NCBI GenBank assembly: GCA_951406725.2
Contig: OX597831.1
Location: 43,400,001-43,464,000 of the forward strand
Length of the DNA: 64,000 bases
Reading direction: 5' to 3'
Source: Octopus vulgaris
Taxonomy: Eukaryota
Made by a program: the position numbers and the translations under genes. The notes below the pieces were generated by a model, which did no database searches, was not told where the DNA came from, and saw nothing but the letters and a program-made list of their open reading frames with translations. Positions 1-64,000 of the stretch are shown piece by piece (the first letter of the stretch is position 1; each line of letters starts with the position of its first letter).

Positions 1-35
1 AGCTTCTTAAACCTCACAGCCATGCTTGTGTTTAA

Positions 36-1115
36 CCCTTTCGTTACCAAACCGCCCAAAGCAGCCCCAAAAAAATTTTGGTTAATGTGACCAAACCGCC
101 CAAACCCGCCCGTATTTACCTATTCATATTTAAATGAGAATATCAGAGCAAATCTCTTTAGTACATTCGTGAAAACACGTATTATACTTCGTAAACCGTT
201 CAACTACAGTTTTGTACAACAATCAAAGTGTAATTTTAATTCCGTGAATTTTGGGAGATTTTTTTCCGAAATTTGTTCCTATTGTGTTTTCAAAATTTGT
301 AATTCTGACAAAAAATGGATACGAATTTCATTATATCAAGCAGCGAGTCAGAATTCGAAGGATTTTCTACTTGAAGACCTTCATAAATCTAACTCTATGA
401 CTGAAAAAAAAAGCACGTGGTATTTGATAATGAATCTGATGTTTCATTTTCCGAAAGTGAAAACAGTGAATCCGAGAGCTCCGACAGCGATAAAGAAAAT
501 GAATTGGCACCTGAATGGAGTGAAAATTTAAAAACTGTTTCTTTCGGTGATTTTTCTGAAGAAACTGGACCAAGCCACAGACTTTCCCATGAGAGTAAAG
601 CCTTAGACTATTTCTTTTTACTTTTTCGAATGAGCCTATTTGAAATCATTACGGCGGAAACGAACCGTTACGCTAAATGTAAACAAAGCGAAAGAAAGGA
701 TAGTTAGTGGTTTCCCACAACCTTAAATGAAATTAAGACTATTTTGCCATAAATATTATTATGGGTATCAGAAAGTTACCCAGAATAACAAATTCTATCG
801 TAAAATTTTGTTGTATACCCAATTGAATATTAGCTAATAACCCTATAGCGATGTTTGAACAAAATTTTAATAATTTTATATTTTGTTGAATTTACCTGTA
901 TCTACATGCAATTAGAGTCACTTTGTGACAAAAATTATAGTATAGAATTGGTTGAGAATATTTCATTAAATTATCTTCCAAAAATCAGATTAATATATTG
1001 ATAAATAAAAAAGTTATAGTTGTTTAATGAAACCAGACTAAATTTATGATTATGTTAGAAATTAATTGAAACACATAAGGGGTGTATTTTGGTCAGAAAT
1101 ATAGTAACGAAAGGG
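36..1115 (+). mobile_element. Internally deleted piggyBac-superfamily DNA transposon
   Basis: TTAA on both sides (32-35, 1116-1119). Perfect 12-bp TIR CCCTTTCGTTAC / GTAACGAAAGGG. Contains a transposase N-terminal relic. Confidence 0.92.
417..795 (+). pseudogene. piggyBac transposase N-terminal fragment (stop, frameshift, truncated)
   Basis: Acidic Ser/Glu/Asp tract, then LDYFFLLF..LFEIITAETNRYA..*WFPTTLNEIK / FAINIIMGIRKLP, which matches the ETN.YA...W...E....MG...P pattern of piggyBac/PGBD transposases. No DDD core is left. Confidence 0.8.
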
Positions 1116-1859
1116 TTAATCACTAGTTGTGAAAAGTTAGCATTTTAACAGATTGCTTTAGTTTACACATAAATTACCTGTTCTATGAGAAAACCGATAG
1201 GTGAAAATAATGTCAACATTGTGATTAACTGACATTTCTGTATTTCATGCTGATGGAAAGAAGGTCAACAAATGTGGTGTGAAATGAAAATGAGCTAAAA
1301 ATAGGCTGCCTCTCAAACAATTTTAAGAGACTAATTAGCCATCTTGTTACCAACCAGTGATTTTGTCATTGTCAATTAATCTTCAGAGTATGGATATGTT
1401 TGAATGACATGGGGAAGAAAAAAAGGCAAGGTTTTGTAACTGTTCCCCTGTCTGAAAGAGAGGTGGAGACTGTTTTTCTCTCAGATAAAATAACAGCCCT
1501 AAGACATCAAATTCCTCATCTCTTTCATCTCTTCATCACCACCATCATCTGAACATACTTTTTCCCCAGACTTGCACAGATCTGATGGAATGTTTTGCAA
1601 CACATTGTCTATGGTTGGAAGCCCTTCCTGTTGCCAACACTTCTTTGATTCCAAGCAAGGTAATATTTCCCATGGCCAGACATATTTTCACAGATTATTG
1701 AAAATGAACAACACTGCTTGCATGACAATGACTTTCATTTATAACACACATACATAAATATTATACTTTTACAAGATGAGTGGTGACAGTGACTTCAAAG
1801 TGGAAGTCTGTGCCCAACAAAGGCTAGTAGGTTGAAACTTTGAAGTCACTAACTATGTA

Positions 1860-1924
<65 letters not shown>

Positions 1925-2470
1925 ATGCATGCATGCATGCATGCATGTACATATATATGATTGGCTTCTTCCATTTTCTGTCAACAAACCCCATTCACAA
2001 GGCTTTAGTCAGCCCAGGGCTATACAAGAAGACATTTTCTGAAGGTACCATACACTGGGACTGAACTGGTAACCATATATATACATACACACACACTAAG
2101 CTTCTTTCAGTTTCCATCAACCAGATCCATTCCACAAGGCTTAGGTCAGCCAGAGACTTAATGAATTGTTGCTTAGCTCCAGTTTAATGCTAACAGAGTA
2201 AACCTATGACCAAATTTGTTCCAGTAGCAACTGTCCAGCCATTTTATATGCCTACTCAATAGGCCAATATGCTGGAAATAGCAGCTTAGTCTAATGTTCC
2301 TCAAATTACACCCAACTGTTATAAAAGAAGAGAACTTTTGAACATGTAATTTCATCCACATAAAAATTGGTTGTTTCCATTACAAACTGGAAAGAAGCAA
2401 AATAGTTAATGGAGGACATACAAACAAGAGGCGATTAAACAACAAAAAGATTAAGAAACAATTCACTTAC

Positions 2471-2666
2471 TGTTAGGAGATCCAACCCAAGCAAGGCCCA
2501 GAGTTCCACCATTGAAATCTCTATATGTGAATATGTAGGCCAGACAAAAATCATCATGAGAAGTAAGAGAGTTCTGATTTAGAAAGTTGCTCACATCAAT
2601 ATTTGGAGAGCAGAACTGACTTGGATTTGTCCCACTGTTGCAATTCTCAGTTTTTGGTGTCATAAT
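2471..2666 (-). CDS. ADAM10: ADAM10 exon, catalytic domain ([12 protein letters not shown]...[44 protein letters not shown])
   Basis: AG at 2668-2667, GTAAGT donor at 2470. 196 nt, phase 0->1. [21 protein letters not shown] is the ADAM10/Kuz signature. Confidence 0.96.
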
Positions 2667-2699
2667 CTATAGTTAAACAGCAAAGTAATAATTTAGTCG

Positions 2700-3365
2700 G
2701 GTAAACATTGGCATCATAAGCTGAAGTCAGTTACATAAATCATATCATAAGATACAAGGAGATAAATAGTTGCATTACAAATTACAATCAGATAAACAAT
2801 GATGCTTATAAGCCAGACAAACAGGCACATCATCATCAAAAGAGCGATAGCTGCTACAAGTTGTTAAAAATTACATCTCTGAAATCTCTTGACTGTGATT
2901 CTGCCCAGACGCTCATATATCAGCCACTGGGTGTCACTGATGACAAAGACCCTCTATTGGTCATAAATTACACTTGGACAAACATTGATCATAAGCGAGT
3001 CAGATTAGCATTGGTGTCTTTACAGTGAGACAAACAATGATACAAGCTTCAGTAGAACATGGCTGTCATTAATTATAGAATGATTTTGATGTCATAAGCT
3101 ACAATGAGATATGAGTGTCAAAACCACGGTGAAACATGAACATAAATATCAAAGCAACAGTGAAACACAGCTGCCATAAGCTATCAGATACTGTCATTAA
3201 AGCTAGTGAAAGATAGATGTCAGAAGTTATAGTTGAATATCAGTGTTAAAGACTGCATTGAAACATGAATACCATAAGTTACAGTTAAAACAACACAAAG
3301 TGTTCATAAATTCCTCAATCACTGCAAAACAAATATTATACAAAACTATAGTTCAACAGAGATTG
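2700..3365. repeat. Diverged ~30-bp minisatellite filling an ADAM10 intron
   Basis: Recurring TGTCATAA(G/A)(C/T)TACA(G/A)TGA(G/A)AC..-like units, roughly every 30 bp. Confidence 0.6.
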
Positions 3366-3489
3366 GACAATGAAAAATACGACAATAACAAGTTGAATGA
3401 AGAATCAGCTAAAATTTACATTTGCAGCAACAAAAAGCTAAATAAATGAATTAAACCAAATATTCTATTGGACAGTTAGTTATACTTAC

Positions 3490-3636
3490 AGTAGTCCGTT
3501 GTACAACAAAACTGACACCAAGAAAATAAGATGACCCATCATATGTTGTAAAATTAGTATCTTCATAGATCGATTTAACTGCATTCACATGATTTACAAA
3601 TAAACCAAGTATTTCGTCTCTGGCCTGTGTAGGATT
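3490..3636 (-). CDS. ADAM10: ADAM10 exon (NPTQARDEILGLFVNHVNAVKSIYEDTNFTTYDGSSYFLGVSFVVQRTT)
   Basis: CAG acceptor at 3638-3637, GTAAGT donor at 3489. 147 nt, phase 0->0. H-V..V..IY..T.F and SF.V.R motifs of the ADAM10 catalytic domain. Confidence 0.94.
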
Positions 3637-5209
3637 CTGTAATGACAATTGTCATGAATTTACTATGATTAAATTGAACTATTTGACTAGATAGATACTT
3701 GAACACAAAAGAAGCAACACACTAGTAGCTTCATTAAACATATAAATCATTGATTCTCAACCATTCCCTACTAGAGGTTCATTTTGCCCATGAAGGCCAG
3801 GTTTTTGAAAGATCTGTTTACTAATAAATAAGCCAATTTTATCAGAGCAAACTTATTTCCCCAGTTTCATCACAAAATTGATAGTTATGATCATCACCAT
3901 TTAATGTCTGGTTTCCATGTTGGCATGGGCTCATGGGTTTGACAGGAGCTGGCAAGCCAGAGGACTGTGCCAAACTCCAATGTCTGCTTTGGCATGATTT
4001 CTATTACTGGATCCCCTTCCTAATGCCAACCACTCTATAAAATACACTGGTGCTCTTTATTTGGCACAAGCACCAATGAAACCACCAATGACTCACAAAA
4101 CAACGCCTCTCAACTGAGGAACGTGAACACAGAATGAGGGAGATGGTTTTATGCTAGGCTGAAGTTATGTGCAACTGGAAAATTCTACACACTGAACAAC
4201 AGCCTTTTAAAATTTCAAACACAACTCACAAATCCTTAGTGGACTACCAGGGACCTGCAAACCCTAGACTGTGAGCCATTGTATTTAAAACAAACGGAAC
4301 TATCACAAGTATTTTCTCAGACTGAATGAAACTGAGGATTGAGTAGGCATCTGCATTCTCTGAAAAATATCAGTTGAAATTTGGCAATATTCTAAGTTTC
4401 CTGCAACAGTTTTCCCATGCTAATTTTTCATCTATGAGAGGAACAGGCATAGCTGTGTGGTTAAGAAATTTACTCCCAAACCATGTGATTTCAGGTTTTC
4501 AGTTCTACTGCATGGCACCTTGGGCAAGTGTCTTCCACAACACCCCCAGCTTGTGAGTGGATTTGGTACATGGAAACCTAAAGAAGCCTGTTGTGCATGT
4601 GTGTGTATCACATATATACGTGGTTAGGAGCAGGCATGGTTGTGTAGTAAGATGTTTACCTCCCAGCCACATGGTTCTGCATTCAGTTCCACTGCATAGC
4701 ACCTAGGGCAAGTATCTTCTACTATAGTCCCAGGTTGGCCAAAGCTTTCAGAATGGATTTGGTCGACAGAAACTGAAAGAAGATCACTGTGTACCTATGT
4801 CATTGTATGTGCGTTTGTTACTGTCTCCAAGCCTTGACATTGCATGATGGTCAATAACAAGTATCCCTGTGGTGCAAGTAGAGTCAAATCTTCCATGGAA
4901 ACATGTCTGGACATAGGAAGATATTACCTTACTTGGAAACAGGTGAGGTTCAGCAACAGATAGGGCACATAGATGTAGAAAATCTGCCTCAAAAAATTCT
5001 GTCCAACTGATGCAAAGATAGAAAAACAGTATTAAATGAAGCAACAGCAGAACTTAGTGTCAGCCAGGCAGACATAAGTAAAAGAAGAGATGTATGTAAA
5101 AAACACAAGACCATGACTGTAGTCAGGTTTATGGTTTAGCAAATATGGCTAGTAATCAAGCACCTTAACCTCATATACATTACATCAAATTATTATTATG
5201 AAATGATGA

Positions 5210-5425
5210 GGTAACGAACTGGCAGAATCGTTAGCACAGCAGATGAAATGCTTAGTGGTATTTCAACTGTCACTACATTCTAAGTTCAAATTCCACTGAG
5301 GTTGACATTGCCTTTCATCTATTCAGGGTCAATGATATATGTACCAGTGAAGTGCTGGGTTTGATGTAATCAATTAGTCTCCTTCCTTCAAATTTCAGGC
5401 CTTGTACCTATAGTAGAAGGAATAA
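5210..5425 (+). mobile_element. tRNA-derived SINE, family B (Meta-domain-like centre)
   Basis: Head CTGGCAGAATCGTTAGCA..GTTCAAATTCC, then GCCTTTCATC..GGGTCAATGA..GTACCAG. Homologous to 14446-14672. Confidence 0.7.
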
Positions 5426-5474
5426 TTATGAAATGATGATAAAACTTCAACTGAATAGTCTTTGGCGTACTTAC

Positions 5475-5621
5475 ATATTTTAATGTTACAGTCATATACT
5501 CCCATAATTGTGGATCTGACTGTAGGAACAACGTACATGTTCGATTACGTACTGAACTTTTGCCATTCTGATTAGCACTCCGAGTATATCGTGACCTGCC
5601 TTCAGAATGACTGGTAGTCTC
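5475..5621 (-). CDS. ADAM10: ADAM10 exon spanning the prodomain/catalytic boundary (ETTSHSEGRSRYTRSANQNGKSSVRNRTCTLFLQSDPQLWEYMTVTLKY)
   Basis: Poly-T TGCAG acceptor, GTAAGT donor at 5474. 147 nt, phase 0->0. RxxR convertase site followed by TC.L..Q.D, the start of the catalytic domain. Confidence 0.94.
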
Positions 5622-5679
5622 CTGCAAAAAAATATAACAAAAAGGGAAAATAGATATAAATTTGTTCAGTTTGGTATAG

Positions 5680-5890
5680 TTAAAATTTCAGATTACTACC
5701 AAATGTAATGCTTATTCAAATTGTTTGGAATTAATCAGACATTATCTTGTGACTCTGAGATTCCAATGATACAAATGCTTATTTTTAAAATGACATTATA
5801 GGATAAGTATGAGAGGCCAGATCTGGCAAGTTTGAACATAAAACAGATGGAATACCTGGGCCGCATATGGTTGGTGCAAATGCTAAAGGG
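5680..5890. mobile_element. piggyBac-type MITE (degenerate copy of the 12822-13041 family)
   Basis: Shares AAATGTAATGCTTATTC..TTTTAAAATGACATT..TTTGAACATAAAACAG..ATGCTAAAGGG with the copies at 12822 and 31541. Confidence 0.65.
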
Positions 5891-6237
5891 CTAATGGATT
5901 AAATTTATCACCCTTAATAACAGTTTACCAGCTTGCAGAGATGTTATGGGCTTTACCTATATAAAACAATTCCAGTTTTTATTTAGCTAAATAGTTATCT
6001 TTTAACTTCTACTTGTGTCAGACATTAGACTGCAGCCATGCTGGGGCACTACCTACAAGAATTTTTAGTCAAACAAATCTACTCCAGTATTTATATAAAT
6101 TTTTTTTTCCAGCTTGGTATTTATTTTATCGGTCTCTTTTGCCGAACCGCTACATTACAGGACATGAACACTCTAACACTGACTGTCAAATAGTGGTTGG
6201 AGACAAAAACAGACAGAGACACAAACACCACACACTG

Positions 6238-6269
<32 letters not shown>

Positions 6270-6336
6270 CGAAAGAGTTAACAAAAACACATATGTCAGA
6301 AACAAGCACACTCTGAAAACCAGAGCAGTAATTATA

Positions 6337-6406
6337 ACAACAAAATTTTATATAGGGTCACCCAAGGTTTCAAAACCTTGGGTGACCCTATGTAAAATTT
6401 TGTTGT
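6337..6406. repeat. Near-perfect ~34-bp-arm hairpin beside (TA)n
   Basis: ACAACAAAATTTTATATAGGGTCACCCAAGGTTT-CA-AAACCTTGGGTGACCCTATGTAAAATTTTGTTGT, one mismatch. Confidence 0.9.
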
Positions 6407-6415
6407 AATATATAT

Positions 6416-6474
<59 letters not shown>

Positions 6475-6489
6475 GGGAGAGAGAGAGAG

Positions 6490-6888
6490 CTTTAAAGTTA
6501 AAGAATTAAGGTTTAGAAAGTAGGCGTTAAATGCAGTATCCAAACTTTGTTTCAGGGTAAGTCTCAGGTAGTGTGCCTGCGTAGCACGTTTGCCACTTAT
6601 GGCTATCAGGCATCATCAGCAATACTTTGCATTCATCATTGGATCTATGTCCAAAACTTCCAGGGTGCACGTAGGATATATTTTAACGATTGATGGAGAA
6701 TACAGTGTAAAACAAAAAGCATTTATTATATTAGCACAACAATTGCTTCAGCTTCAAGCTGCACTGCTCTCTGGTGGTATTATAGTATCATTCCATGTCC
6801 ACTAGGGAACAGTGCAATTTGAAGCAGAAACAATTGTTGCGCTAATAAATGCTTTTGCTATATGCCGTCTTCTCTATTAATCTTTGAA

Positions 6889-6890
<2 letters not shown>
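6490..6890 (-). mobile_element. Short non-coding repeat between (TA)n tracts; homologue at 19440-19928 and partial inverted copy at 19100-19230
   Basis: Reverse complement aligns with 19690-19928 over ~350 bp. Has an internal partial inverted repeat (6715-6760 vs 6810-6860). Confidence 0.7.
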
Positions 6891-6920
<30 letters not shown>

Positions 6921-6922
<2 letters not shown>

Positions 6923-7078
6923 TGCAGGAGTGGCTGTGTGGTAAGTAGCTTGCTTACCAACCACATGGTTCCGGGTTCAGTCCCACTGCGTAGCACCTTG
7001 GGCAAGTGTCTTCTACTATAGCCTCGGGCCGACCAAAGCGTTGTGAGTGGATTTGGTAGACAGAAACTGAAAGAAACT
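6921..7078 (+). mobile_element. tRNA-derived SINE family A, 5' half (3' half at ~8790-9010)
   Basis: A box TGGCTGTGTGG, B box GGTTCAGTCCC. Matches the first half of 9707-10130. Confidence 0.85.
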
Positions 7079-7126
7079 GAGAGTGGTCACTAATTGATCA
7101 AGCACCGTTAATCAAAATCAACCACG

Positions 7127-7179
<53 letters not shown>

Positions 7180-7329
7180 TAGACTATCTGGATGAAATCC
7201 ACTCAATCACACGCCAGAATTCCAACCTTGTCTGATTTTCACATTTTATTTACAATCTTATAATGATATAAGATAATATAATATAATAAAATAAAATAAA
7301 ATAATAGAATGTTAAATGTTCATTCTGAT

Positions 7330-7374
7330 TGAACTAGAACTTTCATGCATTAAATTCTGCAATCTTCAGGTTCA
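7330..7374 (-). ncRNA. Minimal type-I hammerhead ribozyme in the Penelope 3' region
   Basis: Minus strand: tgaac CTGAAGA t-tgca-gaatttaa-tgca-t GAAA gttc TA gttca. 5-bp stem I, stem II with a U-U closing mismatch, CUA cleavage triplet. Confidence 0.75.
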
Positions 7375-7787
7375 TGTAGTAGTGGTGACAGTCAAACTTC
7401 ACAATTTTTGACGGTAGCGAGATGATTGAATCTGTGTCTTAAATACACCTGTGTGGGCTCCAGAATGCTAGGTTTTGCAAACTGTATTCTGACCAATCAG
7501 TGTGTAGTATCACTCAATTACTTAAGCTGATTGGTTGGTTGAGCTGATTGGTTTTAGGTGTCACGCTTTGTTGGACATGTCAAGAGTCCTGTATCTTAAC
7601 CCTGGCCGAGGTAGCAATTGTTGGGCTACTTTTAGAAATGTTGTAAATAGCCTTTTTATAATTTTATATTTCAATTGTCATCATCATCATTGTCAGCACC
7701 TTAATTATTGTTGCTAGTGGTGATGGTGGTGGCAATAGAACTTTTAACCCTAAATAAGATAATTTTCCTGCTATCTAAGTATTATTA

Positions 7788-8770
7788 TTATTGCTTATTT
7801 AGCTTGGGTTCGAATTTATCAATAAAATTCTTTTCTCTGATTTTCCTCTCGATTTCACTTGGGCTGTGTAATTTGTAGAATGGAAATATTATATATATTT
7901 TCCGACCACATGTTGCTAGGTGGTTACTCAAAGGTATCTGACAGACCTCTGGGTCTCTAATCTGTTGTCGGTGTACACGTGAGCGTTCTGATAGTGCATT
8001 TCCCGTCTGACCTACATATATTTCTTCACAATTTGGGCATTTGATGCAGTAAATTAAATTTCTGCTTTTGCAGTTCATATTCGCGTTTGTGAATATTTTC
8101 CCGGTTTTTGTGTTTATATATTGGCCGGTATGTATGAATTGGCATGTGCCACATTGGCTATCATTACATTTAGATACAGTGACTGTTTGGTCTTTGTTGC
8201 TAAGGTCAAATTTTGCCTTTGTTAGTAATTTTTTCAAGTTTTTAGGCTGTCTTTTACCTTAGACATAGCTCGATCCGTGATTATGTCTTTTAATTCATTA
8301 CTTTGGGCAATGATTGGTAGGTTTGCTTTGGCAATGTTGAAGATATTCTGGTGACATGGGTTGTGTGTCACTATGAATGGTATGACTTGTTCTTGTTTTC
8401 CTCTTCCTTGGGTTGTCCTAAGTTGTTGTATGGGTATTTTTATAGCCCGCTGTATGCCATTTTCTATAAGTGGAGATGGGTATTTTTGCTTGAGCAAAAA
8501 TTCTCTTAGTTCTGTTAGGCATTTGTTCCTGATATTTGCATCTTCTATAATGGTACAAATTCTTCTAGCTAGGCAGTATGGGATGTTGCGTTTTGTAAGT
8601 GGTGGATGGCACGACTTAAAATTTAGGTATTGATGTGTGTCTGTGTGTTTATAGTATATATCTGTGGTGATGGTGGTGTCTTTTTTAATTACCCTTATAT
8701 CTAGGAATGGTAATTTGATACTACTCATCTCCTTTGTAAATTGGAGAGATGGGTGTAGGTTGTTCAGGAG
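7788..8770 (-). pseudogene. Penelope RT thumb and GIY-YIG endonuclease (one frameshift near 8250)
   Basis: LNNLHPSLQFTKE..LPFLDI..TDIYYKHTDTHQYLNFKSCHP..KRNIPY.LARRI (RT). SKRQPKNLKKLLTKAKF, C..C.TC, NLIYCIKCPNCEEIYVGQT..LSER...H, RE..FI..FEPKLN (GIY-YIG). Confidence 0.92.
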
Positions 8771-8771
8771 A

Positions 8772-8789
<18 letters not shown>

Positions 8790-8815
<26 letters not shown>

Positions 8816-9009
8816 CTGTGTTTGTCCCCCTCCAACATCGCTTGACAACAGATGCTGGTGTGTTTACGTCCCCGTAACTTAGGGGTTCAGCAAAAGAGAC
8901 CAATAGAATAAATACTAGGTTTACAAAGAATAAGTCCTGGGGTCGATTTGATCAACTAAAGGCGGTGCTCCAGCATGGCCGCAGTCAAATGACTGAAACA
9001 AGTAAAAGA

Positions 9010-9010
<1 letters not shown>
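8790..9010 (+). mobile_element. SINE family A, 3' half
   Basis: TGTGTTTGTCCCC..GATGCTGGTGTGTTTACGTCCCCGTAACTTAG..GGCGGTGCTCCAGCATGGCCGCAGTCAAATGACTGAAACAAGTAAAAGAG. Confidence 0.85.
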
Positions 9011-9056
<46 letters not shown>

Positions 9057-9706
9057 ATGTGATTCTCTTACTTTCTATCTACTAAATCCATTCAAAAGGC
9101 TACAGAAGACACTTGCCTGGTGTACCACTGAGCTCAGGACCATGTGATTAGGAAGCAAACTTCTTACCACACAGCCACACCTGTGCCGACTATATTCAAA
9201 TTTCTCTGAAGAGGTACCATAGTGCAAGTAAACAGTTAAATAGACAATGCAATCCAGCTCTACATTTATTGTTTTTATATCACATAAGGTTACAGGATTC
9301 CAATGAGCCAGTCACTAATTGAAGCTTTCCAATGGTGAAAGTGACAAAGGATAAAGGTGGAGTAAATACCACACAAAGGATTTGATATCCATATTTTAGC
9401 TATCATACTGAGGTCTTCCTCATTTGCCGAAATATTTCAGCAAAATTATACCCAGATGGTTTGAGGCATCATCACCACAATAGTATAAAAATTGTGGTTT
9501 TGGCAGTTAAACCGACATTTCCATTGTGTCTTCCTCTCAAATTCATACAACTTCAGCTAATTCTTCTGGTCCTTCACAGAGACGATTACCGTTGGTGAGG
9601 CCTGGTTGCCTGATAACCATTATCACAGGGTAAAAGTATACCTTGTGCTAAAAGTTTATCCCTCCAAACAAAACAAAATAAATACTTTAAAAAATATTAT
9701 TACTCA

Positions 9707-10130
9707 GGCGCAGGAGTGGCTGTGTGGTAAGTAGCTTGCTAACCAACCACATGGTTCCGGGTTCAGTCCCACTGCGTAGCATCTTGGGCGAGTGTCTTCT
9801 GCTATAGCCCCGGGCCGACCAATGCCTTGTGAGTGGATTTGGTAGACGGAAACTGAAAGAAGCCTGTCGTATATATGTATATATATATATATGTATGTGT
9901 GTGTGTTTGTGTGTCTGTGTTTGTTCCCCTAGCATTGCTTGACAACTGATGCTGGTGTGTTTACGTCCCCGTCACTTAGCGGTTCGGCAAAAAGAGACCG
10001 ATAGAATAAGTACTGGGCTTACAAAAAGAATGAGTCCCGGGGTCGAGTTGCTCGACTAAAAGGCGGTGCTCCAGCATGGCCGCAGTCAATATGACTGAAA
10101 CAAGTAAAAGAATAAAAGAAAGAAAGAATA
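9707..10130 (+). mobile_element. Full-length tRNA-derived SINE family A
   Basis: GGCGCAGGAGTGGCTGTGTGGTAAG head with A/B boxes, internal (TA)n(TG)n, A-rich tail. Many copies in the window. Confidence 0.9.
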
Positions 10131-10139
10131 AAGCCTTAC

Positions 10140-10272
10140 CCGTTTATGTCGATCATTTTGTTTTATCACAGATAACTGAACTGATTTCATCCATTCGTGG
10201 ACATCGTCATTTGCGCAGCTTCCTATATTTTTATTAAACTTCAATTCTTTCTGTTCTTTCTCTCTTCTTTCT
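10140..10272 (-). CDS. ADAM10: ADAM10 prodomain exon with cysteine-switch-like Cys (ERREKEQKELKFNKNIGSCANDDVHEWMKSVQLSVIKQNDRHKR)
   Basis: TATAG acceptor at 10274-10273, GTAAGG donor at 10139. 133 nt, phase 2->0, in frame with both neighbours. G.CA...V...M motif. Confidence 0.88.
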
Positions 10273-11911
10273 CTATAGAAATAAGTACCACATAACATTA
10301 TGTAGAGGGTAACAGAAACACAGAATCACCATTTTATTTTTTATCAATCTTCCAAAATGGTTTTTTTTTATGTTCAATGCTAATAAAGCCTGGTTATTTT
10401 TCTTTTTACAAATTGGAATATCCACATGAACAGTAGATTTGGACATCTTTTCTAAAATGAACTTACTTTATTTTTTCCGTTTTATGTTCAGATAACTAGC
10501 ATAATTACATATATCAAGAAAACTGCCATAATAGGAGTCAACAAAGGAACCTTTACTTAGTTGTTTGACCCATTAGAAATAGTAGCCAAATTTCCCTCAA
10601 ATTACACAATGTCGTCTTAAATCAGGAGATGATATTGTCCCAGATTAATAAGATGGAATAGTCGTGATTGGAAATCCTTTGGTCGCAAGTCTAACATTGG
10701 TAAAGTGGAGCTGACTTGGGGTTAAAGAAAAACTACATACTATATATGATCACAACATAGTTAAAACTTTCACACCTTCTCTGTATAAAATATATACAAT
10801 ACTGAGTTAACATGTATTAGAGGTCCAGAAAATATGCTAACCCTCTACAATTACAATATAAACTAGAGTATTGCTCCTGCTTTTGAGATGGTGGAACTGC
10901 CATGCACAAATACATTCCAACCTGTCTTGCCTATATATATATATATATAAAAAAAAAAAAACTTTCACTACCAGTGACCAATGTGCTGTCTCCCTATATA
11001 TCGTCTGTCACAAATACATTGATCTTTGTTCCTCAAAATTGTCCAAAACTCAATGGTTTGGATTTATATCTTTCACCATTCCTACTAAACTCATCTCCCA
11101 GTACTACATCTCTCCGAAACTCCTCTTTTGCTCGTCTATTCCTGTCAAACACTAACTTACAGGTGTCCTAACACAAAATTCATCAAGCCATATACAAACC
11201 TTAGTCAAACAAAGCCTTATGCAGCTACAGCCACTGCTGCTACTCCTTAGACAATATACAAAAGTAATCTTTCACATACATAATAATGTCTGTTTTAATA
11301 AAAAGTTCTTACTATAAAAAATTCTAATCCTAAGCCTTAAAGTATAGTTGCTAAATATAAATGAAATTAAGCAAACTGCTTTCTTCTGATCTAAATAATC
11401 CCTGACATTTGTGTTTGGCTCCAGCTTGAATGTGATGTAATAATCTGCTTATAAAGGACACTAGTAATTTACCTTTCTAAAGAGATTATAGTAAATTTCC
11501 CTTGAAAAATAGGCAAAAGTGAATAGAGAGGAATTTTTTTCTTGTGTATGTGAATAGAGTGAACTTTAAAGGCAGTGTGGAGCAACGAATATGTTGATTT
11601 TGGCTGCAGAAGCACTGCTTACAGAACCCTCTGGGTAGAAAAGTGTATGGGTAGGTAGATTTGGCAAAGAAAGATGTGATTCTTTTGGCAAGAAACCAAA
11701 AAGTGCAGAGGAAATGTAGGAAAGAAAACTGGCACATTGAGTGTGTCAGAAATACATATTCTGTTCTCTGGATAGTTTTCCTGTATGAATTCATGTTTGC
11801 ATATAAAAAGATTATTTCCTTTATACATTATAAAAAGCTGTAGGTTTTCACTAATGGCTGCAAACTGAAAATATGTTAAAAACCATTTAAAAGAAAATGT
11901 AAAATACTTAC

Positions 11912-12086
11912 TTATATGGATCAACATTGAGATCTTTTTCAGAGTAAATTACTGAATGGAATGGCTGTTTTGTACTGAAAAATCTTGTGGAAGGCTCTAT
12001 ATGATAAGTTGGTTCATTTGGGATTGAAATTTCCCCACGAAATAATTTTGCTATAATTACTCCAAATACTTTACTATTTGAATAAC
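11912..12086 (-). CDS. ADAM10: ADAM10 prodomain exon (GYSNSKVFGVIIAKLFRGEISIPNEPTYHIEPSTRFFSTKQPFHSVIYSEKDLNVDPYK)
   Basis: TTTTCAG acceptor, GTAAGT donor at 11911. 175 nt, phase 1->2. F.G.I, Y.IEP..R.F and PFHSVIY motifs. Confidence 0.95.
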
Positions 12087-12821
12087 CTGAAAATGTTTGA
12101 AAAATAATTATTATTAAGTTGTAACATTGGCACATAGTGATTTTTTTTTTTACTTTCCTTTTTATTGGGGTGGGATATAAAAAATAAAATGGACCTAGTT
12201 CTTGATTGCTATGTTATTTTATCTACCTCAGAAGGATGAGAAGGCAAGCTGACTTCAACAGGATACTCTATCCACAAGGCAATTTGTAGAAGCCTCTAAC
12301 AATTCTGACAATCTACTGCCTTTATAATTAACATTAACACAAAACCAATTATTAAAAGAAATTCATAATTAAGCTACAGAAGTGTATTCAGTGATTCACC
12401 AAAATAAATAGTTACTAGAGGAGTCTCTCTTTCTCTCTCTGAAAAATATCTAGCAATCAGTAAAATGCTTGAAGAAGGACTGTACAGTAAACCCAGAAAA
12501 AGATGATAACAAAAATAAGTAAAAAAAACAATTTCATAATGTCTATACTTTAGTTTGGCAATTAGCTCCTATTTACTTGTGTATAACACTGGTATTAGAC
12601 AAGAATTAATTTCAACTATCAGATTTTTCTAAACAGTGATAAAATTCTAAATAACATGCTCTACTTTAACCAAATCCACATATAATGTTGTAAGTCATTA
12701 AGCCTTTTCTTTTTGCTCTTTCCAGATTTTCTTCAGCTCTGCTTTAGGACAAGCCAACTTTTGTTTTAGCAATGGCATTTTACGGATGCCTAACTACTGG
12801 ATTATAATGGGGCAACATTAA

Positions 12822-13041
12822 CCCATTAGCATTTAAATTATTCTGTCAAATGTATCACTTCTTTATTCACATTGTTTTGAATTAATTATGCATTAACTGG
12901 TAGCTTTGAGTTTTTGATGAAGTGATTGTTTATTTTTAGAATGACATGGTAGGGTATGTGTAAAAGGCAAGATCCGGACAGTATGAACATAAAACAGGTA
13001 GAACACTTGGACCAGATACGGCTGGTTTATATGATGAAGGG
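12822..13041. mobile_element. piggyBac-type MITE
   Basis: TTAA-CCCATTAGCATTTAAA ... ATGATGAAGGG-TTAA. Homologues at 5680 and 31541. Confidence 0.75.
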
Positions 13042-13149
13042 TTAAGATATATGGTGAACTCAAGAAATGTTTATGTAACAGGCTAAGAAGACAAAAATTT
13101 AAGATGGCTTAATATGTGATGAGACGAAATGGTATAAGCTAAGTGAAAT

Positions 13150-14340
13150 AGGGTTTTGCACAATTCGGGTTATTTGCTTACTACGTCACCAATATCGTTT
13201 GGGACAACTGATGAAGTACTAATTACACACTACATCATCAATATTTAAGCTGGTCCTTTAAATTCTTGGTGATAGGAACTGTGTGTCTGATAAAACATGC
13301 AAGTGACGATACTTGTAATTTTATTATCTTTTAAACAGTTTTAATTAGTTTTAAATATAGCAAGGTTTTATAATAATAGTTAATTACAAGTACTTTTATT
13401 AGTTCCTATTTAATTAAATTTAATGTTTCTATTGGTAATTTAATATTATAGCTTGTAGCGGTGATATATTAATGAGTATGTAGTGTTTTATTATTAACTT
13501 TTGAATGATGAAATAAAGTATTTCACTCATAATTATTATACTATTAGTTAAATTAATTTCAATTGCGTTTGTTTTGTTTTGGTGAGATTTATATAAAGCT
13601 TTAACTTTTATTATAGTAGTAACTATGGAAGACCAGTGGGATTATTGTTTGTATGAACTTAAAGAATGGTCGTAATTTAGCATATAATTTAGTTATTGCA
13701 ATTTACTATTAATACCGATACGATGTACATTGGTTTATAGGTTTCTTTGTTGTAGTTTTATTAAAGTTAGTGTTTAATCCTGCCTATATATTGATTGATT
13801 GAATGAATGAATGTGGTTATCAAGCTTTCACTTTTATATTATACTATGGGAGACAGTAGGGATTATAATTTTTGTATGACTTAATGGATTGGTTGCTGTT
13901 TAGTTACGTATTTAGGAGTTGGTTGTAATTTACTCATTGAATTTATTTACTGATACGGTTGTACATAGGGTAAATGTGTTTGAAAATTGTGGTTTCATTG
14001 GTTTGTTTGTACCCAAACAACACATTTTAGTGCTGTTGACACCACCAGCTTGAATGGTACTTCCCCTGGTGTCGAAACCATAATGATATCTGCAAGACAG
14101 CTGATGGTGGAGGTATGTTGGATTGTTGGTATGGCTATCTTTGTATATGTAGAATAGTATTATTGGATTGTTGGTACGACTGTTTCTGTATATGTGGAAT
14201 AGTATTATAACACATCCTTTTGATATCCTAAATGGCAATATAGCATGGCTCCAGTGTATAGATTTCAGGTTCAAAACTACTTTTAAAATTGGCAATGTAA
14301 CATTACTGCACAATACACAGCTTACACAGAAAACTATGCT
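13150..14340 (-). mobile_element. Highly degraded Penelope-like element
   Basis: Minus-strand relics such as TLPILKVVLNLKS and YIYKDSHTNNP resemble the FLDVTLNL and YIH..SNHP motifs. Many stops and a local ~40-bp duplication near 14110-14210. Confidence 0.4.
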
Positions 14341-14445
14341 TTTCAAGAGCCATTGAGTATATCTCTTTACAGTCACTTGACCTACTAAGAATAGAAACCA
14401 AATATCCCTCAATTACAACTAGCCATCTTATAAGATGAGGGATAA

Positions 14446-14672
14446 AGGCGGCAAGCTGGTACAAATGTTAGCACGCCGGGCAAAATGCTTAGCAGTATTT
14501 CGTCTGCCGCTACGTTCTGAGTTCAAATTCCGCCGAAGTTGACTTTGCCTTTCCTCCTTTTGGGGTCAATCAAATAAGTACCAGTTACGCACAGGGGTCA
14601 ATGTAATCGACTTAATCCCTTTGTCCTTGTTTGTCCCCTCTATGTTTAGCCCCTTGTGGGCAATAAAGAAAT
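14446..14672 (+). mobile_element. Full-length tRNA-derived SINE family B (MetaSINE-like central domain)
   Basis: GGCGGCAAGCTGGT..GAGTTCAAATTCC head, GACTTTGCCTTTCCTCCTTTTGGGGTCAAT..AAGTACCAG domain, AATAAAGAAATAA tail. Confidence 0.8.
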
Positions 14673-15194
14673 AAGATGAAGGATACATTGGATTGTGTGA
14701 TCCTAGATGTATAATGCTTTCTGTCATAGGTGTCTGCTCAGTCAGGGCTAACCTGGTGGGTAAATGACGGTTTTCATAAGTAATGTATATGATGTCATTC
14801 AGGTGATTATGATAATACAAAGACCAGTCAGAGCACAATAGCTAAATGCAATTTAGAAGACTGCAGTGATAATGATAACATACTATCCTTATCATACAAA
14901 TGGCTTTTCATAATACAAATCTTAAGTGCAACAACACATGTCAATGTAATAGTTAGGAAATAAAAGATTGTATATCTAACAAGAAAGAACAATACCATTA
15001 AATGATGTCACAATAACCTCTGTACATAGTAAAGTAAGAAATAATATCTGAATATCTATATGATGATGATGATATACGAATCAAAAGAGCAATGTAGGAA
15101 CTGCATAAATTTGAAATGGCATTCAGCAGGTCATAAGCAAACTTAATATTGAATATATTGAAGTTTAGAAATAAAAAGTTGACAATTGCATCAT

Positions 15195-15917
15195 AATCAT
15201 CATCATCATCGTTTAACGTCCGCTTTCCATGCTAGCATGGGTTGGACGGTTCAACTGGGGTCTAGCAAGCTCGAAGGCTGCACCAGGCCAGTCAGATCTG
15301 GCAGTGTTTCTACAGCTGGATGCCCTTCCTAACGCCAACCACACCGAGAGTGTAGTGGGTGATTTTATGTGCCACCGACACAGGTGCCAGACAAGGCTGG
15401 CAGACGGCCACGCTCGGATGGTGTTTTTATGTGCCACCGACACAGGTGCGAGACGAGGCTGGCAGACGGCCACGCTCGGATGGTGTTTTTCTATGTGCCA
15501 CCGACACAGGTGCCAGACGAGGCTGGCAGACGGCCACGCTCGGCTGGTGTTTTCTTATGTGCCACCGACACAGGTGCCAGACGAAGCTGGCGAACGGCCA
15601 CGCTCGGATGGTGTTTGTTACGTGCCCTCAGCACGGAGGCCAGTCGATGCGGTACTGGCTACGGTCACGTTCGGATGGTTTTCTTATGTGCCACCGGCAC
15701 TGGTACCACAAGGATACAAATTCCATTGATGTTCATCTATTTTGATTTGGTTTGATTTGATTCGATTTGATTTGATTTGATTTGATTTTCACTTGCCTCA
15801 ACAGGTTTTCACAAGTGTCACAAGAAGGAAGGTATGCACAGGTGGACTGACTACGTCCCAGGTAGGGGCCACGGGTTATGGCTTCACTAGTCTTGCCGGG
15901 TCTTCTCACACACAGCA
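15195..15917 (-). mobile_element. 3' end of RTE-clade LINE with internal ~60-bp tandem repeats and (GAT)n tail
   Basis: Reverse complement matches 63095-63686 (ORF end YAV.EKTRQD, 3'UTR, (TCAAA)n). About 4-5 repeats of TGTGCCACCGACACAGGTGCCAGACGAGGCTGGCAGACGGCCACGCTCGGATGGTG. Confidence 0.85.
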
Positions 15918-16431
15918 TATGACAACAAATTACATAATAGGAAATGTATGGCCCTCGTGTAGAATCAACCAAATTTAAGAGTTAAGGTCTAATTCGCTTA
16001 ATAATAACTATGAGTATCTTTCAGGGAATGATATTAAAATGGCTTAATTGTACACACTGAAAGCAACTGGAGTACATATTTTAATAAAATATGCCTTTAA
16101 CCTCATACCATTCAATAATCAGAAAACTGAGCAATTCTACAAGACAACATACATTCATTCATTCATACATACATACACACATTAAATGCACTAAAAATTA
16201 CTATATGAGGTCGTGGTTCATCTGATGATGATCTAATTTGTTATAATTTCTAATTATTTACTGATTTTGATTCTTGACTGCAGAAACTATCATAATGGAA
16301 TAACTGAAATACCAACGATTTTCTTCCACTTGAGTCTGACAAGTCACCCATACAGCTAAGTGCTTTATAGGTGCAAAACCAATGGTTACTCTCTGATTGG
16401 CCATAACAACCTCTATAAATAACCATAACTT

Positions 16432-16462
<31 letters not shown>

Positions 16463-16694
16463 CGGAGTAAGCACATAAATGTGAAACAAGGTGGAAAAGA
16501 GAGTACTCAAATACCAGAGTGTAGAGTAATATGCTTTATTTAAAAGCAGCAGAAATATAACAAAAGAGTTTCATGAAACATAACAAAAGAAGGAACATGA
16601 AACTGAGTAACAGCTTTTGTTATATTTCTTCTGCTTTTTATATATATATATATATATATATATAATTATTCTTATTACATGATTATTAATATAT

Positions 16695-16721
<27 letters not shown>

Positions 16722-16725
<4 letters not shown>

Positions 16726-17508
16726 AGCAAGAAAAAAGCAACAAAAATTTAGTGGAGCGTATAGACAATCACTCACAAAGGGTATAAAGGGTAACTGAGA
16801 AGGAATGGGATTGTGATTGTGATTACAATCACAATCCCATTCCTTCTCAGTTACCCTTTATACCCTTTGTGAGTGATTGTCTATACGCTCCACTAAATTT
16901 CCTTCAACAAATTCTAACATAGCAGTTTTGAAAAATGATCAGAAATGCAAACAGCATACCTTCATACATCAGGAAACCCACTTTATTATGAACTAATTAT
17001 GGATAAATACATCGTCTGTGAGTATGAAATCTCTCCTCATATCTCCAGAATTCAAACATTCGTCATTATTATGGATGGATTTACATTTTCAATTTCTGTG
17101 AAACTAAGAGGTTTTTTAAAATACTTTTTTAAAGCCTGTTATTTGACTCTGCAACATTAGAGAACTTTGGATGTCTGTCTATTATCTAAATCTGATTTTT
17201 ATAGAACTATCCCGAATGTTTCATGAGTGTAGCCTCACCCCCTTAGATGTTTTGAGAACTCAGATGTTTTTTCGGCTGATGAGTATGGGCCACGTGTATT
17301 TGCTGCAATATTTGCAGCCTTAATAAAGGTGTCTTCGTACGAAACAATTGTACCGAAATATTGATCCATTTTTGTTGCTTTTTTCTTGCTTATAATCACC
17401 CCACATTATCTTATGGTTAATACCATATAGATTTCTGGTGCATCTAAGTTAAGTACCTCATTCATGTGAATTCAACAGAACTCACTTGAATCTTAATTAC
17501 TTTTACTA
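16722..17508 (+). mobile_element. Non-coding foldback element with hammerhead (Penelope pLTR or retrozyme-like)
   Basis: Perfect 27-bp IR (16722-16748 / 17368-17394), perfect 76-bp hairpin (16745-16900), hammerhead at 17270-17358, (TA)n flanks. Confidence 0.7.
17270..17358 (+). ncRNA. Type-I hammerhead ribozyme
   Basis: tttcgg CTGATGA gtatgg..(gctgcaa-tat-ttgcagc)..tcgtac GAAA caattg TA ccgaaa. 6-bp stem I, G-C closed stem II, palindromic stem III ACAATTGT, GUA triplet (cleavage after 17352). Confidence 0.88.
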
Positions 17509-17944
17509 TATATATATATATATATCTCAGGAAATAAAATCAAAATTAAACACTGATGAGTAATGTTGAATATTATAACCAAATGTACTGAATAAAATTT
17601 AATCAGACCACTTTCTGATTCAGTAGATCCTTGGTGGATTAGGATTTCGTGTGACAATAGGGAAGTAACCAGGTAGAGAATTGACAAAACACTGAATCTA
17701 TTTCAAGATTTTAAATGTGAGAAAAAGCAGTGGAAGAACTATAGAGATTGAGGAAGAGAAAAAAAATAAAAATAAGAGTATGTATTTTCTTCATGGTATT
17801 TTTTTAAAAGAGTATGTATCATCTTCAATTGTAGGCAAAGTATTAACTACTTAAGTATTAACTACATCACAACACATCCTACTTAAGCAGTAAGATGTGT
17901 TGTGATGTGACATCAGTTCTCACACATATAAGAAACAATGTAAT

Positions 17945-18285
17945 ATACGGGTAAAGACCCCCTTCGGTCATGAATGACCATGGGATTGCACCTAGAAAGT
18001 TACCCTCCTAGACACAAGTCCGGGCAAGGTTGTTTATGGAAGACCAGCAGTCGCCCATGCATACCAGCCTCCCCTCTCCATGCCACCAGTGTTATCCAAG
18101 GGAAAGACAAAGGTCGATACAGCGTGGCACCAGTGACGTCGCAACTCATTTCTACAGCTGAGTGAACTGGAGCAACTTGAAATAAAGTGCTTTGCTCAAG
18201 AACACAACGCGCAGCCCGGTACGGGATTCGAGCTCACAACCTCACGATCGTAAGCTCGACGCTCTAACCACTGAGCCATGCGCCC
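17945..18285 (-). mobile_element. tRNA-derived SINE family C
   Basis: Minus strand GGGCGCATGGCTCAGTGGTTAGAGCG..GAGCTCGAATCCC head, then GTTGTGTTCTTGAGCAAAGCACTT central domain. CpGs retained. Degenerate copies at 24995-25225 and 40755-40905. Confidence 0.82.
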
Positions 18286-19439
18286 GAAAGTAGATATAAA
18301 TGAGAGATATTTCAATATATGAACTAAACATCACTGAGGATAATTACCTGAAATTATCTCCCATATTGAATATGATTTGGGAAAGAGTTTAAATGGGTGG
18401 TGATAAGAAACAAACCAAAGAACATTAAACAATAAAAAATATCAGTTACAATCTGACAGAATTTAAGCTTTTACAGCCTCCCCTACCAACTCCACTCCAT
18501 AAAATTAGCTAATTCATGAAGATCGAGTCAGATATTTTGTAAATCGAAACATCAGAAATATCAGGGAATAATCAAATAGATTCACATTTAATTACAGTTG
18601 CAACAATTAATAGCAATTAATAAAAGGAATTACTCAAATTATCTATAACAAGTAGATAACAATAAAGATATAATTACACAGGTAAACATATATCAGACTG
18701 CAAATATACATTGTTTACATGTAAAGAACAGAGGACAACAGTGTTGAGAGGGCACTCCTCTAAATATGGTTGTACAGACTTGAAATTTCTCTGAAGAGAA
18801 TTAGGTAACAGCTTGTAGTTGGGATTAATAATCTTAACAGCACTCTGAACATCATGATTCAAATAGATTTATTCTAAGAATGTGATCAGAATATCAATAA
18901 TGATCAGTTTTCACTATTTGCTTGGAACCCCCGCCCTATTCTGACATAATGAAGCATTATAAGAATGTGGCACACCACTAGAAATCAAAATAAAGTATAT
19001 ATACAAAGATTCAGGTGTGGCTGTGTGGTAAGAAACTTGCTTTTCAACCACATGGTCCTGGGTTCAGTCCCATAGCATGGTACCTTGGGCAATAGTTTTG
19101 TGGCTATCAGGCCTCATCAGCATTACATTTTTAAATCTACGTCCAGAAATTCCAGGGTGCACATAGGGTATATTTTAACGATGAATGGAGAAGACGGAGT
19201 GTAAAAGCATTTATTAGTACAACAATTGTTGTGAGTGGATTTGGTAGACAGAAACTAAAAGAAGCTCGTCATATCAACCAGTATTGGTCTGTTTACATCC
19301 CCATAACTTAGCAGCTCAGCAAAAGAGATCGATAGAATAAGTACTAGGGTCATTTGATCAACTATAAACCCTTCAAGGTGGTGCTCCAGCATGACCACAG
19401 CCATACTGACTGAAACAATATATATATATATATATTAAA

Positions 19440-19928
19440 GATTAATGGAGAAAACAGAATATAACAAAAAGCATGACAATTGTTTTGGCTTCAAGGTGCA
19501 CAGCTCCCTAACGGGCGTGGAATGATGCAATAACACCAGATGCAACGCAGAGTGCAAAAGAGCCTCTAAATACAACCATTTACCTTTGTGAAATTGAAAT
19601 GTAAATAAGCATATTATGCCACCCGAAGGGGTGTTTTTGCACTGTGTGTTGCATCTCCTATTATTGCATTGTTCCATGCCCATTAGGGAGCAGTGCAACT
19701 TGAAGCTAAAACAATTGTTGTACTAATAAATGCTTTTACACTCCGTCTTCTCCATTCATCGTTAAAATATACCCTATGTGCACCCTGGAATTTCTGGACG
19801 TAGATCTAAAAATGTATTGCTGATGATGCCTGATAGCCACAGACACACCACCTGGGGCTTACTCTGAAACAAAGCTTGGATACAGCATTTAACGCCTAGT
19901 TTCTAAAACTTAATTCTTTAACTTTAAA
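19440..19928 (+). mobile_element. Copy of the 6490-6890 non-coding repeat
   Basis: Aligns with the reverse complement of 6490-6770. Flanked by (TA)n and (CA)n. 19710-19840 is inverted relative to 19100-19230. Confidence 0.7.
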
Positions 19929-20106
19929 TTCAACACACACACACACACACACATTATACTTATTATTCTCGAGACATGTTCTGGTTTTTGTTAGAACAGA
20001 AAATTGTATCTCTTGCGCTCTGACATTCACAAAAGAATTTGAGTAGAAGTTGTAGGTTTTTATATTTCTCCATAGGTGTTCATTGTTCTATAAGGAATTT
20101 GATTAG

Positions 20107-20148
<42 letters not shown>

Positions 20149-22121
20149 TAAACAGGGATTTTAAACTTCCAGTTGTGTGAAGGCAGAGTTTCTTTGGCAT
20201 TTGTTTCAAAAATTTCTTTAGGTTTTATATGCTAAAGTAGAGCTGAGAAAGGTGTGCATATATTCATGTATAAAAATAGGACATGCCTGACTAATAACCC
20301 TGACCTTATAAATGAAAACAGAATAATAATAACAACAGCAACAAATAAAGTCAGGACCAGCCTAAATTCTTTTGTGAGAAAAAAAGTTGCTGCACCCTAT
20401 AACTGATATTGGTTTTTGTACCTTTGTGATTTATATTGTGAAAGCAAAAGGATTAAATCCAGTAATAGAAAAGCAGCAAAAATTCTGTCACATTTTATGC
20501 CCACCTAACAAAAGAGAAACACCTAGAGGCTGCTACCCTCTTGACACCCTGACCACACAACTAGCACCCCCACCTCAACTAACCATCACAAACCCCTTTC
20601 TGAAGCAAATTCAAAGCAACTGAATTTCACAAATAAAACTTAACCTAATTTGTTGTTTTTGCATGAATCTTTATGGTCCCACTTTTCTTCAATATCCTCT
20701 TGAAACTTACCACCACCCCAGCAGGGGAGGGCAATACTGCCCACTTTGGGAACCACTGCAACCCCAATTTAATCAATAGAGATATTTTCAAAACACCTTT
20801 CCATAAAAACCTAACTACCACCCCATTCCAAAACCTGTATAGCCAAAAATGATTTTAACTCAACAGAGATCACACAAAAGCAAAACTAGCTCCAATGCTC
20901 CGTAATCCAACATTCTTGAATAAGAAAATTAAATTTAAGCTCTACACAAGTATAGAGTAACCCATCAAATTAATGTAAAATTGCTATTATTACAACTAAA
21001 CATAAAACAAACAGTGTACCATCATCATCATCATTTGGGATCCACTGTCCAAGCTAGCATAGGCTTCGATTGTTTGACTGGAACAGATAAGCTGGAGAGC
21101 TGTACCACGCTCCAGTCTGATTTGGCTTGGTTTCTACGGTTAGATGCCCTTCCCAATGCCAACCACTCCAAGAGTGTAGTGGTTGCCTTTTATGCGTCAC
21201 CAGCATAGGTGTTTCTATGTGCCTACCAGCACTGGCCATGACTGCAATTTCACTCGGTTTGATGAGTCTTTTCACGCATTTAGCACACGCACACATACAC
21301 ATTATAGTATGAAACATTAAATGTTTCACTCCTTACATCAGTTGAAGTAATCACCTACTTCCACACACACACACACACACACCAATGTACCAAGTGTTGT
21401 TGGCAAACACCATTACCATCCAAACGTTAGCTTCAGCTTTTTGTTTAGTATCTGTTTTCCATGTTGGCATGGGTTGGACGGTTTGACATGGGAGCTGTCC
21501 AGACCCTGGCTGTCTGTTGTGGCATGGTTTCTACTATGGCTGGATGCCCTTCCTAACACCAACTGCTTAACAGAGTGTGTTGAGTGCATTTTTACATACC
21601 ACTGGCACGGGTGCATTTACACAGCAGCGGAACAGGTATATTTACAAAGCACTGGCACCTGAAAGGACAAGCCTGGATGTGTGGAAGACAGCTATTTTAC
21701 TTAGCTTGACACACCTTATCAAGTACAGCAAATCTGACCAGAAATAATCAACATTGAGTGTTTTTAATAATAATGAATACATTACATACAAAAACTGCAT
21801 GTATATAAGTTAAGAGGTTCAAAAAGCCTGGATTAAACAAACTGACAAGCTCTTTGTTATGCTGAGAGTATTTTCTAACAGGTTTATTGTGCTCAAACAC
21901 TGACGTAATATACAGTCATGGTAAACATAATTTTGATTTATTGTTACAGCAGAAAATAAAACCATGAGCAAAAATGATATTTTTTCCTGTTTTTGATTTA
22001 TATTTTAATATGAAATACTTATGTATTTCAGAATGCTGTAACAATAAATCAAAAGCGTGTTTTCTTGTTTAAAATGTAAACAGTCGTTATTTTTAAAAGA
22101 ATGCAAATTGAAATTAGTTAC

Positions 22122-22243
22122 CTAACACTGTTCCTTTATATACAAAGGATGTGTCAACTGGTTCCCTTGTACCATTTCTATTTTGATGTACATGATCTGG
22201 AGCGAAAATTGTGTCATCTTTTTCAAGCTTCAATGTGAAGTCT
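22122..22243 (-). CDS. ADAM10: ADAM10 prodomain exon (RDFTLKLEKDDTIFAPDHVHQNRNGTREPVDTSFVYKGTVLG)
   Basis: TTTGCAG acceptor at 22245-22244, GTAACT donor at 22121. 122 nt, phase 2->1. R.F.L.L..D..IF and DTS..Y.G...G motifs. Absent from the ORF track. Confidence 0.94.
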
Positions 22244-22446
22244 CTGCAAATATTGAACACATTTATGTTTACAATACACAGTTAACGTGATTGAGAATTA
22301 AGCAAAGCAAAAAAAAAAAAAAAAACAGAGAGACAGACAGACAGAAAAGAAAAGAAAAAGAAAATTACTAAATTTTAAGTTTGCTGGAAACAGTAAGTTA
22401 TGCTGTTATGATTCGGTATAAGTATTAGTAACATAATTTATTGTTT

Positions 22447-22600
22447 GGGGAGAGTCATTCTCTTTTAGTGCCTTATTAATTTAACACACTCACCAGTCTG
22501 ATTTCCACTCATTTATATATAAATAAATAAGTAAACAAGTGGAAATCAGACCGGTGAGTGTGTTAAATTAATAAGGCACTAAAAGAGAATGACTCTCTCC
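22447..22600. repeat. ~62-bp-arm inverted repeat
   Basis: GGGGAGAGTCATTCTCTTTTAGTGCCTTATTAATTTAACACACTCACCAGTCTGATTTCCACT versus its reverse complement at 22538-22600, about 2 mismatches. Confidence 0.9.
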
Positions 22601-23129
22601 AGATAATAAAATATGCTTCGACACACGAATTCCCATAAAGTATCTTGCAAACCAAATATAAAAAAAAAAAAAAAATTATAAGCAACATAATTTAAAGTGA
22701 AATGTCTGCTTACATTAACTTGTAGTTGTTGGACAGCAGCTATGCTGGGGCACCACTTTGAAGAGTTAAGTCAAACAAATCAACCCCAGTACTAATTTTT
22801 AAAGTTTTGGACTTATTCAGTATCTTTTGCCGAACTGCTAATTTACAAGGGCATAAACAAACCAACACCAGCTGTGAAGCAATAGAGGGGGGGAACAAAC
22901 ACACACACACATACAATGGGTTTTATAGTTTATGTCTACCAAATTCATTCACAAAGCAGTGGTTAACCCAGGGCTATAGAAGACATTTGACCAAGGTGCC
23001 ACACCATGGGACTGAACCTAAAGCCACATTGTCTTTAGGCATAGATGTAAGACCAAGTAAAAGTGGATGGAAATGATGAAAGTCACACGAGTCTAACTTA
23101 CATTGGCTATTTGATCCCTGCTGTTTTAA

Positions 23130-23353
23130 CTCTTTTGATACCAACCCAGCTGAAAATGCCTCTGGGTCTGTAGTAAAAATATCTTGATTTCAAAAGTTCT
23201 GAATTAAAATTTTTCAGCAAACCTTAGTCACAGTTTAAGTTCCTAACACTAGTTCAAGGATAACTAAGTTGTTTTTCTAAATTCTTTGTTATATTTGAAA
23301 TTAACTGAAAGAAACACAGAGCAATCTCAACAGAAATATGATAGCAAAAAGGG
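23130..23353. mobile_element. piggyBac MITE related to the 36-1115 element
   Basis: TTAA flanks. Ends CTCTTTTGATACCAACCC / AAATATGATAGCAAAAAGGG resemble CCCTTTCGTTACCAAACC / AAATATAGTAACGAAAGGG. Confidence 0.75.
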
Positions 23354-23780
23354 TTAAATATGTTATCACAAATTTAACTTGGGTTTCCTAAATAAAGTTC
23401 AATGTTTCTTAAGTTTGGGTGCTGCTGGCTGAGGAAGGTTTTCAACATTTTGGTGAAAAGACTTCATGCAGGAGTGAGTAGTTTTCCTTCATCCTTACTC
23501 CATAAGTTAGGACAGTAAAGACTGGTTGAATATGATAGTGTTAGTAGTTGCACACATGTGGGAAATGGTTGAAGTGGAGAAAAAGTGTTGAGTGTAGTAG
23601 AGAAAGAGAATTTGGGAGAAGGTGAAGTGGAGACAGAATAAAGTATTAAATGAGGGGAAAGGATTAAAACAGGAATGGTCAGTTTAAGGAAGAGAATTGT
23701 TTTTGCTGATCAGTTCAGTGACTAAAATAAGAGGTTGGTCAATAGCAGTGTAGTGGACACTTAGTGAAATTCTCTCTCTC

Positions 23781-24747
23781 TGTTATATATAACATAAATA
23801 CAGACGTAGCAGATAACAGCTAGCCTTCGGCCGCTTGGACCCTGTTGTGTCCACTACTCTGATTGGTTGGTATTGGCACAGTTTGTCTCTTGCTCTATTA
23901 TGCGCCAATGTGCAACTCAACCAATCTCAGCCTTCTGATAAGGTCCTGTGACACAGTCTTTCTAAATCTCCGTTGGAGCTTACTGGTCCCTATAAAAAGC
24001 TAGTTCTACACCGAGTCAAAGTCTTTGGTTCTAGACCTTCTAAGGTCTAACCACTGACCACAGAGCACACAGCCAGTTCCAGTGAAAGACAACACCAGCA
24101 GCCCACATGAAGAATCATCAACACTTCGTCTAGCAGCATACAGGACCTCCATCTTCTTAACAACGCCAACAACATCTCTACATACACAGCAACCATTGCC
24201 AGGTTCTATCTCCTCACTGTTTGTGAATTACTTCACCAAGGTTAACAGCAAATACAACCTGTGAGATCTTCCTGTAACAAGTAACCAACTCTGCATTATA
24301 GCCTCCACTTCCACGTGCCTCAACTGTCTCTGCAGTGTAGTCACAACTTCTTACAACTCTTCAACTATTGTGTACCTTACTACAAACTGGTATTTATCTT
24401 TATTGTGCGTGAACATTCTTCTAGCGTCCTATTATAGATTCTTTCAATGCTCTGTATTTTATCTCACACGCATACACCCTTGTTTGTACACACATACACA
24501 TTATGCATTCATGACAGCCTGTCTATTGTTATTTTTATATATGTACTTATGACGAACACACAGACACACGTTAACACCTAAATAAAACCCTTCTCTTAAA
24601 CCTTCTATCGGTTGTCTTTCTTTTCCTTTCTGGCACTGATACACATTTATCTTTACGCTTTTATTGTAAAGTGTATTAAAAGAGTCATTCATTTGTCACC
24701 TCTCCTTCGCACGATCATTCTTATAGCTGTATTCACAATATATGTCA
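23781..24747 (+). mobile_element. Possible solo LTR
   Basis: Begins TGTTATATAT and ends ATATATGTCA (imperfect terminal IR). CCAAT/ATTGG boxes at 23860-23925, TATAAAA at 23991, ATTAAA near 24675. No TSD seen. Confidence 0.5.
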
Positions 24748-25620
24748 ATACACACATAGGGATAGTAGAGGCTTGGACTACATCTATACACTTGCAATCA
24801 CAATACACAGGGACAATAAAAACAGTGATACCAGCTTACACGGTCTCACTTGTATGCACATACACCACAATAATATTAAAACTACTAACTACAGGCACAG
24901 GCATGACTGTGAGGTTAAGAAGCTTCCTTCCCAGCTTCATGGTTCAGTCTCACTGCATGGCACCTTGGATGAGAATCTTCTACTGTAGCACTGGTGGAGG
25001 CACGTGACTTAGTGGTTAGGGTGTTGGACTCATTATCATAAGACTGCGGTTCCAACTCCTGGACCGGGTGACACGTTGTGTTCTTGAACAAAACACTTCA
25101 TTTTACGTTACTCAAGTCTACTCAACTGGCAAAAGTGAGTAATCCGGCAATGGACTAGCGTCCCATCCAGGTGTGGAATTTATACGCCATAGAAACCAGT
25201 CCTTATGAGTCAGCAGGACTTGAGAAGGTAAAAAAAAAAAACTATAGCCCTATGCTGACCAAAGCTTTTATGAGTGAATTTGGTAGGCACAAACTGGAAG
25301 AAGCTCATCAGTATGTATGTATGTATGTATGTATGTATGTATGTATGCATGCAAGCATGTATGTGTGCTTGTATGCCTTAGTCTCCTTGCCTTGACATTG
25401 CATGATAGTTGTAAACAAGTGTCACCCTCATGCAAGCAGAGTCCATTTTCAATCTTCCCTGAAAACATATATGTTCAACTAAAAAGAAAAACCCTTCAGG
25501 GCGGTGCTCCAGCATGGTCGCAGTCAAATGACTGAAACAAGTAAAAGAATGGAACATAACCTGACAGTTATTTGGGTAATAATTTACACAATCTTAAAAA
25601 TTTGATGATTTAAAGAGTAA

Positions 25621-25838
25621 CCCTTTAGAGACCAACTTGCCTGAAACTGCCCTTGGCTCCAATACAAATTCCATGTTTTAAAGCAATCCCAATTAAAACC
25701 TCCAATCGAAATGTAATATCAATTTATATTCCAAAATATCAGCTCAATGTTGACAGTTTTTTTTTTATAAAGTCTTCATTATTTTCAAAATTAAGAGAAA
25801 TAAAAGCAGTTTATTTCAACATAAATATGATAAAAGAA
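25621..25838. mobile_element. Degenerate piggyBac MITE (23130 family)
   Basis: GTAA-CCCTTTAGAGACCAAC..CTGAAACTGCCC ... AAATATGATAAAAGAA-TTAA. Body similar to 23130-23353. Confidence 0.6.
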
Positions 25839-25880
25839 TTAAAAACCCCAGCCAGGAAAAAAAGCTTTTATTCAACTTAC

Positions 25881-26016
25881 CGATTAAAGGCATTGAAAGA
25901 AAGTAGAATATGGCTATTCAGTGAGCGCTTGTAGCGATAATGATTTCTATTCAATTCATGATGATTATAGACTAATGGATGGTAGTGTTCTATATAATCA
26001 TCTAAAAATCTTTTGC
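25881..26016 (-). CDS. ADAM10: ADAM10 exon, start of prodomain (KRFLDDYIEHYHPLVYNHHELNRNHYRYKRSLNSHILLSFNAFNR)
   Basis: TTTCAG acceptor at 26018-26017, GTAAGT donor at 25880. 136 nt, phase 1->2. L..YI.HY..L.Y....L...H.R.KR...L.F.A..R is the ADAM10 prodomain start. Absent from the ORF track. Confidence 0.95.
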
Positions 26017-26042
26017 CTGAAATGAGAAAAGAAGAAGAAGAA

Positions 26043-26074
<32 letters not shown>

Positions 26075-26078
<4 letters not shown>

Positions 26079-26595
26079 TCTTTCTACTGGAAGCACAAGG
26101 CCTCAAATTTGGGGAAAGGGATTAAGTCGATTACTTATTTAATTGTCCCCGAGAGGATGAAAGGCAAAGTCAGCCCTGGCAGAATTTGAACTCAGCACGT
26201 GGCAGCAGACAAAATACCATGAAGCATTTCGTCCAGTATGGTAATGATTCTGCCAGCGCTCCACCTTAATCATAATAATAATAATCAATGTGAGACCTCT
26301 GATATGTTGCTGTCTGTTTTCATAGAATCAAGGCAGAGCAAATAAGGCCAAGAGCACTGAGAAGTAAAATAATCATAATAATCCTTTCTACTATAGGCAC
26401 AAGGTTTGAAGTTTTGGGGAGGGGGACAGTCGATTATATCAGCCCCAGTACTCAACTGGTACTTATTTTATCAACCCTGCAAAGATGAAAGGCAAAGGTG
26501 ACCCTGGCAGAATTTGAACTCGGAACGTAAAGACAGATGAAATGCCACTAAGCATTTTGCCCAGAGTGCAAACGATTCTGCCAACTCACCACCTT
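26075..26595 (-). mobile_element. Two tandem copies of SINE family B (about 26075-26270 and 26380-26595)
   Basis: Reverse complements of the 14446 family, with (AAT)n at their ends. Confidence 0.75.
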
Positions 26596-26603
26596 AATAA
26601 TAA

Positions 26604-26634
<31 letters not shown>

Positions 26635-29600
26635 TGTAGTAGTAGTAGTATAGCAGAGACACAAGCAAGAATAGTACAACTCTATAGTAAAAGAAGAAAA
26701 AAGTAAATAAAAAGTGCCTCTATGTAGTAAGTCACACTGATAGAAGTAAATGAACTAACATTCTTTTAATACACATTTCATGAAGGATGATGACTTGACA
26801 GAAATGGTCAAGCATCAAACTGAATACATTACAATATTGAGAATGGCTACAGAGATGACCACCCTGTACTGCCACCACTGCCGCCACCCTCACCACCACC
26901 AAGCAGAGTATATCTAAAATTACACTGTTCAGTGTGCTTTTTTAAGATACTACTTACTGAACCCCTATACTACCAATGAAGGACAAGCTGTCAATGGCTT
27001 TTCCACACTGTTCTCAACTCTTTTCTGCTTCTCTTCATTTGGATCCCCACTTCCTTGCAGTTTCCTTTTGGATTTTGTCACACCATGTTATATGTTTCAC
27101 TGAGGAAAGACTTTCCTCTCACAGGTTTTGTTGGTTTTTGAATTGTCATTGGTGTTTTTGCAACTTACCTTTTTTCTAGATAGAGGTACACATATACACA
27201 CACACATCTGTCTTTGCATGTGTCCCATCTCCCTCTTATTACTCCCTATCATCTTAAAAAAGACAATAGGGAGAAATAAGAGAGAGATTTGGTTACTATT
27301 TCTAGCAAGTCAAATTATTGTGTATTGAACTCCAAATCAATACATAACAAATGCTGTACATTTGTTATGTATTGAACTCCTAATCAATACATGACACAAA
27401 TGACCGCATAAAAGCTTCCAGATTGACTTATAGGTATGTAAAACACTACAGAAAGCAGCGCTTTGGATGGTCTGAGATTCATAAAGAGTGGGAGCAGATA
27501 GAATAAGTTTATATCGTCTACAAAATAGGTGTGCTTATATATAATTGCCACAATAGGACATTGTGGGTACAGAATTTTGAGGTGTAAAAACATCATGCAT
27601 AAGTAATTTGAGGGGATGATTATGCTGTTTAGTTTGCCATAAAACTTAGATATTTAATTATATTGATATATTGCCAATGTTTCACATAATTCCATGAGAC
27701 ACTGAAGATTCTATTTTAATGAAAAATTGGTCATAGGTGCAAACATAACTATGTGGTAAGAAATTTGCTTCTTAATTGAATGGTTTCAGATTCACTTCCA
27801 CTGTGTGGCGCTTTGATCTAACATCTACAACAGGTCCAGGCTGACCAAAGCCTTCTGAATGGGGTTGGTAGGCAGAAACTGAGAAACCCATTGCATGTGT
27901 GTGTGACAGCTGTAAACAAGTGTCACCATCATGTAAGCAGTGTCCTTCGTTTCCAATCTTCCAAGACATGTCCGGTCATGGGAAAATACTACCTTATTTG
28001 AAAGTAAGTCATGATTAGTGAGAGGAGGACCATCTGGCCATAGAAAATCTGCCTCGACAAATTCTGTCCAACCCATGTGAGCATAGAAAAGTGGATGTTA
28101 AAACGATACTGGAGATGCCTATTTTATAACTATACAAAATTACAAATTGTTTGCAAAACAAAATATATTATTTTCCCATAACAGCAAAATAATTTATTTC
28201 ACTTCAAACTTTTCATATTTAGTATTTTCCAGAGATTCTTGTTTCACTTAATTGTAAACAATATTAATTGACTTAACATGGATACTTCAGTGTACATCCC
28301 ATAAGAATTTTTTAAATGTCTTTGACAAATGGAATGTAATCACTGATGATATTACTTTATTTTACTTTAACTCCATTTTTTGGGGGAGTTTTTTCTCTCA
28401 CAGCCATCAGATAAATCTTTTGCCTTTATTTTATATTGTTATTTTGCCAGCATTTTATAGGTAACATGATTCCACTGAATTAGCACTCCAATCTTCAAGT
28501 CAAAACTGTTCACAAGTTCTACAGTCTAAGCCACATTGACAACATTCTTTAAATTTTGTGTGCAGTTCTTTACAAGTAATTTTCTCTTGATGTAAGAGGA
28601 ATTCATCTACCACTGCAACATGTGCAAGATAATAGAAAAAATAAATTAAGTAAAAAGCATATCTTATAGTGCATTGCACAGAGTGTTAAGTTTTCTGATT
28701 CCTTGCCAAGAAAATCTCAACAGATTCTGCAGAATTCTCATGCTTGTCCTTTAAGCAAGACTGTTCTGTAAACAAATATCCCTGCTGGTAAAAGCACTGA
28801 ATTCAAGCCAATGAAGGAAAGGATCACTTGACATGTTACAAAAACTTACTCAACTATCTTGAAAAAAAATTGGATCAATACACAGGATGTAGTCCTAGGT
28901 ACATTATGCTTGAAATTATGATGAGATGGTCATGATAGAACCACTTTTCATCATATGTCAGTTGTTTGTTCTATTTCCACACCAGTCTCATACTTGTTGG
29001 CCTCTCCACTTTATGCCCTCAGTCAAATGCAAACACTCTCTCACATGCCAGGTTAAGATGACATTTAGTCCTTATAGTATTGTTTCACTCATCTGCAAAC
29101 ACTACTGAGATGATTGTAGAAGACACTTTGGCACAGTTGTTTTGGCATCATTGATTCAACACTGACCTATCTGATATCAGACTTTTTGAGCCCAGGGCCT
29201 TTTGGTACCATAAAGATTTTGTTATTGTTCTAGATGACAACTAACTTCAATCACCATAATTAAAATACTCAAAGTATTAAACTTTGTTTAGTTTTCTCTG
29301 CTTCACTTTATGCATATGGTGACTGATGAAATATTGACAAAAAAATAGATACAAAAACGTTTTTCACATAATGGATTTCTATACGTCTTTGACAAAGCAA
29401 GCTGACTGCCAATGCATTTAAATTTTAGCACTGTGAGCAGAAAAATGAATGTGATAGAGAGAGAAAGATGCATTAAATGACCCCCATCTATTACAAATAG
29501 CTCTGTCCCTGCTTGTATGTGTATATTTCTATGTGCACTTGTGTTTGCCAAAAGTATTGTCACCAAAAGGCCATCACCAAAATAGATTCAATGTCCAGCC

Positions 29601-29855
29601 AGCCATGCCAAATCACCAGCATCCAGACAACCATGCTTGATCATCTCATTCCATCTTGAGGTGGCCCTTATTCCCACTTAACTCTAGACCTTTCTTTCTC
29701 CACAACAAATCTATGGAAATACATGGCTGTATCATCTATTACCTGATCCTATCAACTGTTATTCTATCAACCTCAATTCCAACAGCTCAAAATAGTTAGG
29801 GAATTATCAGAGTTATCACCTAGTTATTTGGCTTCTTTACATGAGAAATCTAAAA

Positions 29856-30172
29856 CAGGTTCTCAACCAGTTTTTATCTATGGACCCTTTTCATTACTAT
29901 TTTATTTTTGTGGATCCCCACAGCCATTTGATGTTGAAAAACTAGTTTTATAGAAACTTCTTTCAAAATTCCTAGTTTGTTTTTCACACATTAACTTGGG
30001 TACATTGAACTACATAAAATGTTCAAGAAAGAAACCTAAATGTTTCTTGCAACAAATACATCTAAAGCAACATTTTTTCAGGAGCCTTTAAAATACTATT
30101 GTGGATCCCCAATTTACTATTGTGTGAACTACCAAAAATCTTATATGGACCTTCAGGGGTTGAGAACAACTG
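29856..30172. mobile_element. hAT-type MITE
   Basis: TIR CAGGTTCTCAACC / GGTTGAGAACAACTG. 8-bp TSD ATCTAAAA / CTCTAAAA (7/8). Confidence 0.75.
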
Positions 30173-31540
30173 CTCTAAAACTTAAAAACTGAATCCAGCT
30201 TTGTTCAACTTTGATTTTTTTTTAGGGCTTTTTGTTTTTCCCCTTACCATTTTACATGGTGAAATGGATAGGAAAACTTGGGAAGTAGGGTGGTAAATTT
30301 CTTTTTTTTTTTTTTTTTTTTGCTTACTAAATTTCTTCCTTGCTAATCACTTAACTGCTATTATCAGTTAAGCTGGAGAAAATATTCAGATGTACAAAAT
30401 AATGTCTATACTGAAGTTTGAACTTGTGAACATTTGATCAGTAGTTCAGGTTCCTGTCTTCAGTCATTTTGTTGCTCAAATACTTTACTACAAATTAAAG
30501 GTTAAGTATGTGAAACAAAAGGTCAGTTTTGAACAGCCGAAATCATCATCACCCTCACCTTTTAATGTTCATTTTCCATGCCAACATAGGCTGGACAGTT
30601 TGACAGGAGCTAGTGAGCCAGAAGACTACACCAGGTTCTACTGTCTGCTTTGGTATGGTTTCTACAGCCAAATGCCCTACCTAACACCAGCTACTTTACT
30701 GAGTATACTGAATGCTTTTTATGTGGCACCAACACTAGTGAGGTTACTAAATAACTTGAAAGACAGGAACCCTCAACTGAGGGTGGAGTATTATTAAGGG
30801 AGTATTATTAAGGGAGGATAAGAAGTTAAAGAATGATAAAGAGATAGAAATGAGTGTTTTGTTGAAATGGTGAACATGATATTGGAAATGGTGGACATAA
30901 TAATATTAATCTGTCAGTAACATCACTTAGAAAAAAACCCCACATGAAACAGAATTATTACTAACTACAACATCCATCCTTGTTTATCACCAATTCATTC
31001 ATCACTGACCTGGGATGACACAGCATGCTAATTGTGAACCATGTTATGCTTATCGTGAATTGATCTGTGATAACATGAGTCAGTGATCAAAGATTCTGCT
31101 TGAACCACATATGCACCTCAGTGACCATTCACAATACTTGAGGACAACTTGGGATCTCAAAAGGAAACCTATTTTTCCCATATGTTCCATTATTCATTTA
31201 TCGATGATTCATTTAACATGGTGATTTGTGGAACCAAACAGTTGTGATAAACAAGGATAGATGAACTTTGAGTAATACCACTTGAGGTGTAACCTTAATC
31301 CACTGACTGATTTCACACAACCACCTGACACTCAAATGCCTTTAATGGCATTTGCTACTGCATGAATTCAGACTATGTCCCCTCAGTTTTCAACTCTACA
31401 CACACATAAAAAAAAAGGATTGGGTACTACCTTTCTTCCTCTGGCTAATTCTTAACAAAATATTTCAAACAAAACCCAAAAAACCTTAGGCATGGCTGTG
31501 TGGTTAAGAATCAGTTCAGTTCCACTGCACAGCACCTTAA

Positions 31541-31758
31541 TCCTTTAATATTCAGATCACTCCATCAAATTTAATGCTTTTTGATTCACAGTTTTGAAGT
31601 AATCATGTAATATCTTGTAGCTTTAAGATTTTGATGATTTGGTTGCTTATTTTTAGAATGACATTGTAGGGTAGGTGTGAGAGGCTGAATATGGCCAGTC
31701 TGAACATAAAACAAGTAGAATATTTGAGCCAGAAACGACCGGTTTAAATTCTAAAGGG
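31541..31758. mobile_element. piggyBac-type MITE nested in a SINE A head
   Basis: TTAA at 31537-40 and 31759-62. SINE sequence CCACTGCACAGCACC|TTAA|GGCATTTGTCTTTTACT resumes after it. Confidence 0.8.
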
Positions 31759-31841
31759 TTAAGGCATTTGTCTTTTACTGTAGTCCTGAACTAACCAATG
31801 CCTTGTGAGTGAATTTGGTAAATGGAAACTGTGTGGAAGCC

Positions 31842-32228
31842 TGTGGCTGTGTGGTAAGTAACTTGCTTACCAACCACATGGTTCTGGGTTAAGTCCCACT
31901 GCGTGGCACCTTGGGCAAGTGCCTTCTACTATAGCCTCAGGCTGACCAAAGCCTTGTAAGTGGATTTGGTAGGCGGAAACTGAAAGAAGCCCGTCGTATA
32001 TATGTATATATATATGTGGATGTGTGTTTGTCCCCACCAACATCGCATGACAACCAATGCTGGTGTGTCTTCGTCTCTGTAACTTAGCGGTTCAGCAAAA
32101 GAGACTGACAGAATAAGTACTAGGCTTACAAAAGAAAAAGTCCTGGGGCTGATTTGCTTGACTAAGGGTGGTGCTCCAGCATGGCCACAGTCAAATGACT
32201 GAAACAAGTAAAAGAGAAAAAGACTAAA
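31842..32228 (+). mobile_element. SINE family A
   Basis: Near full-length match to 9707-10130. Confidence 0.85.
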
Positions 32229-35200
32229 GAGTATATATATATATATATGGCACTTTATGAAAACCCAAACTTGTGTAATGTTACGTTAAGTTACATAACA
32301 ATACTTGTGTTCTGAATAAATATGCGAAGGAAACGTAGTAATATCCTAAAACACCCATCTACTTCATTCTCAATACTATGAATATATGTGCGCGTATCTT
32401 TGGCCACCTCAACGCTCCCTGCAACTAACGAAATGTATGTGTTTTTTACTTTATTTTTATACTTTAAAACACACTCCCATTCAACGTCCTGCTCCAATAT
32501 TTCCATATGCACTTACCAAAATTTTATAGCAATATTCAGACATTCTTCCAGCAATAAATTACGTAATGGGTGACATCAATGCAAACATATTCTACATGCA
32601 TTGACAGAGACATTTGGCCAAGACGCAAAAATTATTATCTTATAGCTCACAAATGAAATAACTTAACTGACAACAGAATTTTCACTTATGTAATTTCGTG
32701 CAAAAGCGATTCAATAAATGCTATTAAATGCTTTGTGAATTGTCTGTTCTGAATTTAAACAAAAGTAATTTTTATTCACATAAAGTATATACATATATAT
32801 ATACATATATATGTCTCACCCATGCTAGCATGGAAGGCAGATATTAAATGATGATAATGACAGACAGGAAGGTACACAAGTATGTAGATAGATGGATAGA
32901 TACATACATACATACATATATAAATGTGTTATGTATACATACATACATACATGTATGCACACACATATATGCACATACAAATCTGTGTGTGTATGTGTGT
33001 CTGAAGAAAATGAAAAAAATATAATAATTGATTATATTTAACTGTTATGTGTCTCTTGATAATATTACCATCGTAAAAGTGTATGGTTCTACAGAAGCAA
33101 TCGCTCCCTGCAAGTGTCACTTATTAATTATAGAATGAAAAGTAGAAACAAGAAAAGAAATTGGCATTTCGAAGTTAACTAAAGGGAGTTTATCATTGCA
33201 TTGATTATTCATGAAGTGAGTGCATTAAGTAATTAGCTGCAAGTGGTTTTATAATCTTGGGAGTTGGCTGGCTATTATGGCATCAAATCAATAGCCCCAA
33301 TGATGCTGTTTTAACACTACTGTCCCCATTTACAAGAAAAAAAAAAAAAAAAGAAGCCAATTAGGGCAGCAATGTCTGATTCATAATAAGTATAGATAGG
33401 AAGTCAAGTGTAGGAAAATATACAGACACTTCCATAGTGTTGCCGGAACCACAAGACACACTGATATAGCTCTTACAGGCACAGGTATGAAGCTTGCTTC
33501 CTAACCACATGGCTAATCTATCAGTCTTTTTTGCCAAATAGCTAAGTTACGGGGATGTAAACACACCAACACTGGTTACCAAGTGGTAATGGAGAACGAA
33601 CATAAACACAAAAACACACACACGCATATGCATATATATATACACACACACGATGGGCTTTTTTCAGTTTCCATCAACCAAATTCACTCACAAGACACTT
33701 GCCCAAGGTGCCATGCAGAAGGACTGAACCCAAACCATGTGGTTGAGAAACAAACTTCTTATCACACTGCCATGCCTGCACATCTATAGCTATATATATG
33801 TATATATATATTTCTTATAGCATCCACTTCTCCATGCTTGCATGGGTCAAATAGAATTTGTTGAGACAGAATTTTCTCTGGCCAGATGCCCTTCCTGTTG
33901 CCAACCCTCAACCATTTCCAAGCAAGGTAGTATTTTCACATACCTAGAAATGTTTTTCACAGAAGACTGAAAATGACAGTAACTCTCATTTACAACCATC
34001 TTCTGGTATCAAGACAAGGGTACACTCAAACACAGACAATATTTTCAGTTTCTGTCTACCGAATCCATTTACAAGGTTTTTTTTAAATACATTATACTAC
34101 GTAATGATTTAAACGGTTAGTTCATCTTTTAATTCAAACCTAGGAATGTCTTTCCATTAGGCATTTCTAATACATATTTGACCTATGCTACTTATTTGAA
34201 GTTTAAATCTCTAATTTCCATACTCATCTATAGAAGGAACATCTGCAATGCCGCTTTACTTATATCTTCAAATATCCGTTGAAGCCATTAGTTATGGTTA
34301 AATATCCAACATGACTCACATCACTTTCTCATATGGATAACAATATGAATCTCCTAGATCCAAATTTTCTGCTATATTCCTTCTCAAGTTCTTTGTGTTA
34401 TGATTTCTACTTCCTGCACTGAAGAGTACGTTGATATTGTTTACATTATCATGATATCTCTGTACAAAACGATCATCTGCAAGAATTAAACTTCTTATAT
34501 ATTTCAACATTTTTAACTAAATTGATGGGTTTTATGGGACTTCATTCCATAAATTCACCATATATATATATATATATATATATCAGAACAAGGCACGTTC
34601 TGTGCCGGTGGCACATAAAATGCACCATCCGATCATGATCGATGCCAGTGCCTCCTGGCCCCTGTGCCGGTGGCACTTAAAAAGGCATTCACTACACTCT
34701 CTGAATGGTCGGTGTTAGGAAAGGCATCCAGCTGTAGGAACACTGTTAGATCAACTGGAGCCTAGTGCAGCCTCCTGGCTTCCCAGACTCCAGTCGAACC
34801 GTCCAACCCATGCCAGCATGGAAAACAGATGTTAAACGATGATGATGTCAAACAGTAAAGCAGTATGACCATTTCAAGCGGCTCCTTTTAACTGAACTAT
34901 GTAATAATTACAACCATTTAAATGAAACGCTATCTTCAGCCACACAAATATGGATTTTCAACAGACAAGATATATTAATATATTTTTTCTTAAATATTTT
35001 AACAGAGCAAAAGGATGGAAGAATTTCATGTTGTCACTATTGTAGCAAGAATAGCTAAGAGAAGAACAAACTACAAATTTTAGAGTGGCATGGAACACAG
35101 TGGGGGGTCATTTCCAATTAATCTCTGTCATCAATAAAAATCTAAGACAAGAAGACTGCATACATTTACAATAAAAAGGAAATTGACAGCTCACAGCTGG

Positions 35201-35435
35201 CTGTTGGTCATAAATTTCATACTGTCACAGGTACCCCTCAACCCACAAGAAAAAGAAACAAAGCTTTAGAAAGAGTCAATTAGATAGCAGTAAATGTCTA
35301 TGAATGAGGTAGGGTAGGGGTGGCATTAATTCATGATGCTGTTACCAGTGAAAGGTTTATTCATCTTCAAGCTGTGTGTGGGACTCACTTGGTGCTTCAA
35401 CTTAAGTACTTAATTCAAATGAATCTTAATTACTT

Positions 35436-35469
<34 letters not shown>

Positions 35470-35475
<6 letters not shown>

Positions 35476-35962
35476 GTAATGTTTGTGGCCACCTCAACAT
35501 GGCTGTTCCATATGGAACTATATTACTACAATTTTTTTTAACCCCAAGAGGACACCTCCTCCAGCTGATTAATGACACAACCTGTGTCCAATATATTGCA
35601 AACAGGGGAGCAAACCCTTACCATCTAGCAATGACAGGACCAGTATACCAGTCTGGCTTCAGGATATTTCCCTTTGTCAATACAGGGCAACTGCCTGCTA
35701 GACATGGCAGTCGTTTGTCCCAGCTTGCAAAAACAAATGACATTCAGCCACTGATTTTGCAACAAGCAAAGTAGCTTGTTCTAAAATCTCCATAAGAGAT
35801 CAGGTAGTAACAATATTGAAAAGGAATGTTTGTTGTCACTTCAACATGGTTGCTCAGTACAGAACTACGTTACTATCATTTTGAAGTGGCAACAAACACC
35901 ACTTTGCAGTATTGTTACTACTTACACCTCTAATAGACATTTTAGAACTAACTACTTTGCTT
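35470..35962. mobile_element. Non-coding element between (TA)n tracts with direct and inverted terminal duplications (Penelope pLTR-like architecture)
   Basis: 35478-35530 is repeated directly at 35826-35880. 35764-35843 is inverted at 35881-35962. Confidence 0.55.
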
Positions 35963-36146
35963 ATATATATATATAGCACCCACTACACTCACGGAGTGGT
36001 TGGCGTTAGGAAGGGCATCCAGCCGTAGAAACGCTGCCAGATCAGACTGGGCCTGAAGCAGCCTTCTGGCTTCACAGACCCCAGTTGAACCATCCAACCC
36101 ATGCTAGCATGGAAAGCGGACGTTAAATGATGATGATGATATACAT

Positions 36147-36197
<51 letters not shown>

Positions 36198-38519
36198 TGC
36201 ATATATAGTAAACTTTTCATAAGAGACAAAATAGATGACATGGGATTATTGGATTTATAGAAACACAACTAAAGAGCTTGTTTTTAAAACAAGACAGCCT
36301 GACACAGCTCACATCTCCACAAACTAAACGACTAGTGGAAGTGTTTTAAATTAAACGCAGCCAGCTAATGAAACGTGGCAAATTGTGATTTTGGCTTGCA
36401 ACCATGAAAAATATTATTTAATCTTGGTAATTATTTGGAGCTATATGATTTGAACTACAGAATTGTATTGCTCTGATTGAACAGACCTATGATCAAAAGC
36501 ACTTCAAACATACTATCTTTCATTTTTTTTCTTTTGTGATGTTATATATCAAAGTCTATATTATGCAAGGTGTTATACTTCTTTTTTAAGATGGTAGGAT
36601 TGATTTCCATGAGATTTGGCAGTTATTTCTAACTGGTTGAATGTTCACATAGAGGGACCCTTCTGAAGAAAGGATGTGAATCATAAACACACACATATCT
36701 GTTTCAGTCATTAGACTGCAGCCATACTGAGGCAATGCCTTGAAGGACTTTTAGTCGATCAAATCAACCCAAGTACTTATTTTTTTCAAGCCTGGTACTT
36801 ATTTTATCAGTCGTTTTTTTGCCAAACTGCTAAGTTACACAGTCATAAATACAACACCACCAGTTATCAAGCAGTGATGGGGGCAAACACAGACACACAC
36901 CATCAGTTTCTGTCTACCAAATCTATTCACAAGGCTTTAGTCAGCTCAAGGCTATAGTAGAAGTCACCTGCCGAAGGTGCCACGCAGTGGGACTGAATCC
37001 AGAACCATGTGGTTGGGAAGTAAGCTTCTTAACACAAAGCCACACCTGCGCCTGTATATGATGGCATCATCCTCATTCAATATCTACTTTCTCATGCTTC
37101 TATGGGTTAGACGGAATTTACTGAGGAAGGAGGCAGATTTTCTACAGTCAAACAACCCTCCTATTACCAATGTTTACCTGTTTCCAAGCAAGGTTATATT
37201 TCCCATGGTCACCAACACAGATACAACTCACAAAAATAATTTCAAAGAAAATAAGTAACTACTAGACAAGTGGTGAATGCTTCCAACAAACAGAAACAAG
37301 AATTTCATTGAAATGCCCCAGGAACTAACAATCAATAAATTCTATAGAAACAAAAAAATTAGGAAGTTTAAGAAAATAAAAAAAAATCTCAATTTCAATG
37401 AAGCACCAAAACAGATTTGATACTGGCATTATTACATTGATGGGAGGATGTCTCGATTTGAAGGTCTTTACAGCAAGTCAGATCAAATTCTCTCCTCTTC
37501 CTCCAACACCCAGTTTACTAGATGTGAAAGCCCTGTGGGGGATTAAAAAATAAAAGAGTGGAAGAGCCTCTTACAGATAAGCGAAGGATTTATTGGATCC
37601 GGAGAGAAGACAGGCACCATCTGGTTATATATACCTAGTAAAACACACATAAGTCTAGCTGAAGCAAACGATTTTGGATAGATAGGCACTAAGTAACTTC
37701 AGGGAAAATTAAGGAAAGTGAAATCAGATCAATGAGAGATAAATGTTAATATGAATATTTCATCTTTTGATAATACACTACATTGTTATTTTCTTTCATT
37801 CCTTCTCTTTTCTCAGCAGAATGCAGACTTCAGAAGATTGTTAAAATTTAAGTTAGGAAGCACAGAGATGAATATATCATAGCAGCAGCTGGGAAAACAG
37901 CATCAATCAATACACACACACACACACACACACACACATAAAAGAAGAGAGAGCAAGACAAGGACCCAGTGTTGTGTGCTCTAAACAACATAGATAAAAA
38001 AAAAACTGTAGTGGAATCTCAATCTGTGTAGCAATGGAGATGTTAAGGTACAACTAATGTACTAGAGAAGCTAATAAGTTATGAACTGACATGTTGAATG
38101 TCTGAAATGAGTAAAAGTACCACCATCCTCATCATTTCATGTCTGTATTCCATGCTGGAATGGTGGATGGTTTGACAGGATCCAACAGATCCAAGGGCTA
38201 TGATGAACCCCAATTTTATGGCTGGATGCTCTTTCTAACACTAACCACTGTATAGTGTAGTGATTGCTTTTTCATGTTACCAGGCCCCTCCTACTCCTAT
38301 CCCTGGGTGAAGTGGGGGAGGAGGTTGTATTGGGGGAGATGGCTTATGCCAGATGTTGAGAAGCAATAGTATGTCTTGTTGTAGAGATAACACATGGCTA
38401 CCCCAGCTGGAAAAGGAGAGAAAAGGATGGTCCTGATAAAGTGTCAGAATGTATCTTGAAAATACAAGAGAGTGACTCTGAAGAGGATGGGGATAGTAAA
38501 ACAAGTGAATGGGATACTC

Positions 38520-38898
38520 TTTACTCTCTTACTTGTTTCAGTCATTTGACTGTGGCCATGCTGGAGCACTGCCTTTAGTTGAGCAAATCGACCCCAGGAC
38601 TTATTCTATCGGTCTCTTTTGCCGAACTGCTATGTTACGGGGACATAAACACACCAGCATCGGTTGTCAAGTGATGTTGGGGGTACAAACACAGACACAC
38701 AAACATATACACATACATATATATATACACATATATACAACGGGCTGCTTTCAGTTTCCGTCTACCAAATCCACTCACAAGGCTTTGGTCGGCCTGAGGC
38801 TATAGTAGAAGACACTTGCCCAAGGTGTCACGCAGTGGGACTGAACCCGGAACCATGTGGTTCATAAGCAAGCTACTTACCACACAGCCACTCCTATG
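38520..38898 (-). mobile_element. SINE family A
   Basis: Reverse complement of the 9707 family with a small internal deletion. Confidence 0.85.
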
Positions 38899-41277
38899 CC
38901 TAGGGACAACACAAACTCACACGCCAATGATTTCCATGTATAAAATTGCACTCACAAGGAAATGGTCAGCCCAAGGCTACAAGAGAAGATGCTTTCCCAT
39001 GGGGCCAGACAACTGAATAAAATCCAGAAGAATGTGGTTGCAAAGTAAAACTACTTAACTGCATAGTTATGCCTAATTAGTTTATATCCTAATTGTATGC
39101 AATTCATCCTCCAGTTGTGTCATTATAAATTTCATGATTTGACTATATTCCTAGAAAACTACTCGTGTCATGTAAACTGAAAAAGAACCATTAAACCCCC
39201 TTCAACATGTTTGTTATATGACCAGTTAGTCTGCCACATGACTAAGTGCTTGTTAAAAATTTACACAAGAAGTTTGGAAGAAAAGGGAGAGATACTAAAA
39301 TGCAATGTTGTTTGCCAGTTCGAATATGCCAGTGGCACGTTCAGACATGTCACTCTGTAAGATACTGAAATTTTCATACATTTAATGATAGCAGGAAACT
39401 GACGATAGTTGAAGAGGAGGTGGTTTATATCCTCCTGAGATGAAGTAGTGTTACATTGTAGTGTCTATTGTTAACTCTAAAGAGCCCTTCCACTTGACTG
39501 TAATCAGCATCTCTGTAACCTGATATGGTATGGTAACGTTACAGTGAATCAATATGTGTGGATCACTTGAACCATTCACCATCATCAAGTCTTGGGTATT
39601 ACTGTCTTGAGGAGCTAGGATTCATGGGACTGGTTGCCCACTTTCTGTGGTAAATAAGTGACCAAGATCACAATATTCTAAAGCAAGGATTTTTTATATT
39701 TATCAATTCACATAAAATTCTTAAAATATATCATACTGTAACATGTGTACAATATAATGCTTACAAGATGAAAATTAAATGAAAAAAAAGATGATTTTAT
39801 TTAATAGATACATGTACAAATTAATACACTTGTAGACTATGTTTAATATTTGTCAACCCATACAGAAAAGAGAACAAAACTATTTTTAACACACTGCTTG
39901 TAAATTAACCAACTTCAAAAACTGGGTGTTTACTCAATACAGAGTACAGTATATTGCATGATATTGCACAATATTCCCAGATCTCTGGTAATATGGGATT
40001 TCCAGAAACCAGATAAGTGGCTGGGTGTTGTATTAGTCATTAAGCTACTATTGTCTTTTATTCATTACTTTGAATATGTTGACTAACTTGATAAATTGTC
40101 CTTTATTGGCTTGCAGCTTCACGCCTATAACGCATTTCACAAATCTACAATTAATTACTCAAACTATCCCATTTGTTTCATACTTTAGCTAATTTATTTA
40201 CTTAACCTGTTTTAACATTTAAATAGATAAGCCAGGTAAAATGCTGGATGTATCATTTCCATAATGCTAAAACATATCTACATTGTGATATGTATTCATG
40301 GCATGCTTTAAATATTGAATATTAACATTTTCTTGAGGTCATACATTTTGAGGGAAGGTATGATGAATTAGATCAACCCTACCATTGTATAAGTACAGCT
40401 GAATCTCAGTTTATGAATTTAATTCATTCCTGAAAGCTGTTCATCACCTATTTTTCCCTAAAGGAAATTCAAGTAAAGGCATGATAAATTTGAGCAAGGA
40501 AGGGCACTGAGCAAAAGCTAGATGGCATCTGACTCTCCCACCAATACACTGTCGTTGTGGGCTGTTGTGTCTGTTATTTGAGACACCATTCTTTACCCAA
40601 GACGTTTAGTGTTTGCAAACTGAGGTTTCACTGTATTTTATTTTATTGCTCCCAGATGGATGAAAACCAACATTAACATTCAGGATTTGAACTCAGAATA
40701 CTAAATGTTATGACAAGGCATTTATTTCTTACTCTCTAATGATTCAAAGAGTGAAGATGCATGGCATATTAGTTACTCAGGTTCACACTGGATGGTGCTT
40801 TGTGTTCTTGAGTAAAATACTTCATTTCACATTGCTCTAGCCTAGTCCACTCAGCTGCAAATGAGTAATTCTGTGATGAGCAGGTGTCCTGTTTAGGAGG
40901 AATATTGTGAATATCATCATCATCATCATCATCGTTTAACATCCGCTTTCCATGCTAGCATCGGTTGGACACTTCTTAAATACAATTTAGCTCTTTGCTT
41001 TTCATAGTTTATTTTATATTTTGAATATATATTTAGACTTTCTCCAGAAAACTGGCAAAAATCAAGAAGTCCAAGACACTCCCCAATCTCAAACCTGCCA
41101 GATAAATAGCCCTGTGTTATTTCAATCATTTTTAGCAAGTACAACAGACATGTTTCAGTCTCATTAGAAATCCTTCAGATGGTGTCCCTAAGTAATTGCG
41201 GTTTTTTCAAAGAAAAATTATTAACAACTGAAATATGGCCTAAATTAGAAGATTCCAGTTAGCTCATTATCACAATA

Positions 41278-42113
41278 CAGGGTAAGTGGAAAGTAACTAG
41301 GCATTAGAAATTGCTTATAGAACTTTTAGTATCACTGAAGTCATGACGAAAATATTTTTTAAACAGACAACACTAATGGGGATTTGTTATTGTCTTATTT
41401 CTTATTTTCCCAATGGCTGGTCACTTGACTGTTCAGGAGTGAACTAAGCAGCATGCTATGATGTGTGGAATTCCATTGTTTTTGTTCAGAGATAGTGGCA
41501 TGCATGGAAAGGTAAGCATGCAACTCTGCATCCAATAAAAAGTTGTTCATGGGCTCTATGAACAATGCAAGAAGAAGTGGCCATCCAACCACATCCTGAT
41601 CAGCAAAGAATGTGGCAACAGTGCAGGAAATGCTTAATTGCAGCCTGCAAAAAATCAACACGTCAAGCAGCTCATGAAAGTAGACTAACACGACACAATA
41701 CGTACAGTATTACCTAAAGAACTGAATTTTTGTCTGTGGAAACTCCATTACATGCAGGAACTAAAACCTGAAGACTGTGACCACAGAACTTCAGAACTCC
41801 AAGAAGTCCAAATCTCACTCCATGTGATTTTTACCTGTGGGGTTACACAAAAGAGGTGTACAAGACAAAACCTTGCACACTGGAGGACTTCAAGAGGTTC
41901 TCAATGATATCCCAGGTCCTTTAGAAAGTTGTTCATTCCAACTCTGGACGTTTGAGTAAACTAGTTGACACCACTGGTGCTTACATTGAAATATGAAGAT
42001 TTACTTTCATTTTCCTATGTAATAAAGAACATGTATTCATTTGTTTCAATAAATTTGTAAAAGGAATATGGATTTTATTACCAATTTTTAATGCCTACTT
42101 TCCACCCACCTTG
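41278..42113 (+). mobile_element. Internally deleted Tc1/mariner transposon
   Basis: TA TSDs (41276-77, 42114-15). TIR CAGGGTAAGTGGAAAGTA..GGCATTAGAAATTG vs CAAGGTGGGTGGAAAGTAGGCATTAAAAATTG. Relic RSPNLTPCDFYLWGYTK.VYKTKP.TLED near 41800-41890. Confidence 0.88.
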
Positions 42114-42570
42114 TATGTATTGATAGGGCTATCTCCAACACCTCATCCTATTAATTCAAGCATACCTCTGGCTACAATTATGCAGGCACCTTAAACTTTC
42201 ACCTTGGTACAACCTGTTTCACACACACACACACATGATATTACTCATCTTGTAATACGTGACATGAACAACTTTTCATTAACAGTGACCTTCCAAAAAA
42301 TATACACTCCACTGAACAACACACACAGTCATAACATATCTATATCTCTTTTTTTTATCTTTTACTTGTTTCAGTCACTGGACTGTCGCCATACTAGGAC
42401 ATTGCCTTGAAAGGTTAGTCAAACAAATTGACCCCGGTGCTTATTGTTTTCTTTTTTCTTTTATTTTTTATGTTTTCTTCTTTTATTTTTTAAAGTCTGG
42501 TTACAGGGACATAAACAAAACAGCACAAGTTTTGGAGTGGTGGTGGGGGAAACAACACAAACATATGTAT

Positions 42571-42747
42571 AGGCACAGGCATGGGTATGTGGTAAGAAGC
42601 TTGCTTCCGAACTACATGGTTCTGGGTTCAGTCCCATTGTGTGGCACCTCAGGCAAGTGTCTTCTACTATAGCCTTGGGCTGACCAAAGCCTTGTGAGTC
42701 AATTTGGTAGGCGGAAACTGAAAGGAGCCCATCGAAAATATAAATAC

Positions 42748-42804
<57 letters not shown>

Positions 42805-43012
42805 GTGTGTGTGTGTGTGACAGTGTTTGTCCTTGCACCATCACTTGACAGCCGATGTTGGTGTGTTTGCATCCCCGTAACTTAGTGGTTCAGCAAAAGA
42901 GACCAATAGAATAAATATCAGGCTTACAAAGAATAAATCCTGGAGTCGATTTGTTCAACTAAAGGCGGTGCTCCACCATCGCCACAGTCAAACGACTGAA
43001 ACAAATAAAAGA
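42571..43012 (+). mobile_element. SINE family A
   Basis: Full-length match with an expanded internal (TA)n. Confidence 0.85.
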
Positions 43013-46000
43013 ATATATACAATGGGCTTTTATACAGTATTGGTTGGCCCAGGGCTATAAAAGAAGACACATGCCCAAGGTGCCATGCAGTGGAACAGAA
43101 ATCCAAAATTACATGGTTGCAAAGTGAGCTTCTTAACCACACAGCCATACAAAGAAACACACAATACTATAATCCTTTTTAAACATGAATAACCCTCAAC
43201 TCGAATCTACACACAAACTCTGCATGAATGTTTGTGTGATTAAGGAGCTTGCTTTGCATTCACATGGTTTTGGGTTCAGTCCCACTTAGTAGGACCTTGG
43301 GCAAGTATCTTCTACTAGACATGAACTGACCATTACCTTGTGAGTTAATTCAATAGACAAGACTGTAAGAAAGCCTGCCGCACACGTGTGTATGAGTGTG
43401 TGTGTGTGTCCTTCGCAATGCTTGACAGCTAGTGTTAGTGTGTTTCCATATCCATAACTTAGTGTTTCAGCAAAGGAGACTGAAAGAGTAAGAACTAGAC
43501 TTGAAATTAAATACCGGGGTTGATTTGATCGACTACAGCATACCCACAATCCAATGACTGAAATAAGTAAAAGATAAAAAAAGAAAACTAGTTATCAGAA
43601 ATGCCACAGACATTCCATGATAACCACCCATCACTAACATAACCGAGACTGCACGACAAATTTAGATTCTCTCCTCAGGGACAGAAAATACGTCAGCTCT
43701 TAAAAGTTGCAGACTTTCACCAAAACAGAAGTGCATCTTAACGTTAAAGTTCACTTACATAGTAGTTTCACCACCACTGCCACTACTACCACCACAACAT
43801 CACTACTGCTGCTGCTGTTGTTGCTGCAAGCATACATTGGACTGAATCCAAGAATAAGCCATTTGATTGATTGACAAACCTTCACTCACCAACACACTGT
43901 AAACATTAACACATTGAAATGTGCTCTTCCTATTGTGACTACAAAGACCTCTTCTCATCTGATCATACAAATCATTTACTACCATCCACACCCACTACTG
44001 ATTGGGTGTGGATGGTGGTGTATACGATTTGTATGATCTATTTGTCTTTCGTCTTCCTCCACTTCTCATTATCCCTGTTATGTCGCAACAGTCATTTCTG
44101 AAACCTTCCTCAGAAGTAAATCGCTTCCTTTCTTTCTTTCCCATCCTCACAGACATTAACACTGACAAGCAGAAGTAGCCGCACTTCAGCTGTTCAATGG
44201 GACAGCCTTGCTCCTATTTCTCACCACTAAATACGACCAAAAATATAAACATTTTATGAATAAGCAGAAAGAATACAGTTAATTCTAATGACCCCAGTAC
44301 TTATTTTGTTGACCCAAAAATGATGAAAGGTGAACTTGACTTCAATAAGATTTGAATCCTATATAAAAAAAATAAAAGGATAAAACAAAATATGGCAAAG
44401 TATTTAAAATCTAACATAGTGATACTAATAATGATTGATTTTAATATAAGCAAAAAGCCTGAACTTTTGGAGAGAGTGTTAGTTGAAACTACCAATCCCA
44501 GTACTTGGCAGCTACTTTATCAAACCCTGTATGAAAGACAAAGTTGACCCCAGAATATAAAAAGCCAGAATGAAACTTCTAGGCATTTTTTCTGACATTA
44601 TAATGATTTTGCCAATCTACTGTTGTAATTATGATAATTAATAATGGTTTTTAATTTAGGTATAAGGCCATCAATTTTGAGGGGAAGAGATTAGTCAATA
44701 CCAGTACTTAACTTGTATGCTATTTTATCAACCCTGGAAGGATGAAAAGCAAAGTAGACCCAGGCAGGAATTGAACACAGAAAGTAAAGAGTCAGACGAT
44801 ATACCGCAAAGCATATTGTCCAACGGTAATGTTAATGCGATTAATAATAATTGTTTCTAAATACGGACACAGGGCTTGAAATTTGGGGAAAGGGATTAGT
44901 CAATATCATGAACCCCGTTACTTGACTGGTACTTTATTTTATTGCTCCCAAGGTGAATGATAAAGTTCACCTCAGCAGGATTTGAACTCAGAATTTAAAG
45001 AACCAGAACAAATATTGCAAAACATTCCTTCAGATGCTCTGAAGATCTCTTTTATTTGTCACAAGAACAATGAATAAGCAACACAACAAAGTATAAAACT
45101 GAGAAGGTTTTAGTATGTGAAAAATACGAAACAATTAGAAAAAAATACACGGAAATAAATACAGGTACAATAAAAGTAAATGTGTGTGTGTGTGTGTGTG
45201 TGTGTGACAGTGTAAGTGCATGTGTACCTAAAAACTATTGTGAAATTCCACATTTCTCAGATTACAAAGAGCGTGTTCACCCACTTGTGGTCATGGTTAA
45301 CAATTACGTATTTAAAACAGGTTTGTTCAGCCACACCAAACACCTACCTCACTCTTACTTAAAGCAACAATCAAGTTAGAGGAAGATTTGGTCACCATTT
45401 CTAGCATATCAAGAGATTGTGTAAATGCTTCCTCTTGGAATCAGAACAACTGGTGGTACGGCATATTATATGGAGCTATGGATTGGAAAGTTCTTAGTCA
45501 TTTGGGTCTGTTTAATCAGGTCTGACTAGGGCCTACAAAAACTTTTAAAGAAACTTACTTGAAGACAAACCTTTGCATTCTGTCAACTTCCTCTTTATAG
45601 TGTTTGAAAAAAGTTAAGATCTTGGCTAGTGAGGGAAAGATATGTCTTTAGCCCTCTCAATCATGTCCACCTCTACACTTCTTTCATCATAAGGTATCAA
45701 ACAGGACAAAAAAAAATGCCTGAAAATTATCCCCAATTCCTACCATTATGTGAAAAGGTATAAATGATTAAATCAAACCAAGTACTTGACTAATATCATT
45801 GATTCCAGAAAGATGAAGGCCTCGGCAGATTTTGAACTCAAAATATAAAAATATTAGGTAAACATAACCTAATTGTCCTGCACAAAGTCATACACCAGAG
45901 CTATGTCAGACCCTCCCCTCCCCCAATGTCAGCTTCGATGTGGTTTTCTAAGGCTGAATGTCATTCCTAACACCAACCACTTTACAGTGTGTACTGGGTG

Positions 46001-46843
46001 TTTTTTCTGTGACACCAATATTAGTAAGATCACCAAGTAACTTACAAGACACAGTAAAGAAAGGAAAAAGCCCTCTCACCTGAATGGAAATGTATTTGAG
46101 AGAAGAAGTGGCTTTATGTCAGGTGTTGAAGGCTAAAGCATGACAGAAGGACAAGCACTTGTGTCTTGCTTTGGAGAAGACATACAGCAACCCTGCATTA
46201 TACAAAGGTGGGTGAGAGAAATTAGAAGGGAGACAAAGATGGCGGTGAAATGTGTGACTGGTTGAATGAATATCTGCAGAAGCTGTGAACTTCCAAGTTA
46301 GTAAGGGTGCTTCTATGTAGTTAGTTTAATGGTTTAGAACAGTGATCAAAGCTCCCTTAAGTCACACCAGAAGACAATGGAGGATCGCAATGGCCAAAGT
46401 AACCAAGTCTCATACCAACAATAAAAGTGGTGGTATGATACTTCGTGAATTATAATTCGGTGAACCACAATTCTGAGGTCAAACGTAGTAGGAGTAAACT
46501 CTTTATTCACAGCTGATATAGTAGATATTCATTATATACCAAATATCAAGCCCCTATCAGTAATAAACAAAATAACATTAACAACAACACAACTAGTATT
46601 TAGGAATATAAATAACCGACAATGCTGTCTGACAGGTTCTGTAGGTTTGTCAAGGTTGTTGTGGTTTGATAACTGATTTTACTCCAATTCATTTTGAAGA
46701 ACATATTGACAAAATGTTCCCAGAGAGAGAGAGATGCTGGGCTACATATTCTTACGACTTAGAAACACCAACTATAGAAACATTATGCCTTTCAACAATC
46801 GTGACTATGTTGTAAAAATATTAATACATACAAACATAGATAG

Positions 46844-46896
<53 letters not shown>

Positions 46897-47110
46897 TTTT
46901 ATACATTTCAGTCATTTGACTGCGGCCATGCTGGAGCACCGCCTTTAGTCAAACAAAATCAACCCCAAGACTTATTCTTTGTAAGCCTAGTAGTTATTCT
47001 ATCGACCTGTTTTGCCGAACTGCTAAGTTATGGAGACAAACACATTAACATCAGTTGTCAAGTGGTGTTGGGGAGACAAACACAGACAAAGAGATACACT
47101 CACAAATATA

Positions 47111-47154
<44 letters not shown>

Positions 47155-47275
47155 CAATGGGCTTCTTTCAGTTTCCATCTCTCAAATTCACTTGCCCAAG
47201 GTGCCACGCAGTAGGACTGAACTGGGAACCATATGGTTGGGAAGCAAGTTTCTTACCACACAGCCATGCCGCTGC

Positions 47276-47310
<35 letters not shown>

Positions 47311-47929
47311 GTAAAAATGACGTACACAACAAGGTATGTTTTCTCTGTTGCATTGTGTGTCAGACAATAAAACGACCCAACAAGAGAAAAGAAATCCAAT
47401 GAACACAGGAAAAAGCCTTACGTAAGACGATGATGTAATCATTCTTTGTGACATATCACTTCACAGGATAGAAGAGATATTAAAAGGACACTCCCAGAGA
47501 AGTCAAACTATTCAAATTTTTGTATGAGGTGATCTGCCACAAACAATGCCTCTGAACTTATATTTAGAATGTAAGGTAACTTGCAAAAAAAAAATATATA
47601 TAAAATAAAAAACAAAAAGAATCAAATACAACAGACAGTCCTCTCAGAAAAGTAATTCTTAGATACTATAATACTGTACGTTTTCTCTTTTAATAATTTA
47701 AAAAGTTTATTTAATGACTATTCACCATGTACATAAACATGCTCATACATATATAATGAGTCACAGAGAAATATACAAGAACACAAACTACATGCAGATC
47801 AGCAGCAGTAGCAGGCATTGCTGGTATTTCTTGATAGCATCAGAAAAAATTACATAGCTTATGACCTTATCTTTAAAGATATGCTGATAAGCCAAAACTT
47901 TAAGAAATTATATATATATGTGTGTGTGT

Positions 47930-48300
47930 CATCATCATCATCATCATCATCATTGTCGTTTAACGTCTACTTTCCATGCTAGCATGGGTTGGACGATTTG
48001 ACTGAGGTCTGGTGAACCAGGTGGCTGCACCAGATTCCAATCTGATCTGGCAGAGTTTCTACAGCTGGATGCCCTTCCTAACACCAACCACTCCAAAAGT
48101 GTAGTGGGTAATTTTATGTGCCACCGGCACGAGGGCCAGTCAGGCGGTACTGGCAACGGCCACGCTCAAATGGTGCTTTTCATGTGCCACCTGCACAGTA
48201 GCCAGTCCAACAGCACTGGCAATGACCTTGCACGAATGTTTTTTCACGTGCCACCAGCACAAGTGCTAGTAAGTGATACAGGTAATGATCACACTCGAAT
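47930..48300 (-). mobile_element. RTE LINE 3'-end fragment
   Basis: (CAT)n-CGTTTAACGTC..TTCCATGCTAGCATGGGTTGGACG, as at 15195. Confidence 0.8.
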
Positions 48301-49664
48301 GGAGGGTATGAGTAAGTATCTCATTTATTTCTTTTGCCACATGTATCAGACGAAGAGAGGGCTCTTAGTAGCTAACTCTGAAATCGGTCCGATATGGTAA
48401 TAATGGAATTTTTGAGAAATGTGTGTCGATCTTTTTTCGAGTAGCGTGCGTATTGTGAAAAAATTATATAGTTAATGTACAATATGTCCAATTTTTCGGC
48501 ATATTTGGCATTAGAAATTTTTTCCTTTGCCTTCATTTATGAATTATATATATATATATATATATATGTTCGTGCCTGTGTTTGTCCCCCACCCACTTGA
48601 CAACTGATGTTAGTGTGTTTGCATCCCTGTAACTTAGCGGTTTGGCAAAAGAGACCGATAGAATAAGTACTAGGCTTACAAAGAATAGGTCCTGGGGTTG
48701 TTTTGTTCAACAAAAGGCGGTGCTCCAGCATAGCCACAGTCAATAAAAGAATATATATGATTCCCAACATGGGAACATTTGCATGTGCAGGCATAGCTGT
48801 GTAGTAAGAAGCTTGCTTCCCAACCAAATGGTTCTGAGTTCAGTCCCACTGCATGGCACCTTGAGCAAGGGTCTTCTATAGCCTCAGGTTGACCCAAGCT
48901 TTGTGAGTGGATTTGGTAGATGAAAATAGAAAGCAGCTTATCAAGTGTGTGTGTATATCTTTGTGTCTGTGTTTGTCCCCACCCATCACCACTTAACCAG
49001 TGTTGGTGTGTTTATGTCCCTGTAACTTAGCAGTTTGGCAAAAGAGACCAATAGAATAAGTACCAGGCTTAAAAAATAAGTACTGGGGTTGCTTCATTCA
49101 ACTAAAACATTCAAGGTGGTACTCCAGCATGACCACAGCCAAATGACTGAAACAAGTAAAAGAATATATATATATATAATGATCATTTCCCATGTGTTGT
49201 GTTGATGTGTAGGTGTGTATTAATGTCCTTTTGTCTTAACCTTATGTCACACACACAAAATGGGTATTGATTAGTTTGTGTCATGTAATTTAGGAGCTCC
49301 ACAAAAGATACCTATAGAATAAGTGCCAGACTTAAATGAAAAGAAGAAAAAAAGCAAATGCTGCAGTTAACTTGTTCAACTAAAACCCTTTACAGCAGTA
49401 CCCCAGCACCCCCAGTATGGCTGCAGTCCAATGACTGAGAATAGATAAAAGATGGCACCAGAACTAGTGTAGCTAGGAATTCTAAGCTGTGTACATAATA
49501 TAAATTATAGGTCTATACAAGATGCAGAGGAATCGCAAGTAGACTGACATAAAGATATTAAAAAAAATAAAACAGAATTCGTCTGTGGCACAAGAATAGT
49601 TAATAGTAAGCATTCCCATTAAATGAATTTTTTCAAATGTCAAAATACAACAGACAGCAAATCA

Positions 49665-49815
49665 ATTGAGGGGTGGATATTCTGAAAGCATAGTAGCCAG
49701 ATTAAGAACAAGATGGAAAAAACAGTTCAGAGAGTTATAACCTATACTAGCAACAAAGGGATTTTCTCTGAATGAAAAAGGAAGACTAACAGCATGATGC
49801 TTGTTATGCATAAAG
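49665..49815 (+). pseudogene. RTE LINE RT C-terminal fragment
   Basis: GGYSESIVARLRTRWKK / FREL*PILATKGFSL..KGRL, homologous to the relic near 57440-57600 (minus). Confidence 0.65.
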
Positions 49816-49883
49816 AAGCGTTGTGGAGGTAGTAAAACATAGCTGAATTCAAAAGATTTGTAAATGCTAGAAAGAAACAAGGT

Positions 49884-50110
49884 GAGTATTCTATTCTATT
49901 CTAGGAACAAGACCCAAAATTTTGGGGAGGAGGGGGAGAGGCAGTCGATTAGATTGACACCAGTACGCAACTGATACTTAATTTATCAATCCCAAAAGGA
50001 TGAAAGGCAAAGTCGACCTTGGTGGAATTTGAACTCAGAACGTAAAGACAGACGAAATACAGCTAAGCATTTCACCCAGCATGCTAACGTTTCTGCCAGC
50101 TCACCGCCTT
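49884..50110 (-). mobile_element. SINE family B with apparent target-site duplication
   Basis: GAAAGAAACAAGGT on both sides (about 49870-49883 and 50113-50126). (ATTCT)n tail. Confidence 0.8.
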
Positions 50111-50449
50111 TGGAAAGAAACAAGGTATTATTCACTGGATGGGTGATATTAACCATCATGATTAACAGAGCTCAAAAGAGCTTGAAAACAATTTGGTGTA
50201 TGTATATAATTTCTTTTATATATATATTTTTACATGTTTCAGTCATTTGACTGTGGCCATGCTGGAGCACCACCTAAAAGGGTTTTTACTTGCAGAAATT
50301 AACCCCAGGACTTACTCTTTGTAAGCTTAGCACTTATTCTATTAGTCTCTTTTGCCAAACTGTTAATTTAAGTGGACATAAACACACCAACATTAGTTGT
50401 CAAACAATGGTAGGCAGACAGACACAGACACATACACACACATATATAT

Positions 50450-50857
50450 CAGGGACATGCCACCTGGGTAGGCAAGGTAGGCAGAGCCTACCCTGAATAA
50501 AATAGAGCGATAGTAATATTTTCCTTTTATGGCAAAATATGCACCTAATTCAATAAAATTATGAAGGTTACTCTGATTACTATGCATAAAATACAAAATA
50601 GTTTATTTTTTTGTAGATTAGGTAGGCATAATTTGCCCCTGCCTTTCACTCTCAATATTAAAGCTACACATAGAACTGCTGTAGTACATGTGCTGCATAC
50701 ATTCCTACAACAACGTTTCCTTTATGTACGATAAAGGCAGAAGTAAATCTACCTCCAACTCAGTCGCACGCCTGTGTTTCGCTTATTTATTTATGCGTTT
50801 TACCACATAAACGTCACCAACTGCCTACCCCATGTACTTACTGACAGCATGTGCCTG
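50450..50857. mobile_element. hAT-like MITE inserted in (TA)n
   Basis: TIR CAGGGACATGC / GCATGTGCCTG (10/11). Subterminal GGTAGGCA / TGCCTACC repeats. Flanks ATATATAT / ATATATAC. Confidence 0.7.
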
Positions 50858-50874
50858 ATATATACATATATATA

Positions 50875-51285
50875 TATCTGTAAATATAATATGTGACAAT
50901 TATTTGGTAGCCATGATAAAACTCCGAGTTTCGGATCTCGGGGCGGAAACCCACATCACCATCTCTTCAGTTATCCACCTATCGAAAAAATGCTATGGAA
51001 ATGACCGTTAAACAAAGGGAAATTACTGTGTGATTGACCGTTATTAAGGCAAAAGAGCTATTAGAATGACCACTAAGTGAAGGGAGGGAGTAAAGGTAAG
51101 GGAGTAATAATGTTCATAGTTTCCGCCCCGACATCCACAGCTCAGAGTTTTATTATGGCTACCAAATAATTGTCACAGATTATATTTACAGATAAATTCC
51201 TCTATTTACATAATATCAAGGTCTCTTTCATTTTTTGGTTGTCTTACCATTTCTATTTATTTATTTGGTTGTCTTACCATTTCTA

Positions 51286-51297
<12 letters not shown>
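50875..51297 (-). mobile_element. Foldback element with hammerhead (Penelope pLTR-like)
   Basis: ~76-bp inverted arms at 50875-50950 and 51119-51194, (TA)n flanks, terminal ~30-bp tandem duplication at 51236-51297. Confidence 0.7.
50915..50975 (-). ncRNA. Minimal type-I hammerhead ribozyme
   Basis: Minus strand: gataa CTGAAGA gatgg..gtgggtttccgc..gatcc GAAA ctcggag TT ttatc. 5-bp stem I, quasi-palindromic stem III ACTC-G-GAGT, GUU triplet. Confidence 0.72.
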
Positions 51298-51321
<24 letters not shown>

Positions 51322-51680
51322 ATCAAAATCGATCAACATCAATGGAAATTGTAGCTGTGATACCAGTGCCGGTGGCATGTAAGAGAACCATCCGAATGTG
51401 ACCGTTGCCAGCGCCGCCCCAACTGGCCTCTGTGCCGGTGGCACATAAAAAGCACCATCCGATCGTGGCCGTTTGCCAGCCTTGTCTGGCACCTGTGCCG
51501 GTGGCACATAAAAAGCACCCACTACACTCAGAGTGGTTGGCATTAGGAAGGGCATCCAGCCGTAGAAACACTGCCAGATCAGACTGGGCCTGGTGCAGCC
51601 TTCTGGCTTCCCAGACACCAGTTGAACCGTCCAACCCATGCTAGCATGGAAAGCTGATGTTAAACGATGATGATGATGAT
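51322..51680 (+). mobile_element. RTE LINE 3'-end fragment
   Basis: Matches 63260-63686. (GAT)n tail. Confidence 0.85.
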
Positions 51681-51957
51681 ATGTATATACATATGTTTAT
51701 ACAAAGGAATTCTTTCAGTTTCCACCAACCGTATCCACTCACAAGGCTTTGGTTGGCCTGAGATTACAATAGAAGACACTCAAGGTACCATGCAGTGAGG
51801 CTGAACCTAAAACCATGTGGTTGTGAAGCAAGCTACTTACCACACAGCCACACCTGCACCTATATAAATTAATGATAGATTCTGGAGTCTGAGAAAGACT
51901 GTTCTGCAATTCAATTTCTTGCTGAACAAACCTGCACCAAATGATGATTTGTTTATA

Positions 51958-52330
51958 GGCGCAGGAGTGGCTGTGTGGTAAGTAGCTTGTTTACCAACCA
52001 CATGGTTCCGGGTTCACTCCCACTGCGTGGCATAGCCTCAGGCCAACCAAAGCCTTGTGAGTGGATTTGGTAGATGGAAACTGAAAGAAGCCCGTCGTAT
52101 ATATGTGTGTGTGCATGTATGTTTGTGTGTCTGTGTTTGTCCCCCTAGCATTGTCTGACAACCGATGCTGGTGTGTTTATGTCCCCGTCACTTAGCAGTT
52201 TGGCAAAAGAGACCGATAGAATAAGTACTGGGCTTACAAAGAATAAGTCCCGGGGTCGAGTTGCTCGAATAAAGGTGGTGCTCCAGCATGGCCGCAGTCA
52301 AATGACTGAAACAAGTAAAAGTTAAAGTAA
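51958..52330 (+). mobile_element. SINE family A
   Basis: Full head and tail with a small internal deletion. Confidence 0.85.
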
Positions 52331-52867
52331 AGTAAGTAAAGTAAGTTAACAAAAATTTGTGCTGCACATTAGCTTACTCCCTCCATCAAACTGACATTAC
52401 CTGTACAGGTGTGCAGTGTACCACTTATCAGATGTTGAAGTGATTGCAAAGCATGGTCTAGGAATTGAACCCACAAATTTTAAATTGTCAGTGCAATACC
52501 ATAACCACTAGGCCATGTGCCTTTACATACATACATACATATATCTATATATAGAGATTCTTTTATTCTTTTACTTGTTTCAGTCATTTGACTGCAGCCA
52601 TGCTGGAGCACTGGCTTTAGTTGAATGAATCAACCCCAGGACTTATATATATGTATATATATATGAAACAAAAATGACATATCTGTTCATAATTTAATTA
52701 CATCATCTTACACGTGTTTCAATAATGATAATGGTCTAATTGCACAATCCAAGTCAGATAAGTTTTCTAGGTCTTCACTTTGTTAGAGCTTCATATCATA
52801 TGTATATACATGCACATAAACATATGTATATATATATATTACACATACATCCATATATACATGTGTA

Positions 52868-52919
<52 letters not shown>

Positions 52920-52940
52920 CATACATACATACATATACGC

Positions 52941-52972
<32 letters not shown>

Positions 52973-54693
52973 TATATATACACATGAGTACACATAGATA
53001 CTCATAAATATGTAAGGAAATTGATGTACAAACATCATAAAATACATCCATGGTATTTAAAACCTCAATAACACTTCATTAAACTCCAATACATTATTAC
53101 ACTGCAGGAAATCCTAGAGGAATAAATTTTCTATGTATATAAATTGATCAATAATGAATGTTAATTATGTAATTGTAGAAAGGATGATTTTCTTCTATTG
53201 AAACAGCTGTAGAGCACAATTAAATAATGAATATGTGAAATTTATGCCTTTCTATTTCTGTAATCTAGATATTATATATGAATGTGTGTATGTACACACA
53301 CAGATATGCATATTCATATAGATAAAAAGCACATAAAACATGGAAGATTATGAGGAAAGGGGATAAACAAAAAAAGAGCAAGTTATTGAAATAAAGGACA
53401 GTGGAAAAGTATAGAAATATGAAAGATCATTCTTTGCACATAAAAAAGGCAGTCAAATGAAAAGAAAGATAAATACTCCAATGAAAGGAATAGACAAGGA
53501 TCTGATAAGACATGTAGCAGAAAAAAAAGTAATAATATCAAACCCATAATGTCTGTTTACATTGCAGACTTTGTATAAAAGAGAAATTGGGAAGTGAGAT
53601 AGTATTAGGACAGGATGTTGAAACAGAATCCAGGTCATAGTGAGAATATGCAGTTAAGAGAAGACAAATAGGGAAAGAAGGAGAGAAAAGTAAGAAACAG
53701 GTAGAGAAAGCAAAGTGGGCCCTCAAAATATTTGTGTGCATAAGGAAGTTGTAATTAAATGTGTGTTGTCATCACTATTGTAGATGTTGAATAGCATGCA
53801 TCAAATAATATACAGTGAGACGAGTAAGTGTGGTTCAATGTGGGAGCAGAAAACATGCTGGGTAAAATGCAGTTATGTGAACATGACAGCATTGTACATT
53901 TCAATCGAGAGGAGCAACCAAGGTGGAAGATGAGGCGTTGTTCTTTGTGAAAACAAGAAGAGGCATCATGGTGAGAAGTAATACCATAGACTGAGAAGTG
54001 AGAAATAGCGTGGACAGGTGATATGAAGTGGCAGCTGACAGGTGATGTGGTGGTGTTTAAGCAGGTATCTCATAGATGTTGAGTGATTCAGTCCGCTAAT
54101 TTATGGTCAATTCCACTCATGTACAAGAGACTATGGAACTGACAATTAAGAGAGTGTGTGAGTGTGTGCATGATTATAAATTATAACAAATTTTCAAATT
54201 ATATGAACACCATCAAAAACAAATTGGTTAAAAAATCTTGTTGAGATTATCTTGGTTGCCCACTGATGATTTAAGGAATACTGAGCCTAAAGCAATGAAG
54301 CATTGGCTCATAAGGTTTTTAAGGAGAAGCTGTATTACATCAACTATGAGCATAGGATAAGGAAGAATAAATCTGGGTACATTTTATATAACTTGCCACT
54401 TAATATGTAAGTGACAACATCTATAGCAAAAAATTTATTTACTGATGAAACATTTTTTGGCAAAAATTAGGTACCATGCAATCTTTAACAAGAATACTGT
54501 CAAATCATTTTATTCCACAACTCCTAACATTTTTCAATCAATTAAGTTAACAAGTTGTATCAGCATGTAACGATCAAACTTACAAGACATACCTACATAA
54601 CAGTCCAAATGGGTATTTCTATATCATTTAGATTCTTTATATTTTAGAGGTGAACTTTGGCAGTGATATACAGGTGTCTATTTCTGTACTAGT

Positions 54694-54903
54694 ATACAAA
54701 TTCTTCACGGTGGGCAGCATTGATGGGTTCAGTGGTGTAGGTATTCTTCTGCTGAGAAATGGGTGGATAAGATGATTGAGGTAGCCAGGGTGTGGTTCAA
54801 TATGGGAGCAGAAAACATGCTGGGTAAAATGCAGTTATGTGAACATGACAGCATTGTACATTTCAATCGAGAGGAGCAAAGAAGGTGGAAGATGAGGCGT
54901 TGT
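54694..54903. repeat. Chimeric local duplication (inverted copy of 59089-59189 joined to a direct copy of 53828-53941)
   Basis: Both parts are near-identical to their sources and are joined at a shared GTGTG. Confidence 0.9.
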
Positions 54904-55254
54904 AGCCTTCACATACATTTGTGTGGAAGAGTACATAAGTATTTGTATTTATGTGCATTTTGGTATGAGCAATTTTGTATTAGTATGTACAAACTGTATG
55001 TATTTGTTTCTATGTGTGGGTGTATGTGTATATCTCTTAATATAACAATGAGTATAGTGTTTTTATCTATTTGTCCAAAATATACAAAAATGTGTGGATG
55101 CACGTATATTAGGGTATTTAATAGTTTTATACACATGACTGTGTAGTTAAAGAGTTCGCTTTGCAACCACATGGTTTTGTATTCAGTTCCAGTGTGCAGC
55201 ACCGTGGGTGTCTTCCACTATAGCCCTGGGCCAACCAATACCTTAAGTGTGATG

Positions 55255-56250
55255 GACAGAGAAAAGGTTAGTGGCAGAAGTAGGTGACTTAAGTATAAAT
55301 ATCCAATGGACTGTTGCATAGAGATATATATTCAATGAAACAATAATACTTAACTAAATTGTGGTAAGTAGCTTGCTTATGAACCACATGGTTCCGGGTT
55401 CAGTCCCACTGCATGGCACTTTGGGCAAGTGTCTTATACTATAGCCTCGGGCCGACCAAAGCCTTGTGAGTGGATTTGGTAGACGGAAACTGAAAGAAGC
55501 CCGTCGTATATATGTATACATATATATATTTGCGTGTGTGTATGTTTATGTGTCTGTTTGTCCCCCCAACATTGCTTGACAACCGATGCTAGTGTGTTTA
55601 CTTCCCCGTAACTTAACGGTTCGGCAAAAGAGACCGATAGAATAAGTACTAGACTTACAAAGAATAAGTCCTGGGGTCGATTTGTTCGACTAAATGTGGT
55701 GCTCCAGCATGGCCACAGTCAAATGACTGAAACAAGTAACAGAGTAAAAGAGTAAAAAGAGTAAAGAGTATAGATTAAAATAAATGGTTAGAGGTTAAGT
55801 AGTATCTATTTGAAGCATTTTAGTTAACAGGTTTAAAGTATACAAGAGTGCTTCTAATGTCATGCGAACATTTTACTCTTAGTTCACAGGATTTATAAAG
55901 GTCATTAACTCAACATTTTAGTATTTCTAATAATTGAGTGCAGCAATGTCTACACCCATATCAATCACTTGAATAGGATAAGACATGTTTGGTTATGCTA
56001 GAGATAATTTAAAATCAACATTTTTATCCTTCAATCCCCAGATTCTTTCAGTGAATGATATAACTTGAGCTTTATCACATCTCTTAAAAGTATGAAAATG
56101 ATTATATAATTTTTGCTTAATGCATATCCAACTGCATTGATGTAGGTAAATGTAGTTAAATTAGTTCAGTTATCACATCTAGAGGTAACATTTCTAGTGA
56201 GGCATAAATTATTAAGAGGGTATAGGAGTTTATTTCTATAATTACACGAG
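55255..56250 (-). mobile_element. Degraded Penelope-like element interrupted by SINE A (55361-55768); paralogue of 62100-62545
   Basis: Reverse complement aligns with 62105-62545 on both sides of the SINE. Confidence 0.7.
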
Positions 56251-57039
56251 AACAGGAGACATCATCATCATTTAACATCCATTTTTGAAGCTGGCATGGG
56301 TTGGATGGTTTGACAGGAGTTGGCAAGCTGAGAGCTATACCAGCCATGTTTGACGTGGCTTCTATGACTGGATGCCCTTCTTAATGCTAAAAATTTTACA
56401 GAGTGTAAGGGGTTCTTTTTATGTGACACCAACACATGAGAGGTTAAACATGTAAGGGGATAGTGATATGCAATTTGCTGTAGAGGAGATACATAGATAT
56501 TCCAGCTGGAGAGGAGAGTGATACATTAAAGAGAGCACACAAGTCAGAGAGTAAGATAGCAAGAATGAGAGGAATAGTGGTGGAGATGTGTTGGGACATG
56601 CCTTCAAGGAACAGTACTGGGGGTGAGAATAAGTGAGGTGATACAGAGGTTTGGACTAGGTGAGTGGGCAGAATAGAGGTGACTGTAGCAAGTGATGGGG
56701 AGATATATAGGAGTGGCTCAGGGGAAGAAGTTGAAGTAGATGTGCAAGTGTATTGAGGGTGATAGCAGATAAGTGGGAAGTTAATGATTTAGAATGGCAC
56801 GGGGAAGAAAAGGCACAGAAAGGAGGTGATTGATGGAGACAGCAAGCAGAGAAAGATGAGAATTGGAAGTGGTTTGGGGTGGGGAAAAGAAGGTAACTGA
56901 GAAAGCAGAGGAATGTAGCATGTGCCAATTCTGTGCACATGTGACAGAGAGGTGATGGGTTTTAGGGGATGAAATCCGGGGGAGGTGGTTGATAGGGCAG
57001 AGACCCTCATAGACTCATAGACATGCATTACCAAGACGG

Positions 57040-59500
57040 TTTTGGGATATCAATTTCGCTGTTGTTGACGGGTCTTCTTGATCACAGCAAAGCACCATAT
57101 ATCTCAGACCTTTGTCATTTCCTTCATAAGGCTCAGCATCTTGAGATCAGTCTTCAATACTTCGTACCATGTCTTCCTGGGTCTCCCTCTTCCACAAGTT
57201 CCAGTTACTTTAAGTGATTGGCATTTCTTTATACAACTGTCCCCATCCATACAAATCACATGACCACAATCTTCTCTCTATCACAATGCATCTGATTCCA
57301 CTTATGCCCAACTTTTCTCTCAATAAACCAGAGCTCAGCCATACATGTACACTGACATTGCACATTCAGTGGAACATACTACTTTCATTCCTCTCTAGTC
57401 TTTGCATGTCCTCTGCATTCAGGGCCCATGTCCCACTACCATGTAGCATTGCTGTTTGTACACATGCATCATATACTCTTCCTTTCACTCGGAGAAAGAG
57501 ACCTTTGGTTGCCAACAGAAGTAAAAGCTCTCTGAATTTTCTTCATCCTATTTTTATTCTAGCAATTATATTTTCAGTACATCCTCCTCCATGGTTAATT
57601 AGGTCACCCAGGCAGCAAAAATTATCCACTATCTTTTGAAAGCCTCCTAAACATTTGAGAAAAGCAATTTCTCATGTATCTGTAGAATTAATGGTTCCTG
57701 TGTATCTTCCACATGCAAACCCTACCTTCTCTGTTAACCTTCTAATTATCCTACTGCACTTTTTATGTGTCCATAGCAAGCAGTGGGTACATCGAATGGA
57801 ATTCCTGCCAACATCTTTCCTACATAAAGAGCAGGGTCATTTATATGAAGTGGGTAGGGTCCTATCTATTTTCTTGCTTACTAGGACCTTGTTCTTTAAC
57901 CCTTTAATTACAGTTTTTGCTTCCACACCTGGAATTTCTTTTCTAGTTCTGTTACAGATTCTGCTATGAGAGCAAGATCATCAGCATATAGTCATTCCCA
58001 TGGGCAGCCAATGTTCAATTCTTCTTATATAACCTGGAAAACGATAATGAATAGGAATGAGCTGAGAACAGAACCCTGTGCATGTATCTGTACACTAAAT
58101 TTGTCACTGTTCACATGGCTAACTTTTATCTTATCCCACTATCAACAGCCCTGTGCATGGCGTGTACTACTTTCACAAGCTGTTTATTTATCCCTAGCTT
58201 CCTAGAGACCACCATAAAACAGAGTGAGGTACTCTGTTGAAGGCTTTCTCAGGTCAACAAATGAGAAGTAGAATGGCTAATTCTTAGTTAAATACTTCTC
58301 TCACTATTGCCTCACTATGAAAATAGCACCAGTAGTGCTTCTAGGCACAAAACTAAACTATTTTTCATGTAATCTAACTTTGTTCTTTATGAATTGGACT
58401 ATAACTTTTTCGATAACTTTTATCAAATGGTCCAATAATTTGATGCCTCTATAATTACTTCTATCTAAGAAAACTCCCTTACCCTTGTCGCAGCTGACTA
58501 TAATGCTGCTACCCCAGTCATAGCAGATTATGCCTTCTTGAATAAACTGATTAACTATATGAGTGGCCAGACTGTATCCTACCAGATATCTTAAGCGTCT
58601 CAGTGGTGTCTACAGATCCTTCTAGCCTCAAGTCTGAAATCGTTAATCACTGACCTTTGATGAATTGTACATTCTGCACCTGGAAAGGATTTGCATTCAC
58701 AGTCCTGGTTTCTGTGAGAATCTACTCAATTTGGCTTGTGTGCCCACCAGGTTAAGTGATCAAATAGCTGGCAGGTTTCTTGAAATTAGTTTTGCAGATC
58801 AAGTCATTTGCATAACAAAACTCCAGCAGTGTTGTTCCCTCATTTCTTGAACCAAAGCTGTAACCTCCATGCATACCATAAAATCCATCAGTGCTTTCCA
58901 ACATGACTATCGAAGTCCCCAGCCACAATGACAATGTCACTGCCTTTCATCATCAAGGTAGCTAGCAGAAGGGATTCATAGAAAATGGTCTCTTCTAAAC
59001 ATCTGCTAGTCTGACATGTGGAGCAAATGCAGAGATAACTGTCACTGTTATGTTAAACAAGACTATTCTTAGCCTCGTAATTCTATCACACACCCTGGCT
59101 ACCTCAATCATCTTATCCACCCATTTCTCAGCAGAAGAATACCTACACCACTGAACCCATCAATGCTGCCCACTGGGAAGAATTTGTATCTATGTTCCTT
59201 GCCCAGAAGCAGTATAGCTGAGACCCCCCGCTTCATCATACTTCTTGCACATGGAACACATCTACATATCTCTGCTCGAGCATTTCAACAATCTCACCAG
59301 ACACATCTTTCATTGTGCCAACATTAATTGTGGCAGCTCTAAGCTTGTGGACCTGGGAAGCCTGGGAGGGTAGTTTAGAGGATGTTTTCAGCATCTGATG
59401 GCAGCAGGTCCTTATGCATAGGCTAAGCAGGTATTAGTTGCAGTATTAATTAAAATTTCCTTCAGTTCCATAAGGCCTTCATGGGTACACAACTGCCAGT
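57040..59500 (-). mobile_element. Degraded RTE-clade LINE (APE endonuclease, RT, C-terminus; internal deletion)
   Basis: Minus-strand relics: LRAATINVGTM, GVGILL, IVAGDFDSHVG, HGGYSFGSRNEGTTLLEFCYANDL..TNFKK, FVDL/EKAF, QGSVLSSFLFII, LYADDLAL, GRGRPRKTW. Confidence 0.88.
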
Positions 59501-60184
59501 AGAGGGTTAAGTAAACAAGGTTGAGGAAGGAGAGGAGTAGAAGAACACAGGGAGTTGACACACCCTATTATATATGTATAAATCATCTTCATCAATTAAT
59601 GTCCATTTTCCATGTTGACATGGACAGTGTAAACATATATACATACACTCACACAACAACACATAAGGTGCAGACATGAAAGTACATATATAATATAGTC
59701 ACACATACACATAAATACATACATGTAGACCCACAGAACACATATACAAATATGTACCCCAGCTTATACAAGCTCTTTCTGGTATGGGTGGTTTTTGAAA
59801 ATTGTCTTTTCCTTGTTGGATTAATTTATGATCTACTGTAATCACTGCAGTGGCCAGTATGATCATCAGTTAGAATATGCTATTTGTGTGTAACTGAATT
59901 GGTTAGTTGTAAAGTTTGTATGGTCAGCAGTGCAATACATTAAAGTAGCTAAACTTCCCCCTCACCATCTCCCTTACTTTAATTCCTTCGTTACCTTTTA
60001 GCCATGTACAACACACACATAGCCACTCTAATTCTGGCTAGTGTTGAACCACTTTTTTGTGTCTACATTCTTTGGAAAGCCTTTTATTTACCCATTTCCA
60101 CAAGGGCGCTTAATCATAAGGAGTCCCTCCTTTTACTTTTACCATATGTCCCAGCTTTCAAAGAGAAGGCATAATATAACCCAC

Positions 60185-60453
60185 TATGTACTTTGAGCTG
60201 TGTCGGTGGCATGTATAAAAAGATTCGAGCGAGGTCATTGCTAGTCCCCGCCTGACTGGCCCCCGTGCCGGTGGCAAGTAAAAAGCACCCATTACACTCT
60301 CGGAGTGGTTGGCGTTAGGAAGGGCATCCAGCTGTAGAAACTCTGCCAAATCAAGACTGGAGCCTGATGCAGCCATCTGGTTCGCCAGCCCTCAGTCAAA
60401 ACCGTCCAACCCATGCTAGCATGGAAAACGGACGTTAAATGATGATGATGATG
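60185..60453 (+). mobile_element. RTE LINE 3'-end fragment
   Basis: GTGCCGGTGGCA..GGAGTGGTTGGCGTTAGGAAGGGCATCCAGC..CCATGCTAGCATGGAAAACGGACGTTAAA(TGA)n. Confidence 0.85.
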
Positions 60454-60696
60454 ATACCCATAAACAAATATGACAATACATTTTTCACGAGCATCAAACC
60501 AATATACCTGCTTGTTGTTCCCTCACCTGTCTTTGTTTCTTGTACATTTGAACTAATATATACACAAACAAAATATCACAGGTGATCTAGATGATTAGGT
60601 ACACTAGGTAAGTGCTGTAATGGATTACTAGGGCTCCAAGGTTATAGACGAGACGGTAATTATGGAGCTGTTGCAGATTTCTGATGCAGCAAATAT

Positions 60697-60925
60697 ATAA
60701 TTGTTAAAGAGGACAACAAACATTAAGGCAAGGCAAACATCTCAAGTCGTATACAATATTATTATTGGGAAAAATTCAAAGTCTTACAGCTGTTTTCCCT
60801 ATTTGTCTCTGATGATGGAATATCCCAGAAACAGCTGTAAGACTTTGAATTTTTTCCAATAATAATATTGTATACGACTTGAGATGTTTGCCTTGTCTTA
60901 ATGTTTGTTGTACTCTAACAATTAT
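60697..60925. mobile_element. ~95-bp-arm foldback element enclosing a hammerhead
   Basis: Arms at 60697-60795 and 60829-60925 with few mismatches. Flanked by AT/GT microsatellite-like sequence. Confidence 0.8.
60805..60843 (+). ncRNA. Minimal type-I hammerhead ribozyme
   Basis: gtct CTGATGA tggaatatccca GAAA cagctg TA agac. 4-bp stem I, stem II tgg/cca, palindromic stem III ACAGCTGT, GUA triplet (cleavage after 60839). Confidence 0.88.
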
Positions 60926-61544
60926 GTGTGTGTATACACACACACACATAATTCTATATTCATATTCATATGCAAGCAGGCATACACATGCAGTCAAATG
61001 TATACATGCTCTCAAGCCTCTTCCACAAAGATGGTGGTCAGGGGTAAAAAGAGTGAATTGAGACTGCGTGATTCATCTTTCAAAAATATCCTTGACAAGA
61101 GTTAAAGACATATTTACTATTACTGCTATATTACTATATGAATATTTCTGACAGATGTCGAAAGATATTTGCTAATTGATAGAGAGATTGACAGATTGAT
61201 AGAGACACCTTCATAATATCCCAGACAGAAATTTATAGTTATACTGGTGGGTAGATGACAGAAAGAATGAGAGGTGATATCATTACTATCCTGAAGAGTG
61301 AGTCAATTCTGATAGAGAGACTGGGGGGCTAAAGGGATTGGGAGAATTTTTTGATGTAGTGATAGTCACATATGTAGGAGTGCTGAAAAATTCCTGGCTT
61401 TAAGGATATTGTGAAAGGCCTGGTTGGAACATCAACCTTCCTTAGAAAAACTGAAGAACCCCTGCAATATGTGTGTGAATCTGAAAGGGGAATATGTTGA
61501 ATAAAATCATAATTAACTGATCCTCCTGTATTTTCTTTTACCCA

Positions 61545-61637
61545 AGGGCAAGTGTCTTCTGCTATAGCCCCGGGCCGACCAATGCCTTGTGAGTGGATTT
61601 GGTAGACGGAAACTGAAAGAAGCCTGTCGTATATATG

Positions 61638-61680
<43 letters not shown>

Positions 61681-61880
61681 TTGTGTGTCTGTGTTTGTCC
61701 CCCTAGCATTGCTTGACAACCGATGCTGGTGTGTTTACGTCCCCGTCACTTAGCAGTTCGGCAAAAGAGACCGATAGAATAAGTACTGGGCTTACAAAGA
61801 ATAAATCCCGGGGTCGATTTGATCGACTAAAGGCGGTGCTCCAGCATGGCTGCAGTCAAATGACTGAAAAGAGTAAAAGA
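61545..61880 (+). mobile_element. SINE family A, 5'-truncated, very similar to the 9707 copy
   Basis: Shares variants such as GCTATAGCCCCGGGCCGACCAATGCC and GTCACTTAG with 9707-10130. Confidence 0.85.
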
Positions 61881-62145
61881 GTATCCCCTTTTATATTAGA
61901 GGCAGCATACAATGTCAGACAGGCTCAAAAAATAAAATATATTAATTTGCTTAGCTTAGTTTAATTCAAGGTAGACAGATCGGTGTGACAAGTTCAACTG
62001 CTTCAAGGTTAGATATTAACATTACAGGTGTTAGTAGTAGGAATAATAATCTGTTGCTCATAATACCTGTAAGAAGAGTAATAATTAACTAATTAGACCT
62101 ATTAGATTCACCAGTGTTATCAAGAATTAAACAAGGGTCAGTGGG

Positions 62146-62340
62146 GATAAAAATGTTGAATTCCAAATAATCTGGAGCATAACCAAACATGTCCTAGCCT
62201 ACTCAAATGATAGGTATAGCTATAGACTTTGCTGCTCTGAATTATCAGAAATAATAAAATGGTCAATTAATGTTTTAAATAAATCCTCTGAACTTAGAGT
62301 AAAATGTGCACATGACATTAAAGATTCGTTTATAATTTAA
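62146..62340 (+). pseudogene. Penelope GIY-YIG C-terminal fragment
   Basis: Open frame DKNVEFQIIWSITKHVLAYSNDRYSYRLCCSELSEIIKWSINVLNKSSELRVKCAHDIKDSFII*, matching the I.W.I....Y...LC..E...I....LNK.SEL..KC.H C-terminal pattern. Absent from the ORF track (no ATG). Confidence 0.72.
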
Positions 62341-62804
62341 ACCTGTTAACTAAAATGCTTCAAATAGATACTACTTAACCTCTAACCGCTAAGCGTTTAT
62401 TTTAGTCTATACTGTGTAATTTAGTTAATTATTACAGTCTTACTGAATATTATGTAACGCTGGGGGGTAATTTATGCTTTAAAGTTTTATTGGATATCTA
62501 TACCTACTTGTTAAGTCACCTATTTCTGCCAACAACTTTTTCTTTGATATTATGTAACACAATATCATTTATTATTCTCAGTTGTGTACTCTTAATGCAA
62601 CATTTTGCAATTTGTGTTCAAACCAATTGTAAAATATTTGATAATCCAGTCTATGACCTCCCTATTTCTATAATCCTTTAATATATACAATGTGTGTCTA
62701 CATACATACATACATGTACATTCGTTTGTGTGCATGTATATGTGTTTGTGGGCTTTTGTGTGTATGTGTATATTTCATAGGGATGTGTGTGTGTGTGTGT
62801 ATAT

Positions 62805-63684
62805 ATGCTCCGATGGATGTGTAATGTCAGTGTTCATACCCGACAGAGTGTAAGTGCCTTGAGAGAAAAGTTGGACCTAAGAAGCATCAGTTGTGGTGTG
62901 CAAGAGAGACGTCTACACTGGTATGGACACGTGGTAAGAATGGATGAAGATAGTTGTGTGAAAAAGTGCCACACCCTAGCGGTTGAGGGAACCTGTGGAA
63001 GAGGTAGACCCAGGAAAACCTGGGACGAGGTGGTGAAACACGACCTTCGCTCTTTAGGTCTCACCGAGAAAATGACCAGAGACCGAGACCTTTGGAAGTA
63101 TGCTGTGCGTGTGAAGATCCGGCAGGACAAGTGAGGCCATAACCCGTGGCCCCTACCTGGGACGTGGTCAGTCCACCTGTGCATACCTTCCTTTTTGGGA
63201 CACATAACTCTACTTGTGAAGACCTGTTGAGGCAAGTGAAAATCAAAATCAAAGAATCAAATCAAATCAAAATCGATCCACATCAATGGAATTTGTAGTT
63301 TGTGGTACCAGTGCCAGTGGCACACTAGAGAATCATCCAAACGTGGCCATAGCCAGCACCGCATCGACTGGCCTCTGTGCTGGTGGCACGTAACAAACAC
63401 CATCCGATCATGGCTGTGCCAGCCCTGTCTGGCCTCCGTGCCGGTGGCACGTAAAAAACACCATCCGAGCATGGCCGTTCGCCAGCCTCGTCTGGCACCT
63501 GTGTCGGTGGCACATAAAAAGCACCCACTACACTCACGGAGTGGTTGGCGTTAGGAAGGGCATCCAGCTGTAGAAACACCACCAGATCTGACTGGCCTGG
63601 TACAGCCTTCGGGCTTCCCAGACCCCAGTTAAACTGTCCAACCCATGCTAGCATGGAAAGCGGACGTTAAACGATGATGATGAT

Positions 63685-63686
<2 letters not shown>
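62805..63686 (+). mobile_element. 5'-truncated RTE-clade LINE (ORF C-terminus to 63134, 3'UTR, tandem repeats, (GAT)n tail)
   Basis: MLRWMCNVS..LREKL..RRLHWYGHVVRM..V.GTCGRGRPRKTWDEVVKHDL..L...MTRDRDLW, an uninterrupted RTE C-terminal motif set. Confidence 0.92.
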
Positions 63687-63721
<35 letters not shown>

Positions 63722-64000
63722 GTCTGTGTGTGAGAGACAGAAAGAGGGTGATTGTATAAATATGTTTGTATGTGTATCTATTTTACATACATATGGATAA
63801 GAAGGGCTGATTGTTTGATGTTGTTGGTCAGTGAAGTCCATGACACAGCTCCTTTAACTGAGAACATATCTGCTAAGGTTTTGATAACTTTTTTAATTAC
63901 AACCCACGCCAACACTATACCATTTCCTAGATTATTCAGCATCATTGTTATACCATAAACTAATTTAAGTAAACTTTGATAGTATATTATTTGATACCTC

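Follow-up and report, generated by a model that had tools for sequence, protein, structure and literature searches.

Four type-I hammerhead motifs (HH1 to HH4) lie within a window of 64,000 nt of Octopus vulgaris DNA, and the question raised by this locus is whether the short elements that carry them form a new class of mobile element or are remains of a known one. The first-pass annotation had left two options, truncated relics of Penelope pLTRs and a self-propagating retrozyme-like class. HH1 is part of the 3' region of a truncated Penelope-like element (PLE), and we consider it probable that HH2, HH3 and HH4 are stubs from the 3' ends of several further Penelope families, left by early termination of reverse transcription, each with an inverted stub placed head-to-head; the hammerhead-bearing mini-elements are likely ordinary transposon debris and not a new element class. 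The features are listed in Table 1.

The window was searched with a strict descriptor and with a relaxed descriptor, in which one mismatch or bulge was tolerated at the base of stem II, and the counts were compared with those in Markov-shuffled sequences. The strict descriptor matched HH2 and HH4 only (2 observed; shuffle mean, 0.08; 2 reached in 0/200 shuffles), and the relaxed descriptor matched HH1 to HH4 and a fifth candidate at 34860-34943 on the reverse strand (5 observed; mean, 0.135; 5 reached in 0/200 shuffles). The positions, strands and stem III sequences previously given for the four motifs were reproduced exactly in this search. A looser scoring scheme, which separated signal from chance more poorly (at score 18, 5 matches compared with 0.68 in 25 shuffles), gave a random-looking match at 45039, and a U3-A8 variant core had no match in the window. 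That the motifs arose by chance in repetitive, AT-rich sequence could be argued from that random-looking match, from an Rfam scan of the window that returned no hammerhead family among 83 matches (E up to 5), and from the folding z-scores of the four motifs (-0.78 to +0.29), which are uninformative; this explanation is largely refuted by the shuffle counts. The finding of 0 full hammerheads at 120 loci in viral contigs that match the core boxes alone, and the stem repair within the HH2 family described below, also speak against it, and we give it almost no credence.

The CUGANGA and GAAA boxes, an NUH site and a stem I closing both ends were found in all four motifs. The earlier description of the cores as intact thus holds for the core boxes but not for the base of stem II, which is intact in HH2 and HH4 and damaged in HH1 and HH3. 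The usual paired base at this position in PLE-type hammerheads is G10.1-C11.1. HH2, the best-formed of the hammerheads, has G-C and 7 pairs, HH4 has U-A at 10.1-11.1 and 3 pairs, HH3 has one G-C pair followed by a mismatch, and HH1, which is likely decayed, has U.U at 10.1-11.1. Stem III had been called palindromic or nearly so throughout; this applies to HH2 and HH4, for which perfect 8-bp self-duplexes were predicted (-6.4 and -11.1 kcal/mol), and to HH3 with a central mismatch (-9.7 kcal/mol; insert of 7 nt with one central base unpaired), but not to HH1, whose GTTC is non-palindromic and for which no self-duplex was predicted (+0.4 kcal/mol). The predicted cleavage nucleotides are 7335 (HH1), 17352 (HH2), 50920 (HH3) and 60839 (HH4).

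Table 1. Positions of hammerheads, element copies and coding sequence in the window
Feature	Position	Strand	Remarks
Second copy of the 19099-19928 family	6489-6889	-	76% identical
3' non-coding region (pLTR) of HH1 element	7175-7787	-	terminates at (TA)n
HH1	7330-7374	-	type I; U.U at stem II base; stem III GTTC
Penelope-like ORF, 5'-truncated	7788-8770	-	C-terminal RT part, CX4CXXC linker, GIY-YIG with CCHH
Stop codon of Penelope ORF	7790-7788	-	414 nt before HH1
HH2 inverted arm	16722-16820	-	copy of 16825-16900 joined to copy of 17368-17394
HH2 main copy	16825-17506	+	non-coding; ends at (TA)n; member of multi-copy family
HH2	17270-17358	+	type I; 6-bp stem I; 58-nt stem-loop II; palindromic stem III; GUA site
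Fold-back copy, another family	19099-19928	+	hammerhead-like relic passing no descriptor
Fifth candidate hammerhead	34860-34943	-	decayed; 57-nt stem-loop II; relaxed descriptor
HH3 main copy	50872-51118	-	5' end at or before 51118; terminates at (TA)n
HH3	50915-50975	-	type I; damaged stem II base; GUU site
HH3 inverted truncated copy and tail	51119-51297	+	79-nt copy, tail, then (TA)n
HH4 inverted truncated copy	60697-60795	-	starts at GAAA box (equivalent of 60829)
HH4 main copy	60796-60925	+	from 9 nt before stem I to (TG)/(CA) tract
HH4	60805-60843	+	minimal type I; palindromic stem III; GUA site

Directly upstream of HH1 lies a Penelope ORF, so that the link to Penelope RT/GIY-YIG proposed in the first-pass annotation, where this coding fragment had been overlooked, is stronger than its reader could know. 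The ORF comprises a PLE-type RT followed by a C-terminal GIY-YIG with CCHH (PF01541 match, E 4.9e-06, profile search), and its linker falls within the CX2-5CXXC pattern of Neptune/Nematis (PMC8557442). The reading frame shifts between about 8276 and 8258; the ORF matched P0001 in two frames (64-66%), and its best match was an Octopus sinensis protein (79%). HH1 is located 414 nt past the stop codon in the 3' repeat, in sense with the ORF, and this element is without an inverted copy. A six-frame profile and tblastn search of the window detected Penelope ORF pieces in the HH1 element only, with no ORF remnant beside the window copies of HH2, HH3 and HH4.

Among 80 metagenomic loci with related ORFs, some of them near-duplicates, 23 carried a type-I hammerhead (0 in 10 shuffles), in sense in 23/23, and stem III was palindromic in all 15 with a stem III insert of 4 or 6 nt. 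The 16 downstream hammerheads lay 75-1687 nt beyond the ORF match; a non-coding stretch of about 450 nt before HH2 is therefore normal. A DNA comparison of nine window units with these 80 loci gave no match above 29 nt.

HH2, HH3 and HH4 lie, as described before, in elements built from long inverted repeats with no ORF remnant adjoining, and in 3/3 of these fold-back units the inverted copy is placed 5' of the main copy, head-to-head, with the 3' ends outward. The HH2 unit contains a 76-nt perfect hairpin and a 27-nt outer arm; the two pieces of its inverted arm are joined via a 4-nt microhomology, the arm abuts (TA)n, and a 112-nt tail (17395-17506), whose family membership was confirmed, is present at one end only. 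In the HH3 unit the inverted copy is 90% identical, starts in loop II and has a mutated core, and a tail of about 100 nt containing a 30-nt tandem duplication stands on one side, probably as part of the unit. The inverted repeat of HH4 extends over 88 nt at 97%, and this unit is without a tail; one-sided tails of about 85-112 nt are thus found in 2/3 units (HH2 and HH3).

The reported proximity to (TA)n or similar tracts was borne out, since 12 of the 13 listed ends are no more than 5 nt away from a dinucleotide tract, compared with 1.5% of non-tract positions; 4 of the 13 ends were chosen with the tract in view, and 8 of the other 9 lie within 5 nt. For the HH2-HH4 units, 5/6 ends are within 1 nt of such a tract. 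Fold-back points appear to differ from copy to copy, both in three joints of the HH2 family and in the two window copies of the 19099-19928 family; the latter share a 3' end at the microsatellite and differ in the 5' end and in the inverted piece. A proposal that the edge of stem I marks the start of short copies was rejected, as it applies loosely to HH4 (start 9 nt away) but fails for HH2 and HH3, whose starts lie 445 nt and at most 143 nt from that edge. The inverted arm of HH4 and one HH2-family joint stop at the GAAA box, and another joint stops at the CUGA box.

These boundaries bear on two further explanations. Outer inverted repeats of 27-99 nt beside TA tracts would suit MITE or foldback DNA transposons with terminal inverted repeats, in which the hammerheads would be incidental; the arms are unequal, an extra tail stands at one end, the inversion points seem to vary among copies, and hammerheads of this type are those linked to Penelope ORFs, all of which make such an origin extremely unlikely. 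Non-LTR retrozymes, which would spread via hammerhead-cut and circularised monomers, also have type-I hammerheads in short ORF-less units, and mussel retrozymes exist (PMC7229834). Against these, 0 hammerheads were found within 30 tandem-repeat rows of the window, units of every family carry a single hammerhead, the 6 listed HH2 joints include no 'go back' joint, and in 0/4 units does a unit or arm end fall on the cleavage nucleotide, a boundary expected from the cut-monomer model. Since the window shows neither a cleavage-site boundary nor a tandem array, the units fail the retrozyme definition, and we regard this origin as very improbable. Together with the fold-back points that seem to differ between copies, these observations favour truncated pLTR relics over the self-propagating class, the other option in the first-pass annotation.

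The several decayed hammerheads mentioned previously could be located as a hammerhead-like relic in the 19099-19928 and 6489-6889 copies, the 3' half of a motif close to 16600, and the candidate at 34860-34943, but only the last passes a descriptor. This candidate lies about 500 nt from a short end piece (35412-35437, forward strand) resembling the end of the HH2 tail; taken by itself, the candidate could be a chance match. In 19099-19928 the main copy is on the forward strand, and the left inverted arm is interrupted by common repeats. Local fold-backs at 6337-6406, 22432-22615, 35765-35961, 43961-44038, 27227-27288 and 17864-17908 are without usable hammerhead boxes and were not counted.

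The HH2 family is multi-copy, with 965, 783, 359 and 34 contigs in 4/4 sequencing runs from three organisms. Strand-change joints were found in run X7 at 16988/17027, 17182/17341 and 17276/17328, none at the hinge of the window copy; each was seen in a single contig, all within this one run, whose type is uncertain, so that they may be library artefacts, and none were listed in the other three runs. In stem II, T>C at 17286 restores a Watson-Crick pair (67460/68427 depth in X1), and separate loose contig ends suggest that stem I may be doubly compensated. No difference fell in the hammerhead core among the 40 listed of 112, and no link to coding sequence was seen among the 24 listed of 254 loose ends. 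Summed contig depth rises about 100-fold toward the 3' end in X1, and similarly in X3 and X12, which is a hint at most, as the rise is not monotonic and summed contig depth is no copy number. No weight was given to the bins left uncovered at 16722-16748 and near the HH2 hinge.

As an ORF-bearing parent of HH2-HH4 was not found, a non-autonomous parent has to be considered. At least one of these families could be a SINE-like Penelope derivative, whose ORF-less master, a solo pLTR with its own promoter, would be copied in trans, truncated and inverted. This would agree with the absence of any ORF from the 445 nt that precede HH2 and from the surroundings of HH3 and HH4, with the abundance of the HH2 family in three organisms, with published cases of solo pLTRs and of mobilisation in trans through pLTR sequences (PMC3846280), and with pLTR-related monomeric retrozyme derivatives reported in a 2026 preprint (10.64898/2026.07.22.740005). 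The 450 nt of non-coding sequence is, however, within the ORF-to-hammerhead range of the relatives and of HH1, and no fixed 5' end is seen in the HH2 family, because contigs of other copies continue beyond about 16859 into unmatched letters; we judge such a derivative unlikely. A more particular version, in which the HH2 family is a dispersed, non-tandem Penelope parasite without a coding parent, with an unusually long stem II and with joints favouring the ribozyme core, is doubtful as well; if true, core-biased joints would tie the ribozyme fold to RT stop or template-switch points.

For the preferred reading, stubs of truncated Penelope families, the following steps are inferred from published Penelope work and the anatomy seen here. 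Briefly, a Penelope RT/GIY-YIG protein would nick AT-rich or microsatellite DNA, and cDNA synthesis would begin beyond the 3' side of the hammerhead, at either of two fixed sites. Either cDNAs would be primed on both target strands or one cDNA would snap back, with variable termination points, and the terminated cDNAs would be joined by microhomology into an inverted repeat with 3' ends out and a one-sided tail. A copy too short to reach from the 3' end back into the ORF would keep the hammerhead and lose all coding sequence, and so would look like an ORF-less mini-element. The fold-back layout of HH2-HH4, which had looked like a family trait, is the published Penelope insertion structure.

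The hammerhead would be inherited from the parent pLTR and may there cleave as a dimer via the palindromic stem III; dimer cleavage of minimal hammerheads has reportedly been described by Lunse et al. Predicted pairing of stem I was 0.8-0.9 (HH2), 0.1-0.5 (HH3) and 0.8 (HH4) for the motif alone, and at most 0.004 in whole-unit folds of all three. According to these models, the inverted arms would sequester HH3 and HH4, and hammerheads in single folded-back copies should for the most part lack activity.

The findings matter mainly for annotation. An annotator might class the short inverted repeats that sit on (TA)n tracts of this genome as MITEs or as hairpins resembling miRNA precursors; they probably represent Penelope stubs, and hammerhead motifs can flag stubs left without an ORF. 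Read-through transcripts of fold-back stubs would make long double-stranded hairpins. A family present in many copies, truncated and inverted at numerous points, offers material for studying the role of the Penelope hammerhead, and clustering of joints at the ribozyme core, if found, would give a handle on that role. Greater importance would follow only if some family proves to be without a coding parent.

Descriptions of the octopus-like families of this window were not found in the literature searched; Repbase, Dfam and 2026 preprint supplements may list them. The closest system is that of EN+ PLEs of the Neptune/Nematis type (PMC4209133, PMC8557442), which share the RT, the CX2-5CXXC linker and the GIY-YIG with CCHH, a sense type-I hammerhead in the 3' repeat, a palindromic stem III (as in HH2 and HH4), strong 5' truncation, (TA)n targets, and mostly single, ORF-less hammerheads of diverse families. 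Single min-HHRs have been described as truncated PLEs, with opposite-strand pairs 100-700 bp apart (PMC4209133). Unlike in these elements, stem-loop II of HH2 is 58 nt long, compared with 10-19 nt in the 23 hammerheads of the related loci, and the tails in the window are about 85-112 nt (none in HH4) vs the published 30-40 bp. Non-LTR retrozymes (PMC7229834; Li et al. 2026, 10.64898/2026.07.22.740005) are likewise ORF-less, with type-I hammerheads and a proposed pLTR origin, but occur as directly repeated tandem units that carry two or more hammerheads and give rise to circular RNA, whereas the window units are single and inverted and lack a boundary at the cleavage site. Cleavage by the Penelope hammerhead is dispensable for insertion in vitro (PMC11167929). 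Relative to Penelope inverted-pLTR units, the main copies here are too short to keep coding sequence, and target-site duplications are unreadable inside the microsatellites. The arrangement itself, an inverted truncated copy head-to-head with a junction palindrome, microhomology and a tail at one end, is that of these units (PMC3846280, PMC11167929), in which the tail is optional (PMC3846280) and the inverted-copy layout has also been published elsewhere (PMC8557442).

The four type-I hammerhead motifs (HH1 to HH4) reported by the first-pass annotation were all recovered at the positions claimed (see table). HH2 and HH4 were detected in the window with a strict type-I descriptor, which gave a mean of 0.08 matches in 200 Markov shuffles, none of which contained two. 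When one mismatch or bulge was allowed at the base of stem II, HH1, HH3, and a fifth, decayed candidate with a long stem-loop II were gained (mean of 0.135 in 200 Markov shuffles; 0/200 with five). The cores had been described as intact; the conserved boxes were whole in all four, and the base of stem II was flawed in HH1 (U.U) and HH3 (mismatch directly after the first pair). A palindromic or quasi-palindromic stem III, likewise proposed for all, was found to be palindromic in HH2 and HH4, and that of HH1 was unable to self-pair. No hammerhead was present among 83 Rfam matches in the window, and the folding z-scores of the motifs were unremarkable. We consider the four motifs to be real hammerheads and likely stubs of Penelope-like elements (PLEs). 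An end piece resembling the HH2 tail lies at 35412-35437 (+), about 500 nt from the fifth candidate, and the two may form a degraded head-to-head unit of a related family.

The association of the hammerheads with a Penelope reverse transcriptase (RT) and GIY-YIG nuclease was supported by HH1, which is located in sense orientation 414 nt past the stop of a Penelope ORF that had escaped the first-pass annotation. The product of this ORF comprises the C-terminal portion of a PLE RT, a CX4CXXC linker, and a CCHH-bearing GIY-YIG domain (PF01541, E 4.9e-06); the coding sequence is split over two frames. The best protein match of the RT fragment was from Octopus sinensis (79% identity; runner-up, 60%). 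Since a CX2-5CXXC-type linker is described as a mark of the Neptune or Nematis type (PMC8557442), the linker marks the HH1 element as a putative member of one of these PLE types. Both ends of the HH1 unit are within 3 nt of dinucleotide tracts, and the stretch was present in part in at least 20 sequencing runs from five organisms (some of these runs being of very small size), as would be expected of a multi-copy family. Penelope is a known and partly young component of the O. vulgaris genome (PMC13282606, PMC8967140), for which 31 families and 336 recent insertions are given (PMC13282606).

Among 80 metagenomic loci with related ORFs (long flanks in 52; near-duplicates included), 23 contained a type-I hammerhead, in all cases sense to the ORF and never antisense, and none was found in 10 shuffles. 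The descriptor required just the outer pair of stem III and not palindromy; nevertheless, the stem III insert was palindromic in 15/15 loci where it was 4 or 6 nt, so that HH2 and HH4, with their palindromic stem III, conform to the usual type of the group. Sixteen downstream hammerheads were located 75-1687 nt beyond the ORF match, and copies less than a few hundred bases long are therefore expected to lack an ORF. In seven loci (L033, L038, L040, L044, L046, L048, and L063), the hammerhead precedes the start of the matched ORF by 1.2-1.5 kb, and one at 2191 (+) of locus L001 is an extreme minimal form in which the stem III insert is absent altogether.

The inverted repeats beside microsatellites noted earlier were mapped in the units of HH2, HH3, and HH4. 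In each, the copy with the hammerhead is preceded on its 5' side by an inverted copy, the 3' ends of both facing outward, and a dinucleotide tract lies no more than 1 nt away from five of the six unit ends (background: 1.5% of non-tract positions within 5 nt). In the left arm of the HH2 unit, the 5' end of the main copy snaps back perfectly over 76 nt, and a 4-nt microhomology connects this stretch to a 27-nt copy of 17368-17394. The HH3 unit carries a probable one-sided tail of about 100 nt after its inverted copy. A small unit flanked by (TA)n tracts directly adjoins the HH2 unit on the left; its inverted arms measure 25 nt and its one-sided tail 84 nt, and it contains a GAAA-like half motif. 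Six local, non-dispersed palindromes without hammerhead boxes were also observed, two of which terminate at (TA)n and some of which give a weak miRNA-like hairpin match in Rfam under gathering scores; these may be stubs whose truncation point lies downstream of the ribozyme.

Coordinates of the features in the window
Feature	Position	Strand	Remark
HH1	7330-7374	-	
HH2	17270-17358	+	
HH3	50915-50975	-	
HH4	60805-60843	+	
Fifth hammerhead candidate	34860-34943	-	decayed; relaxed descriptor
Penelope ORF	8770-7788	-	
HH2 unit	main copy 16825-17506		112-nt tail, right end only
HH3 unit	main copy up to 50872-51118; inverted copy 51119-51197		inverted copy starts in loop II
HH4 unit	main copy 60796-60925; inverted copy 60697-60795		inverted copy starts at GAAA box
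Small unit	16458-16638		
Boxless palindromes	6337-6406, 17864-17908, 22432-22615, 27227-27288, 35765-35961, 43961-44038		
U11 snRNA-like match	2840-2957	-	
Open frame, 117 aa	62781-63134	+	

The HH2 unit was compared with contigs of four sequencing runs at 80% likeness, and 965, 783, 359, and 34 contigs were matched, the family extending through the tail to 17506. Of at least six joints, three change strand (16988/17027, 17182/17341, and 17276/17328), none at the hinge of the window copy; all came from run X7, a run of uncertain type, each in a single contig that may be an artefact, and strand-change joints were absent among those listed for the other three runs. Summed depth in run X1 rose about 100-fold toward the 3' end with a bump near 17000, and the profiles of X3 and X12 were similar in shape; depth is not copy number, and the gradient is taken as no more than a hint. 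No coding sequence was reached at the 24 of 254 loose ends listed. In a different family, two window copies (19099-19928 and 6489-6889; 76% identical) share the 3' end at a microsatellite and differ in the 5' end and inverted piece. As to fixed boundaries or variable truncations, the three single-contig joints and these two copies favour the latter, with fold-backs made anew at each insertion. Counting against a final answer, no ORF remnant was found near HH2, HH3, or HH4 in the window, the listed loose ends gave no link to coding sequence, and the tails of the HH2 and HH3 units exceed the published 30-40 bp. The GAAA box is where both the HH4 inverted arm (60829) and one HH2-family joint (17341) end, and a further joint (17276) falls at the CUGA box, so that two unrelated families are involved; picked from about eight seen, these three are too few for a conclusion.

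A self-propagating retrozyme-like class had also been proposed. Non-LTR retrozymes are described as units in tandem that contain two or more hammerheads and give rise to circular RNA (PMC7229834; 10.64898/2026.07.22.740005), derived from the Penelope terminal repeats, pLTRs (10.64898/2026.07.22.740005). The evidence weighed against this reading: none of the 30 tandem-repeat rows of the window contained a hammerhead, no unit end coincided with a cleavage nucleotide (7335, 17352, 50920, and 60839 for HH1 to HH4), and no go-back joint was present among the HH2-family joints listed. A MITE reading was disfavoured by the unequal arms and copy-specific joints.

In run X1, C was present at 17286 in 67460 of 68427 depth units, converting the stem II wobble of the window copy to a Watson-Crick pair, and the HH2 core was free of changes among the 40 of 112 differences listed. 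Two loose-end variants from separate contigs, taken as pairing partners, would amount to two compensated pairs in stem I. Predicted intermolecular self-pairing of stem III (HH2, -6.4; HH3, -9.7; HH4, -11.1 kcal/mol) fits the dimer cleavage described for PLE hammerheads (PMC6765202). In predicted whole-unit folds, the probability of stem I was ~0.95 in HH1 and at most 0.004 in HH2, HH3, and HH4, and the inverted arm covered the cleavage site of HH3 and HH4; little or no ribozyme activity is thus predicted for most of the time in these three copies.

Elsewhere in the window, a U11 snRNA-like match scored 52.4 bits (Rfam gathering score, 39). An open frame without a Pfam match resembles the C-terminus of a LINE of the RTE type, and the common interspersed repeats resemble octopus SINE and LINE ends.

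Among the papers listed by a literature search for octopus and hammerhead ribozyme, none dealt with octopus hammerhead families, as judged from title and abstract start, subscription papers and repeat libraries lying outside its scope, and the word 'ribozyme' is absent from the accessible part of the O. vulgaris annotation; these particular families may be unreported. The class, ribozyme type, and layout are already known. According to Cervera and de la Pena (PMC4209133), minimal hammerheads are mostly single, probably in truncated PLEs, some forming opposite-strand pairs 100-700 bp apart, with very high diversity within a genome. For Penelope, head-to-head joints with palindromes, microhomology deletions, and solo pLTRs (PMC3846280), and a tail delimited by two RT start sites with AT-rich cleavage (PMC11167929), are described. 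The fold-back layout of HH2-HH4 is that published for Penelope, in which an inverted, 5'-truncated copy adjoins the 5' end and one terminus carries a tail (PMC8557442).
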